A stretch of 64,000 nt of DNA from Leucoraja erinacea (taxonomy: Eukaryota): NCBI RefSeq assembly GCF_028641065.1, contig NC_073402.1, positions 28,768,001 through 28,832,000 on the forward strand, given 5' to 3'. Position 1 is the first letter of the stretch; each line of letters begins with the position of its first letter. The notes beneath the pieces are model-generated. The model had not been told where the DNA came from. It searched no databases and saw nothing but the letters and a program-made list of their open reading frames with translations. Positions 1-64,000 of the stretch are shown here, in pieces. Position numbers and translations under genes: made by a program.

Positions 1-201
1 CTAATGCAGTTGTGCAGGCTAATGCAGTTGTGCAGGCTAATGCAGTTGTGCAGGCTAATGCAGTTGTGCAGGCTAATGCAGTTGAGCAGGCTAATGCAGT
101 TGTGCAGCCTAATGCAGTTGTGCAGCCTAATGCAGTTGTGCAGCCTAATGCAGTTGAGCAGCCTAATGCAGTTGAACAGCCTAATGCAGTTGAGCAGCCT
201 A
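1..201 (+). repeat. Coding 18-bp minisatellite (CTAATGCAGTTGWGCAGS)n encoding ANAVVQ/PNAVVQ/PNAVEQ hexapeptides in RLF
   Basis: About 11 tandem 18-mers read directly from the sequence, in frame with RLF and running off the window's left edge. Confidence 0.95.
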
Positions 202-3200
202 ACGAAGGCGAGCCACCAAGCCAGTCCGTTAACATTCCTGAGGTTCCAACTCTCGAGGAACTCGTAAGGGCTCTGCAGAAGCTGCAGCTGAATAAATCTG
301 AAGCCGTTGTGGGCAAAGTGACGGTGTGTGCCTCTGCTTTAACTTCACCCCTGATGGAGCCTGGGCTGACCTCCACCAGTGCCGCTTCCATGTCCACACC
401 TTTAGATAATGTTTCCCAACCACAGCCACACTCTCGTGAGCTCTTCCAACTCGATTCATCGAAAGAGGACTCGGGGGTCATTAAGCCATTTGTTTGCGAC
501 AATGACGGATGTGCCTTTAAGGCGATGACCAAAGATGGCCTCATTAACCATTACGTTAAAACTCACAAGTACCCCAAGGACAAGGTCCTCAAGTTAAGCC
601 GCTTTCAACTCAGGTTTGCCCCATTCAAATGCCACATCTGCCTAAGAACATTTACGAGAAAAACAAATCTCAGAACTCATTACAAACAAATGCATAGGTT
701 CAGTAAAGAGGACATGCAGAAAGGAAAGTTCTCGTATATAAACTGTGTTTCTGTTCCTGGCAATAGAAACCCTCAGCTGATTGTGCCAAATATATTAATT
801 AAAACTGAGAATGAGAGTCCCCTCCGCACTGAAGAGATATTGTGCGGTGCTCCCAATGTCACTGAAAGGTTGGGTTTGTCTGAAGACGCTGAGCCAATTA
901 AAACAGAAAAGGATTCCCTTTATCCAATGACCGTTCCTTACCAGACTGAAGACTGTAATTTATTTGGAGATGATGAGCATGTACAACTTGGCACAGTGGG
1001 CGGTAGCTGGCGCCAGCCTGGCAGTGATTCGGAGAACACGATGAATGAGTCTTTCACGACAGAGGTTGAATGTTCTGAATCTGCAGAATCGTTAAAATCC
1101 GAGGAGCTGCATCTGAACGGCAGCGTGGAGTCTGGCGGCTTGATGCCGGACAGCGCGGACGAGTCCGAATCCAAGGAAGAGGGTCGGGGGAGCCGAAGAG
1201 TTGGTGCTAAAACCAACCTGTGCTACATGTTGAACAAGTATCACAAACCTTATCACTGCATTCACAAGGGCTGCACTGCGGCTTTCACCGGCCAGCCTAA
1301 CCTGATCCGACACTACCAGACGGTTCACCAGTACAACCGGGAGCAAATGAGTCTGGAGGAAGATCAAGGAAATGCCAAGAAAGACAATACCAAAGTCAAG
1401 AAAATCTTCAAGTGCAAGTTTGAGGGTTGCACCAAGCGCTTCCAGTATCCTCGCGTGCTTTTGAGGCACTACAGTGAAATCCACAAGCTCGCCGGGGGTG
1501 AGTCGGGGAAGTTTGCTTGCAATCAGGCGGATTGTCTCTCCCCTTTTAACATGTACGGCAACCTCAGACGGCAGGCTGCCGAGTTACAGTTCAAGTGCAG
1601 CATAGACGGCTGCAGCCGTAACTACACGATCCGTTCCAGCTACCTGCGACATGTCCAAAGACAGCACAAAGCCCATTACAAGTCAATACTACTGAGGCCG
1701 CGGAAAAACTCCAAATATGACCGCAAGTCTAATTTGGAAAGATGCAACCTGGAATGTCTGGCTGGAGGTGCCAATGGATCCAGTTCGTCTGTTAAGCCTG
1801 AGATGAAGCTGTTTAAGCAGGAGCAACTCACGGATGAAGACAGTTCCAGCTCCGTGCCACTGCGTCCAACTAATTTGGGTCGAATCAGCGGAGAGAATCT
1901 CTCGGACGAGGAAAGCTGCGATTCCGAGTCTGAGGTCGACTCTAATTTTGAAATTTACAAGGCGAACCTCGACTCGTTTGGTTCAGCCCTGAAGCAGGAG
2001 TCTGACTTTGAAAGCCATCAGCACGGCGGGCATCTCACAGGCAAGGCTTGCAACAGGAAAAGAAAATTGGCAGCGGCTTTAAAGAGGAGTCTCGCGGACG
2101 ATCATTCGGACAACTCGAATGACTCGTCGGCGGTGCAGGACGGGGACTGTGGGAGGAGTGGATCCTCCCTGGTTTACTGCGGTTCCTCAGTGGACGAGTA
2201 CGATAAGGAATTGAGGAAATTGGGCAAGTGTCGTGATTTTTTGTTGAAGAGCGCCGACTGTGGGCTTGCGATGTGCAAGATTGAGATTTTGAGGGATCAG
2301 TTTCCGTGCATGGTAGACAACTGCCAAACCGTGGTCCTGAGCCGGCGCAGCGTGATGAGACACTACAAGATCCTCCACAAAATGAGCGCCAAGTACATTG
2401 AGCAGAATTTTAATACACTCCTAATGTGCAAGAAATATTCCGATCCATCCCGCGAGAAAAAGGATCCCGATTCTCCGTTTCCCAAAAAAGCCCACTCAGA
2501 GCAAGTGGACGATGGTCCAGGCTGCAGTGTTCTGCGGCAACAAAACGGGGAAACGCCGCTGAAAACCGAGTTCAAAATTGAGCCCGAGCAGATTGGGCCA
2601 GGGCAGCAGTTGCAGAACTGCAGCGTGGCGCACGGGAACGGCGCCTTTCCCGGCGGTGGGAACGCCCTGTTTCCTGGGAAGTCCGTGAGCAGCAGCCTGG
2701 CTCTGGGGATGGCAGGCAGGGGTCCGGGCTTCAAGGAAAACGATGCCAACCGGGCCTTCCTCCCGAAGAACGGAGGAGTCATTGCAAATATGGTGAAGAA
2801 AAGTGGCACCCAAAATGGCTCCGTCTTCACCAAGTTGAAGCAGCCTCTGAAAAGGAAATCTGAAATGGAAATTCAGTCGCAGAGAATGGACTCTGCGTAT
2901 TTGTCGCAGGGCTCCTTCTTTGGCAGCAAGGAGAACCAACAGAACCAGAGTCCTCCGCAAAAACCATTTGACCTGACCACCTATAAACCTCTCGGCTTCG
3001 AGGCCTCGTTTCTGAAGTTCATTCAAGAAAGTGAAGACGCTGAGAACGACGTGGATGAAACGTGGCATTGGGAACCACCAAAACGATGCAAACAATTTGA
3101 TTCGCCCCAGAGGGAGTCAGCAGTGGACACTGGCCCGACAGATTCGACAGTGGAAAACTGTAAAGGGTGCAGTGCAGACTGTGACAAAAACAACACTGCT

Positions 3201-3434
3201 GTGCATGACAGTTTTGCAGCAATCCAGCCTCTAATTTCACAAGGGTCAACTCCTTCTTTGGAGAACTTACGAACGATATTGGATAAGGCGTTGACAGACT
3301 GTGGAGATCTTGCCTTAAAGCAGCTTCATTTTCTTCGGCCTGTTGTGGTCCTGGAAAGGTCGGAGTTTTCCACTCCCCTCCTAGAACTGTTTCCAACAAA
3401 AAAGAGTGATGAACTGTGTGTGGGAAGTTCATAG
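3..3434 (+). CDS. RLF: Zinc finger protein RLF (rearranged L-myc fusion; ZNF292 paralogue), 3' part of the large terminal exon, 5'-partial
   Basis: Frame is open from the window edge to TAG 3432-3434. It has multiple C2H2 fingers (FKCHICLRTFTRKTNLRTHYKQMH, YHCIHKGCTAAFTGQPNLIRHYQTVH) and the motif FDLTTYKPLGFEASFLKFIQES. The C-terminus LDKALTDCGDLALKQLHFLRPVVVLERSEFSTPLLELFPTKKSDELCVGSS matches the recalled RLF C-terminus. Synteny with ZMPSTE24 supports the call. Confidence 0.95.
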   Translation, partial: NAVVQANAVVQANAVVQANAVVQANAVEQANAVVQPNAVVQPNAVVQPNAVEQPNAVEQPNAVEQPNEGEPPSQSVNIPEVPTLEELVRALQKLQLNKSEAVVGKVTVCASALTSPLMEPGLTSTSAASMSTPLDNVSQPQPHSRELFQLDSSKEDSGVIKPFVCDNDGCAFKAMTKDGLINHYVKTHKYPKDKVLKLSRFQLRFAPFKCHICLRTFTRKTNLRTHYKQMHRFSKEDMQKGKFSYINCVSVPGNRNPQLIVPNILIKTENESPLRTEEILCGAPNVTERLGLSEDAEPIKTEKDSLYPMTVPYQTEDCNLFGDDEHVQLGTVGGSWRQPGSDSENTMNESFTTEVECSESAESLKSEELHLNGSVESGGLMPDSADESESKEEGRGSRRVGAKTNLCYMLNKYHKPYHCIHKGCTAAFTGQPNLIRHYQTVHQYNREQMSLEEDQGNAKKDNTKVKKIFKCKFEGCTKRFQYPRVLLRHYSEIHKLAGGESGKFACNQADCLSPFNMYGNLRRQAAELQFKCSIDGCSRNYTIRSSYLRHVQRQHKAHYKSILLRPRKNSKYDRKSNLERCNLECLAGGANGSSSSVKPEMKLFKQEQLTDEDSSSSVPLRPTNLGRISGENLSDEESCDSESEVDSNFEIYKANLDSFGSALKQESDFESHQHGGHLTGKACNRKRKLAAALKRSLADDHSDNSNDSSAVQDGDCGRSGSSLVYCGSSVDEYDKELRKLGKCRDFLLKSADCGLAMCKIEILRDQFPCMVDNCQTVVLSRRSVMRHYKILHKMSAKYIEQNFNTLLMCKKYSDPSREKKDPDSPFPKKAHSEQVDDGPGCSVLRQQNGETPLKTEFKIEPEQIGPGQQLQNCSVAHGNGAFPGGGNALFPGKSVSSSLALGMAGRGPGFKENDANRAFLPKNGGVIANMVKKSGTQNGSVFTKLKQPLKRKSEMEIQSQRMDSAYLSQGSFFGSKENQQNQSPPQKPFDLTTYKPLGFEASFLKFIQESEDAENDVDETWHWEPPKRCKQFDSPQRESAVDTGPTDSTVENCKGCSADCDKNNTAVHDSFAAIQPLISQGSTPSLENLRTILDKALTDCGDLALKQLHFLRPVVVLERSEFSTPLLELFPTKKSDELCVGSS

Positions 3435-4433
3435 GACTATTTGTATCAATTTTGCAAACTTAAAATCACCATACTGTAAAACTATGTAGAGATAAAAGCA
3501 GTGCTGCAGAGAATAAAAAGTGAATACGCCTGGGGCTTCCATTTGGGAAACGAAACCTTGGTTTGTTCTGGTTTTGTGCATGATTGTGTGTGTGTATACG
3601 AACGAGTATTAGGGTACTTATCGGGGGTTAGTAGTTGGCACTAAGAACTTGAATGTGCACATACATACTGGTGCTTTTCTGTAATATATTGTACACTACA
3701 TCTCCTTTATGTATGGGTTTTGAGATAGTACACTGTCAATTAAATGGCAATTTTTCACAAAAAAACATTGTACTGATGGGTTTTTACTACAAGTCACATT
3801 GTATCGATGCTTTTGGAAAAACAGATTGGTCACCTTATTCATTTTTGGGATCAAAGAAATCTTGACAGTTATCAATTTTTATTTTTTTTAAAGCTACTTT
3901 TACTGTAGTGGGACTTTGGCGAACCCAGACGTTTTTTCTTGAAATATTCTTGCAATCGTATAAGAAATCTTCAAACTGGAATGTAAGAAAGCTACAAATT
4001 GGAACAAACACGGCGGCTGATTTTAATTTTTGATGAGCTTCACTTTTACCGTGACCATCCACAAGTTGACTGAAATGTTATTTAAAATGGGCTCAAGTTT
4101 TTTTTGTTTTTCTTTCTCTGCTGTAAGTGGAATTCTCCCTTTTTTATAACTTACTACTGTGTAGCAATTTTGTTCTGAAGTTAGCTTTTGTTTTAAAAAA
4201 GGACCAAATTGATCACTGCAGTATTTTCCTCTGTACATTTTACATATTCTACCCTCGTAATATAGATTTTAACATGAAAGGTAGTGATCTCGTGAAGAAA
4301 ATTAATTTGGTGTGTATGTATTTGGAGGTGGTGAAATAGCAAGAGATGACCTTCTGTTTAAGATATTTTGAAGTAATGTGTTACTTATTTAACATGCAGT
4401 TTTTGCTAAGAAATTTCAAAATGTCTGAATAAA
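3435..4433 (+). other. RLF: RLF 3' UTR with candidate polyadenylation signals (AATAAA at 3512-3517 and 4428-4433)
   Basis: AT-rich, repeat-free ~1 kb after the stop codon. Repeats resume shortly after the distal AATAAA. Confidence 0.65.
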
Positions 4434-7400
4434 CCTAGAACATTTTTGCCAGTAAACTATACTACCTTTCAAGTCAGGTTTATTAGTGACACTTGGTGAT
4501 GAACACGGAATGAATGATCATAGCATAACAAACTTAAATGGTTCCTTGGAAGCACCGGAAATTTCTAAGATAGACACAAAAAGCTGGAGTAACTTAGCGG
4601 CTCAGGCAGTATCAGGCAGCTTTAAAACCGAGATGAGAAGAACCTTTTTCACACAGAGAGTGGTGAATCTCTGGAACTCTCTGCCGCAGAGGGTAGTCGA
4701 GGCCAGTTCATTGGCTATATTTAAGAGGGAGTTAGATGTGGCCCTTGTGGCTAAAGAGATCAGAGGGTATGGAGAGAAGGCAGGTACGGGATACTGAGTT
4801 GGATGATCAGCCATGATCATATTGAATGGCGGTGCAGGCTCGAAGGGCCGAATGGCCTACTCCTGCACCTAATTTCTATGTTTCTATCTCTGGGGAAAAG
4901 GAATACGTGATGTTGAGACCCTTCTTTGGGTCTCTCTTTGGTTTAAACCAGCATCTGCAGTTCCTTCCTACACATGAAATTACTAAGTATGTAATCAAGT
5001 TTGATATTTGATACATTAATTTAGAACAGTCCATGTCAATCCATAGATTTTTCAATGGAGGTGTTGAAATATTCCATGGTAGGTTAAACTTGTGAACCCT
5101 TGAATCAAATGCCATTAATTGGATTTAACTTGGTCGTATTTAGAATCACATTGAACTGTCTGTCTTGTGATTTTTAAGGATAGTGAAATCTATTGTTGTA
5201 TTCCCTGTGGGCAGAGGTATTCCCTCAGAGAATGCAAAACGTGTTTGCTAGTAACAGTGGGGATTTTAGAAGCTCTTGAGATACCCTCGTTTCTTTATAA
5301 CAGCATGATATATTCTGGGTTGTAGTGTTAGAAATATTAAGAGGCTCTTAGTCCAAGATTTATGGCCCATCATTAACTAAAATTACTGGCCAGTCTATGC
5401 ATTGGCTTGGAATGGTAGGGACATTTATTATGAGCAGATTTAAAAAAACATTTTTTTAGTCTCAATGATTTTAAAATCATTTTAAAATGATTCAATAGTC
5501 GGCATAATAGGGATTTCAAGCTTGCTTCCAGCCTGGGCCTGTAGGAAATGTAATCTTAATTTATATAATTAAGATTAAAGCCTAATTAAGTCTGAAGAAG
5601 GGTCCTGGCCCAAAATGTCACCTATGCATATTCTCCTGGGATGCTGTCTGACCCGCTGATTCACTCTGGCACTTTGTGTCTATCTTCAGCCCATCTTGTC
5701 CTGTTTTTTCCTCATTGAACCATTTTAGCATTGTGACCTTGATGGTGAATTTACACTCTCCTGATGCATGGAACTGTAGGCAGTAATCCAGCATTTCTTG
5801 GTCGGTTTTGAAAGCATACCCACTGGAACTACAGACTTTGATTTCAAGTAACCAAATAAACATGTGGCTGAAATTGGAACTGCAGCCTAGCAGAATTGAG
5901 TGCTTACGGTGTGGCTGGTAACCAAAGATTCCTGAAAAACATCAGTAAGAAAGATTTTGTTTAAGAAAGAACTGCAGATGCTGGCACTATTGAAGGTAGA
6001 CAGAAAATGCTGGAGAAATTCAGCGGGTGAGGCAGCATCTATGGAGAGAAGGAATAGGTAATGTTCGGGGTCGAGATCCTTCTTCAAGTTGCCAATTCCT
6101 TGTGGCTGGGGTGACTGCATCATCTTGGAGATAAAAGGCACTCACATCCTCTCATTCTGGCTGTTATAATGTACTCGGGACTGTTCTGACATGTACTTGG
6201 GCAGCCCTAATGTTTAGATATATTAGATTTCCACAGCCTGAGAAAGCAAATCTGGCACAGAAAAGAAACAGCTAAATTATTGATCCATGAACTGCAGATA
6301 CTGGTTTACAGTAAGAAAAGACACCAAGTTCTGGATTAACAGCGGGTCAGGCAGCAACTCTGGAGAACATGGATGTTTTTAGTCAGTAGCCTTCTTCAGA
6401 CCAAAATCCAATGAATTTTTGAGTTGCTACCAACCTGGATACTGAAGATCGACACACAGTGCTGGAGTAACTCAGTGGGTCAGGCAGCATTTCTGGAGTA
6501 AAAGGATGGATGACGTGTCAGGTCAAGACTCTTCAGACACATCTGAAGAAGGATCCCGTCCCGAAACAGCGCCCATCCTTTTTCTCCAAGAGGCTGCCTG
6601 AACCACTGAGTTACTCCAGCACTTTGCATCTATCTTTGGTATAAACCAGCACCTGCAATTCTTTGTTTCAACAACCTGGCTACCCAGGTCTATGCAGTAA
6701 ATCTAATGGAAAATGGATTTGTAAGTGTCAAAAGCATAACCTGAGTGCTTGCTTTGTGGGTTGTAGAAAACCTGCATGTGTATTTCATCTCCATCGACCT
6801 ACAATGTGCTAACATTGGGGTTGCTGCCAAGCTGAAGTCAATGTTCTTATTTCACTTCAACGTGCTCAGCCAAAGACAACTCTGGCAACACATTTCTGGC
6901 ACAAACCTTCTGGCTAGATTTAGAATATAACTCTCTGGTGCAAAGAGTTGCAAAGAATCCTGTCCCTTGAAGAAGAACAACTCTGATATCATCATCTTAA
7001 AAGGCAGCTCTTTTCCTATAACTATGCTCACTAGTTTTAGGTGCTGTATGCCAACTATGTCGTAATCTATACTCATGATCACTGAATTACACTTAAACAA
7101 TAATATCTGACGTCCAGCCTATTAATTTCAATAGACAGTAGGTGCAGGAGTAGGCCATTCGGCCCTTCGAGCCAGCACCGCCATTCAATATGATCATAGC
7201 TGATCATCCCCAATCAGTACCCCGTTCCTGCCTTCTCCCCATATCCCCTGACTCCGCTATTTTTAAGAGCCCCATCTAGCTCTCTCTTGAAAGAATCCAG
7301 AGAACTGGCCTCCAATACCCTTGAGAATTACTACTTTCAGTACAATCATCTTACATTCGTTCAAATTCCAATGACTTTCAATCTTTTAATACATCGGCGT

Positions 7401-9557
7401 CTTTATTACATAGAGTTCTTTATCCCAGATATCAACCAAGTGGTCTTCTGCACTGTCTTCAATATGACTACATCGTTAAGTTTAGTTTGAGAAACAGCAT
7501 GGAAACGGCCCCTTGAATCACCGAGTCCACACTGACCAACGATCATCACCCCTACACAACGTCTATGTTGTCCCATGTTTGCATCCTACACACTGAGGGC
7601 AATTTACAGAAGCCAATTAACCTACAACCCTGTGCTTTGGAATGTGGGAGGAAACCGGAGCACCTGGAGAAAACCCACACGGTCACAGGGAGAATGTACA
7701 AAACTGCGCAGACAGCTGTTGAGCCAGTATGCCACCCTTAAATATGGAGACCACAACTGTGTTCTTAATAGTACGCTATACAGTTGCATCAAATCTCTTT
7801 TCTACTCCATAACCTTTGTAATAAAATCCAACATCCCAATGGCATTTTAATTTTGTGCTGTATGTCATAATCTTTGGTGTTTCAAAGCCAGCCCTTTGAA
7901 TTTGTTGGAAAGACCAAGCAGAATGCCTGTAGAGGCTGATATATGGGTTGCACCTGTTGTTTTGTGCAGTAAGATTTGGGAAGGTCTTTAGTGAAGGCCA
8001 TCAGTTCAGTTTTGCTCCATAGATGCTGCCTCGCCTGCTGAGTTTCTCCAGCATTTTTGTCTACCTTCGATGTTCCAGCATCTGCAGTTCCGTAAGCACT
8101 TCAGTTTCAGTCCAGTTTAGTTTATTGTCACGTGTGCCGAGGTACAGTGAAATGTTTTTGTTGTGTGCTAACCAGATAACGGAGCACCCACATGAAACCC
8201 ACGCTGTCCCAGGGAGAACATGCAAACTCCGCACAGACAGCATGTTGTCTACCAGCTGTGCCACCCTATAGTTAATAAATTTTATTTGGTCGAAGACACA
8301 CCAGGAGACAAGAACTGAGGAACTCCAGCCAGAATCTAAACTCCCATGAATATAAATTACAGTCTAATTTATATTGTTAACATTTCAGTGTGTATTTACA
8401 TGGGGCACTTTGAACCACATGTTACATATTCATGAGCTTCATGAGATACTTGGCAAAAGTAAAGGAACACATCGGATAAGTGAGAATGAGCCGCCTGGTC
8501 TCAGCTTTGAACCGGGTTCAATGTGTCAGTCACAGGAGAACAGTTATCTCTAGAACCATGAAGGCCAGGAATGCTGATAAGGACGGGAACAAAAGCTGAA
8601 TAGCTGGGATCGACGTGTGAATTACTAACCAGCTACGTACTCTGCTACAGTCCCTGCATCAAACCTGCATACAAAGTGAAGATAGACACAAAACGCTGCA
8701 GTAACTCAGCGGGACAGGCAAAGCAATGGGGGGTCGGTAACCTGACAAATAGTCATGCACATATCCCAATGATTTGCATGTAAAATACCTTGTGGAGACA
8801 AGGAACTGCAGGCAGACAGACACAAAGAGCTGGAGTAACTCAGCAGGTCAGACAACATCTCTGGATAAAATGAAGAGGTGGCGTTTCGGGGCGAGACCCT
8901 CAAGACTTTAGATGCTGGTTTACAAAAAAAGACACAATGCTGGAGTAACTCAGCGGGTCAGGCGGCATTGCTGGGGGACATGGATGAGTGATGTTTGGGG
9001 TCAGCATTACGGTTATCTGCCTGGCTTGCTGAATTACTCCAGCACTTTGTGTCTTCTTTTGTAAACCAGCATCTGCAGTTCCTTTTGTCTCAATGCTTCT
9101 GGCTGCCTGTTCCACATAACCTTTTCTTTTAAAAGAGTATCAAAGGAAAATGATGTCAGGCTTGAAAATACCCAGGGTTACACAGAAAAGCTGGAGAAAC
9201 TCAGCGGGTGCAGCAGCATCTATGGAGCGAAGGAAATAGGCAACGTTTCGGGCCGAAACCCTTCTTCAGACAAAATACCCAGTGCTTCCTGGGAGGGGAG
9301 TTTGTAACTCTTGTAGCTCTTGAGATAAGAAATTCCTCCTCCCCTCTCTGTTTTAAACAGGTGACCCTTCCTTGTATCCTGACACTGCTCCCATCACCAC
9401 TCACTCTCTCACCAGGAGCAACAGCCTTGAACTTTCGAGCTGCTGAAGCCGCTCAGAATATTGTACACTTCCAAGAAATCCAACTCTTCTTGGCCGACCG
9501 CCATACTTTGTATGTTCTCTGCAAGGGCCACGGATGAGATCTATTGGCTAGACACGT

Positions 9558-9875
9558 GGTCCAGGACAAGGGGTCACAGCTTAAGGATAAGGGGGAAATC
9601 CTTTAAAACCGAGATGAGAAGAACTTTTTTCACACAGAGAGTGGTGAATCTCTGGAACTCTCTGCCACAGAGGGTAGTCGAGGCTAGTTCATTGGTTATA
9701 TTTAAGAGGGAGTTAGATGTGGCCCTTGTGGCTAAGGGGATCAGAGGGTATGGAGAGAAGGCAGGTACGGGATACTGAGTTGGATGATCAGCCATGATCA
9801 TATTGAATGGCGGTGCAGGCTCGAAGGGCCGAATGGCCTACTCCTGCACCTAATTTCTATGTCTATGTTTCTATG
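9558..9875 (+). mobile_element. Short, young CR1 3' end; near-identical copies at 4621-4885(+), 10703-10945(+), 27797-28037(-), 28585-28828(-), 54730-55060(-); related copies at 24890-25250(-), 25590-25965(-), 39890-40185(+), 42095-42460(-), 48088-48340(-), 53400-53695(+)
   Basis: All share FTQRVVNLWNSLPQ...GYGEKAGTGY and the 3' end GGGCCGAATGGCCTACTCCTGCACC(TTTCTATG)n. Confidence 0.88.
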
Positions 9876-11699
9876 TGGTGACATTTGTGTACTGCCTAGG
9901 TGAGGTCTGCTGTCTGATTCTGCTGGGTTGCATGCAAAACAAAGCATACAAAGTGAAGATAGACACATGGGGCATATGTGACAAAGTAGCATTCAATCAA
10001 TAGATTAGATTAGATTCAATTTTATTGTCGTTGCACTGAAAATGGTTTAGCCTGCAGTCATAACATAGAATAAATAACAAAAACACACACAAAAAAAGGT
10101 CCCAAAGTCCTTGCCTCTTTCCTCCTTGCTCTCCCTCTGCGCTGAGGCGATGATGTTGTGACCCCGCCAGGTGATGGTGAGTAAGTCGGTCCCGAGGCTG
10201 AATGCGAGCTCCGCGAACGGGCCGGTTCAAACTCCGCGGCCCGGGGCGGACGAAGCTGCCGCCCTCCAGTCCAGCGGGCGAAGCTGTTGTTGCGGGAGCT
10301 CCGGAAAAAAACAGGTCTCCAACCAGTGACCTGCGAGCTCCCGACGATGTCGTCCACTGAGCCCGCAGCGGAGGCTCCAAAGTCGAGATCTGTTTGTTTT
10401 TTCCCTATGGGGGCGTCAGTGTGATGAGTGGGAAGAAACTGCAGATACTGGTTTACACCGAAGATAAACACAAGATGCTGGAGTGACTCAGTGGGACAGG
10501 CAGCATCCATGGAGAGAAGGAGAGAAGAAATGGGTGATGTTTCGGGTCAAGACCCTTTTTTCAGACTGAAGAAGGGTCTCGACCCGAAATGTCATCTATG
10601 TCTTCAATATGATGAGATTCCTCTGCGGCTGTGTACCTTACTGGATGTTGCCTTAATGGAGTATTTCTCCCACGCCTGAGTTGCAACTTATACCAGCCAC
10701 GCTTTTTCACACAGAGAGTGGTGAATCTCTGGAATTCTCTCCTTCAGAAGGTAGTTGAGGCCAGTTCATTGGCTATAATTAAGAGGGAGTTAGATGTGGC
10801 CCTTGTGGCTAGAGGGATCAGGGGGTATGGAGAGAAGGCAGGTACGGGATACTGAGTTGGATGATCAGCCATGATCATATTGAATGGCGGTGCAGGCTCG
10901 AAGGGCCGAATGGCCTACTCCTGTACCTATTTTCTATGTTTCTATCCAGCTCCTCTCTTCTGGTATCTCCCAATCACCCAATTTAACAATCCCATACACA
11001 GGGATATCTCTCTAATTTTATTTGGTAGCAGGTTTAGTTTGGGTGATACAAATGAGTCGGAATAATGGTAAGATTAAGTTTCAATTCATCAACATTTACA
11101 CAAAGTGAGCAATTGAATTGAACAATACTTCCCCTAAGTACTTCCGTCTGAAGAAGGGTCTCGACCTGAACCATCACCAATTCCTTCGCTCCATAGATGC
11201 TGCCTCACCCGCTGAGTTCCTCCAGCATTTTTATCTGCCTTAGTACTTCCCCGAACATTGTTTTAATAGATTAGTACCAATGGTATAACATTTGAATAAT
11301 TGGATTGCAATGATTTTCAGTAAGCCATTCATGTTACATCCACTTTATACAGTTGCCAAGTTACAGTTATGCAATACAGCGTTATTGATGGAGATCAGCA
11401 CTTAATATTCAATTAATCCTGCTATAGGACACTCAAAGAACAATTCTGAAAATGACTGAAGTAGTTCACACATAACATGTAGCAGTCGGTGAAGCGAGCC
11501 CTAGACACCAAGCCCAAAGATGCTCACAATGCAGTACATAGTCTTGTTCTCCCACCGCACTGTGCAACTTCCTGAAAGTGAAAAAAAGTCTTTTGACTTC
11601 AGAGATACAGAGTGGAAACAGGCCCTTCGGCCCACCGCGTCCATGCCCAAGACTAGCACTATCCCACTAGGTGTTTTCAATTTTACACCAATTAACCTG

Positions 11700-12140
11700 C
11701 ATTTCAAGTCGTCAAGAAATTTTATTGTCATGTGTCCCAGATAGGACAATGAAATGCTTGCTGCAGCACCCAACAGAGTATTGTAGGCATAAATACAGAA
11801 AAATCAGTGTGTCTATATACCATAGACCTTATATATACACATAAATAAACAGATAAAGTGCAATAGGCTATAGTTCAGAGTTTGTTTGAAGTTGTGTTTA
11901 ATAGTCTGATGGCTGTGGGGAAGCAGCTGTTCCTGAACCTGGATGTACCAGATTTCAGGCTCCTGTACCTTCTACCTGATGGCAGCGGAGAGAAGAGTGT
12001 GTGGCCAGGATGGTGTGGGTCCTTGATGATGTTGGCAGCCTTTTTGAGGCAGCGACTGCGATAGATCCCCTCGATGGTAGGGAGGTCAGAGCCGGTGATG
12101 GCCTGGGCAGTGGTTACAACTTTTTACAGCCTTTTCCACT
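11700..12140 (-). mobile_element. Rex/Babar LINE 3' fragment; related pieces at 18075-18480(-), 27420-27797(+), 48500-48850(+), 57468-57750(-)
   Basis: IIKDPHHPGH...LLPSGRRYRSL...RFRNSXFPXAIRLLN-type remnants, with GACAATAAA and short tandem tails. Confidence 0.7.
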
Positions 12141-13389
12141 CCTTGGAATGGAGTGTGGGAGGAAACCCACGCGGTCACAGGGAGAACGATAAGGAGGAAT
12201 TTCTTTAGTCAGAGGGCGGTGAATCTGTGGAATTATTTGCCACAGAAGGCTGGAGGCCAAGTCAGTGGATATTTTTAAGTAAGTTTATTGGCCAAGTATT
12301 CACATACAAGGAATTTGCCTTGCTGCTCCGCCCACAAGTAACAACGTGACATACAGTGACAGTTACGAATGACACAGAAAACACTAAATATTAATAATAA
12401 TAAAACATTAATGATAAAAACACCATTGATCAAGCATGTGAACCAACAAAATACCAGGTCAAAGGGAGGCTACAGATTTTTGGCTCTTGAGTAGAGCAAC
12501 TACTCGTGGATAAAAACTGTTTTAAGGCAGAGGTAGACAGATTCTTGATTGGTACGGGTGTCAGAGGTTATGGGGAGAAGGCTGGAGAATGGGGTTGGGA
12601 GGGAGAGATAGATCAGCCGTGATTGAATGGCGGAGTAGACTTGATGAGCCAAATGGCCTAATTCTGCTCCTATCTCTTATGATCTAAGATCTTATGACTG
12701 GTGTTGATAAGCACGGTCAATTTTCCCCGGCAGCCCCCACCCCCACTCACAGCTGGCCAGGTAGGCGGGTGAGTGTACTGTTTAGCAAAGGGTCTTGTTC
12801 CACCACTGGTCCTTGTCTGAGATGGATCATGATGAATCTTTTATGATCTGAAGCTGTGGAAGGGATTGACGGGGAGCTAGACTCCTGGCTCCTAACAATC
12901 TGACAGTGCACCCTGCTGGACAATGTAGCATCTAATGTGAACATGGCTAAGCCTTAGACATTGTTCCCACCTGAGGTCACAGTGCTGGATGTAACTCAGA
13001 GGGTCGGGCAGCATCTCAGAAGAAGTATCCCGACCTGAAACGTCACCCATCCACGTTCTCCAGAGATGCTTCCTGACCCACCGAGTTACTCCAGCACTTT
13101 GTGTCTCCTTGTGTTTAAACCAACATCTGCAGTTCCTTAGGTACACAAAAAAGCTGGAGAAACTCAGCGGATGCAGCAGCATCTATGGAGCGAAGGAAAT
13201 AGGCACCGTTTCAGGCCCAAAACCCTTCTTCAGGCTGAAGAATACGTGAATATGTGAATATGTAAACATAGTACATAATGGGGGAAGAGAAAAAAAAATT
13301 CAATAAATAACAAAAAGTTGAAATAACAAATAATATAGTCTTTTGCAATTAAGAGCTCAGAGCTTATTCGTTGTTGTGTTTCATCAATG

Positions 13390-14150
13390 TTATTATCTGA
13401 ATGGTGGCCGATTAGGAAAAGGGGAGATGCAACGAGACCTGGGTGTCATGGTACACCAGTCATTAAAAGTAGGCATGCAGGTGCAGCAGGCAGTGAAGAA
13501 AGCCAATGGTATGTTAGCATTCATAGCAAAAGGATTTGAGTCTAGGAGCAGGGTGGTTCTACTGCAGTTGTACAGGGTCTTGGTGAGACCACACCTGGAG
13601 TATTGCGTACAGTTTTGGTCTCCTAATCTGAGAAAAGACATTCTTGCCATAGAGGGAGTACAGAGAAGGCTCACCAGACTGATTCCTGGGATGTCAGGAC
13701 TTTCTTATGATGAAAGACTGGATAGACTCGGTTTGTACTCGCTAGAGTTTAGAAGATTGAGGGGGGAATCTTATAGAAACATACAAAATTCTTAAGGGGT
13801 TGGACAGGCTAGATGCAGGAAGATTATTCCCGATGTTGGGGAAGTTCAGAACAAGGGGTCACAGTTTAAGGATAAGGGGGAAATCTTTTAGGACCGAGAT
13901 GAGGAAAACATTTTTCACACAGAGAGTGGTGAATCTCTGGAATTCTCTCCCCAGAAGGTAGTTGAGGCCAGTTCATTGGCTATATTTAAGAGGGAGTTAG
14001 ATGTGGCCCTTGTGGCTAAAGGGATCAGGGGGTATGGAGAGAAGGCAGGTACAGGATACTGAGTTGGATGATCAGCCATGATCATATTGAATGGCGGTGC
14101 AGGTTCGAAGGGCCGAATGGCCTCTACTCCTGCACCTATTTTCTATGTTT
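13390..14150 (+). mobile_element. CR1 (HER1-like) LINE 3' fragment with RT C-terminal remnant
   Basis: RDLGV...VKKANGMLAFI...LYRVLVRPHLEYCVQFWSP, then FTQRVVNLWNSLP and a (TTTCTATG)n tail. Confidence 0.92.
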
Positions 14151-14607
14151 CCTAGTCCCAAACACTGAACGTTCCCAACTGGAGCAGGAAAGAGGAGCAG
14201 AGAAGATGCTCTGTGTTGGGGTGAAGGTGCCTCGTTACAAACTCTCTTGCCTTCTCGCTGCCGACAAGACTCCAAGGTCAAGACTTCTCTGAAGGTCTGA
14301 AAACTGACAATCTTGCCACTGAACTTAATACAGACACAAAATGCTGGAGTAACTCCACAGGTTAGGCAGCATCTCTGGAGAAAATGGATAGGTGACGTTT
14401 CGGGTTGGGACCCTTCTTCAGACCTCTACTCCATCGCCACAAAACTCGATGTTCAACCCTCTTTTCCCTGTGAAGGATGATTTATGAAGGATGATCTTTG
14501 CTAACAGGGTGCTGACTCCTGTGGATCTGAACGGACTGAATTGCTACTGTCTCGGGAAGAAATGCAAGATGGAGTGAGGTGGAACAGTGACATGTTCGAC
14601 AGTGACA

Positions 14608-15060
14608 GAAAGACTGGATAGACTCGGCTTGTACTCGCTAGAATTTAGAAGATTGAGAGGGGATCTTATAGAAACGTACAAAATTCTTAAGGGGTTGGAC
14701 AGGCTAGATGCAGGAAGATTATTCCCGATGTTGGGGAAGTCCAGAACAAGGGGGTCACAGTTTAAGGATAAGGGGGAGATCCTTTAGGACCGAGATAAGA
14801 AAAACATTTTTCACACAGAGAGTGGTGAATCTCTGGAATTCTCTGCCACAGAAGGTAGTTGAGGCCAATTCATTGGCTATATTTAAGAGGGAGTTAGATG
14901 TGGCCCTTGTGGCTAAAGGGATCAGGGGGTATGGAGAGAAGGCAGGTACAGGATACTGAGTTGGATGATCAGCCATGATCATATTGAATGGCGGTGCAGG
15001 CTCGAAGGGCCAAATGGCCTACTCCTGCACCTATTTTCTATGTTTCTATGTTTCCATGTT
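14608..15060 (+). mobile_element. CR1 LINE 3' fragment
   Basis: ERLDRLGLYSLEFRRLRGDLIETYKI followed by the CR1 3' UTR and tail. Confidence 0.9.
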
Positions 15061-15616
15061 CCCAAACACTGAACGTTCCCAACTGAAGCAGGAGAGGAGC
15101 ACAGAAGATGCTCTGTGTTGGGGTGAAGGTGTCTCGTTACAAACTCTCTTGCCTTCTCGCTGATATTGAATGGTGGTGCAGGCTTGAAGGGCCAAATGGC
15201 CTACTCCTTCACCTATTTTCTATGTTTCTATGTTCAGTGGGAGCACAGATACCCTGGATGGTCTCAAATGTCCACGATCTATACAACGCACACAATGATT
15301 GTATCGGTTGAATAACCATTCTCATTCTTGTCCGTACAGACCTTGAGACGTTTACACAGTTTCTGGCTGTTTAATAATTCACCTTCCCCCGCTGCAAAGG
15401 GATTCGATGCTTCATGGCCTATATTTTACTCTGCCCATTTGTCAAGACATTGCCAGGCAGTAACTCGAGGCAACGACCAACATTGGTTGAAACAGCATGT
15501 TCTACAATTCATAAATGTTGCTTAAACTGCAGCGGGGGCTTTTCATAAATGCCATGTGCAGAGCTGGGAGAAACTTGCACATCTACAACTCAACCAACAA
15601 GATTTAGTTGTTGGTG

Positions 15617-15826
15617 CACAAAAAAATGCTGGAGAAACTCAGCGGGTGCAGCAGCATCTATGGAGCGAAGGAAACAGGCAACGTTTCGGGCTGGAACCCT
15701 TCAGGAAGGAAATAGGTAACGTTTCGGGCCGAAACCCGGAAGGGTTTCGTCCCGAAACGTTGCCTATTTCCTTCGCTCCATAGATGCTGCTGCACCCGCT
15801 GAGTTTTATCCAGCATTTTTGTCTAC
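15617..15826. mobile_element. Head-to-head (palindromic) Penelope-type terminal repeat unit; similar units at 19418-19595, 24550-24760, 26163-26358, 30286-30436, 37750-37995, 41490-41700, 56568-56815
   Basis: AATGCTGGAGAAACTCAGCGGGTGCAGCAGCATCTATGGAGCGAAGGAAA... is followed by its reverse complement. Confidence 0.7.
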
Positions 15827-16328
15827 AGCATATTTTGTAATGTTTCCCAATCTAACACAGCCCATTCACACTTAAGCCAACAATGACCACTCTACATTTC
15901 CTTGTGCATTGCCCGCTTTGATCTGTCGTTTTCACACCTCATCCTGCCATATCTCTAGTTTCCTCTCTCCCCGTCTCTCAGTCTCAGGAAAGGTCTCAAC
16001 CCGAAACGTCGCGGAGTCCTTCCGCTCAGCCAACAATGAACGATTTCCTTTGGGCATTGTCTGTTTTGATCTGTCCTTATCACACCTTAACCTTCCATAT
16101 CTCTAGTCTCCCTCTCCCCAACCCCCGAGGGGTTTCGGCCCCGAAACGTTGCCTATTTCCTTCGCTCCATAGATGCTGCTGCTGCACCTGCTGAGTTTCT
16201 CCAGCATTTTTGTGTACCTTCGATTTTCCAGCATCTGCAGTTCCTTTTTAAACAATGGTTCTGTTGTTGAACGTACTATGATGCTACCTCCATCTCCAGA
16301 GAGGCTGCCTGACCCGCTGAGTTTTAAA

Positions 16329-16860
<532 letters not shown>

Positions 16861-16904
16861 TCAGGTCAGGCAACATCTGTGGTACAAAAAAACACAGGAA
16901 CTGA

Positions 16905-17150
16905 GCGGCAAGGTGGCGCAGCGGTAGAGTTGCTGCCTCACAGTGTCAGAGACCCGGGTTCGATCCTGGCTACCGGTGCTGTCTGTACGGAGTTTGTACG
17001 TTCTTCCTGTGACTGCGTGGGTTTTCTCCGGGGGCTCCAGTTTCCTCCCACACTCCAAACACATGCTGGTCTATCGGTTATTTGGTCTGCTCAGACTCGG
17101 TGGGCCGAAGGGCCTGTTTCCATGCTGTATCTCTGAACTAAACCAAAACC
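16905..17150 (+). mobile_element. tRNA-derived V-SINE (HE1-like); further copies at ~7480-7700(-), 19130-19345(+), 23440-23720(+), 32100-32400(-), 38100-38390(-), 43662-43870(+), 45330-45620(-), 61410-61670(+)
   Basis: A-box GGTGGCGCAGCGG, B-box GGTTCGATCC, central TGCGTGGGTTTTCTCCGG...TTTCCTCCCACA domain, and a CR1-like 3' end GGGCCGAAGGGCCTGTTTCC. Confidence 0.85.
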
Positions 17151-20019
17151 AAACTAATCAATAACCCTTCATCAATTATATTTATTGATTAAAGGTAATT
17201 GATCTGAACAGCAGAGTCCAAAGAGAGGTTTCCTTCAGGTGCTCCAGATTCCTCCCACACTCCAAAGACGTACAGATTTGTAGATTAATTGGCTTTGGTA
17301 AACATTGTAAATTGTCCCTAAAGTGTGTGGGATAATTTTAGTGTACGGGGATTGATGGTCGGTGGGCCGAAGGGCCTGTTTCTGCGTTGTATCTCTAAAG
17401 TCTAAAGTATAAAGGCTGGATGATAGAGATTCAGTGTCAGAAATACAAACTATGAGATGTAAAGAACTCACCGATATATTTGAAGGGCTTGGCCAACTTG
17501 GTAAGTTGGTTCAGACACTGCTCCACCACTGAGGATGTCCACTGGTTCACCTTATTGTGTTGATAGGCATTTCCTCCTATGGTGTTTTCCACTGCCTGTA
17601 ATATTAACCCAGGAGACGTCAACAGAATGAAAAATGATCAGCAGGTCAAGGAAAACCTGGCTCAGAAATGGAGTCAAAGCACTCAGAGGGTGGTGGGTGT
17701 ATGGAACGAGCTACCACTCGATTAGTACAGGTGTCAGGGATTATGGGGAGAAGGCAGGAGACTGGGGTTGAGAGGAAAAGATAGATCAACCATGATTGAA
17801 TGGCAGAGTGGGCTTGATGGGCCGAATGGCCTAATTCTGCACCTATCATTTGTGAAGGAGGGAGTCGAGGCAAAATGTAGAAACAAAAAACTGCAGATGC
17901 CGGTCAATACAGGAAAAGACACAAAGTGCTGGAGTAACTCAGCAGGTCAGGCAGCATCTCTGGAGTTTTGGGTCAGGATCCTTCAGACATATTGTGGGTG
18001 TGGGGGGTTAATACTAGAGAGGAGGGGCGGGATATGTGACATTTCACGTTGAGACCTTTCTTCAGACGGTACGAAAGATTCAAGATTCAAGAGAGTTTAT
18101 TGTCATGTGTCCCTGATAGGACAATGAAATTCTTGCTTTGCTTCAGCACAACAGAACATAGTAGGCATGAATACAGAACAGATCAGTGTGTCCATTATAT
18201 AAATATATATACACATGGATAAATAAAACAGATAAAGTGCAAATAAACAGATAATGGGCTATTAATGTTCAGAGTTTTGTTTGAGTTGAGTTTAATAGCC
18301 TGATGGCTGTGGGGAAGTAGCTATTCCTGAACCTGGACGTTGCAGTCTTCAGGCTCCTGTACCTGAAGGTAGCAGGGAGATGAGTGTGTGGCCAGGATGG
18401 TGTGGGTCTTTAATGATGCTGCCAGTCTTATTGAGGCAGCGACTGCGATAGATCCCCTCGATGGTGGGGAGGTCAGAGCGACATTGAACAGACATTTGGA
18501 CAGGTGCGTGCAGAGGTTTAGGGGGTATATGGGCCAAATGTGGGCGGGTGGGACTGGTGTAGATGGGACATGTTGGTCAACATGGGCTGAAGGGCCTGTT
18601 TCCGTGCTGCACGACTCCATCATTCAGCGGCACTCACTTCTTTAATGATGGTGCTGATGTCATCAACGACAAAGGCAACCTGCGGGAAGATAGGAATGAA
18701 CTTGGTCACCATGATGCATGTTTAACATGTCTGGAGTTCATGCTACCCCGTTGTCTCATGCAGTGTGAACTGCTAAGCACACACATACATATACACACTA
18801 ATACACACTAATGCACTAATACACACTACCACACACACACACACACTACTACACACACAGGTATATCTCACCACCTCAACACCTGTACACATAATCCTGC
18901 ATCCACTTTCTTCCCCTCCCTCACTCCTCCATCCTATCCCCTCCACCCCCACTCTCTGCCCCCTTTTACAAACTGCTCCCCCCCCCCCACCACCCAAGGA
19001 TAAGGGGGAAATACTTTGAAACTTCCTCTCCTGGTTCCCACCCACCCCCATCCCAACCTCTCCCAGGAACTCTCTGGCACGGAGGGAAGGGCCGAATGGC
19101 CTACTCCCGCTACCTATTGACTACGTTGGATGGTGGCGTAGCTAAGGTAGAGTTGCTCCCTGACAGGGAAAGGCAGCGCCGGGGACCCCGGGTTCGATCC
19201 CCGTCTACCGGTGCTGCCCGTGTGGAGTTTGCACGTTCTCCCCGTGACCTGCGTGGGTTTTTTCTCCGAGATCTTCGGTTTCCTCCCACACACTCCAAAG
19301 ACGTACAGGTTTGTAGGTTTTATTGGCTTGATAAAAATGTAAACATGTCGTCCCGTGCTGAGTGATGGTCGACCTAGATAGAGTACTACATCCAGATCCA
19401 GGTCCAGATATCTGGGTTTAAGAAACAACTGCAGATGCTGGCAAATCCAAGGTAGACAAAAGTGCTGGAGAAACTCAGCGGGTGCAGCAGCATCTATGGA
19501 GCGAAGGAAATAGGCAACGTTTTACAAAAACGTTGCCTATTTCCTTCGCTCCATAGATGCTGCTGCACCCGCTGAGTTTCTCCAGCACTTTTGTCCACAC
19601 TGTTTCCCAGCCCTTGCCCCAGAAAGTCGTGCCTTTGGCAGGCAATCGCTCCACCCCGACCATGCCCCGCTCTGTACCGGGGCCAGGGGTTTAGACAATA
19701 ACCAGAGCAACTTGCAACCAAAGACCCACTCTCTCATCGCCCATGCACAAGCGTCGCTTTTGAAGCTGGAGCGAGTTTCTCAAACGTACAAAAGAAATAG
19801 TTTAATCGCAGTTTGCCAGTTACCTCCTCCGCCTGCTGAAACTCATCCATGGCCGCTCCTTGCAGTCCCGCCGTTACCACAACAAAGGCAATCACTAAGG
19901 AGCCACAGCGGGCCGGGCCGGGCCAGGCCGGGCCAAGACAGGCATTGGTGGACACATCCCTCCCTGCAAAGCAAACCGGCCCGCCTCACTCATCCTCGTC
20001 CCGGGACGGTTACCTGTTG

Positions 20020-20755
20020 CAACTCACACTCACACACACTCACACTCCCGCTCACACTCACACTCACACTCATACACACTCACACACACCCATACTCACT
20101 CCCACATACTCCCACTCACACCCACGTACACTCACACACACATACTCACACCCACTCACACTCACACACACACTCACACTCCCGCTCACACTCACACTCA
20201 TACATACTCACACTCCCGCTCACACTCACACTCCCGCTCACACTCATACATACTCACACACACCCATACTCACTCCCACATACTCCCACTCACACCCACG
20301 TACACTCACACACACATACTCACACACACATCACACTCACACCCCCACACACTCACACCCACACATACTCACTCCCACATACTCCCACTCACACCAACGT
20401 TCACGCACTCCCATTCATATTCACACTCACACCCACACCACGCACACTCGCTCACACACACACACACATTCACTCATACTCACTCCCACATACTCCCACT
20501 CACACTCACACACACATACTCACACCCACTCATACACACCCCCACACACTCACACACACATACTCACTCATATCCGCACCCATACTCACTCCCACAAACT
20601 CACACTCACACTCCCGCTCACACACTCCCACTCACACACTCATATTTACACTCACACCCACACCACGCTCACTCACATTCATACTCACACTCGCACTCAC
20701 GCCCACTCACTCTCACACACACACACACTCACTCACTTACACACACTCACACTGA
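20020..20755. repeat. Complex (CA)/(CACT)-rich microsatellite array
   Basis: Read directly; it generates spurious His/Thr-rich ORFs. Confidence 0.95.
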
Positions 20756-20932
20756 CTACCCGGGTCTAAACCTTATTCTATTTATCACGTGTAGCCGTGA
20801 TTTTTCCTTCGCTCCATAGATGCTGCCGCACCCGCTGAGTTTCTCCAGCACTTTTTGTCTACCTTCGATTTTCCAGAATCTGCAGTTCCTTCTTAAACAC
20901 CATGTTTCCACCCTGTCTCTCTAAACCAAAAT

Positions 20933-21392
20933 TCCTGGGATGGCAGGACTTTCATATGAAGAAAGACTGGATAGACTCGGTTTGTACTCGCTAGAATTTA
21001 GAAGATTGAGGGGGGATCTTATAGAAACTTACACAATTCTTAAGGGGTTGGACAGGCTAGATGCAGGAAGATTATTCCCGATGTTGGGGAAGTCCAGAAC
21101 AAGGGGTCACAGTTTAAGGATAAGAGGGCTTTTAAGGCCGAGATGAGAAAATCATTTTTCACACAGAGAGTGGTGTATCTGTGGAATTCTCTGCCACAGA
21201 AGGTAGTTGAGGCCAGTACATTGGCTATATTTAAGTTAGATGTGGCCCTTGTGGCTAAAGGCATCAGGGGGTATGGAGAGAAGGCAGGTACAGGATACTG
21301 AGTTGGATGATCAGCCATGATCATATTGAATGGCGGTGCAGGCTCGAAGGGCCGAATGGCCTACCCCTGGCACCTATTTTCTATGTTTCTAT
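20933..21392 (+). mobile_element. CR1 LINE 3' fragment
   Basis: GLSYEERLDRLGLYSLEFRRLRGDL followed by the CR1 tail. Confidence 0.9.
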
Positions 21393-21730
21393 GAAACGTT
21401 GCATATCTCCTTCGCTCCATAGATGCTACTGCACCCGCTGAGTTTCTCCAGCACTTTTGTCTACATTCGATTTTCCAGCATCTGCAGTTCCTTCTTAAAA
21501 CACCCTGTTTCCACCCCGTCTCTCTAAACCAAAATCCGAAATCGGTATTCAAATGAGTTGCAATTGAATGTATAATAAGGGAACATCACAAAGATCTGAT
21601 GACTGTGATCCACCTCACAAAACACCGATTGTTCCTATTGTTCAGGGCCGCGGGTGTTTGAGAGAGTGTGCACTAGTGTTTCTGAGGCCGCCTTTGACGT
21701 CTGATCAGTTTGTTTCCCTTCAGCCTGAGA

Positions 21731-22030
21731 ATGGCCAAACCTGCCTCTGATCTCTTCAACTCTAAGTGTGCGGCCGGTTCGAATGGGTGCAAACCCAAGG
21801 ATTCCTCCACCTGGTCTCAGATCCGGACAGAAAACATCCCCAACGATTTCACGGGCGGGGCGGGCTGCGACAGTGCCTCGCCTCTCTCGAGAGCCCCCGT
21901 GGCCGGCAAACCTCACGCTGAGCTTCTCGCCAGCTCCCCAGCGGCAGCCGTGCTCACCGCCTGCCTCATAGTCCTGCTTTTCATCGGCCTCTTTAACCTC
22001 AAGAGAAGCAACATTCGTTCCAGGTTGGAG
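21731..22030 (+). CDS. TMCO2: TMCO2-like gene copy A, coding exon 1 (100 codons, includes the TM helix)
   Basis: Starts at gagaATGG and reads MAKPASDLF...WSQIRTENIPNDFT...AVLTACLIVLLFIGLFNLKRSNIRSRLE, followed by a phase-0 donor GAG|gtgagt. A hydrophobic helix followed by KRS resembles TMCO2. It lies at the syntenic position between RLF and ZMPSTE24. Confidence 0.8.
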
Positions 22031-22232
22031 GTGAGTTATTACAGAACGCGTCGTTCTCGCCGCTGCAGGGTTTGCCCTCGAGGCTACACAAAAATGCTGG
22101 AGAAACTCAGCGGGTGCAGCAGCATCTATGGAGCGAACGTTTCGGGCCGAAACCCTTCTTCAGACTAAAACCCTCGAGGCAGCGGCCTCACAGCGTCAGG
22201 GACCCCGGGTTCCATCCTGACCTCGGGGATGC

Positions 22233-22264
<32 letters not shown>

Positions 22265-25200
22265 GGGAGCTTGCCCGGGACCTCGCGGGTTTACTCCGGG
22301 GAGCACCGGTTTCCTTCCAGAGAGAGGTGTGTAGGGAGAGAGAACGAATGTATAGAGATGAGGAGTGTAGCGAGGAGAGTGGAGAGGAAGGAGTATATTG
22401 AGAGAAGGAGTAAATGCAAGGGCTATACAGAGAGAAGGATAGTAAGTATATAGACATGTAAGTTTGTGTGCTTGGGGAACTCAGGGGTAGATGTATAACA
22501 ATTTGCGTCGTAGGAGGGGTCCCAGGGAGAGCGCGCAAACTCCACACAGGCAGTACCCGAGGTCGGGATCGAACCCAGTCTGGCGCTGTGAGGAATTGAT
22601 AGCTTCCTTCTGTTCCTGGCAATAAATAAGACATTTACAAAACATAAGACAAACACAAAATGCTGGAGTAACTCAGCGGGACAGGCAGCATATCTGGAGA
22701 GAAGGAATGGGTGGTGTTTCGGGTCGAGACCCTTCTTCAGACTTAAAACTTCAAGGGACAGTGACGAAGTAATTCAGTGCGTCAGACAGCATATCTGGAG
22801 GACATGTTCTCCATAGATGCTGCCTGACCCGCTGAGTCACTCCAGCACTTAGTGTCTATCTTCGGTGTAAACCAGCATCTGCAGTTCCTTCCTGCACAGA
22901 TACAAACCCTTCAGACCCACACAGAACAGCGGCCTTCGATGACGGCAGATCTCAGCGGCACAATTGATGATCACAGCCTGCGCTTGCCCCCACCCCCCCA
23001 ACCCCCACACTATCCCAGTCCCACCTTCCCCACCTCACCGTTTCCCCGGCCAGTATAGACTCCCGCTTGGCAGGGGTCTTCCCACCGAGGGGCAGAATGA
23101 GGTGGGGGTCGCCTCATGCATCAACACGAGCCGCTGGAATGCAGGCAGGGACTCGACCAGTTTCCCCCAGAGTTAACCCCTTAAACACAGACACACAATG
23201 CTGGAGTAACTCAGAGTGCCAGGCAGCATCTCTGGAGAGAAGGAATGGGTGATGTTTCGGGTCGAGACCCTCCTTCAGACTGAGTCAGGGAGTGGGGCAT
23301 CCTGCACAAAATGTCGCTCCGTTTATCCTATATCAATACATTGAGAACGGCATGATTGTATTAATGTCAGCTCTTCTTTGACTGGATAGCATGAAAACAA
23401 AAGCTTTTCACCTTGGCACAACGTGATAAACCCAACTACAGTGGTGCAGCGGTAGAGCCAGTGTCCCAGGTTCGATCCTCACTGCCGGTGCTGTCTGCAC
23501 GGAGTTTTTGCTCGTTCTCCCCATGACCGCGTGGGTTTTCTCCGGGTGCTCCGGTTTCCACCCAAACTCCAAACACGTACAGGGTTTGTAGGTTAATTGG
23601 CTTCGGTAAAATTGTAGATGGTCCCTCGTGCGTGTATGAGTGCGCGGGGGGTCGCTGGTCGGCACGGACTCGGTGGGCCGAAGGTCCTGTAACTGCACCG
23701 TGTCTAAACTAAACTAAAAACGACGACACAATGCGATACGATAGAACTTTATGTATCCCAGGAGGGAAGTTGTTCTGGCAACAGTCATGAAACACAAGGC
23801 ACATAGAAACATGAAATTAAAGTCCAGGATTGAGGATGTGCAAAGATTGGGGGGGGGGGGGGGGGTGGGGGGGGGGGGAGAGGGGGAGGGAGGAGGGGGG
23901 GAAAGAAGGGGGGGAAGAGGGAGAAGAGGGAGAGGAAGGGGGGGTGAGAGAGAGGGAGGGAGGCGGTAGGGAGAGGGGGGGAAAGAAGGGGGGGGGGGGG
24001 GATGGTCGGCACGGACTCGGAAGGAGGGTATTTACGTTGTCTCTGTACTGTACACTGACAATGACAATTAAAATTGAATCTGAATCTGAATCTGAATGAG
24101 GGGGGAAGAGGGTAGGGGAGGGGGGCAGGTAGGGGAGGGGGGGGGGAGATGACGGGGGGGGGCAGGGAAGGGCCGAAGTCTACTCCCACCTAATTTCAGA
24201 AGGGTTTCTAGTTGCACAGTTGATGGTGATGCTGTTAACATGGTTCAAGTCAAGTCAAGCCAAGTCAATGGCTTTTATTTCTATAGCACATTTAAAAAAC
24301 AACACTCGTTGGCCAAAGTGCTTTACATTAGTTGAAGGGCTTGTTTGTGGGCTGGGCAGGTTTATACACCTGAGCCCTGCAGTCTGAGTGACTTCCTGGC
24401 CTTGGGGGTTGTGTGGGTGGGGGAGCGGCAAGGGAAACAAAGAGCCTCCTTAATCTCATGCAGCTCCGATGTCACTGGTTATCTTTCTCAACTGATTCAG
24501 CTTCACTGAGCCGGGCAGGCGGTTGTCAGCAAAGATCCCATAGCTATAGTTGTTTGAGAAGGAACTGCAGATGCTGGAAAATCGAAGGTAGACAAAAAGT
24601 GCTGGAGAAACTCAGCGGGAGCAGCAGCATCTATGGAGCGAAGGAAATAGGCAACGTTTCGGGACGAAACCCTTCAGGGTTTCGGCCCGAAACGTTACCT
24701 ATTTCCTTCCTGAAGGGCTTTGGCCCGAAACGTTACCTATTTCCTTCACTCCATAGCTGAAACCCTTCTCCAGACTGAGAATCAGGGGAGAGGGCGATGA
24801 GATATCGAAAGAGGAAACAAAGGAATGGTAGGATATTGGGTATGAATTCCTCATTCAGTAATTCAGATCCAGGGAAGGGCTTGGCAATAGCCAATAGGTG
24901 CAGGAGTAGGCCATTCGGCCCTTCGAGCCAGCACCGCCATTCAATGTGATCATGGCTGATCATCCCCAATCAGTACCCTGTTCCTGCCTTCTCCCCATAT
25001 CCCCTGCCTCAACTATCGTTAAGAGCCCTATCTAGCTCTCTCTTGAAAGCATCCAGAGAACCCGCCTCCACCGCCCTCTGAGGCAGAGAATTCCACAGAC
25101 TCACCACTCTCTGTGAGGAAAAGTGTTTCCTCGACTACGTTCTAAATGGCTTGCCCCATATTCTTAAACTGTGTGGCCCCTGGTTCTGGACTCCCCCAAC

Positions 25201-26004
25201 ATCGGGAACATGTTTCCTGCCTCTAGCGTGTCCAAGCCCTTAACAATCTTGGCGTGGGTGCGCTGACTGGACCTGTACAGTTGCCGTGGCGTGAGTTCTT
25301 CCTGCCAATCTCCACCTGCACTATCACACACGTCCTTTCCAATTAGCGTGATGTTTCCAAGTGTATGTGTGTGTTCATGTGGTTATAATGTGTGTACTTG
25401 AAGCTTTACAGCTCCACACACAATCTGTTCGAATGCCCTAGTGATGCACAGCGCCAACCAGGTCAAAGCAGACCCCCCAACCCCCCCTCTGCCCAAGGGC
25501 TACCCCCACCCCTCACAACACACAAGCTGTCCCACACACAAACACCCCGGGACTGGTTCACAGAGAACATAAAACAACACAATGTGCAGGAAACATAGAA
25601 ACATAGAAAATAGGTGCAGGAGTAGAGGCCATTCGGCACTTCGAGCCTGCACCGCCATTCAATATGATCATGTCTGATCATTCAACTCATCCTATACCTG
25701 CCTTCTCTCCATACCCCCTGATCCCTTTAGCCACAAGGGCCACATCTAACTCCCTCTTAAATATAGCCAATGAACTGTGTGGCCTCAACTACTTTCTGTG
25801 GCAGAGAATTCCACAGATTCACCACTCTCTGTGTAAAAAATGATTTTCTCGTCTCGGTCCTAAAAGACGTCCTCCTTATCCTTAAACTGTGACCCCCTGT
25901 CCTGGACTTCCCCAACATCGGGAGTAATCTTCCTGCATCTAGCCTGTCCAACCCCTTAAGAATTTAAGGAAGGAACTGTAGACGCTGGTTTAAACCGAAG
26001 ATAG

Positions 26005-26447
26005 ACATCTTCCCATCAGAACTGCCCCCTCCATCGACTCCTATAAGTCGAGACTTAAAACTCATCTTTACTCTCAAGCCTTTCTTGACGTCCTCTGAGT
26101 GAGGGCTATATGTATGTATTTATGTATGTACTTAATCTACGAACCACTGTTGTATAACGTTAGGTAGACAAAAATGCTGGAGAAACTCAGCGGGTGCAGC
26201 AGCATCTATGGAGCGAAGGAAATAGGCAATAGGAAATAGGCAACAGTTCCGGGTTTCGGCCCGAAACGTTACCTATTTCCTTCCTGAAGGGTTTCGGCCC
26301 GAAACGTTGCCTATTTCCTTCGCTCCATAGTTTCGGGCCAAAGCCCTTCTTCAGACTGTTAGTACCTCCACCAATGTAAAGCACTTTGGCCAACGAGAGT
26401 TGTTTCTTAAATGTGCTATAGACACAAAAGTGACTTGACTTGACTTG
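26005..26447 (+). mobile_element. L2 LINE 3' end interrupted by a Penelope-type palindrome
   Basis: LPIRTAPSIDSYKSRLKTHLYSQAF remnant, then TGTAAAGCACTTTGG...AAATGTGCTATA and a (GACTT)n tail. Confidence 0.7.
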
Positions 26448-28097
26448 AAAAAGCCGGAGTAACTCCGCGGGGACAGGCAGCCCACCTCTGGAGAGAAGGA
26501 AGGGGTGACGTTTCAGGTTGAGACCCTTCGAGCAGATGCGAAAAAATCGAAGGTAGACAAGAAATCTGGAGAAACTCAACGGGTTAAGCAGCGTCTATGG
26601 AGCGAAGGAAATAGGCGGATGGTCTTGGCCCGAAACGTTGCCTCTTTCCTTCGCTCCATAGATGCTGCTGCACCCGCTGAGTTTCTCCAGCATTTTTGTC
26701 TACAGCCTATTTTGTAATGTTTTCCAATCTATCACAGCCAACACATTACACTTAAGCCAACAATGACCAGCATGACCATTCTACATTTCCTTGTGCATTG
26801 CCCGTTTTGATCTATCGTTTTCACATCTTATCCTTCCATATCTCTACTTTCCTCTCTCCCTGACTCTCAGTCTCAGGAAGGGTCTCAACCCAACCCAACA
26901 CAGAGTCCTTCCGCTCAGCCAACAATGAACGATTTCCTTTGTACATTGTCTGTTTTGATCTGTCCTTTTCACACCTTAACCTTCCATATCTCTAGTCTCC
27001 TTCTCCCAAACCCCCAAGGGGCTTCGGCTTAGAAACGTTGCCTATTTCCTTCGCTCCATAGATGCTGCTGCACCCGCTGAGTTTCTCCAGCACTTTTGTC
27101 TGTATACCTTCGATGTTCCAGCATCTGCAGTTCCTTCTTAAATAGTTTGGTTTAGTTTAAGAAGATAGACACAAAATGCTGGAGTAACGAACTCAGCGGG
27201 TCAAGAAGCATCTCTGGAGATCACGGAGATGTGAAGTTTCGGGTCTAGCCCCTTCTTCAGGTAATAACGAGCCTACAGTCAGTTGGATACCCATTAAGGA
27301 ATCAGACACGTCTCCATAGATGCTGCTGCACCCGCTGAGTTTCTCCAACATTTTTGTCTACCTTCGATTTTCCAGCATCTGCAGTTCCTTCTTAAACATG
27401 GTTCAATTGGCTCTGACCTTCCTTCCATCGAGGGGATTTATCGCAGTCGCTGCCTCAAAAAGGCTGGCAGTATCATCAAAGACACACACCATCCTGGCCA
27501 CACACTCATCTCCCTGCTACCTTCAGGTAGAAGGAACAGGAGCCTGAAGACTGCAACAACCAGGTTCAGGAATAGCTACTTCCCCACAGCCACCAGGCTA
27601 TTAAACCTGGCTCGGTCAAAACTCTGATTATTAATAACCCATTTTCTGTTATTTGCACTTGATCAGTTTATTAATTCATGTGTGTGTATATATTTATATT
27701 ATGGTATATGGACACACTGATCTGTTTTGGAGTAAATGCCTACTATGTTCTGTGTGCTGAAGCAAAGCAAGAATTTCATTGTCCTATACAGGGACACATA
27801 GAAACATAGAAATTAGGTGCAGGAGTAGGCCATTCGGCCCTTCGAACCTGCACCGCCATTCAATATGATCATGGCTGATCATCCAACTCAGTATCCCGTA
27901 CCTGCCTTCTCTCCGTACCCCCTGATCCCCTTAGCCACAAGGGCCACATCTAACTCCCTCTTAAATATAGCCAACGAACTGGCCTCAACTACCCTCTGTG
28001 GCAGAGAGTTCCAGAGATTCACCACTCTCTGTGTGAACATGACAATAAACTCACTTGAACTTGAACCTTCTTGTTTTTTTCTTGTTTTTTTTCTTAG

Positions 28098-28448
28098 ATG
28101 CTCTGTAAGAAGTTTACACATTTCAGCTGGAGGTTGTTGGCTTGTGGCAGCAACGCCAATAAGGCTCTATCCGAGAGGGATGTCCACTGCTTGTGCAGAG
28201 AGATATTTGCCCAGGAGAAGCTGGCGAAGAGGCTGCGGGTGGTGGAAAGCAAGCTGATGGCGGTGGAAGATATCGTGGTGTATGTTCTGGATCAGCTGAG
28301 CGTGCAGCGAGCCGTGCAGCAGCCCCCGCAACACTGCAAGTACACTTGCTGCCAATGTCGAGACGGCTCCAGGTCGGGCTCCCCCTTCACAGAGTACGAG
28401 CGAGGGAGCCCCGTGTTACGCACCACCGTGCGGAGATGGGAATATTAA
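28098..28448 (+). CDS. TMCO2: TMCO2-like gene copy A, coding exon 2 (coiled coil + Cys motif; spliced protein 216 aa)
   Basis: Polypyrimidine tract and ttag| acceptor in phase 0. IFAQEKLAKRLRVVESKLMAVEDIV resembles recalled human TMCO2 [24 protein letters not shown]. Also YTCCQC motif, TAA stop and AATAAA at 28494-28499. Confidence 0.8.
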   Translation: MLCKKFTHFSWRLLACGSNANKALSERDVHCLCREIFAQEKLAKRLRVVESKLMAVEDIVVYVLDQLSVQRAVQQPPQHCKYTCCQCRDGSRSGSPFTEYERGSPVLRTTVRRWEY

Positions 28449-28914
28449 CCCCCCCCCCCCCCTCCCCACCCACCCAAACGTTGTTCCAGAATGAATAAAA
28501 TGTGAACGGAAAATGCGCTGCCCCCCTCCGTCTGTGTGATCTCTGCTGCCTGGAGGCTGATGGAGTTTTTGTTTAGTTCATAAGACATAGAAACATAGAA
28601 ATTAGGTGCAGGAGTAGGCCATTCGGCCCTTCGAGCCTGCACCGCCATTCAATATGATCATGGCTGATCATCCAACTCAGTATCCCGTACCTGCCTTCTC
28701 TCCATACCCCCTGATCCCCTTAGCCACAAGGGCCACATCTAACTCCCTCTTAAATATAGCCAATGAACTGGCCTCAACTACCCTCTGTGGCAGAGAGTTC
28801 CAGAGATTCACCACTCTCTGTGTGAAAATGTACATGTATCGGGAAATGACATGTATCGGCCAGGATTCTGCTAGCACGCTGTAACTGCGTTCGAGAGAGG
28901 CAATGATATGGCCA

Positions 28915-29188
28915 CCCCTGTCCCACTGTACGAGTTCATTCCAAGAGCTCTCCCCGAGTTTGCCCTGATTCGAACTCGGAGATTTACGGTAATGGCCACT
29001 CGTCGGTACTCGGGGCTCTCGTGGACATTTTTTCATCATGTTGAAAAATCTTCACGAGTCTTCCCGTGCTGATCTGCCGTTAGCTCTGTGACGTCCCCGA
29101 GCTCCGACGTACCCGCTACGCTCATTCTCCGTGCTTACCACGAGTTTGATTTTTTTTTAAACTCGGGAGAGCTCTTGGAATGATCTCA
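28915..29188. mobile_element. Harbinger-type MITE, right end truncated
   Basis: CCCCTGTCCCACTGTACGAGTTCATTCCAAGAGCTCTCCC...GGGAGAGCTCTTGGAATGA inverted repeat. Confidence 0.7.
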
Positions 29189-29680
29189 TGGAGCAGAAAT
29201 AGGCCATTCGGCCCATCAAGTCTACTCCGCCATTCAATCATGGCTGATCTATCTCTCCCTCCTCACCCCATTCTCATGCCTTCTCCCCATAACCCCTGAC
29301 ACCCGTACTAATCAAGAATCTATCTATCTCTGCCTCCATTGACTTGGCTCTCCACAGCCTTCTGTGGCAAATAATTCCATAGATTCACCACCATCTGATT
29401 AAATAAATTCCTCCTCATCTCCTTCCCAAAGGAACGTGACATCCTTTAATTCTGAGGCTGTGCCCACTGTTCATAGACTCTCCCACCAGTGGAAACATCC
29501 TCTCCACATCCACTCTATCCAGGCCTTTCACTATTCGGTAAGTTTCAATGAGGTGCCCACTCATCCTTCTTAACTCCAGCGAGTACGAGTAATATGTTGA
29601 CCCAGTAAACATAGATAGTTTAGTAATAATCGTATAAGATAGCCAGTAAAGATACATCAGCCATGATTGAATGGCGGAAT

Positions 29681-30218
29681 AGGGTGATTTCACCAAATGT
29701 CAAATGAGCGTAGATCCCCCCTCACGTGACCGAAAAATTTAACTGGAGGACATATGTCAGATCGGTACATGTAAGTGAATGGGGAAAGACGCACTTTCAC
29801 ACCCGTTAAAAACATGGAAAACGGCCGATTTTTGAGCTGAAATTTTCTGTGCCAGTCGGGGTGACCGTGAAGCACAGCGACCTAAATTTTCAGGCAAAAA
29901 AAAAGATAGAAAGTGAGGTAATTACAAGAGGGAACTGAAGGTAGAAAGCGGCGGAAGTGAACAGCTGACAATTGCCGTGGAGATTTTAAGATCCAAAATA
30001 TCGGGAATTATCGCGTTTGCTCGCTGAATTTCATCAAAACTAAGGCATTATTAACTTAGTTTTGATGAAATTCAGCGTTTTCCATGTTTTTAACGGGTGT
30101 GAAAGTGGGTGTTTCCCCATTCACTAATATGTACCGAACTGACATATGTCCTCCAGTTAAAAATTTCGGTCACGTGAGGGGGGATCTACGCTCATTTGAC
30201 CTTTGGTGAAATCACCCT
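29681..30218. mobile_element. Long-TIR non-autonomous DNA transposon with AT target duplication (ISL2EU/PIF-like)
   Basis: About 140-bp TIRs AGGGTGATTTCACCAAA...TTTGGTGAAATCACCCT. It splits a CR1 tail as GGAAT|element|ATAGAC, implying an AT TSD. Confidence 0.75.
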
Positions 30219-33200
30219 ATAGACTTGATGGGCCGAATGGCCTAATTCTGCTCCTATCTGGATGGACAAGGGGCAGAGATGAAAGGGTAGACAAAAATGC
30301 TGGAGAAACTCAGCGGGTGCAGCAGCATCTATGGAGCGAAGGAAATAGGCAACGTTTCGGGACGAAACGTTGCCTATTTCCTTCGCTGCATAGATGCTGC
30401 TGCACCCGCTGAGTTTCTCCAGCATTTTTGTCTACCTTCGATTTTCCAGCATCAGCAGTTCCTTCTGAAAGAGGACAACAAGAGGTTTAGGTTCATTTTT
30501 GTCGCGTTTACCGGAGGGTCACAAAAGAGAACAAAGGGGGTGTCAGGGAAGGAGAAGAGTGAAACGTGACACCAGAGGGAGGGATCTCGGTGGAAAAACG
30601 GTCCCAAGGTAACGCGAATGTGATCATCAGGCAGGCCCAGCAGTGCTCTCCTGAGAGCGGACAGCGAATGTAACCTGATGAGATGTGCGGCAGTGTGGCC
30701 ACACACACACACAGCGCGGCGGCTTTTAGCAACATTCACATCAAAGAAATGCTAACCATGCCTTTGAAAATTACTTCCTTGCTTGGAGTTGGGGCGAGCT
30801 GCAATTAAATGAACACACACACACACACTGACACATGCACTGATACACACTGACACACACACACACACTGACCCACATACACACACACGGNNNNNNNNNN
30901 NNNNNNNNNNNNNNNNNNNNNNNNNNNNNNNNNNNNNNNNNNNNNNNNNNNNNNNNNNNNNNNNNNNNNNNNNNNNNNNNNNNNNNNNNNNNNNNNNNNN
31001 NNNNNNNNNNNNNNNNNNNNNNNNNNNNNNNNNNNNNNNNNNNNNNNNNNNNNNNNNNNNNNNNNNNNNNNNNNNNNNNNNNNNNNNNNNNNNNNNNNNN
31101 NNNNNNNNNNNNNNNNNNNNNNNNNNNNNNNNNNNNNNNNNNNNNNNNNNNNNNNNNNNNNNNCATACNNNNNNNNNNNNNNNNNNNNNNNNNNNNNNNN
31201 NNNNNNNNNNNNNNNNNNNNNNNNNNNNNNNNNNNNNNNNNNNNNNNNNNNNNNNNNNNNNNNNNNNNNNNNNNNNNNNNNNNNNNNNNNNNNNNNNNNN
31301 NNNNNNNNNNNNNNNNNNNNNNNNNNNNNNNNNNNNNGCCGATGGACTTCAGCTGCTGGGGGAAAGGTTGGAGGAGGTGGGGGGAGAGGAGGAAGGGGGG
31401 GTGGGGGGGGGGGGGGGGGGGGGAGGGGGGGGGGGGTGAGGGGCCGTCGGAAGGAGGGCAGGCCAGAGGGTCAGCGTACATCCGTGCTGACTGCTCACAA
31501 ACCACCCCCTCCCTCCTCCCCTCCCCTCCTCCACCTTCTCCCAAGAGTCTGGGGCTTGTTCTTTAAATACCGGACCCTCAGTTGCCTTGGTGACAGCAAT
31601 GACACTGCAATGAAATTCAAGTCAAGCGGGGCTGATGATATCAGCGGGCAGAGCCGGGGCAGATGAACAGGAGACCGCAGCCAAGCGGAACGCGCAGAGA
31701 GAGAGAGAAAGAGTGGGGGTGGGGGGAGAAGGGAAGAGGGAGTGGGGGGAGAGAGGGACAGAACGTGAGGGAGAGCGAGGGAGAGGGGAGAGGGGAGGGA
31801 GCGAGATAGCGCGGAGGGAGGGAGAGAGAGAGCGAGATCTAGCCTTTGATCAGCTAGAAGGAATCTCCCATTGATTCCACATTCCTCCCCGTCGCCGGCA
31901 CCGCTTCCCCCTCCCCTCGTCTCGCCGACCTCCCTTTGTACACCGCCTTCAAAGGCAGCACCAAATGCCTGAGCCTTCAGCTGGCTAAAGTCCAGAGGCT
32001 CCGTGCAAATCGCTGCCTGCCACAAAGAGCTGAATGCAAAACCCTCCCTCGGCTGTTGACACTTAAGAGATGAGAGAGAGAGAGAGAGAGCTATCTTTAT
32101 TTTTTTACTCTAGAGAGATACAGCGCGGAAACAGGCCCTTCGGCCCACCGAGTCCGTGCTGGCCAGCGATCCCCGAACACTAACACTATTAACACGATCC
32201 TACACACACACACTAGGGACAATTTACTTTTTTTTTTAACGAAACCAATTAATAACCTAATTGGACGTCTTTGCAGTAAACCGGAGCACCCGGAGAAAAC
32301 CTACAAACTCCGTACAGACAAGCACCCGTGGTCAGGATCGAACCCGGGTCTGCCGCTGCAAACGCTATGAGGCAGCAACTCTACCGCTGCGCCACCGTGG
32401 TCTATAATATACCATATAACTAGTGTGAACGGGTGATAAATGGCCAGCATTGACTCAATGGGCCGAAGGGCCTGTTTCTGAGCAGTATCTTCAAACAATC
32501 ATTCTCCACAATCTTGTACAAGTGAATGTTTAGCCTGAGATAGACACAAAAATCTGGAGTAACTCAGCGGGACAGGCAGCATCTCTGGAGAGAAACATAG
32601 AAAATAGGTGCAGGAGGAGGCCATTCGGCCCTTCGAGCCTGCACCGCCATTTAATATGATCATGGCTGATCATCCAACTCAGTATCCTGTACCTGCCTTC
32701 TCTCCATCCAAGTTAGATGTGGCCCCTTGTGGCTAAAGGGATCAGGGGGTATGGAGAGAAGGCAGGGATGGGATACTGAGTTGGATGATCAGCCATGATC
32801 ATATCGAATGGCGGTGCAGGCTCGAAGGGCCGAATGGCCTCTACTCCTGCACATATTTTCTATGTTTCTATGTGTCCCAGATAGGACAATGAAATTCTTG
32901 CTTTGCTTCAGCACAACAGAATATAGTAGACATTACTACAAAAACAGATCAGTGTGTCCATATACCATTATATAAATATATACACACATGAATAAATAAG
33001 CTGGGTTACACAGAAAAGCTGGAGAAACTCAGCGGGTGCAGCAGCATCTATGGAGCGAAGGAAATAGGCAACGTTTCGGGCCGACACTCTACTGAATAAA
33101 TAAGCTGATAGCGGAAAAGTCAGCGGAAAGACAATACATGATTACAATCGAGACATTCACAGCGTAATGATAGATACACGATAAAGGGAATAATGTTTAG

Positions 33201-33533
33201 CGCAAGGTAAGCCAGCAAAGTCCGATCAAGCATCCGAGGGTCACCAATGAGGTAGATAGTAGTTCAGGACTGCTCTCTAGTTGTGGTGGGATGGTTCAGC
33301 TGCCTGTTAATAGCTGGGAAGAAACTGTCCCTGAATCTGGAGGTGTGCGTTTTCACACTTCTGTATCTCTTGCCTGTTGGGGGGAGGGGGGGGGGAGGGG
33401 GGTGCGACTGGTCCTTGATGATGCTGCTGGCCTTGCCGAGGCAGCGTGAGGTGTAGATGGAGTCAATGGAAGGGAGAGAATCTCACCACATCACCGTCTA
33501 TATCTCTCGTTTCCCTTTTCCCCCAGACTCTGT

Positions 33534-33561
33534 CTGAAGAAGGGTCTCGACCCGAAACGTC
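33534..33561 (+). ncRNA. Minimal hammerhead-ribozyme-like core in a Penelope-type terminal repeat (representative of many copies)
   Basis: CUGAAGA-A-GGGU(CUCG)ACCC-GAAAC-GUC, with palindromic ACGU in place of helix III. Other copies occur at 10566(+), 11148(+), 53705(+), 9242-9269(-), 22137-22163(-) and 22716-22740(-). Confidence 0.55.
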
Positions 33562-35174
33562 ACCCATTCCTTGTGTACGAATGAACTGCAGATTTAAACC
33601 GAATATAGGCACAAAAAGCTGGAGTAACTCAGCGGAACAGGCAACGTCTCTGCCCCAGAGGGCGGTGGAGGCAGGTTCTCTGGATGCTTTCAAAAGAGGG
33701 CTAGATAGGGCTCCTAAATATAGCGGAGTCAGAGGATATGGGGAGAAGCAGGAACGGGGTACTGATTGGGGATGATCAGCCGTGATCACATTGAATGGCG
33801 GTGCTGGCTCGAAGGGCCGAATGGCCTACTCCTGCACCATGTCTATCTCTGGAGCCATGCCCTCCCTCCAGAGATGCTGCCTGTCCCGCTGAGCTACTCC
33901 AGCACGTTGTGTCTATCACTGGAAGGGATGTAAGGGGTTTGTGTGGTGGTCTGGGCTGCCCACATTTCGCTGCTCTGAACTGTAGACTTTACTTAAACCG
34001 AAGGTAGACAAAAATGCTGGAGAAACTCAGCGGGTGCAGCAGCATCTATGGAGCGAAGGGAATAGGTGACGTTTCGGGCCGAAACCCTTCCTCAGACTGA
34101 TGGAACGATTCCAGCGTCTGCAGTTCCTTCTTGATTACTTAAACCGAGGTTGGACACAAAAAACTAGAGTGCGGATAGATACGTGATAAGGGAATAATGT
34201 TTAGTGCCAATTCAATGTGATACTAAATGCTAAATGCTAGGGAGATGCTAAATGCATTTCGTTGTCTCTGTACTGTACACTGACAATGACAATTAAAATT
34301 GAATCTGAATCTGGTACTTGTGCATGGTGAAAAAATGTAGATAGCCTTCGCTCCTTCGCTGTCGGATTCGCTGTCGGATGGAATAGACTAATCAACGGGG
34401 CAGCAGCACAGAGAAAGGCTCAACGTGAGCAAACCCTAGGAAGGAAATAGCAGTTTCGGAATAATACGTGGGTCCAGCTGTGGAAGGTAGACAAAAAGTG
34501 CTCTGGAGCCAAAGGGTAGTTGAGGCCAGTCAGGCGGGATGCCCTTGCAGCATCTATGGAGAGAAGGCAGGTAGGAACTAGGCAACGAATGGCGGTTCGG
34601 GCCGAAACCCTTCCTACTCCTGAAGGAAATTTCTAGGTTTCTAACGTTTCGGAAATAGTTTTCGAAAACCCTTCAGGAAGGAGGAAATTTCGGGTAACGT
34701 TAGGTCGTTTCGGGCCGAAACCCAAGGGGTTTCGGCCCGAAACGTTGCCTATTTCCTTCGCTCCATAGATGCTGCTGCACCCGCTGAGTTTCTCCAGCAT
34801 TTTTGTCTACCTTCGATTTTCCAGCATCTGCAGTTCCTTCTTAAACAAAGTACATGTGGATCCTGCCACTCACTAATCCTTGCAATTCCACAAGGGGGGT
34901 GGGGGGGGGGGGGGGGGGGGGGGGGGTGAGATGAGATGACAGCGAGTCCTCCCTCAGAATGGCAATGAACAGGTCTGCTCTCCATTCGTACCCAGGGCCG
35001 GATGAGTGATGTATTCAGTCGAGCTTGCAAACAAAAGATTGCAACATTTCAGTCCCGGGACCCGAGCAAGCTGCGCGCCTTTGTTCCCTGCCAGCCACCA
35101 ATTATGTACATAGTCGTTACCTTGCAAACACATAAATACTTGGTGATGGCCAAAACTACTTCAAAAATGAAAAG

Positions 35175-35209
<35 letters not shown>

Positions 35210-36344
35210 GGAATAAACCCACACTCAGCCGCGGCTGAATCCCCCAATATATTTTTGCAACTTCTCAAGTCTTGTATCTCTAAAATGGGTAAACAGACAG
35301 AGGAGGGAGGCAGGCTTGTCCCGGGCCTGACCTGGGTGACATTAGGAGCGGGGACGACAGCTGTGACTGAGAAGGCAACCCCTTATCCCTCACGCTGACA
35401 GGCAGCTTTGGACGGGTTCCACGCCTCCCCGCCCCCCCCCTCCCCGTGTCATTCTGAAGAAAGAGCCTTCACATCATTCACCAGTCTCCGCGCCGGCGAT
35501 GTGAACCAACGCGGAGTGAATGGACGTTGGCCCGGGCCAGAGGCGGGTAAAAGGGGGCCACTATTCCCCAGCACCAGCGGCCTCCTGTACCCTTGCTCAC
35601 AGTCCCTTCCAAACCTCACCGCAGATACATCGTAAACATCGTCTCATGGTGCAGTTTGCTGAGGGATTGCCGCAACTGGCCCCGTTTATGAATCAGTTAC
35701 AAGTGGGAGTTGGGGAGGGGCAGGCTGGGGGGGGGGGGGTGGGGGGGGGGGGGGGGGAAGGGAGGAGGGGGGGGGGGGGGGGGGGGGGGAGGAGAGGGAG
35801 GGGGGGGGGGGAAAAATTAGGCACCGACCCTACTCCCTCCTTCACTCACTTCTCTTTGTCAGCAAGTGAGTCTAGCCACCAGTGTGTGTCTGTGTGTGTG
35901 TACATGCACTGTGTCCATGTGCGCCTTTATAGGTGCATTAGTGCCCAAGGGGTGAGGACAGGTGCGCATACATGTGTAGATGTGTGCGGTTTGCACATGC
36001 ACAAGTGTGCAGAAGTGTTCTCGTGTGTGTTTTTGTGTGCATGTGCGTGTGTTCGTGTGCGTGTGGCACAGGTCAGGACTTTATATGTGTGTGTGTGCAT
36101 GTGTGTGATATGTTCTCGATGTGTACATTGCATTGGGTGCATAGTTTGACGCAGAAACAAAGAACTGCAGATGCTGGTTGATACTAAAGATAGACACAAA
36201 GTGCTGGAATAACCCAGTGGGTTAGGCAGCATCTCTGGAGGCAAAAGATGCAGAGACGCTGCCTGACCCGCTGAGTTACTCCATCACTTTGTGTCTACGT
36301 TTTATGTAGATTTACGCACAAGCATGTGTCAATGTATAACATAT

Positions 36345-36970
36345 ATGGAATGTTAGCCTTCATAACAAGAGGATTTCAGTATAGGAGTAAAGAAGTTCTT
36401 CTGCAGTTGTATAAGGCTCTGGTGAGACCACATCTGGAGGATTGTGTACAGTTTTGGTCTACTAATTTGAGGGGGGACATCCTTGTGATTGAGGCAGTGC
36501 AGCGTAGGGTCACGAGATTGATCCCTGGGATGGGGGGACTGTCATATGAGGAAAGATTGAAAAGACTAGGCTTGTATTCACTGGATTTTAGAAGGATGAG
36601 GGGGAATCTTATAGAAACATATCAAATTATAAAAGGACTGGGCAGGAAAAATGTTCCCAATGTTGGGCGAGTCCAGAACCAGGAGCCACAGTCTTAGAAT
36701 AAAGAAGAGGTCTTTTAAGACTGAGGTGAGAAATAACTTTTTCACCCAGTGAGTTATGAATTTGTGGAATTGCCTGCCACAGAGGGCAGTGGAGGCCAAA
36801 TCACTGGATGGATTTAAGAGAGAGTTAGATAGAGCTCTAGGGACTAGTGGAGTCAAGGGATATGGGGAGAAGGCAGGCACGGGTTATTGATTGGGGATGA
36901 TCACATTGAATGGCGGTGCTGGCTCGAAGGGCCGAATGGCCTCCTCCTGCACATATTTTCTATGTTTCTA
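36345..36970 (+). mobile_element. CR1 LINE 3' fragment
   Basis: GMLAFITRG...LYKALVRPHLEDCVQFWS followed by the CR1 tail. Confidence 0.9.
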
Positions 36971-38531
36971 AATGTATAACACTAAATGTATCAGACTGCA
37001 ACAACCAGGTTCAGGAATAGCTACTTCCCCACACCCGCCATGCTATTAAACCTGCCTCGGTCAAAACTCTGATTATTAATAACCCATTTTCTGTTATTTG
37101 CACTTGATCAGTTTATTTATTCATGTGTGTGTATATATTTATATCATGGTATATGGACACACTGATCTGTTCTGTAGTAAATGCCTACTATGTTCTGTTG
37201 TGCTGAAGCAAAGCAAGAATTTCATTGTCCCATACAGGGACACATGACAATAAACACACTTGGACTTGAACATGTATGTTTACGTGTGAGTGAGCATGCA
37301 TGTAGCGTGTTTATCTGTACAGTGTTTCCTGAGGTATCAGGTTGAATTGCCCCAAGGACAGCAGCAGAAACAGTAATGGCTTTGATTTCCTGCGCAGCCA
37401 ACACACCCCGTTCTGTTCACAGCAGCAGAAAACATATGTCCCTTCAGCGAGCCAAGCAATGTTAGAACAGGTGCCAAGAATGTGGTCAAAGAGTTTTGAT
37501 CTCGCTGGGAGAACATCAAAGTTGGTATCAGGCCATTATATGCCCAGTGTGTTCAGGCAGTGAGGCTTTGGCTCAGTGAATGCCTCTCTGTGTCATAAGG
37601 TCATAAGTGATAGGAGCAGAATTAGGCCACTCGGCCCATTGAGTCTACTCCGCCATTCAATCACGGCTGATCTATCTATCTCTCCCTCCCAACCTCATTC
37701 TCCTGCCTTCTCCCCATAACCCCTGACAGAAGTACTAATCAAGGATCTGTTTTAAGAAGGAACTGCAGATGCTGGAAAATCGAAGGTACACAAAAATGCT
37801 GGAGGAACTCAGCGGGTGCAGCAGCATCTATGGAGCGAAGGAAATAGGCAACTTTTCGGGCCGAAACCCTTCCGGGTTTCGGCCCGAAACGTTACCTATT
37901 TCCTTCCTGAAGGGTTTCGGCCCGAAACGTTGCCTATTTCCTTCGCTCCATAGATGCTGCTGCACCCGCTGAGTTTCTCCAGCATTTGTGTCTACCCTCA
38001 TCAAGAATCTGTCTATCTCTGCCTTAAAAATATCAATTGACTTGGCCTCCACAGCCTCTTTGGGCCTTTGTGTTTTCATTTTTTGGATTTGACATGCAGC
38101 GAGCAAACAGGCCCTTCGACCCATCAAGTCCTGCAATCACCTCACACACTAGCACTGTCCCGCACAGGAGGGACTATTTACCAATTTTACCGAAGCCAAT
38201 TAACCTACAACCTGCACGTCTTTGGAGTGTGGGAGGAAACCGGAGCACCCGGAGAAAACCCACATGGTCACAGGGAGAACGTGCAAACTCCGTACAGCCA
38301 GCACCCGTGGTCAGGATGGTGCTTGCAGGAACGGGGTCTAGGTACGTGGTGCTTGTAAGGCAGTAACTCTACCGCTGTGCCACTGTGCACGAGCCTTTAT
38401 GTCACAAAGGTCCACTGAAGATAGACAATAGACAATAGGTGCAGGAGTCGGCCATTTGGGCTCAGCGGTAGAGTTGCTGCCTTTCAGCGCCAGTCCCGGG
38501 TTCAATCCTGACCACGAGTGCTGTCTGTATG

Positions 38532-39140
38532 GACCCCGTTCCTGCCTTCTCCCCATATCCTCTGACTCCGCTACTTTTAAGAGCCCTATCTAGCTCTCTC
38601 TTGAAAGCATCCAGAGAAACTGCCTCCACCGCCCTCTGAGGCAGAGAATTCCACAGACTCACAACGCTCTGTGAGAAAAAGTGTTTCCTCGTCTCCGTTC
38701 TAAATGGCTTACTCCTTATTCTTAAACTGTGGCCCCTGGTTCTGGACTCCCCCAACACCGGGAACATGTTTCCTGCCTCTAGTGTGTCCAAACCCATAAC
38801 AATCTTATATGTTTCAATGAGATAACCTCTCATCCTTCTAAACTCCAAAGTGTACAAGCCCAGCTGCTCCATTCTCTCAGCATATGACAGTCCCGCCATC
38901 CCGGGAATTAACCTTGTAAACCTACGTTGCACTCCCTCAATAGCAAGAATGTCCTTCCTCAAATTAGGGGACCAAAACTGAACACAATACTCCAGGTGTG
39001 GTCTCATTAGGGCTCTGTACAACTGCAGAAGGACCTCTTTGCTCCTATATTCGATTCCTCTTGTTATAAAGGCCAACATGCCATTTTCATTCTTTACTGC
39101 CTGCTGTACCTGCATGCTTACTTTCATAGACTGATATACA
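38532..39140 (-). mobile_element. CR1 LINE 3' fragment directly upstream of TMCO2 copy B
   Basis: ORF 38462-39127(-): LYRALMRPHLEYCVQFWSP...SLWNSLPQRAVEA. Confidence 0.92.
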
Positions 39141-39344
39141 AGATGTTGGGGGGGAGGGAGGCTGGGGGCTGAAGATTTTAGTGTTGAGGGCAGTTGGGAG
39201 CAGAGGAGGCATCACAAGCAGTGTTGTTACCTCACAATGCTCTCCCCGTGAACACTGCCAGGGTCAGATGTACCCGGGCACAGTGTGGCCCATCCCTACC
39301 ACTGAGCACACTCATCTGCCACTCGCTCCTCTTCGCGACGCAGA

Positions 39345-39635
39345 ATGGCCGCACTCCTCTCCGAGTTCTTTTCCTCCAGGCGGCCGGCTCCCCCCGAGCA
39401 CTGCGAGACCACCGGGTGCCGAGCCTGGCAGCGGGTCCGGACAGAGACCATTCCTAATGACTTCACCAGCAAACCCTCTCGGCCCTGGTGCATACCGCAG
39501 GCTGTGCAGGAAAATGACCTCAGCTTCATCTTCAACAATGTTGTGGTCAGGGCCTTCCTGGTTGCCTGCCTCATCATCATGATATGTTTCTGCATTAACT
39601 ATCTGAAGAAAAGTCGGATTCAGAATACACTACTG
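39345..39635 (+). CDS. TMCO2: TMCO2-like gene copy B, coding exon 1 (97 codons, includes the TM helix)
   Basis: Starts at cagaATGG. WQRVRTETIPNDFT is shared with copy A. VVRAFLVACLIIMICFCINYLKKSRIQNTLL resembles recalled human KRSIQSIQKTLL. Phase-0 donor CTG|gttagt. Confidence 0.82.
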
Positions 39636-40669
39636 GTTAGTTGTGAAGACAAGGAAGATGTGGTGCTAAACTTGGCTCTTGCTTTTTGTTAAACATTAGT
39701 ACAACGTCGTCTGATTGTGTGTTTAGAGGGATGTTGGCCAAACATGGGGAAATAGAACCAGCTTAGATGGGCATCTTGGTCAGCATGGTCGAGTTGGGCC
39801 GAAGGGCCTGTTTCCATGCTGTATGACTATGTGGAAGATTAGATGGGGCAGTATGGATAAGTTAGACCGAAGGGCCTGCTTTCATGCTGTATTTAAGAAT
39901 AAGGAGTAAGCCATTTAGAACGGAGACGAGGAAACACTTTTTCTCACAGAGAGTGGTGAGTCTGTGGAATTCTCTGCCGGTGGAGGGCGGTGGAGGCCGG
40001 TTCTGTGGATGCTTTCAAGAGAGAGCTAGAAAAGATAGGGCTCTTAAAAATAGCAGAGTCAGGAGATATGGGGAGAAGGCAGGGAATGGGGTACTGATTG
40101 AGGCTGATCAGCCATGATCACGTTGAATGGAGGTGCTGGCTCGAAGGGCCGAATGGTCTGCTCCTGCACCTATTGTCTATTGACTATGTGGAAGATTAGA
40201 TGGGGCAGTATGGATAGGTTGGGCCGAAGGGCCTGTTTCCATGCTGTATGACTATGTGGAAGATTAGATGGGGCAACTTGGTCAGTATGGACGTGTTGGG
40301 CCGGTGCTCGTTTCCATGCTGAAAGATTATTTGGAAGCTTAGATTTTAAAAATCTGTTTTTTTTTGAAATCATTTGTTAGCTTAGATGGGACATCTTGGA
40401 CAAGATGGTCGCGTCAGACCAGAGGGCCTGTTTCGTGCTCTGTGACTCTATTTCGAGTCCAGGACACAAGGTCATAGGCTCAGGATGCAGGGTGTTCCAT
40501 TGTGAAAGCGAGATCAGGAGAAATCTCTGCACCCCCAACATTGGTGAACACATGCAACCCACTTCAGTGGCGTTTTTCCTTGGCTAAATGTCCAATGCTG
40601 TTTTGTACCACGTCCAGCCACACAAAGACTGTAAATTCCTCTTTTTTCAAGTTTTAATGTCTGCTCTCT

Positions 40670-41400
40670 CCGTTTTTTTTTTTTTTTTTTTTTTTAAAAT
40701 TATTTTTATTAGAAGCAATTGCACAAGAATAAAACATTCAGGCGCGTAAAATTGTACAATCGTTGTACAACTTCAATTTTGACCTTTAAACCTCAAAATG
40801 AAGGAAAAGGAAGAGAAAGAAGAAGAGAGAGAAAAAATGGAACTCCTAGAATTCCAAAGTAGTGTGGTCAAAGCGGGAATAAACATATAAAAGAGGGAAA
40901 GGAAAAAAGAAGAGAAGAAAAGGAAAGGGAAAAAAAGAAAAATGTGGAGTTGGAAACATAGACAATAGGTGCCAGGAGTAGGCCATTCAGCCCTTCGAGC
41001 CTGCACCGTCATTCATTGCGATCATCCAACTCAGTATCCTGTACCTGCCTTACCTCTCCCTACCCCCTGATTCCTTTAGCCACATCTAACTCCCTCTTAA
41101 ATATAGCCAATGAACTGTGGCCTCAACTACCTTCTGTGGCAGAGAATTCCACAGATATACCTGCCCCCTCACCCACCGCCCACCCCACCCAACCCATAGT
41201 TGGATTAAATCCAAAATTGCGTTGCACCATATGATCCTTGTAAGAATTCGGTAAAGGGTGCCCATGTCTTGAAAAATTGATCTGGATCTTCTCTCCGTTT
41301 TCTTCTTGAAGGCATTGACTGGTGCTAGGCTACCTTCCCAAATGGTCACCCATGGCATTGGTTGGACTAAGTCCAACACTCAATCTTGGATGGTGCAACA
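40670..41400 (-). mobile_element. L1/Tx1-type LINE 3' end with poly(A), interrupted by a CR1 piece
   Basis: Poly(T) at 40673-40695 on +. The minus-strand remnant DQFFKTWAPFTEFL resembles an L1 ORF2 C-terminus. Confidence 0.55.
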
Positions 41401-42954
41401 TGTCAGTCCATCCTTACTTTCGGTCGGGTTAGTTTGCGGAAAGGTCCAGACCCGAAGCGTGGTCTTGTCCATTCCCTCCGCAGATGGTCAAGAAGGAACT
41501 GCAGATGCTGGAGAATCGAAGGTAGACAAGATTGCTGGAGAAACTCAGCGGGTGCGGCAGCATCTATGGAGCGAAGGAAATAGGCAACGTTTCGGGACGA
41601 AACCCTTCCGGGTTTCGGCCCGAAACGTTACCTATTTCCCACCTGCCTATTTCCTTCGCTCCATAGATGCTGCCGCACCCGCTGAGTTTCTCCAGCAATC
41701 TTGTTCACCCTCCGCAGATGCTGCCTGGTGGCCCACTGAGTTCTTCCAGCAGAAGATAGACACAAAAAAAGCTGGAGCAAGTCAGCGGGTCCAGGCAGCA
41801 TCCCTGGAGAAAAGGAATAGGTGACGTTTCGGGTCGAGACCCTTCTGTGCGGGACTGAGAGTCGGGGGAAAGAGTAAGGAGATATATAGACAGTGATGTA
41901 GAGAGATGTTGTACAGATGAATGAAAGACATGCAAAAAAAGTAACAATGAGAAACAAAACAGGTTGTGGCTCCGTCAGGATCACAGATTAGTCTAGCTTA
42001 ATATAATTATTACTGTCTCATGTACCGAGATACAGTGAAAAGTTTCAATTTGTATGTCATCGAGTCAAGGAAAAGACAATTTCTCAAACGACAAAATAGA
42101 CAATAGGTGCAGGAGGAGGCCATTCGGCCCTTCGAGCCAGCACCGCCATTCACTGTGATCATGGCTGATCATCCCCAATCAGTACCCCGTTCCTGCCTTC
42201 TCCCCATATCCCCTGACTCCGCTATTTTTAAGAGCCCTATCTTTAACTCTCTCTTGAAAGCATCCAGAGAACCGGCCTCCACCGCCCTCTGAGGCAGAGA
42301 ATTCCACAGACCCACCACTCTCTGTGAGAAAAAGTGTTTCCTCGTCTCCGTTCTAAATGGCTTGCCCCTTATTCTTAAACTGTGGCCCCTGGTTCTGGAC
42401 TTCCCCCAACATCGGGAACATGTTTCCTGCCTCTAGTGTGTCCAAGCCCTTAACAATCTGCCTCGTAGTTCCAGGGACCAAAGTCCATCCAGATCTTTGG
42501 TGCTGCCTATGTGGCTTACACCATTCCCCCTGTGACAACTTGCGTTATCCCTCGGTGCTTAAGTTTCTTCCCACATTAAGGTTGGTTAGTTTAGTTTAAT
42601 TTATTGTCATGTATACCGAGGTACAGTGAAAAGCTTTTTTTTCTTGTGCGCTATCCAGTCAGCGGAAAGACTATATGTGATTACAGTCAAACCATCCACA
42701 GTGTTCAGAAGATACAGGATAAAGGGAATAACGTTTAGTGCAAGACAAAGTTCGGAAAAGTCCGATTAAAGGTAGCCCGAGGGTCTCCCAAGGAGGTAGA
42801 TGGTAGGTCAGGGCCACTCTCTAGTTGGCGAGAGGATGGTTCAGTTGCCTGATAACAGCTGGAAGGAAACTGACCCTGAATCTGGAGGTAGACAAAGATG
42901 CTGGAGAAAACTCAGCGGGTGAGGCAGCATCTATGGAGTGAAGGAATAGGTGAC

Positions 42955-43093
42955 TTCTTCTTCTTTCGTTTGACGTGCACAGCTTAAAGTTGTAGGCAAC
43001 TTGTTCTATTTGATCTTCTGTTTGTGCACGTCGAGTTGATTGCATTAATCGAAACAGGACGGACCACGTGAAGGTTGCAATCTTCCACCCCCC
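42955..43093 (-). mobile_element. Short ribozyme-headed SINE-like retroelement with (AAG)n tail and 10-bp TSD
   Basis: Flanked by the direct repeat AATAGGTGAC (42945-42954 and 43095-43104) inside a Penelope-type repeat. Minus strand: GGGG start, ribozyme, GACGTGCACA/TGTGCACGTC stem, tail AAACGAAAGAAGAAGAA. Confidence 0.8.
43038..43091 (-). ncRNA. Minimal HDV-like ribozyme, second copy with catalytic C->U substitution (probably inactive)
   Basis: Minus strand reads GGGGUGG-AA-GAUUGCA-ACC-UUCACGU-GGU-CCGUCCU-GU-UUCGA-UUAA-UGCAAUC, with a G1.U wobble. Position 43048 is U where the other copy has C. Confidence 0.72.
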
Positions 43094-44116
43094 AAATAGG
43101 TGACGTTTCGGGTCAAGACCCTTCCTCAATCTGGAGGTGTGCGTTTTCACAACTTGATGAGGATGTTGCCAGGACTTTAGTTGCCGAGCTGTAAGCGGAG
43201 GATTGGGCAGGTTAGGAGTTAATTCCTTGGAGTGCAGGAAGCTGAGCGGTGATCTTGTAGAGGAGTACAAAATCAGATAGGATCAATGCACAGTCTTGTA
43301 CCCAGGAGAGGGGAATCACGAACCAGAGCTCATCGGTTTAAGATAAGAGGGGAAATATTTAATTGGAACCCGAGATGCCCCTTTGTCTCTCAGATAGTGG
43401 TGGGTGCATGGACCGAGCTTCCAGATAGCAGGTAGTTGAAGTAGGTCCAGAAACAGATGCACAAGACACTTGAGGAAGAAAGGTTTAGAGGGCAATGGGC
43501 CAAATGCAGCTAAATAGGACTAGGTTAGAATGGGGCATCTGGATCGGCATAGACGCGTTGGGCCGAAGGGTCTGTTTCCCCGCTGTATGACTCTATGACA
43601 TGTTGAATCTCTGTAGTCTCCTGAAGAAGTTGAGGTGTTGGTGTTTTGATAGCTCTCTGTGAGCACGGTGGCGCAGCGGTAGAGTTGCTGCCTCACAGCG
43701 CCAGGGACCCGGGTTTGATCCTGACCTCGGCTGCTGTTGGTACAGAGTTTGAACGTTCGCCCTGTGACTGCGTGGGTTTCCTCCGGGTGCTCATGCTTCC
43801 TCCGAAATTCCAAAGAAGTGCGGGTTTGCAGGTTAATTGGCTTCTGTAAATTGTCCCTAGTGTGTAGGGTTAGACTTTAGAGGTACAGCATGGAAACAGG
43901 CCCTTCGGCCCACCGAGTCTGTGCCGAACAGCGATACTCCATACACTAACACCATGCTACACACTAGGGACAATTTTACAAACCTATACGTTTTTGGAGT
44001 GTGGGCCGAAACCAGAGCACCCAGAGAAAACGCACGCGGTCACAGGGAGAATGTTCAAACTCTATTCAGACAGCTCCCGTAGACAGGATCGACCATGGGT
44101 CTCTGGCACTGTAATA

Positions 44117-44323
44117 TACCCCTGTCCCACTTAGGAAACTTGAACGGAAACCTCTGGAGACTTTGCCAAGGTTTCCTTCCGGTTCCCAGAGGTTGCAGGT
44201 GGTTGCCGGAGGTTGCAGGTAGTGGAAGCAGGCAGAGAGACTGACAAAAACCTCTGGGAACCTTGGGTGTGGCACAAAGTCTCCAGAGGTTTCCATTCAG
44301 GTTTCCTAAGTGGGACAGGGGCA
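44117..44323. mobile_element. PIF/Harbinger-type MITE inserted in a SINE
   Basis: About 50-bp TIR CCCCTGTCCCACTTAGGAAAC...GTTTCCTAAGTGGGACAGGGG; TAA at both flanks splits the SINE motif CTGTAAGGCAGC. Confidence 0.8.
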
Positions 44324-44452
44324 TAAGGCAGCAATTCTACCGCTGCGACACAGTGCCGTCATAGAGCTAGTGTACGGGTGGTTGCTGGTTGGCGTGGACT
44401 CGGTGGGCTGAAGGGCCAGTTTCTAAACTAAACAGCGATGTGTTTCTTGCAG

Positions 44453-44770
44453 AAAATGTGGGAGAAATACGCCTGCATTTTGAAAATAGGGTCCTCCTCT
44501 AACAAAAAGTACCAGAAGAACGAGAAGAAGAGGAAAGAGATCAAACGTTTCCGCAGAGGGCTAGCCATCCAGGAGAAGATAATGCGGAAACTCCAGCAGA
44601 TGGAGATGAAGATCCGTGACATGGAGGACATGATCATGAAATTTGCAAAGAAGATGACCCGTCGTGTGACGGGCTCGGAGTGCACCAGCCGATCCTCGAG
44701 TTGTATCTGCTCACGGTGCCACACCCCGAGCGCCTTCAGCACAGAACCGGAATCCCACCATACAGTCTGA
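44453..44770 (+). CDS. TMCO2: TMCO2-like gene copy B, coding exon 2 (coiled coil + Cys motif; spliced protein 202 aa)
   Basis: Acceptor tttcttgcag|AAA in phase 0. Contains the coiled coil GLAIQEKIMRKLQQMEMKIRDMEDMI and CICSRCHTP, similar to recalled human CSCSDCQSP. Ends at TGA; possible variant poly(A) signal AGTAAA at 44889-44894. Confidence 0.82.
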   Translation, partial: KMWEKYACILKIGSSSNKKYQKNEKKRKEIKRFRRGLAIQEKIMRKLQQMEMKIRDMEDMIMKFAKKMTRRVTGSECTSRSSSCICSRCHTPSAFSTEPESHHTV

Positions 44771-45038
44771 AGCAAACTCCGACCCATGGCAGAAACTGTC
44801 AAGAGTGAAACTTTCTTCCTGATCATGTCAAGGCAACAATTGATTGCAACAAATCACTTAAATAATCTTCAACTTGTTGAATTGTCACAGTAAAGAACTT
44901 TTTTATTGAATGCACCAAACCTCATATGTTGTTTGTTCATTATCTCTGCTTATCGGTACTGCTTCTCCTAGTCATAGCGTGGAAACAGGCCCTTTGGCCC
45001 AACTTGCCCACACCGACCAACATGCCCCATCTACACTT

Positions 45039-45159
45039 GTCGTGCACAGCCTAAAGTTGTTGGACAACTTGTTCTATTTGATCTTCCGTTTATGCACGTC
45101 GAGTTGATTGCATTAGTCGAAACAGGGCGGACCACGTGAAGGTTGCAATCTTCCACCCT
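45039..45159 (-). mobile_element. Second copy of the ribozyme-headed SINE-like element, lacking the tail
   Basis: Co-linear with 42970-43091 and inserted in a CR1/SINE 3' tail. Confidence 0.75.
45106..45159 (-). ncRNA. Minimal HDV-like (CPEB3-type) self-cleaving ribozyme, catalytic C intact
   Basis: Minus strand reads AGGGUGG-AA-GAUUGCA-ACC-UUCACGU-GGU-CCGCCCU-GU-UUCGA-CUAA-UGCAAUC. This gives P1 7 bp, P2 7 bp, P3 3 bp, L3 UUCACGU, J1/4 GU and J4/2 CUAA. Confidence 0.8.
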
Positions 45160-46934
45160 GCCGATATCCCTCTAAACCTATCTTATTAATGTCCTAATGT
45201 CTCTTAAACGTTATGATAGTCCCTGCTTCAATTACCTGCTCCAGCAGCTCATTCCATACGCCTACCACCCTTTGTGATAAAATGTTACCCCTCAGGTTCC
45301 TTTCACCCCTCACCTTCCCTGGTTGAAAATTAGTTTAGTTTGGAGACACAGCATGGAAACAGGCCCTTCAGCCCATCAAGTTCAGGCCTATCCTCACTAG
45401 TTTTATGTTATTCCATTTTCACATCCACAACCTCCACACTAGGGGCAATTTACAGAGGGGGACAGACTTGCATGTTTTTGGGATGTGGAAAGAAACCGGA
45501 GGGAACGCACGCGGTCGTAGGGAGAACGTGCAAACACCACGCGGACAGTACCTGAGGTCAGGATCGAACCCTGGGTCTCTCGCTCCGTGAGGCAGCGGCT
45601 CTACCCGCTGCGCCACAGTGGTCAGTCCTCCAGCACTTTGTATTCTTTGGTGTTACAGTGCCACCATTGGTGGGAGGGTGCAATAACAGCAATGGATAAA
45701 ACAAAAAGTGCTGGAGTTATACAGTGGGTCAGCCAGCATCTGTGGTGAGAATGGATAGAGGACATTCCGGGTCAGGACCCTTATTCAGACCGGAAAACTT
45801 GTGTCGTTAATTGTGAGAAAGTTCTCGAGCACAGGACTTTATCGTACCTTGTAGAACAGCACAGAAACGTTGCTGTACTTTATAGTACACCATAGAAACA
45901 GGCCATTCGGCCCACAATGCCTGTGCTGAACATGATGCCAAGACCAACTCTTATCTGCTTACACATAATCGATATCCCTCCAATTATTATAAAAAAAAGA
46001 AAACGGAGGTATACTTTTGCAAGCTGTTTTTTATGTACGACATACATGGCAATGTTTAAATTCAGTGTTGTGGTCTACACTGGATTAAACACAGCTGGGA
46101 AGAGGATGACAATGAATGAATGAATAAGTTTATTGGCCAAGTATTCACATACAAGGAATTTGCCTTGGTGCTCCGCCTGCAAGTGACAACATGACATACA
46201 GTGACAGTTAGGAATGACACATAAAACATTAAACATGTGTCTTTGGAGTTTAGAGATACAGCATGGAAACAGGCCCTTCAGCCCATCGAGAGCATCAATC
46301 ACCCATTGACACTAGTTCTATGCAATCCCACTTTCGCATCCACACCCTTCACACGAGGGGAAATTTACAGAGGGGCAATTAACCTACAAACCCACACACA
46401 CACACGTCTTGGAGTGTGGGAGGAAACCGCAGCATCTGTAGGAAACAAGCAGTCGCAGGAAGAACGTGAAAACGTAATTTGTCATTTAGCCGTCTTGTTT
46501 TAACCATGTGCATGTATTTACCATCCGGTAAAACTGATTCGCAAAATGACTCCATCTAGAAACCAAATTATTGTGTTTAAATTGTTTTTGTTTTTTTAAA
46601 CTTAATAAGAACAAATAAATCAAAGAGATAATAGAAATCAAAGAAAGAGTTCTTGGGTTGTGTGGTCCAAATGTCTATCTGGGAAAAGGAAATGGACAGA
46701 TGACATTTCAGAGATAGACACAAAGTGCTGGAGTGACTCAGCAGGTCAGGCAGTATCTCTGGAGAAAATGTCCAGGTGACTTCGGGTCGGGACCTTTCTT
46801 CAGACTGAAAGAAGAGGGATGAAGAGGTAAACATTTTGGATCAGGACTCTTCTTCTGAAGAAAACTGTCTGTACAATACCATTGTTCCCACAATTAAACA
46901 CTCTCGACACTCTCGGAGCATCGAGACCTGGGCG

Positions 46935-47625
46935 TCCTTGTACACCGGAAGTTGGCTTACAGGTACAGCAGGCAGTGAAGAAAACTAATGGAATGTTGGC
47001 CTTCATAACAAGAGGATTTCAGTATAGGAGTAAAGAGGTTCTTCTGCAGTTGTATAGGGCTCTGGTGAGACCACATCTGGAGTATTGTGTACAGTTTTGG
47101 TCTCCTAATTTGAGGAAGGACATCCTTGTGATTGAGGAAGTGCAGCGTAGGTTCACGAGATTGATCCCTGGGATGGTGGGATTGTCATATGAGGAAAGAT
47201 TTAAAAGACTAGGCTTGTATTCACCGGAGTTTAGAAGGATGAGGGGGGATTTCATAGAAACATATAAAATTATAAAAGAACTGTACAAGCTAGATGCAGG
47301 AAAAATGTTCCCAATGTTGGGCGAGTCCAGAACCAGGGGCCACACAGTCTTAGAATAAAGGGGAGGGCATTTAAGACCTTTTTCACCCACCCAGAGTTGT
47401 GAATTTATGGAATTCTCTGCCACAGAAGGCAGCGGAGGCCAAGTCACTGGATGGATTTAAGAGAGAGTTAGATAGAGCTCTAGGGGCTGGTGGAGTCAAG
47501 GGATATGGGGGGAGAAGGCAGGCACGGATTATTGACAGGGGACGATCAGCCATGATCACAATGAATGGCGGTGCTGGCTCGAAGGGCCAAATGGCCTCCT
47601 CCTGCACCTATTGTCTATGTGTCTA
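46935..47625 (+). mobile_element. CR1 LINE 3' fragment
   Basis: QVQQAVKKTNGMLAFI...RPHLEYCVQFWSP followed by the tail. Confidence 0.9.
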
Positions 47626-47632
47626 TTTTTCT

Positions 47633-48059
47633 AAGGGAGAGGCAACTGCTTTTGGAATGACGGGAGAATATCTACATGCATCGTGGAGCTCGATAATCCA
47701 GTCTAGAGACCAATGTGACTGTGAGGCTAATCATCCGGCAGAAAGATTGACTTGTATTTACGTGGCAGCTTTTCCTGGCAACACACGGGACTTTGCAACT
47801 GATATTATTCAAGCATGGTTACCATTGTGATGTAGGAAGTGTAGCAACCACTATGACCACATCACAATGGTAACCATGCTTGGATAATATCAGTTGCAAA
47901 GTCCTGTGTGTTGCCAGGAAAAGCTGCCATGTAAATACAAGCAGATATTTCTGCAGGATGATTGTCCTCACAGTCACATCAGTCTCTAGACTGCATTATC
48001 GAGCTCCATGGTGCATGTGGAGATTCTCCTGTCATTTAGAAAGCAATTGCCTCTCCCTT
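47633..48059. mobile_element. Foldback/palindromic MITE (~200-bp arms, ~22-nt spacer)
   Basis: AAGGGAGAGGCAA...CATGGTTACCATTGTGATGT / ACATCACAATGGTAACCATG...TTGCCTCTCCCTT. Confidence 0.75.
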
Positions 48060-49810
48060 GACTCTGTGTGCAGTTGGATTCATTGGACACTAGACAATAG
48101 GTGCAGGAGTAGTCCATTTGGCCCTTCGAGCCAGCACCGCCATTCAATGTGATCATGGTTGATCATCCCCAATCAGTACCCTGTTCCTGCCTTCTCCCCA
48201 TATCCCCTGACTCCGCTATCTTTAAGAGCCGTATCTAGCTCTCTCTTGAAAGCATCCAGAGAACCAGCTTCCACCGCCCTCTGAGGCAGAGAATTCCACA
48301 GACTCACAACTCTCTGGGAGAAAAAGTGTTTCCTCGTTTCAAGAGTTTAATTATTTCGTTTAGTTTACGTGTAGCGAGGTAAAGTGAAAAGCATTTTTGT
48401 TGCATGCTAACCAGTCAACAAAAAGATTATACAGTACATGATTACAATCAAGTCGTCCACAGTGTGGTTTGTCATGCAGTGTCGTACTGAAGATAGTCTG
48501 ATAGCAAGCATTGTCTGCGGAGGCCGCTCAGCATCGCCAAGGACTGCTCTCACCCCAACCATGGACTGTTTAACCTCCTACCATCCGGGAGGCGCTACAG
48601 GTCTCTCCGTTGCCGAACCAGCAGGTCGAGGAACAGCTTCTTCCCGGCGGCTGTCACTCTACTCAACAACGTACCTCGGTGACTGCCAATCACCACTCCC
48701 CCCCCCCCCCCCCCCCACACTTATTATTATTATTTAGTCAAATCATTTGCTATGTCGCTCTTCCAGGGAGATGCTAAATGCATTTCGTTGTCTCTGTACT
48801 GTACACTGACAATGACAATTAAAATTGAATCTGAATCTGAATCTGAATCTGAAGGTCTCCTAAGAAGTTGATGGGAGGTCAGGACCATTCTCTAGCTGGT
48901 GAGTGGATGGTTCAGTCGCCGGATAACAGCTGGGAAGAAACTGTCCCTGAATGTGGAGGTGTGCGTTTTCGCACTTCACTGCCTCTTGCCTGATAGGAGA
49001 GGGGAGAAGAGGGAGAGACCAGGGTGAGATTGGTCCTTGTTTATACTGCTGGCCTTGCTGAGGCAGCTTGAGGGAGTAAATGTCAAGAATGTCAAAAGAG
49101 TCTCGAGAGTGTTTGATTGGCGTATATGCACCAACAACGGAACCACTCCCAGGAATAAAAATGTAAATGGTCGATAAAATTAAAGGTATACTTATTGGTA
49201 CTACCAGCAATATCAGTGTTTAAACATTAAAAAACATGCTTGTACAGCAAAGATTAAGCAACACAAACGTTTGAACAACGAGTGGCACCAATGAGCCGGC
49301 AGTCTCGCCAGCAGCTGTTCGTCCTTTCCACTTTTGTTTTTAGTATGTCTAAAAGTGTGTTGTGGGGTGGGGGGGGGGGGGGGGGGGGGGGGGGGGTGGA
49401 TGGGATTTGGGAATTGGGGGAAACATTTTTTTAGTCACTTACCTCGGTGAAATACGACTTTTCTACCGAGTTACATTTCTCCCTCCCTCGCGGCCTAACA
49501 GCTTGGATTGGTGCGGCCTTTCCCGGAGTCGGGTCCAGAGCTTCAGCAGCGGGCGCAGTGTGGACTTTCTATCGTGGAGCCGGGCGATCCCTTGCCGGGG
49601 GCCGCTAGAAGAAGTGCTCTGACCGCTGGCCCGTGGACTACGACATCCTGAAGCCGCGGTCTGCGGAGCTTCTAAATATGCATTTTCCAATAACAAATAT
49701 TTATAGTTTAGTATAGTATAGTATTTATTTATTGACAGCAAATCACAACATACATAGATTAGCATGGGGACCCGGGCAACTGCCCAGCGTGCTCATGCGT
49801 TAAGATGACC

Positions 49811-50162
49811 CTGCCCAGTGGTACGAATATTGATTTCTCTCACTTCAAGTAGCCCTGGCATTCCCTCTCTCTCTCTCTCAATCGCTCCTCCACCCAAGTC
49901 GCACCAGCTTCTCGTTTTCACCCACCTTGTGGGCGGAGCACCAAGGCAAATTCCTTGTATGTGAATACTTGGCCAATTAACTTACAAACAGCTATCATCA
50001 TCATCGTCACTTTTTTTGCATATATTTCATTCATTGTCCTTTATCTCTTCACATCATCGTCTATATCTCTCGTTTCCCTTTTCCCTAAGAAGGGTCTCGA
50101 CCCCCCCCTCCTCCCCCAGAGATGCTGCCCGTCCTGCTGAGTCACCCCAGCAATTTGTGTCC
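49811..50162 (+). mobile_element. Penelope-like element 3' remnant (ORF end + pLTR)
   Basis: LPSGTNIDFSHFK* (49811-49852) resembles the C-terminus of PLE GIY-YIG ORFs. It is followed by a pyrimidine-rich tract and the AAGAAGGGTCTCGACCC...CAGAGATGCTGCC repeat seen throughout the window. Confidence 0.55.
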
Positions 50163-50209
50163 ATTGTGACAAATAAATGTCTCTTGTATTCTACATCTCC
50201 ATTGAAAGG

Positions 50210-50590
50210 GAACGGAAGACCGTGACGCTGCAGCTTCCTGCCCGGGCCGGACTGATTAAAGTGCGGCACAGCCGAGCCGAGCCGGCATCGAGGTGGGCCA
50301 GGCCAGGCCGGGTCGGACCGCTGAGTGAGGAGCACACGGAGCTGGAGGGGGCAGAGAATTGTCACTGAAATAGAGAGTAAAGTCGAGAGTTTCAGCCCCG
50401 GGGAGAGAGGGAGAAGGAGAGAGGGAGGGAGAGATAGAGACAGAGACAGAGACAGAGACAGAGACAGAGACAGAGACAGCATCGTCTCCGCGGCTCACAG
50501 ACAAGGGCCGAGTCATCATAAAGAACCGTTTAAACGTCCAGTAGTTGTTTTTCCCGCGGGTTGAGGGGCGGAAGCGACGGAACCACCATC
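50210..50590 (+). promoter_or_regulatory. CpG-rich ZMPSTE24 promoter/5' UTR region with GC box and ETS-type motif, interrupted by a (GAGACA)n microsatellite
   Basis: CpG-dense stretch upstream of the ATG, with GGGGCGGAAG at 50565-50574 (overlapping Sp1-like and CGGAAG motifs) and (GAGACA)n at ~50430-50478. Confidence 0.55.
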
Positions 50591-50698
50591 ATGATCCAGG
50601 CCGTGGCGGAGTTAAACACCGAGAACCAGATCTTCTACTCGGTCCTCGTCTTCTCATGGGCCGTGTACATGTGGGAGGCCCACCTGGCCAAGCGGCAG
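50591..50698 (+). CDS. ZMPSTE24: CAAX prenyl protease 1 (ZMPSTE24/FACE1) exon 1
   Basis: MIQAVAELNTENQIFYSVLVFSWAVYMWEAHLAKRQ aligns with the recalled ZMPSTE24 N-terminus ([23 protein letters not shown]). The expected donor after RQ reads gggg rather than gt (see findings). Confidence 0.88.
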
Positions 50699-51290
50699 GG
50701 GGAGGGGAGGAAGGGAAGAGTGGCTGGGGGGAGGGGAGGGGGAAGGGAAGGGGAGAGTGGGAAGAAGGGGAGAGGAGGGGGTAAGGGGAAGGGGAGAGGG
50801 GGATGAGAGGAGGAGAGGGAGAGGGTAAGGAGAAGGGGAGGGGGAGGGGGAGAGAGGGCATAAGGGGTAGAGGGGAGGAAGCTGGGGCAACTTCAGGGAA
50901 GAGAGGAGGCCAGGTTGCAACTTCCTCTGATGTTAGGGGCAGCTGGAAACAATGTAAGGGGAGGGGGAGATAGCTTGGGGAAGAAGGAGGGAGAGAGGAC
51001 AAATACAAGGTAGGAGATGGGTAGTGGGGAGCGAGGTGTAAGGGGAGGGAAGGGAAGGGGGAGAGGTGTAAGAGGAAGGGTAGTGGAGGGGAAGGGGAAG
51101 ATGGGGAGGGAGAGAGGTGGAGGGGGTAAGGATAGATAGGGAAGGGGATAAAGTGGGGAAGGGTGGAGATAGGGAGAGGGGGATTAAGTGAGGGGGGTTG
51201 AAGGGAGGATGGGGAAGATGGGATAGGGGGTGTGAGGGGAGGGCATGGGGATAGGGGTAGGGAAAGGAAAGGAGGGGAAGGGAGTGTAGC
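50699..51290. repeat. Polypurine G-rich low-complexity tract at the start of ZMPSTE24 intron 1 (similar tracts at 23850-24170 and 35725-35810)
   Basis: Almost entirely G/A on the + strand. Confidence 0.9.
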
Positions 51291-53909
51291 TGGGGCAACT
51301 TCAGTGGGAGATTCCCCACCTTGCACCGTGAGGCCAGGCGACTGTTGCAACTTCCTCTGATGTTAAAAAAAAAATCCCCTCAATGCAACAATGTATCGAG
51401 CAGCTGGAAACAATGTAACGGACAGATTGTAACAGATTGTAACAAAAAGGAGATAGGTTGCATCACCCAATGTGTGCACTTTTGCTGCCTGACCCGCTGA
51501 GTTACTCCAGCATTTTGTGTCTACCCGTATGTTTATATCTAATGCAATTTGAGAATTATCTTTTATTGTAAAATTATAGTCATGCAGCATGGACTGTGGC
51601 TGTGTTGTAAAATAAACACGAACGGTTTGCAAGAATGAATTAACTATATTGCATATTATTACGATAGATCTGCCCGAGAAGACCTGCTGGGCTGAATTAC
51701 TTAATTCTGTTCCTCAAATTTATGAATATATGACACTTCAAATAACTCGAGATAAAGGATGCGTCATACAGCAAGGAAACAGGCCTTTAGACCCAACTCA
51801 TCCAAGCTGCCCCATCTAAGCTAGTCCCACCTGCTCCAATTCAATTCAATTTAATTCAACTTTAATGTCATTGCACAAATACGAGTATGGGTACAATGAA
51901 ATGCAGTTTAGCGTCAGTCCGTAGTATAGTGCAATATAGAAATAAAAATAAAAATACAGAATAATCAAACAATAATCGAACAATGTGGACGGAGAGACTG
52001 GAGAAGTCCATCGGCGGGACTCCGAGTTCAGCTATGTGATGGTATTATTGTAGAAGCTGTTCCTCATCCTACTGGTACGAGACCTGAGGCTCCTGTACCG
52101 CCTCCCTGAAGGGGGGAGGGCAAACAGTCCAGTTTGGCCCATATCCTGCTAAACCTTTTCCTATCCATGTATCTGTGCAAATTGTATTTTTAAATGTTGT
52201 TATAGTACGTGAGAAGTCTAAAACCAGGGCTCCATCTTGGAAGAAGGAGTTGCATGATGTTTAGGTTTGAGCAGTGGGGAAACTCCTTTGTGCAGGGGAT
52301 GGTGAATCTAGAATTCTCTAATCCAGTGAGCTGTAGTGACTCATTATTTGAATCCATCCAAAATGGATTTCTGGATATGAATGATGGATAAAATTAATTA
52401 TTCTGTTCATTGATCACAATAATGATTCTAGGTAATAATTAAGAGATCTAAGGAGGAGGAATTTCTTTTGCCAGATGGTGGTGAATCTGTGGAATTCCTT
52501 GACACAGACGGCTGTGGAGGCCAAGTCAATGGATAGTTTTAAGGTGGAGATTGTTAGATTATTAGTAATGGGCATCGAAGGTTATGGGGAGAAGGCAGGA
52601 GAATGGGGTTGAGAGGGAAAGAAGGATTAGCCATGATCGAGGATGGAGTAGTCTCGATGGATCGAATGGCCTATTTCTACACCTACATCTTACGGTGGAC
52701 AATACAGGAAGATGCTGTTGAAATAAAAGATGTGTAGGAATGAACTGCAGATGCTGGTTTAAATTGAAGATGGACACAAAATGCTGGAGTAACTCAGCGG
52801 GACAGGCAGCATCTCTGGAGAGAAGGGATGGGTGATGTTTTGAATCGAGATCCTACCGACTGAAATAGAAGATGTTTAAGAAAGAACTGCAGATGCTGGT
52901 AAAATCAAAGGTAGACACAAAATGCTGGGGAAACTCAGCGGGTGAGGCAGCATCTATGGAGAGAAGGAATTGGCGACGTTTCGGGTCGAGGCTCTTCTTC
53001 AGACCAATAGAAGATCTTGATGACTGATGGAGTGGACCTTGAGGGCCAGAGGATTTCCTCCTTTTCCTTATGGTTTTGTTTTGGACACCGTCCGATTAAC
53101 ATCATGACTGATCTTGTCTCTTTGTTCACAGCTTTGCTTGTCCCCACCTCCCCCCCACCCCCCTTTGTGACCCTAATGAGGGTATGAGATTTGACGCATT
53201 CCCCAGGATTTTGTGAATGAGTATGGATTTGACGAGCGAAATTCCAGTCGGTTGATGTGAGGTTTTGAGGAACTGCAGAACGTTCCACAATTAAAATCTG
53301 ATAATGTTTTAACAAGTCGATTGGGTCATTTTGTTCAGTTTGTGTCAAAAAATGTAATCTCTTTGCATAAAATTGTCCCCCTCTTAAAAAGTGAATAGTT
53401 GAGAATGTTTTTACTGGTGGGTGAGTCTGGGACCAGAGGGCACAGCCTTGGAATAAAAGGACATGCCTTTAGAATGGAGATGAGCAAGAAATTCTTTAAC
53501 CAGAGGCTGGTGAAACTGTGCAATTCGTTGCCGCAGATGGCTGTGGAGCCCAAGTCAATGGATATTTTTAAAGCAGAGATCACTAGGGGAGAAGGCAGGT
53601 GAATGGGGTTGAGTTAGTAAAATAGATCAACCATGATCAAATGGTGGAGCAGACTTGATGAGCCAAATGGCCTAATTCGGCTCCTGTGCCTTATAGGTAC
53701 CAGTCTGAAGAAGGGTCTCGACCCAAAACGTCGCCCATTCCTTCCCTCCAGAGATGCTGCCTGTCCCGCTGAGTTACCTCAGCATTTTGTGTCTACCTTG
53801 TGTCTCGTGGGATCTCCACATCATCGCAAGTTACTGGGGATGGGGAGGATTAGGATTGTAGTAGGGATAGAGTACTTCTTGTAAAGATGTTTGTATTCCT
53901 ATCATTTAG

Positions 53910-54056
53910 CGCAAGACCTACAGAAACACGACACTGGTCCCCGAGGAGCTGGGCATGATCATGGACTCTGAAACATTTGAGAAGTCTCGTCTCTACCAGC
54001 TGGATAAAAGTACCTTTGGATTCTGGTCCGGCCTTTACTCTGAAGCTGAGGGAACG
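53910..54056 (+). CDS. ZMPSTE24: ZMPSTE24 exon 2 (147 nt)
   Basis: tttag|CGC...ACG|gtgagt; translates to [49 protein letters not shown]. Confidence 0.96.
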
Positions 54057-54169
54057 GTGAGTAGTGATCATAGACTCATGCAGCACGGACACCAGGCAGG
54101 CCCTTCAGCCTGACTTGCCCATGCTGACCAACATTCCCCATCTACACTAGTCCCACCTGCCTGTGACTT

Positions 54170-54722
54170 TCATCATTGTTCAACTTCTGTCAAGGAGAAG
54201 CTAGACCCTCGTTAGACCTCATTGGGACTACGCAGTTGCAGCATGGGACCCACACACAAATAAAAACATTTCTTCCATCGAACGTGTCCAAAGTCAGGCA
54301 GCTCGATTTGTTACTAACACCTATGAGGAGAGAAGCGAGTGTCACCAAACTTCTGAATTCTCTGGGGTGGGAACCCTCTCCAAGACAGACGTGAAGCTCA
54401 CCGTTTTACAAAATGTTAAATGGTCAGCTCGACATAGACTACAAGACCTACACCAAACCCAAACCAATTAGGAGCAGGCAAGGGCAATCGATCCAATTTG
54501 TGATCCCAGCTACAAAGACAGATGTGTACAGCAATTTGTTCTTCCCCCGCACAATTAAAGCATGGAATAATCTCCACCCAACTATAGTTACCCAACCAGA
54601 TGCAACTAAATTTAAAGTAGCTCTTTCTTCCTAATAACCCTTTCTGGCTTAAGCCCTCCCTTCACCACCTCCAGTTTAAATTCCAGTTGGAATATTTTGG
54701 AGGACCAAGAAACCAGCCAAGA
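54170..54722 (+). mobile_element. Divergent CR1-group LINE 3' fragment (frameshifted RT C-terminus) in ZMPSTE24 intron 2
   Basis: Across frames: TLVRPHWDYAVAAWDPHTNKNISSIERVQSQAARFVTNTYE / REASVTKLLNSLGWEP / TDVYSNLFFPRTIKAWNNL. Confidence 0.75.
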
Positions 54723-56064
54723 CTGGCCCATATAGAAACATAGAAATTAGGTGCAGAAGTAGGCCATTCGGCCCTTCGAGCCTGCACCGCCATTCAATAT
54801 GATCTTGGCTGATCATCCAACTCAGTATCCCGTACCTGCCTTCTCTCCATAACCCTCTGATCCCCTTAGCCACAAGGGCCACATCTAACTCCCTCTTAAA
54901 TATAGCCAATGAACTGGCCTCGACTACCCTCTGTGGCAGAGAGTTCCAGAGATTCACCACTCTCTGTGTGAAAAAAGTTCTTCTCATCTCGGTTTTAAAG
55001 GATTTCCCCCTTATCCTTAAGCTGTGACCCCTTGTCCTGGACTTCCCCAACATGGGGAGCAACCTTTCCTATCTATGTACCGGCCTAAATGGGGTCGAGG
55101 AAAGAGTGTTCACATACGCGGCCCTGTTTTCACTAATCTTCCCACCACCATGCACATGAAGCACAAGACAGACACCATTGTGTGCAGATGCCGAGACATG
55201 CGTCCAGCTCTGGCTGAACATCTTCTAATCTTGTGTGTGTGTGTGTGGACTCGACAAGAAGGAAACCTGCCTAAATGGCATTTGAAACTTGTGATAGTAC
55301 CTGCCTCAACTACCACCTCATTCTATAGATCGCTCCATATACCCGCTGTTTGGGGGGGAAAAAAACTTGCCCCTCGAGTTACTCGTAATTCTTTCCCCTC
55401 TCCCCTTAAGCCTATGCCATCTAGTTCTTGAATCCCCTACTCTGGGGGTGGGGGAAATACTCTGCGTTCCCTCTATCTATTCGCCTCATGATGTCTTGTT
55501 TAAGAAGGAACTGCAGATGATGGAAAATCGAAGGTAGACAAAAGTGCTGGAGAAACTCAGCGGGTGCAGCAGCATCTATGGAGCGAAGGAAATAGGCAAC
55601 GTTTCGGGCCGAAACCCTTTCTCTTTTNNNNNNNNNNNNNNNNNNNNNNNNNNNNNNNNNNNNNNNNNNNNNNNNNNNNNNNNNNNNNNNNNNNNNNNNN
55701 NNNNNNNNNNNNNNNNNNNNNNNNNNNNNNNNNNNNNNNNNNNNNNNNNNNNNNNNNNNNNNNNNNNNNNNNNNNNNNNNNNNNNNNNNNNNNNNNNNNN
55801 NNNNNNNNNNNNNNNNNNNNNNNNNNNNNNNNNTTTATATATACAAGTTCTCTTTTAAACAAACTATATTTACATAGAGGCCGGGCGGTCGATACTCAGT
55901 GTATTTTGACACTGGACTCGTATTTAGGTTATACTTGTTATTAATGTAATCCTGATCCTATGTATCAATATCATTGTTATCTTTATCATTATATTTTTGT
56001 TTTTGAAAAAAACGAATAAAAAGATTTTAAAAGGAAGGTTTTAATTTATTTGCTGTCTTTGCAG

Positions 56065-56151
56065 CTTATTCTGTTGTTGGGAGGAATTCCCTTTCTCTGG
56101 AACGTGTCTGGAAATCTCACTGGACGTTTTGGGCTGGGATCAGAGTACGAG
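56065..56151 (+). CDS. ZMPSTE24: ZMPSTE24 exon 3 (87 nt)
   Basis: ttgcag|CTT...GAG|gtgagt; translates to LILLLGGIPFLWNVSGNLTGRFGLGSEYE. Confidence 0.95.
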
Positions 56152-57960
56152 GTGAGTGTTCCTTGGCAGATCCATTTCCTGATGAATCCAGCTGAGGGAA
56201 ATTAAATTCACACACGCATTTTGTGCCTAATTTATGTCGTATGGATTGAATTGGGATTTGAATGATGGATTGGACTATTTTGGTGATAATAACACTTTGG
56301 TCAATTTTACGGTCTAGCTTCAAGACCCTGAATGGAATTGGTAATTAGTTAAACGGGTCTGTATCAAAAACTTGGCACAATCAAGGACGAGTCGCATCCT
56401 GGCCACTCCCTCTTCTCCCCTTTCCCTTGGGACAAAAGGAAGAGAAGTGTGAAAACGCACACCTCCAGATTCTTCCCAACTAAACCATCGACCACAACTA
56501 AAGAGCAGCCTTGAACTGCTATCCAGCTAATTTGGAGACCCTCTGACTATCTTTGATTGGACTCTGTGTTTAAGAAGGAACTGCAGATGCTGGAAAATCG
56601 AAGGTAGACAAAAATGCTGGAGAAACTCGGCGGGTGCAGCTGCATCTATGGAGCGAAGGAAATAGACAACGTTTCGGGCCGAAACCCTTCAGGTGGGAAA
56701 TAGGTAACGTTTCGGGCCGAAACCCAAGGGGTTTCGTCCCGAAACGTTGCCTATTTCCTTCGCTCCATAGATGCTGCCTCACCCGTTGAGTTTCCCCAGC
56801 ATTTTTGTCTACCTTTGGTTAGAATCTATTGGCTTTACCTTGCACTAAATGTTATTCCCTTGTCACGTGAGTGGCTCGATTGTAATCATGTATTGTCTTT
56901 CCGCTGACTGGTTAGCACGCAACAAAAGCTTTTCACTGGACCTCAGTACACGTGACAATAAACTGAACTCAACTTTGTTTCAAGCAGTGTCGCTCACTTT
57001 CCCCCTCTCCTACTCGGCAAGCTTTGAATGCCCAGTTTAATCTCCATTGCGATCTTTTAGCAGTGGCTTTTGAAAGCAGGTGTGTCAAGTACGGAGAATG
57101 TGATGGTAGAATATGGTTGGAACAATGTTATGTTTTAATCCATGGGTTTATGAGGCGATGAGACATCAGCAGGTGCAAAGCCTGAGCCCGGGCTGTCTCT
57201 ATACGGGGCTTTATTCAATAAACCCTCAGTAGTGCTGTCGTTATACAGGTGTTTTCTCTCTCTGTCTGTCTCTCTTTGTGTGTTGTGCATTATGGCAACT
57301 ACTTGAGCGGCTGCATTAATGGGCTGGAACTTACTGGAAAGTAAAGACATCGACAATACATGCATTCAAATTAAATTCAAGGGATTAGGGCACGGTGAGT
57401 TGTGACTCTACAGAACCTACTGACAGACCTAGCCCCTGCTTGTGTTTGCTTTGTACAAGCAGTATCTCAGATTCAGATTCAGATTCAATTTAATTGTCAT
57501 TGTCAGTGTACAGTACAGAGACAACGAAATGCATTTAGCATCTCCCTTGAAGAGCGACATAGCAAACGATTTGAATAAATAATAATAAGTGTCCGGGGGG
57601 GGTGGGGGTGGTGATTGGCAGTCACCGAGGTACGTTGTTGAGTAGAGTGACAACCGCCGGAAAGAAGCTGTTCCTCGACCTGCTGGTTTGGCAACGAGAG
57701 ACCTGTAGCGCCTCCCGGATGGTAGGAGGGTAAACAGTCCATGGTTGGGACTCTGTTTTTGGTCTCCCTTTTATAATTTGTAAGAACCGGCAAGTCAATT
57801 TTAAAAGCATTTTATAAGAACCTCCTGTTAACATGAGTTTGAGTTTAGTTTGTTGTCACGTGCTCTGAGGTACGTTGGGAAAACTTGTGTTGCCTGCTAA
57901 CCAGTCAGTGGAAAGACAATACAGGATTAATTCCCATAACAGAAAGTTGAAGCCGTAAAT

Positions 57961-58301
57961 CAGTGGTTCCCAACGTGGGGCAATTTGATTTTTAAGGGGG
58001 GCAACTGAGGTCTGGGTCTGGGCCCAAATTTTCGATTTTTATTTTTTTGGATTTTCCATCAGGTAAACATATGTAGTTTATGTTTCAGATGTTATTTTGA
58101 GTAAATCATTTTTTGGGGGTAAAAAGGGTCTTTATTGTGTAGTTATTACAACCAAGGTATTGGCGTTTTAAGCTTCTTCAGCTGAAACGGAGTTCACTTT
58201 TTAAATGATAAGAATTATATATCACCACATTGGGGTGGGGGGCATCAGGATTTTAGAGGTGATTAGGTGGGGCATGGCCAAAAAAAGGTTGGGAACCACT
58301 G
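57961..58301. mobile_element. Non-autonomous hAT (Charlie-type) DNA transposon in ZMPSTE24 intron 3
   Basis: 14-bp TIR CAGTGGTTCCCAAC / GTTGGGAACCACTG and a perfect 8-bp TSD CCGTAAAT (57953-57960, 58302-58309). Confidence 0.9.
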
Positions 58302-58679
58302 CCGTAAATGTTAATTTTAACAACTAGCTTGTGCTTTAAGGCAAATCTACTAACATCTGACAGAAGTTTATCCCATGTATAGATTGCTAGATTTAAAAAT
58401 GTAAATTACCGTTTTACAATTTTAACTTTTCTTTTCATTTGTCCTTTCCCCCTCGGTTCCCTCCTCCTGCAACACCCTCCTCTAGTGCCAAATACTCTTT
58501 CATATCTCTCAGTCCCCTCTCTCCTGACTCTCTATCTGAAGAAGAGTCTTGACCTGAAGCCTCACCTATTCCTTCTGTCCACAGATGCCGCCTGACCTGC
58601 TGAGTTAGTCCAACCTTTTGAGTCCATCTTCCCCACAAAATGAATGTTGAATTCTATTAATTTGCGACAATGTGAATGA

Positions 58680-59230
58680 ATGAATGAATGAAATGAATGA
58701 AAACTTTATTGTCATTCAGATATACACCTAGACACAGTGCACCTTGAACAAAATTTTGTTGCATTTGACTCTCCAAAATCAGGTAATAGTAAAAAGTGCT
58801 AGGTGCGTCCATAAAAATGCCTCGTGTGCATGGTTCTGTAAAATAAATATATATAAAAAGTTTTTAAAAAGTGTCGATGTTTAAAAAGTTCTAGCCTCGG
58901 TTTTGTTGATTGTTCTGTAATCTTATGGCCTGGGGGATGAAGCCGTTGCAGAACCTGGTTGTCCCGCTCTTCATGCTGCGGTACCTCCTCCCAGAGTTAA
59001 GCAGTATGAACAGTCCAAATTGTGGGTGTGTGGGGGCTCTGGCAATGCCCTTAGCTCTAATCAGACAGCGCTTGTACCCCATGTCCATGATGGAAGGAAG
59101 AGAAGTCCCAATGATTTTTTCCGCTGTCCTCACCACTCTCTGAAGGAACTTCCAGTCCGCAGCTGTACAGCTGCCGCACCACGCAGATATGCAGCTGGTC
59201 ATGCAATAGTTACTCAGCACATTCACCTTG
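58680..59230 (-). mobile_element. Rex1/Babar LINE 3' fragment
   Basis: CISAWCGSCTAADWKFLQRVVRTAEKIIGTSLPSI...HPQFGLFILLNSGRRYRS...FIPQAIRL, with an (ATTC)n tail. Confidence 0.85.
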
Positions 59231-60038
59231 TTCGTTCGTTCTTTCACTCGTGTACCAGGCGATGTCGCTCGCTGTTGGCTTCTGTCGCCGTCCAACATGT
59301 TGACAGGATTGTCGCCCGACACGTCACGAGTGCATCGTGTCGTAGCTTCCAGGGATCGCCACCAGGAGGCTTCTACCATGTTCACCTTGTGAGGGAGAGG
59401 GGTGCAGGAGGAAGCAGTTTGAACTGCGTAAATGTGTTGTTTTAGTTCATAAAACGTTGAGATCGTTCCATTAACTAATACACTTGGTGCGTTTTATTAC
59501 TTGGTCTTTCCAATAGCATCCCTTGGTGTTTTACTTTTGTTTTGCAGTGCTGCATTGCTGTCCGTTGCCTCTAGATGCTCCATGGGACAGAGTTGGGTTT
59601 GGTCTGTGGGGTCTGAGCTAGTTTAGGGTCTGAGACGCGGGTGACTTAGCAAGGGGCTTCGACGAGATGAGAGAGGGGCCAGGAATCCCAGCAGCGATGA
59701 GGATGTGGACATGGGACATGTCGGCCGGTGTGGGAGCAGGTCAGACAATCTGACCCGTTGCAGCTCGGGCTGGAACCTGTGGATTCTGCAGCCTCCGTGA
59801 AGCTGTGGTTCCTTTTCTGGACTGTCAGAAAGCCTTCAGGCCAGCTCTTGGGACCTGAACCTGAGGATTGATGCTGGCTTCCGTGAAACTGTGGATCTGC
59901 AAGCCTGCGTTCTGTGGCTCGGGCTATCTGGGAATTCTCATGTCAGAAATGCTTCCTCCCTTGAGGATGGTCAGGATTGCAACTGGTTTGTTTTGTATTT
60001 AATAGAAAACTTTTCTTCTTGTTCTCGGCTGTTTACAG

Positions 60039-60155
60039 ATAACTCAGTCGCTGTCGTTCTTATTCCTGGCGACCTTGTTCAGTGCCATCACCGGCCTGCC
60101 CTGGAGCATCTACAACACCTTCATCATTGAGGAGAAACACGGTTTCAACCAACAG
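60039..60155 (+). CDS. ZMPSTE24: ZMPSTE24 exon 4 (117 nt)
   Basis: ttacag|ATA...CAG|gtcggt; translates to [39 protein letters not shown]. Confidence 0.96.
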
Positions 60156-61794
60156 GTCGGTCGCTTCCCGCTAAAGTCTGCTCCGAATGTTGTTAGATTG
60201 TAGTGTGGCACCTATGAACTATGTTGTCAATTGTAACATTTTGGAACGGGCGCCATTTCGGGTTGGAACCTATCTTCGGTCTGAAGGAATTCCTCCTCGT
60301 CTCCATTCTAAAAGGTTCCATTCAGTCTGAAGGGCCCTGACCCGAAACGTCGCCTATTCCTATCCTCCAGGGACACTGCCTGTCCCACTGAGTTACTCTA
60401 GCATTCTGTGTCTTATCTTTAGTGGGAACAGTGCCTTCGGCCCAGTGTGTCCACACCGACCGACATGTCCCATGTGCACTAGTCCCATCTGCCCGTATTT
60501 CGACCGTATCCCCCTAAATCACAGTGAGGAGGATCCACTGTGATGGATGTGTGTGTAAATTGTGTTAAGTGTGTGTCTTGGTTTTTTTTAATATAATGTC
60601 ATGACTGCAGGAATGAAATTTTGTTCAAACCTTGTCTGTTTGAATGACAATAAAAGACATTCTATTCTATTCTAATCCTATTCAAGTGCCTGTCTAAATG
60701 TTTCTAACATGTTGTAATTGTACCTGCCACAACTACCTCCTCCGGCAGCTCATTCCGTACAACCTTGAGTTTTTGAGTTCCCTCGGGTTCCTATTAAACC
60801 TTTCCCCGCTCGCCTTAAATCAATGTCCTCTGGTTCTTGATTCCCCTACTCTGGGCAAAAGACTCTGTGTGTTTACCCGATCTATTCATGATTTTGTACA
60901 CCTCTATAAGATCATCCTTCATCCTCCTGTGCTCCAAGGAATAGAGTCCTAACCTGCCTCAACCTCTCCCTATAGCTCAGAGGTAGACAAAAATGCTAGA
61001 GAAACTCAGCGGGTGAGGCAGCATCTATGGAGCGAAGGAATAGGTGGCGTTTCGGGTCTCGAGACCCATTCCTTCTCTCCACAGATGCCGCCTCACCCGC
61101 GGAGTTTCTCCAGCATTTTGTGTTGCCTCCGATTTTGTCCAGCATCTGCAGCTCTTTCTCACACAATAACTAATGTGCTTTTTGCACAGTGGATGTGCTC
61201 TACTCGTTTCACAGGTGTGTTGTCAAGCAAATTTGACTTTAAGCCATCTAAGCAACTTGTAGAACAGTCGGATATGTCTCGGCAAAGTAGCATTTCCAAG
61301 AGCAATTTAAAGAATGAGAAACCGTGTGTGGGATGGACATAGGGAGGGTTTTCCTGTATTTGGACCCAAGACACTGAAAGCATTCATTCCCAACGAGTTG
61401 TCATTAATACAGCGCCAGAGACCCGGGTGCGATCCTGACCTCGGGTTCTGTCTGTGTGGAGTTTGCACGTCCCTTCCGTGACTGTGTGAGTTTTCCACCC
61501 ACATCTAAAAGGCACGCAGGTTTGTAGGTTAATTGTCCCTCTGTAAATTGTCCTTGCTGCGTAGGGAGTGGATGTGAAAGTTGGATAACATAGCTCTGGT
61601 GAGAACGGGTGGTCAGAGCTCACTCGGTGGGCCGAAGGGCCTGTTTCCAAGCTCTATCTCTGAACTGAACTAATGCTGTTGAAGAGAGGTGTTAATACAT
61701 TCATTTGTGTACAAGCAAATGTTACTGTAGCTGCTGTAGACATTGTGTTTTGCGTCTCGGCTGGGTAGTAACAGGCTGCCTTTAATTTCCGCAG

Positions 61795-61947
61795 ACTTTA
61801 GGTTTCTTCTTCAAAGACGCCGTGAAGAAATTTGCTGTAACTCAGTGCATTTTGCTGCCCGTCACCTCACTGCTGTTGTACATTATTAAAATCGGTGGAG
61901 ATTATTTTTTCATCTATGCTTGGCTTTTCACATTAATTGTTTCTCTG
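61795..61947 (+). CDS. ZMPSTE24: ZMPSTE24 exon 5 (153 nt); the gene continues beyond the window
   Basis: ccgcag|ACT...CTG|gtaagt; translates to [51 protein letters not shown]. Confidence 0.96.
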
Positions 61948-62377
61948 GTAAGTACAGTTATACTTTCCTTGTTTTAAATTCTGCCTTTCTTCACTTTCTA
62001 GTTTAAAGTTGTTTGTGCTTTACACTCCCAAAGTTTACAGCTTCATGTAATTTTATTTGAAAGGGAATCTGCGGGGTAACATTTTCATACAATAGGTGGT
62101 GGGTGCATGGAACAAGCTGCCAGAGGAGTTTGTTGAGGCTGGGACTATCCCAAAGTTTAAGTAATAGTCGGACATGTACATGGATAGGTGGGAGGTGGGA
62201 CTAGTGTAGCTGGCAGGTGGGACGAGTTTCTTCCTCGTGTCCGGCCACCTTCTATATCACGTCTTTCCAGTGGTTGGAGCAAGCAAGCGCAGCGGCATTT
62301 GGTTCGGCCAGGTCATCTTCGCTACATTGTGGAACTTGGCTACATCTCATGATGTGTTCCATGGTTTGGGATTTGCC

Positions 62378-62684
62378 ACACGCACGCGTGCGCACACACA
62401 CACACGCCACACACACGCCACACACAAACACACACACGCGCACACGCGCCGCACACACACACACACAAGCGCACGCACACACGCACACGCACACACACAC
62501 ACACACACACACGCACGCGCCACACACAAACACACACACGACACACACACACGCGCCACACACAAACACACACAGCGACGCACACACACACACACACACG
62601 CACACATAGCGTGCACACACAGCAGACACACACACAGCGCACACATGCGCACACACACACAGCGCCACACATGCACACACACAC

Positions 62685-62717
<33 letters not shown>

Positions 62718-62785
62718 TGCGCGCACACACACGCACACGCGCGCACACACACACACACACAGCGACACGCGCACACACCCACACG
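62378..62785. repeat. (CA)/(CG)-rich microsatellite adjoining an assembly gap
   Basis: Read directly from the sequence. Confidence 0.95.
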
Positions 62786-63611
62786 NNNNNNNNNNNNNNN
62801 NNNNNNNNNNNNNNNNNNNNNNNNNNNNNNNNNNNNNNNNNNNNNNNNNNNNNNNNNNNNNNNNNNNNNNNNNNNNNNNNNNNNNNNNNNNNNNNNNNNN
62901 NNNNNNNNNNNNNNNNNNNNNNNNNNNNNNNNNNNNNNNNNNNNNNNNNNNNNNNGATCCGCAGGCGGTTCAGTGTTTTCCAGACAGCCCAAGGTTGATT
63001 AATCCCGGCGCATCCCAGGCCATGTTGACGACAGACACTGTACCACAGTGACTGACTGAAGTAGCCAATTCTGCAACCACCGACCATCAACGACAGTCAC
63101 GTTTTTCCCTGCGAGCCACAATGCCGGCATTAGTGGTGGGACTAGTGTGGCTGGTCCTCTTTGGGCCGAAGGGCCTCTTTCCATGCTGTATGACTACTAT
63201 TAGTTCCTTTTTGGGGGTTTTCTTGAAGATTTTGTCAGAAAACTTTTATTCCAATGTTGCAGTGATGTAGTTATTATCTGTATGTGAATGAGGTGGAATC
63301 TAAAATGAAATCATATAAACTATGGCTTTTGTTCTTTGGCAGTATTGCTGTTTGTACAGCGCTGTTTGTTGTCACTGACTTGTGACCATTCCCAGAATAT
63401 TGGCAATCTATGAAAGAATGTTGTTGTTTGTATGGTTTGGTCAGGTCACACAGTTTACATGTAAGTTCATGAAAGTGAAGCATTTGCCCAGATTCAGGAG
63501 ACGGATGGGCTTAGTTGCCGATCGTCCCAGCAACAGAACAGTGAAAGTCTTGCTACCTACAGGGTGTATAGACCCATTGATGCAACAGCCCACACTTACA
63601 AAAACAAGTAA

Positions 63612-63959
63612 AGGGCCTGTCCCACGAACATGTGACTCCATGCGGCAAGCGCGACCTAAAGCCCGCAGCCGCCTCGACGCGGTACGCACGGAGGTCGAGT
63701 GAGTGACGTGAAGTTCGAGCGAAGTCCGACTGGCGTCAAGGCGTTGCGTACGGTGTTGAGGTGGCTGCGGGCCGGCAGGCGCGGAATTTTTGAACACGGT
63801 CAGTTTTTCGGAGCCCCGTGCGATGTCGGGACCAGCTCCGCACAACTCCATACGGCTCCGGCGATCGAAGTGGGACCGGCCCCGCGAGGCCGTACTGCTC
63901 AAGCGACCATGTTAGGTCGCGCTTGCCGCATGCAGGCGCATGCTGGTGGGACCGGCCTT
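63612..63959. mobile_element. PIF/Harbinger-type MITE
   Basis: TIR AGGGCCTGTCCCAC...GTGGGACCGGCCTT, subterminal inverted repeat CATGCGGCAAGCGCGACCTAA, and TAA target duplication on both sides. Confidence 0.8.
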
Positions 63960-64000
63960 TAATGCAGTAAGTTAACACTCAGTAATGCCTGGTAACCAGA

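What the first reader, a model, noticed from the sequence alone, without database searches (positions are those of the whole stretch)
21731..44770. Tandem duplication of a TMCO2-like gene between RLF and ZMPSTE24 in a probable elasmobranch
SEEN: two intact two-exon ORFs (216 aa and 202 aa). Both have a phase-0 intron right after the TM helix, a shared N-terminal motif WxxxRTExIPNDFT, a QEK-led coiled coil and a C-terminal Cys cluster, but are otherwise very diverged. Copy B has a strongly basic insert (NKKYQKNEKKRKEIKRFRR). KNOWN: mammalian TMCO2 is a single-copy, testis/acrosome-associated gene at exactly this syntenic position. INFERENCE: TMCO2 predates the chondrichthyan split and was duplicated in this lineage, diverging rapidly as reproductive proteins often do. 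The ORF track breaks both genes, so automated annotation may miss them.
Basis: partly seen in the sequence, partly recalled or inferred. Interest (0 to 1): 0.7.

Follow-up and report, generated by a model that had tools for sequence, protein, structure and literature searches.

The report
Ancient TMCO2 gene trio in skate
Two intact two-exon genes in this skate window, and a third copy just beyond it, are old relatives of the mammalian testis membrane-protein gene TMCO2; the two in the window already stand unnamed in public gene predictions, one has changed about five times faster than the other, and they likely act as membrane anchors in developing sperm.

Summary
Genes A (216 aa) and B (202 aa) are intact two-exon TMCO2-family genes between an RLF-type zinc-finger gene and ZMPSTE24. 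Both equal unnamed little-skate RefSeq proteins letter for letter, so annotation did not miss them.

The duplication is old: A and B both occur in catshark and bamboo shark, and chimaera B groups with skate B (AU p=0.019). Only A is fast: the skate-catshark distance is 1.15 for A and 0.22 for B. B's basic stretch is conserved, not a new insert.

A third copy, C, lies just outside the window, after ZMPSTE24 and before KDM1A. Bamboo-shark RefSeq has an isoform joining A exon 1 to B exon 2.

B passes both Pfam TMCO2 and DUF5531, which I recall as TEX46 (unverified); C's exon 2 does not hit DUF5531. No junction was among the joints shown in seven runs of unknown tissue. The sperm role is inferred from mammals. 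The scan reported this cluster earlier in three notes on other cartilaginous-fish genomes. Verdict: new members of a known family, modest interest.

The parts
3..3434 (+). Last exon of an RLF/ZNF292-type C2H2 zinc-finger gene; left neighbour, taken as RLF from recall of its C-terminus and from position
   Evidence: 1143-codon open frame, stop at 3432-3434; weak zf-C2H2 hits below the cut-offs; the name RLF is recalled
21731..22030 (+). Gene A coding exon 1 (100 aa): low-confidence, likely disordered N-terminus with the W-x-Q/R-I/V-R-T-E motif, one TM helix (about residues 65-88), basic flank, phase-0 GT donor
   Evidence: equals the start of RefSeq P0014
22031..28097 (+). Gene A intron, 6067 nt, GT-AG, rich in repeats
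28098..28448 (+). Gene A coding exon 2 (116 aa + stop): helix, QEK-led coiled-coil helix, Cys cluster with altered spacing
   Evidence: PF15844 21 bits, E 4e-4, below the cut-off of 27; model helices 70-118 and 126-173
28494..28499 (+). AATAAA just after the stop of A; likely polyadenylation signal
   Evidence: sequence; use not shown
39345..39635 (+). Gene B coding exon 1 (97 aa): same motif, one TM helix (about residues 66-86), basic flank, phase-0 GT donor
   Evidence: equals the start of RefSeq P0015
39636..44452 (+). Gene B intron, 4817 nt, GT-AG, rich in repeats
44453..44770 (+). Gene B coding exon 2 (105 aa + stop): basic helix, QEK-led coiled-coil helix, CxCxxC motif; the most conserved part of the cluster
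   Evidence: PF15844 40.9 bits (cut-off 27) and PF17671 26.8 bits (cut-off 25); 84-90% identical in four other cartilaginous fishes
44889..44894 (+). AGTAAA, the only polyadenylation-like hexamer found within 330 nt after the stop of B
   Evidence: sequence; use not shown
50591..50698 (+). ZMPSTE24 coding exon 1; right neighbour; further exons follow to the window end and beyond. Gene C, the third family member, lies past ZMPSTE24 outside the window (L006:4293-4550 and L006:6231-6404, minus strand) and so has no row of its own
   Evidence: matches human CAAX prenyl protease 1 in PDB, E 8e-6; further exons by tblastn; gene C:

Best explanation
A and B are two intact, separately annotated TMCO2-family genes from a tandem duplication that is shared with sharks and likely older than the chimaera-elasmobranch split, and each encodes a predicted single-pass membrane protein that likely anchors a cytosolic coiled coil to a membrane of developing sperm. 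Shown: gene structures, homology, neighbours, orthologues, and unequal rates (A about five times faster than B). Predicted from sequence: an N-terminus outside or in the lumen, one TM helix with a basic C-terminal flank, then a cytosolic helix, a coiled-coil helix and a Cys-rich tail. Inferred from mammals: expression in spermatids, and a tethering role between a head membrane (acrosome, manchette or head-tail junction) and coiled-coil or cytoskeletal partners. The CxCxxC motif, kept from sharks to mammals, would bind a metal or carry lipid. B likely keeps the old, constrained role, while A was released and changed most on the ray/skate line. A third copy, C, on the far side of ZMPSTE24 makes this a three-gene cluster.
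For: Splice sites, frames and shuffles. Identity with RefSeq P0014 and P0015. Pfam PF15844 finds only these two places in G000. A profile of 5 chondrichthyan sequences returns 9 proteins at E<=0.001 among 1.84 billion, two of them named mammalian TMCO2. Profile-profile against 8 mammalian TMCO2: A 96.2%, E 2.5e-9, 154 columns; B 96.1%, E 2.9e-9, 58 columns. Tree: A clade 100/100, B clade with chimaera 98/99; A+elasmobranch B without chimaera rejected, p-AU 0.019. Distances 1.145 against 0.223. More positive charge after than before the TM in 17 of 17 sequences; the pattern CxCxxC in 12 of 17. A sturgeon gene model fuses a related exon 2 to ZMPSTE24, which implies the same neighbour. Mouse and human Tmco2 are testis-expressed (passages, PMC12917576, PMC6687282) and TMCO2 is listed among spermatocyte/spermatid proteins (passage, PMC10652042). 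Three contig sets (RNA is a guess) cover B exon 2 at low depth; one contig ends at the acceptor with one unmatched base, as a spliced form would (weak).
Against: No junction 22030^28098 or 39635^44453 was among the 15 joints shown in either lay (660 and 165 more not shown). B exon 1 had depth 0 in 3 of 4 runs and up to 0.5 in the fourth; the repeat-free bins of A's exons had depth up to 0.3 in 4 of 4 runs; tissues are unknown. Skate A itself scores 26.4 bits, under the Pfam cut-off of 27, and bamboo-shark A only 16.9; skate A has lost the CxCxxC spacing. No A orthologue from chimaera turned up in my searches. Orthology to mammalian TMCO2 is unresolved and the tree warns of long branches meeting. 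Tmco2 knockout male mice are fertile (passages, PMC12917576), so the mammalian role may be minor or redundant. The structure model is poor (pLDDT 57, pTM 0.28). B's strong conservation is not what one expects of a typical fast reproductive protein and could mean a role outside sperm.
Confidence: 0.7

Rival explanations
1. The cluster is the ancestral jawed-vertebrate source of both TMCO2 and TEX46. A, B and C arose before bony and cartilaginous fishes split; bony vertebrates kept different copies, and a later break moved the KDM1A-side copy away as TEX46. This is compatible with the best explanation and extends it.
For: B passes PF15844 and PF17671 (DUF5531) in 3 of 6 proteins with B exon 2 scanned (28.5, 31 and 27.4 bits against 25) and scores 22.9-23.8 in the other 3. 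B exon 2 is the only PF17671 match in G000. A coelacanth protein with the same N-terminal motif scores 50 bits on PF17671 and 17.8 on PF15844. C lies on the minus strand upstream of KDM1A on the plus strand. Papers list TEX46 with EPHB2/LACTBL1 in cattle, between EPHB2 and LUZP1 in a pig gene list, and under selection with KDM1A in goats (passages). Mouse TEX46 is 165 aa with a TM at 34-51, close to C's 143 aa with a TM at 22-42.
Against: DUF5531 = TEX46 and the exact human gene order are recalled; no call returned a TEX46 sequence. C exon 2 does not hit PF17671 at E<=0.1. The coelacanth protein scores higher against B (134) than against C (97) and its locus is unknown. A CDC50-family gene lies between C and KDM1A. 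C+coelacanth has support of only 55/14, and an all-chondrichthyan clade A+B+C is not rejected either (p 0.43). TM plus coiled-coil profiles can cross-match.
Confidence: 0.45
2. A and B work partly as one modular transcription unit. Read-through past A's polyadenylation signal would splice A exon 1 to B exon 2, so that two N-terminal/TM modules and two cytosolic modules are mixed; other first exons give TM-less forms.
For: Bamboo-shark RefSeq LOC122563531: isoforms X1 and X2 share their first 99 aa (A exon 1); X2 and X3 share their last 105 aa (B exon 2). Catshark A has two isoforms without the TM exon. In skate both introns are phase 0, and the A1-B2 join would be an open 205-aa frame over a 22.4-kb intron.
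Against: This is a gene-predictor product whose read support I could not see. Three species (two skates, catshark) have A and B as separate loci. A has its own AATAAA. No bamboo-shark B-exon-1 protein turned up, so the isoform may reflect a local loss or an assembly gap. Not tested with reads in skate.
Confidence: 0.3
3. A is a recent, batoid- or elasmobranch-specific duplicate of B that diverged in a burst.
For: No chimaera A was found here. The skate A branch is long (0.97). A+B is one side of a branch in the best tree, support 61/65.
Against: A is present in catshark and bamboo shark, which excludes a batoid origin. An origin inside elasmobranchs is rejected at p-AU 0.019. Shark A aligns with mammalian TMCO2 over 154 columns, more than B does.
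Confidence: 0.1
4. The genes have a somatic role, B for example as a basic membrane-tethered regulator, unrelated to sperm.
For: B is under strong constraint and has a net charge of about +19. B exon 2 is covered in three contig sets of unknown tissue.
Against: The exons were near silent in the 4 raw-read runs laid, B in 1 and A in 3 (1-6% of each run read). Mouse Tmco2 was undetectable in liver, muscle and fat (passage, PMC2696593).
Confidence: 0.15

Closest known systems
Mammalian TMCO2 (Pfam PF15844, TMCCDC2)
   Same: One TM helix with basic C-flank, QE-K/R-led coiled-coil helix, CxCxxC tail, similar size (178-185 aa), same neighbourhood (RLF, TMCO2 and ZMPSTE24 in one 435-kb human block, passage in PMC2921284; exact order recalled).
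   Different: Two tandem copies plus a third beyond ZMPSTE24; an N-terminal W-x-R-V-R motif that the 4 mammalian sequences lack; a basic helix before the coiled coil in B and C; expression and location in skate untested.
DUF5531 (Pfam PF17671), recalled as the TEX46 family
   Same: B and a coelacanth relative match the profile over the TM and coiled coil. TEX46 is a small single-TM spermatid protein (PMC10957234). C sits on the KDM1A side.
   Different: B scores higher on PF15844 than on PF17671; skate A and C exon 2 do not hit PF17671; no TEX46 sequence was compared; TEX46 is essential in mice whereas TMCO2 is dispensable.
RefSeq unnamed genes LOC129709904/LOC129709905 (Leucoraja erinacea), LOC116988320/LOC116988321 (Amblyraja radiata), LOC119977482/LOC119977490 (Scyliorhinus canicula), LOC122563531 (Chiloscyllium plagiosum; one isoform named TMCO2-like), LOC103179610 (Callorhinchus milii)
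   Same: The first pair is identical to A and B; the rest are orthologues.
   Different: Nearly all are unnamed; none of six such ids searched appears in the paper library.
TMCO5 and other tail-anchored TMCO proteins
   Same: Testis-expressed single-TM coiled-coil proteins; TMCO5 lies on the manchette (PMC6687282).
   Different: Order reversed: TMCO5 has its coiled coil before a C-terminal TM, while A and B have the TM first. No Pfam TMCO5 hit was listed.

Membership tests
TMCO2 family (PF15844) | Profile score at or over the curated cut-off of 27 bits, copy B | tested here: met
   Window B exon 2 40.9 bits; full-length B proteins 35.7-43.5 bits in 4 of 4
TMCO2 family (PF15844) | Profile score at or over the curated cut-off, copy A | tested here: inconclusive
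   Skate A 26.4 (under); orthologues 28.7 and 28.3 (over) and 16.9 (under); profile-profile 96.2% over 154 columns to mammalian TMCO2. Filed as a divergent TMCO2-like paralogue.
TMCO2 family (PF15844) | Single TM helix followed by a coiled-coil helix | tested here: met
   One hydropathy peak each; long helices 70-118 and 126-173 in the model of A; the coiled coil is inferred from the helix and the family match
TMCO2 family (PF15844) | C-terminal CxCxxC motif (seen in 4 of 4 mammalian sequences), copy B | tested here: met
   Present in 5 of 5 B sequences, in 2 of 2 shark A sequences and in C
TMCO2 family (PF15844) | C-terminal CxCxxC motif, skate copy A | tested here: not met
   Both skate A sequences keep four cysteines but with other spacing; lowers 'typical member', not homology
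TMCO2 family (PF15844) | Position between RLF and ZMPSTE24 | tested here: met
   ZMPSTE24 by PDB match; left neighbour is a C2H2 zinc-finger last exon, named RLF from recall
TMCO2 family (PF15844) | Testis/spermatid-specific expression | tested here: inconclusive
   Seven runs of unknown tissue laid, no junction among the joints shown; the catshark atlas supplement could not be read
TMCO2 family (PF15844) | One-to-one orthology of either copy to mammalian TMCO2 | tested here: inconclusive
   A+mammals p 0.105, B+mammals p 0.111, A+B support 61/65
DUF5531 (PF17671; recalled as TEX46) | Profile score at or over 25 bits, copy B | tested here: inconclusive
   Window exon 2 26.8; over the cut-off in 3 of 6 relatives; always lower than PF15844
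DUF5531 (PF17671; recalled as TEX46) | Profile score, copy C | tested here: not met
   No hit at E<=0.1 for either exon scanned separately; the spliced protein was not scanned. C is not filed as TEX46.
DUF5531 (PF17671; recalled as TEX46) | Position head-to-head upstream of KDM1A (recalled for mammalian TEX46) | tested here: inconclusive
   C is on the minus strand about 50 kb before a confirmed KDM1A exon on the plus strand, with a CDC50-family gene between
DUF5531 (PF17671; recalled as TEX46) | Direct similarity to named TEX46 sequences | not testable with these tools
   No search returned a named TEX46 protein

The most novel reading that the evidence does not exclude
The skate keeps the ancestral three-gene cluster from which two separately studied mammalian sperm genes, dispensable TMCO2 and essential TEX46, descend. 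The family would then be as old as jawed vertebrates, not mammal- or tetrapod-limited. The two tandem copies may also mix their phase-0 modules by read-through splicing (A exon 1 onto B exon 2), giving several membrane anchors from one locus.
Probability: 0.4. Interest if true: 0.6.

Novelty: new member of a known kind. Interest (0 to 1): 0.35.

Why it matters
A mouse knockout paper describes Tmco2 as having limited conservation across Mammalia (passage, PMC12917576), and TEX46 is described as conserved from amphibians to mammals (PMC10957234). Intact, strongly constrained relatives in sharks, skates and chimaera, and relatives in sturgeon and coelacanth, push the family back to early jawed vertebrates. 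They also point to the residues worth testing: the coiled-coil helix and CxCxxC. If TEX46 is a paralogue, redundancy becomes a testable reason why Tmco2-null mice are fertile (double knockout, rescue). The gain is evolutionary context for a little-studied gene: the genes were already predicted, and the scan has noted the cluster before.

Tried and rejected
Run search with B exon 2: no RNA holder listed; 9 of 24 rows hold part of the stretch.

Complex prediction of a B homodimer (residues 58-192): no answer, score 0.00, controls not folded.

Shared promoter words upstream of A and B (an 8-mer and a 9-mer; SOX-like and CRE-like words): best local match reached by 279 of 1000 shuffles and by 452 and 505 of 1308 local tiles; rejected as chance.

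DNA-level similarity of A and B: only a 31-nt match, so dN/dS between the copies was not attempted; coding DNA of orthologues was not at hand.

ESM Atlas for A and for the coelacanth protein: nothing at 0.9 or above. PDB sequence search: only weak Get1 coiled-coil matches, E about 0.01, taken as generic. No fold search was run because the model has pTM 0.28.

More copies in the window or the 200 kb after it: the profile found 5 frames of 7037, i.e. A, B and C only. DNA upstream of the window was not fetched, and family searches of G000 missed C, so further divergent copies elsewhere are not excluded.

Palmitoyl-thioesterase search to confirm the mammalian upstream neighbour: matches lie 11 Mb away, no help.

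Papers: TMCO2 36 papers, 30 listed, none on fishes by title; DUF5531 0; any two of TMCO2, TEX46, C1orf234, PF17671, PF15844, TMCCDC2 0; six gene ids 0; catshark testis search gave 4 unrelated papers; one search was badly framed and says nothing; one search gave a listing only and was not used. The supplement of PMC11979771, which holds catshark tissue expression and bears directly on the testis claim, could not be read.


Full report
Observation. Both genes are in the sequence as described. A is 21731-22030 plus 28098-28448 and B is 39345-39635 plus 44453-44770; the introns are GT-AG and phase 0, and the spliced frames give 216 and 202 aa. Each ATG has an in-frame stop upstream. A and B share 53 of 221 aligned columns. 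Their local score of 160 was not approached in 2000 shuffles (maximum 63), and each exon matches its counterpart. At DNA level only a 31-nt match remains. The left neighbour is a 1143-codon zinc-finger last exon that I name RLF from recall; the right neighbour matches human ZMPSTE24 in PDB.

Already predicted. The spliced proteins equal RefSeq P0014 and P0015 of Leucoraja erinacea (LOC129709904, LOC129709905) letter for letter, and Amblyraja radiata has the same pair. Annotation left them unnamed but did not miss them. These models agree on the exon joins, but they are predictions and not my own evidence of splicing.

Family. B exon 2 passes Pfam TMCCDC2 (40.9 bits, cut-off 27) and A exon 2 scores 21. 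Full-length skate A scores 26.4 and its orthologues 28.7, 28.3 and 16.9. In G000 the family rings only at these two exons. A profile of 5 chondrichthyan proteins found 9 proteins at E up to 0.001 among 1.84 billion: shark and skate copies, a coelacanth protein, a sturgeon protein, two named mammalian TMCO2 and one unnamed TMCO2-like fragment. Profile-profile comparison with 8 mammalian TMCO2 gave 96% for both copies, over 154 columns for A and 58 for B. A sturgeon gene model fuses a related exon 2 to ZMPSTE24, which implies the same neighbour in a bony fish.

Age and rates. A has orthologues in catshark and bamboo shark; B in catshark, bamboo shark (exon 2), electric ray and chimaera. In a 17-sequence tree A (100/100) and B with chimaera (98/99) are clades. 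Of my 34 stored proteins I left out the chimeric and TM-less isoforms, fragments, the sturgeon fusion model, the zinc-finger neighbour and redundant mammals. Forcing A with elasmobranch B, without chimaera B, is rejected (p-AU 0.019). The duplication therefore likely predates the chimaera split (roughly 420 million years, recalled). Deeper order is open: A+mammals p 0.105, B+mammals 0.111, B+sturgeons 0.15, B+coelacanth 0.26, C+B 0.38, A+B+C 0.43, and long branches meet. The skate-catshark distance is 1.145 for A and 0.223 for B; catshark-bamboo shark A is only 0.287, so most change in A lies on the branch to skates. B exon 2 is 85% identical between skate and chimaera. 'Rapid divergence' fits A, not B.

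Anatomy and mechanism. All 17 sequences have a main hydrophobic helix with more positive charge after it than before it, which by the positive-inside rule puts the C-terminal half in the cytosol. The model of A shows a low-confidence N-terminus, a helix running from the TM on (70-118), a second helix (126-173) and a low-confidence tail; overall confidence is poor. CxCxxC is present in all B, shark A, C and all four mammals, but not in skate A, coelacanth, sturgeon or paddlefish. The basic stretch of B is conserved and has counterparts in C, coelacanth and sturgeons, so A and mammals more likely lost it than B gained it. I infer membrane-anchored coiled-coil adaptors of spermatid head membranes. 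This rests on mammals: Tmco2 is testis-expressed, and knockout males are fertile (passages of PMC12917576; PMC6687282; PMC10652042; PMC2696593).

Expression here. In the lay on B, three contig sets whose RNA status is a guess cover exon 2 and its 3' flank at depth 3-8 with 0-1 differences. They do not cover exon 1, and one raw-read run from a related organism had none on the exon 2 bin. One contig ends at 44452 with one base unmatched, which fits a spliced form but is a single base. In the lay on A, 4 of 4 runs had depth up to 0.3 on the repeat-free exon bins. Neither junction was among the 15 joints shown per call; 660 and 165 were not shown because repeats crowd the tables. Tissues are unknown and only 1-6% of each raw run was read, so this neither shows nor excludes testis expression.

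Third copy. Led by earlier scan notes on other genomes, I searched the 200 kb after the window. A profile hit one more frame, on the minus strand after ZMPSTE24 (L006:4293-4550; E 5e-8). It has a phase-0 acceptor, and a TM exon with a phase-0 donor lies 1.7 kb upstream (L006:6231-6404), giving about 143 aa; the splice between them is inferred and the 5' end is uncertain. Exon 2 scores 19.2 bits on PF15844, under the cut-off, and its only other match in G000 is B exon 2. The order is RLF+, A+, B+, ZMPSTE24+, C-, CDC50-family gene-, KDM1A+, then a long coiled-coil exon that I take for LUZP1 from recall.

TEX46 link. B and the coelacanth protein match DUF5531, which I recall as TEX46; no call confirms this name. 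Papers place TEX46 near EPHB2, LACTBL1, LUZP1 and KDM1A only through gene lists (passages of PMC8446201, PMC8590244, PMC12538952). TEX46 is a 165-aa single-TM protein that moves to the manchette and the head base, and is needed for sperm head shape (passages and Discussion of PMC10957234; passages of PMC12435281, read for comparison). Against: C, the copy in the TEX46-like position, does not hit DUF5531 in either exon, and the coelacanth protein is closer to B. I put the link at about 0.45. I had the DUF5531-TEX46 idea before opening the notes; the cluster reading comes from them and is not independent support.

Mixed transcripts. Bamboo-shark RefSeq has one locus with isoform X1 = A1-A2, X2 = A1-B2 and X3 = another exon on B2. 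In skate the A1-B2 join would be in frame. Skates and catshark are annotated with two loci, so two genes remains the best reading, with possible read-through.

Literature and verdict. No paper in the library links TMCO2 with TEX46 or names six of these loci, and none of the 30 TMCO2 papers listed concerns fishes by title; subscription journals are not covered. Of PMC2921284 I saw one passage; of PMC11979771 the abstract and passages, its supplement being unreadable. The finding is real and extends a known family to cartilaginous fishes as an old, unequally evolving cluster. The genes were already predicted, and the scan had noted the cluster in other genomes. Interest 0.35; new members of a known kind.

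Noticed in passing
L006:4293-4550 and L006:6231-6404, minus strand (14-16 kb past the window end): Third TMCO2-family gene C, convergent with ZMPSTE24; about 143 aa; an acceptor-like site shortly before its first ATG suggests a further upstream exon.
   Followed up: yes
window 50698-50700: ZMPSTE24 exon 1 is followed by GG, not GT, at the expected donor, inside a G-rich run, while the next exon has a normal phase-0 acceptor at 53909; probably a consensus error in the assembly.
   Followed up: partly
window 3-200: The zinc-finger last exon begins with about 11 tandem copies of a 6-residue unit, in frame and of unknown age.
   Followed up: no
L007:6573-7013, minus strand: A CDC50/TMEM30-family exon between C and KDM1A (Pfam 32.9 bits). 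With a LUZP1-like gene nearby it may be a retained genome-duplication counterpart of the TMEM30A-FILIP1 and TMEM30C-FILIP1L pairs (recalled).
   Followed up: no
G000:C26:17650163-17671109: Palmitoyl-thioesterase exons occur twice in tandem, 11 Mb from this window, so the mammalian PPT1-RLF neighbourhood is not seen locally; whether they are PPT1 was not checked.
   Followed up: no
proteins P0007, P0008, P0019 (shark RefSeq isoforms): TM-less isoforms with short alternative first exons on A exon 2 or B exon 2; they would be soluble coiled-coil forms if real.
   Followed up: partly
window 21628-21700 and 39234-39238: SOX-like words twice and a CRE-like word upstream of A, one SOX-like word upstream of B; similarity of the two upstream regions is no better than chance.
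   Followed up: yes
window introns and intergenic DNA, e.g. 13334-13792, 36275-36694, 46831-47355: Many short interspersed repeats and broken frames that look like LINE reverse-transcriptase fragments (name recalled); they dominate read mapping here.
   Followed up: no

Follow-up and report, generated by a model that had tools for sequence, protein, structure and literature searches.

Two short, related stretches on the minus strand of a 64-kb window of Leucoraja erinacea DNA (64,000 nucleotides of NC_073402.1, positions 28,768,001 to 28,832,000; coordinates below are those of the window) raise the question of whether a vertebrate SINE-like retroposon can begin with a minimal self-cleaving ribozyme of the HDV type. 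The original prediction described them as copies of an element of about 140 bp headed by a 54-nt ribozyme fold, one intact and one catalytically dead. We first asked whether the copies and the fold are as described, and subsequently which known ribozyme class they resemble most and how the element could have spread.

Two copies of one element

Exact 19-22-mers from three parts of the element occur twice each in the window and 0-0.03 times in shuffled sequences, and the two copies are 94% identical over 118 nt. The observation thus held, with slight corrections to the boundaries. The first nucleotide of P1 (G1) of copy A is at 43091 and not at 43093. Three additional bases lie between the upstream target duplication and G1, and in copy B the host repeat resumes at 45040. 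The features of both copies, and of a third insertion described below, are as follows.

42955-43094, minus strand: copy A, a 140-bp insertion made of three extra bases, the 54-nt predicted ribozyme fold, a 3' stem-loop and a purine-repeat tail
43038-43091, minus strand: copy A predicted ribozyme fold, with P1 GGGGUGG:CCGUCCU, P2 GAUUGCA:UGCAAUC, P3 ACC:GGU, L3 UUCACGU, J1/4 GU, linker UUCGA and J4/2 UUAA
43048, minus strand: U at the position of the catalytic C (first base of J4/2) in copy A
43092-43094, minus strand: three bases (TGG) between the upstream target duplication and G1, not part of the 5' end of the family
43095-43104: upstream copy of the target-site duplication (AATAGGTGAC on the plus strand)
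42945-42954: downstream copy of the target-site duplication
41793-41845, plus strand: paralogous host repeat with the uninterrupted target (empty site)
42972-43032, minus strand: 3' stem-loop of copy A, with outer arms GACGUGCACA / UGUGCACGUC and inner stem AAGUUG / CAACUU
42955-42966, minus strand: purine-repeat tail AAAGAAGAAGAA
45041-45159, minus strand: copy B, 119 bp without tail or target duplication, lying inside another repeat that has lost about 20 bp at the site
45106-45159, minus strand: copy B predicted ribozyme fold, with C at the catalytic position (45116) but A at +1 (45159), giving A-U instead of G.U
55091-55268, plus strand: third ribozyme-headed insertion, of a different family and about 178 bp, with the predicted fold at 55091-55142 and a flanking direct repeat GCCTAAATGG at 55083-55092 and 55269-55278 that overlaps G1-G2

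The 10-bp duplication flanking copy A is matched by an empty site, where two repeat matches (41793-41825 and 41816-41845) overlap on a single AATAGGTGAC. RNA reads and DNA contigs from copies of the host repeat also skip the insertion, with the joint 42944 to 43094 seen in 62 reads and in 5 and 6 contigs. At copy B, position 45038 reads as the host repeat consensus. The 3' stem-loop folds in both copies.

A predicted P4-less fold at the 5' end

All named elements of the nested double pseudoknot, in the order P1-J1/2-P2-P3-L3-P3'-P1'-J1/4-(P4)-J4/2-P2' with P1 of 6-7 bp and P3 of 3 bp in the class, are present in both copies, with P1 7/7, P2 7/7 and P3 3/3 base pairs, L3 UUCACGU, J1/4 GU, a 5-nt linker in place of P4, and J4/2 CUAA in copy B and UUAA in copy A. 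The two differences in P1 preserve pairing (G.U versus A-U and G.U versus G-C), but both are one-sided transitions and so weak evidence. Minimum free energies calculated for nested structures only were no better than those of shuffled sequences (z = -0.85 and -0.16), a calculation that is not informative for a pseudoknot. A generic HDV descriptor gave 0.10 hits per shuffled window, with at least one hit in 10 of 100 shuffles, indicating that the fold by itself is not rare; it is the match to a phage ribozyme class and the position at the 5' end of the insertion that make it more than chance.

The original prediction had assigned the fold to the CPEB3 type and proposed a comparison with Rfam models. 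At gathering thresholds, Rfam gave nothing in the window, and an E-value search of the whole window listed no ribozyme family at E<=5. The CPEB3 model (RF00622) gave no hit at E<=10 on either copy, even in a 66-nt search. The only ribozyme family listed for the copies was RF02682 (HDV-F-prausnitzii), whose alignments are full length and start exactly at 45159 and 43091, but with scores of 16.6 (copy B) and 10.3 bits (copy A) against a gathering score of 44; this model has a 20-nt P4 region that is absent here.

Relationship to phage theta ribozymes

We searched for the core of the element with P1 and P2 left free (P3, L3, P3', U, GU and CUAA), which identified 47 viral contigs and at least 115 metagenome contigs. 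A perfect 7-bp P1 was present in 22 of 52 viral matches and 77 of 114 metagenome matches, and 46 of these 99 have a tRNA predicted to end within -6 to +2 nt of G1, as do 12 of 15 loci checked by tRNA prediction. These are the theta ribozymes of Caudoviricetes phages (Kienbeck et al. 2024, PMC10879173), the P4-less HDV-like class, of which four were shown to cleave with Mg2+ and all four were inactivated by a C-to-U change at the catalytic position. The element carries the modal core of this class. In phage contigs, complete folds were found 14 times with C at this position and 0, 0 and 0 times with U, A or G. A family-specific 22-mer found no metagenome contig. We also looked for eukaryotic retroelements among the 53 of the 99 matches that lacked a predicted tRNA; eight neighboring ORFs were tested and gave phage-like domains (ribonucleotide reductase, 5'-3' exonuclease, AAA/MoxR, VWA, DUF7788) and no reverse transcriptase.

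Positions that our search pattern did not fix also agree with the 37 unique phage examples: G at +1 in 36/37 (A in 1/37), A as the second base after P1 in 32/37, a 5-nt linker in 30/37, a linker starting with UU in 31/37, and A before the C in 35/37. Copy A matches all five and copy B four. In an alignment of 55 ribozymes, including both copies, 541 of 541 cells pair, and 166 cells are changed on both sides compared to 40.2 in shuffles, with none of 500 shuffles reaching this value; when partners were slid, only 36-58% paired.

A first model built from phage examples (R1) aligned to the element end to end, with 37.8 bits for copy A and 42.7 bits for copy B, but is largely circular, since 20 of its positions were fixed by our pattern. 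We thus built a second model (R2) from nine phage ribozymes that do not match the pattern, seven of them adjacent to tRNAs, although this training set was itself picked out by R1. With filters off, R2 found three sites in the window and nothing else above 11.1 bits: copy B (32.9 bits, E=2e-5), copy A (28.8 bits, E=2e-4) and the site at 55091 on the plus strand (34.6 bits, E=9e-6), which was absent from the original prediction. All three sit at the 5' end of insertions. The P1, P2 and P3 letters of the third site differ from those of the first family but still pair; the Rfam CPEB3 model gives it 12.4 bits against a threshold of 35.

Abundance, 5' ends and transcripts

In a DNA sequencing run, summed contig depth was 1.3e5 and 1.4e6 on the bins of the element against about 22 on unique bins; these values point to a very abundant element but are not a copy number. 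Approximately ten times more sequence mapped to copy B than to copy A, which hints that letters of the B type are commoner, but the bins cover different parts of the element and we do not rely on this comparison. Contig joints from 43091 to 43663 (9 and 14 contigs) and from 43091 to 43884 (1 and 12 contigs) show that other genomic copies end exactly at G1, and four of the listed contig pieces on copy B stop at 45158. RNA reads cover the element, but no pile-up of molecule starts was listed at 43091 or 45159, the only one listed being at 44166. This is a weak negative result, since the RNA was poly-A selected and came from a related species.

A candidate ribozyme-headed retroposon

The interpretation of the original prediction is partly supported. 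The target duplication, the empty site and the purine-repeat tail indicate a short non-autonomous retroposon, its 5' end matches a complete P4-less HDV-like fold, and the resemblance to CPEB3 in L3 and J1/4 is real, since both the Rfam CPEB3 consensus and a mouse Cpeb3 primer (PMC10919898) hold TTCACGT at that place. Other claims were not supported or need modification. Copy B, proposed to be intact, has A at +1 and lacks the tail and the duplication; the closest described class is that of the theta, or minimal HDV-like, ribozymes rather than CPEB3; and the fold is not unusually small, since ribozymes of 52-60 nt are a described class (PMC10879173). The proposed Ingi/Vingi or RTE partner is a guess. 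Nothing in the window shares either end of the element: a 24-mer of the 3' end occurs only in copy A, a short-word BLAST search of the element against the window gave only 9-13-nt chance matches, and none of the eight largest ORFs tested has a reverse transcriptase domain.

We consider it probable that the two stretches are decayed copies of a very abundant non-autonomous non-LTR retroposon of roughly 137 nt, whose first 54 nt encode a predicted P4-less HDV-like ribozyme with the same core as phage theta ribozymes. In this view, a source copy would be transcribed, probably as part of a longer host transcript, and the ribozyme would fold and cut just 5' of G1, such that the element RNA starts at its own first base. 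The 3' stem-loop and tail would then be taken by the reverse transcriptase of an unidentified LINE, which would copy the RNA into a nicked target and generate the 10-bp duplication. Of these steps, our data show the duplication, the empty site and the tail, while read-through transcription and the enzyme are inferred, and Mg2+-dependent self-cleavage is inferred from homology to ribozymes that cleave in vitro. After insertion the copies would decay neutrally; copy A, in which the catalytic C is now U, should be dead, and copy B has G1 changed to A and has lost its tail.

An alternative, which we regard as unlikely, is that the 5' fold is kept as a structure and not as a catalyst. It could be a handle for the reverse transcriptase of the partner, a protective 5' fold, or an internal promoter, as is Pr77 of trypanosomatid L1Tc/NARTc, which is reported to be both promoter and ribozyme (PMC3383444); the 5' end at G1 would then come from transcription initiation or template end effects. 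The absence of a listed start pile-up, and the fact that cleavage is so far only inferred, are compatible with this reading. However, the unpaired letters of the catalytic core (L3, J1/4, A-CUAA) are those conserved in ribozymes that cleave in vitro, and complete phage folds were found only with C at the catalytic position; a mere structural handle would not need these letters.

It is less likely still that the element is an ordinary SINE with its own polymerase III promoter, the head being an inherited relic that plays no part in its spread. The element is SINE-sized and very abundant, but ARAGORN finds no tRNA-like gene in or next to it, and no Rfam family other than the HDV one matches the head. 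In addition, a second, unrelated-looking family in the same window carries the same fold at its 5' end with compensated stems, which argues for selection on the fold. Chance resemblance, despite the 0.10 descriptor hits per shuffled window and the sub-threshold Rfam scores, is very unlikely given the R2 E-values, the matches at unfixed positions, the start of the fold at the 5' end of the family and the third independent instance.

Comparison with described systems

The element shares with theta ribozymes the architecture and size (54 nt here), P3 ACC:GGU, L3 UUCACGU, J1/4 GU, a 5-nt linker instead of P4 and P2 abutting P3. Two further features of the class are each present in only one of the two copies, A-CUAA in copy B (UUAA in J4/2 of copy A) and G1.U at the cut site in copy A (A-U in copy B). 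The context differs, since phage ribozymes sit at the 3' end of tRNAs (46 of 99), and the defining position of theta ribozymes in the strict sense, within 5 nt of a tRNA 3' end, is not found here; the only tRNA-like gene in the window is at 19131-19211. Here, the predicted ribozyme is the 5' end of a retroposon in an animal genome, and P1 is G+C-rich. Nearly 99% of such ribozymes were reported in phages, but the eukaryotic set of that study was RefSeq complete genomes plus human and mouse (PMC10879173).

HDV-like ribozymes are also reported at the 5' end of non-LTR retrotransposons and their non-autonomous derivatives (R2 and R2 SIDEs, RTE, L1Tc with NARTc; PMC3383444, PMC4035085, PMC3414825, PMC3185411). 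There, the cut site is the first base of the element, which frees its RNA from a longer transcript, and short derivatives keep the ribozyme. In the present family, the 5' end of other copies likewise coincides with the predicted cut site, although copy A itself has three extra bases. Those ribozymes have a P4 and are longer, for example 77 nt for L1Tc, and their hosts are insects and trypanosomatids; no autonomous partner has been identified here. The mammalian CPEB3 ribozyme shares L3, J1/4 and a G-rich P1 beginning with GGGG, but has a P4 and a different J4/2, and is single-copy and intronic. Hammerhead- and twister-bearing retroposons (retrozymes and Schistosoma elements; PMC4918200, PMC7229834, PMC8501958) also carry small self-cleaving ribozymes within non-autonomous retroelements, but of different classes and, for retrozymes, with a circular-RNA cycle; nothing here suggests circles.

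HDV-like ribozymes that cut out the 5' end of retrotransposons and minimal HDV-like ribozymes are thus both known, but the two had not been put together. Searches of the openly readable literature on HDV-like ribozymes in SINEs, in vertebrate non-autonomous retrotransposons and in sharks, on minimal HDV-like ribozymes in retrotransposons, on ribozymes in skate SINEs and on self-cleavage in Leucoraja revealed no description of an HDV-like ribozyme in a SINE of skates, sharks or any vertebrate; the papers found for sharks and Leucoraja were irrelevant, and none was found for skate SINEs. If the consensus of this family cleaves, the minimal class, reported with a role in tRNA maturation, also serves retrotransposition in a vertebrate; the same 13-nt P3-L3 core is shared by phage, retroposon and, for the L3 loop and J1/4, the mammalian CPEB3 ribozyme; and the thousands of genomic copies give a ready test of which positions the fold tolerates. 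For annotation, a simple model such as R2 picks these elements out cleanly where Rfam thresholds miss them.

A more far-reaching reading, which we consider as likely to be wrong as right, is that ribozymes of the theta type, reported to be almost confined to gut phages where they trim tRNAs, are also the working 5'-end processors of at least two SINE-like families that have reached very high copy number in a vertebrate genome. They would then be by far the most numerous ribozyme genes in a vertebrate, would offer a natural mutation-accumulation data set for the HDV fold, and could be a plausible kind of source for single-copy intronic ribozymes such as CPEB3, this last step being much less likely than the rest.

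Sequence context

A scan for sigma-70 promoters and terminators, irrelevant to a eukaryote, was at chance level. The ORF at 12-3434 on the plus strand resembles ZNF292 and ends 40 kb away from the copies.

The two copies and their insertion sites

Read on the minus strand, the segments 43094-42955 (copy A) and 45159-45041 (copy B) are two copies of one short element, hereafter family A, and share 94% identity over 118 nt. They are the only two copies in the window: exact 19-22-mers taken from three parts of the element each occur twice, whereas 0-0.03 occurrences are expected in shuffled sequence. Copy A is a clean insertion, in which the 10 bases AATAGGTGAC (+ strand) stand at 42945-42954 and again at 43095-43104. 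A paralog of the interrupted host repeat, at 41793-41845, carries the same sequence uninterrupted, with a single AATAGGTGAC. Reads and contigs from other copies of that host repeat also skip the insertion, through a joint 42944->43094 seen in 62 RNA reads and in 5 and 6 DNA contigs. From its 5' end, copy A consists of:

43094-43092 (-), three extra bases, TGG
43091-43038 (-), a 54-nt head
a short spacer
43032-42972 (-), a stem-loop, which folds in both copies
the tail AAAGAAGAAGAA

Copy B lies inside another repeat. Comparison with a copy of that repeat at 43478-43600 and with consensus letters from public runs shows that the host sequence stops at 45160 and resumes at 45040, with about 20 host bases missing. 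Copy B has neither a tail nor a duplication.

Predicted fold of the head

In both copies, the head reads as follows:

P1, (G/A)GGGUGG pairing with CCG(U/C)CCU
J1/2, AA
P2, GAUUGCA pairing with UGCAAUC
P3, ACC pairing with GGU
L3, UUCACGU
J1/4, GU
a 5-nt linker, UUCGA, where P4 would be
J4/2, CUAA in copy B (C at 45116) and UUAA in copy A (U at 43048)

The observation made in the original prediction holds, and all of its structural statements are correct, with three corrections. G1 of copy A is 43091 and not 43093; copy B starts with A, so that its first P1 pair is A-U rather than the G.U wobble; and the two P1 differences between the copies are one-sided transitions, which keep pairing almost automatically and say little.

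On its own, the fold is not much more than could be expected by chance. A generic descriptor requiring P1 of 7 bp, P3 of 3 bp, P2 of at least 7 bp, any L3, and C-N-R-A at J4/2 hits only copy B in the window, but it also hits 0.10 times per dinucleotide-shuffled window, and 10 of 100 shuffles had a hit. Rfam finds nothing at its thresholds. When hits were listed by E-value, the only ribozyme family recovered was RF02682 (HDV-F-prausnitzii), which aligns over its full length and starts exactly at 45159 and 43091, but scores 16.6 and 10.3 bits against a threshold of 44. The CPEB3 model does not appear at E<=10, even when only 66 nt are searched.

Comparison with phage theta ribozymes

We took the core of the element, left P1 and P2 free (P3 + L3 + P3', six free bases, U, GU, a gap, CUAA), and scanned public contigs. 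The pattern matched 47 viral contigs and at least 115 metagenome contigs. A perfect 7-bp P1 at the right distance is present in 22 of 52 viral matches and in 77 of 114 metagenome matches, and 46 of these 99 have a tRNA predicted to end within -6 to +2 nt of the first P1 base. When loci were analyzed with a dedicated tRNA predictor, 12 of 15 had a tRNA or tmRNA ending within 1-2 nt of it; in one phage contig (L020, 5516-6018, + strand), a theta-type ribozyme starts at the base after a predicted tmRNA (5516-5961) rather than after a tRNA. The matches without a good P1 are conserved coding stretches of related phages. The core pattern also matches a tandemly repeated stretch in related phage contigs (L001, L016, L024 and L027, with two matches 117 nt apart in each) whose P1 pairs only 5/7, and which looks like a conserved coding repeat and not like ribozymes. 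A P4-bearing ribozyme with the same core occurs twice, 1950 nt apart (1611 and 3561, + strand), on a 3.6-kb, 25% G+C metagenome contig (L094), each time followed by an A-run, and also on three other contigs (L051, L097 and L137); this may be a repeated element of unknown host.

The core with a perfect P1 next to a predicted tRNA end is the signature of the theta ribozymes (Kienbeck et al. 2024, PMC10879173), which are P4-less HDV-like ribozymes of Caudoviricetes gut phages. Four of them were shown to cleave with Mg2+, including a 56-nt ribozyme, and all four were inactivated by C-to-U at the first J4/2 position. Nearly 99% of such ribozymes were reported in phages, in a study whose eukaryote set was RefSeq complete genomes plus human and mouse.

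We extracted 37 unique P4-less examples of 55-60 nt, which have 30 different P1 and 34 different P2 sequences. They are conserved at positions that our pattern did not fix, and the element agrees with them: G at +1 (36/37), A as the second base after P1 (32/37), a 5-nt linker (30/37), a linker beginning with UU (31/37), and A before the catalytic C (35/37). Copy A matches all five and copy B four. On a 55-row model-guided alignment that includes both copies, 541 of 541 cells pair, although the alignment is fitted to the model, which favours pairing. In this alignment 166 cells are changed on both sides, as compared to 40.2 in shuffles (0 of 500 shuffles reach this value), and when partners are slid by 1-3 columns only 36-58% pair. 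As a control in the manner of the published study, we searched viral contigs with the same pattern and a 4-8-nt linker. This gave 34 sites with C, 14 of which are unique complete folds, while the 16, 9 and 14 sites obtained with U, A and G, respectively, included no complete fold.

Model searches of the window

A first model (R1), built from 22 phage ribozymes that match our pattern, scores the two copies at 42.7 and 37.8 bits, with the next hit in the window at 11.7 bits. Twenty of its positions were fixed by a pattern taken from the element, and this result is thus largely circular. R1 also found 16 further ribozymes in the same phage loci that do not match the pattern; they have other L3 or P3 variants or a 6-bp P1, score 33-46 bits, and 13 of the 16 are tRNA-adjacent. 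The scores of the element fall in their range. Single phage tRNA arrays carry three or four different theta-type ribozymes, as seen on contigs L053 (2721, 3114, 4666, 4905), L007 (4112, 2833, 1844), L012 (1995, 2944, 8346) and L032 (1580, 578, 4939); their P3 covaries (ACC:GGU against GCC:GGC) and their L3 varies.

We then built a second model (R2) from nine of the 16 further ribozymes that do not match the pattern, seven of which are tRNA-adjacent. With filters off, R2 finds three sites in the 64-kb window and nothing else above 11.1 bits:

55091-55144 (+), 34.6 bits, E=9e-6
45159-45105 (-), 32.9 bits, E=2e-5
43091-43037 (-), 28.8 bits, E=2e-4

The E-values come from a shortened calibration and are rough, and since the training set of R2 was itself picked out by R1, some bias toward this core remains.

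A third insertion with a predicted ribozyme head

The site at 55091 (+) was not part of the original prediction. It heads an insertion of about 178 bp, of a different family, flanked by the direct repeat GCCTAAATGG (55083-55092 and 55269-55278), the last two bases of which coincide with G1-G2. The rest of the element is unrelated to family A, holds a (GT)n run and ends in GACAAGAAGGAAACCU. Its head keeps J1/4 GU, a 5-nt linker (UUUCA), CUAA and an L3 beginning with UUCAC. Its stems are different and still pair: P3 is GUG:CGC against ACC:GGU, P2 is GGA(A)AGA:UCUUCC, with one bulged base, against GAUUGCA:UGCAAUC, and P1 position 6 is C-G against G-C. From this one copy two registers are possible (P1 of 6 or 7 bp, L3 of 8 or 6 nt).

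The best Rfam hit on this site is the CPEB3 ribozyme, at 12.4 bits against a threshold of 35, and the corresponding consensus shows that CPEB3 shares L3 UUCACGU and J1/4 GU. A mouse Cpeb3 primer (PMC10919898) holds TTCACGT 18 nt from the cut site. The comparison with CPEB3 made in the original prediction is therefore correct for the loop, but the family-A copies are not CPEB3 family members by Rfam's test, and the initial interpretation was partly supported.

Family-level evidence from public sequencing runs

In the DNA contigs of a run that holds 0.61 of the sampled words and may be the source sample (X1), the element bins have summed depths of 1.3e5 and 1.4e6, as compared to about 22 on the unique stretch 44480-44899. 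Depths in a run from a second organism (X5) are of the same order (1.5e5 and 1.6e6). Although summed depth is not a copy number, these values show a very abundant repeat in at least two organisms. The highest summed depths in the stretch analyzed, about 6-8 million in the DNA contigs against about 22 on unique sequence, are found at 43640-43723 and 43808-43975, the first of which looks like the head of a tRNA-derived SINE.

Joints 43091->43663 (9 and 14 contigs) and 43091->43884 (1 and 12 contigs) show other copies abutting other repeats exactly at G1, and at least four contig pieces on copy B stop at 45158, one base short of its A. Both observations fit a family whose first base is the G of the cut site. 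Poly-A RNA reads of a related organism (X22) cover the element at depths of 16-19 and 84-166, against 0 on the unique stretch, and no pile-up of starts at 43091 or 45159 was listed in this run.

Interpretation

The data show an insertion with a target duplication and an empty site, a purine-repeat tail, a high copy level, a family 5' end at G1, a fold that matches, position for position, a class that cleaves in vitro, and compensated stems in a second family. In contrast, transcription within longer host transcripts, self-cleavage 5' of G1, and recognition of the 3' stem-loop and tail by a LINE reverse transcriptase are inferred. The three extra bases of copy A are most simply explained as non-templated additions at the 5' junction; such additions are a feature of LINE-type integration. 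Copy A should be catalytically dead. Copy B keeps the C but has A-U at the cut site, a variant seen in 1 of the 37 natural phage examples (L023, tRNA-adjacent), and it may or may not cleave.

Ribozyme-terminated non-LTR elements with non-autonomous derivatives, on the one hand, and minimal P4-less HDV-like ribozymes, on the other, have both been described. Their combination in a vertebrate retroposon was not found in our literature searches, which did not extend to Repbase, Dfam, subscription journals or the supplements of the theta ribozyme study.

Other features of the window

The only tRNA-like gene predicted by ARAGORN in the window is a tRNA-Val (GAC) of 81 nt at 19131-19211 (+), which could be a gene or a SINE head. 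An open frame of 1140 codons runs in from the start of the window (12-3434, + strand); it has weak C2H2 zinc-finger hits and an E=7.6e-9 match to a solved fragment of zinc finger protein 292, and is probably the large last exon of a ZNF292-like gene. Long, near-perfect palindromic hairpins at 19469-19582, 26569-26686, 30303-30419, 47786-47906 and 61000-61108 score on both strands for several unrelated miRNA models, below threshold (for example mir-559, at 70.4 bits against 95), and look like MITE-type repeats rather than miRNA genes. Three copies of a 58-nt hairpin, at 15710-15769, 24645-24704 and 56698-56756, score 46 bits on both strands for mir-722, whose threshold is 81, and represent a repeated hairpin element.
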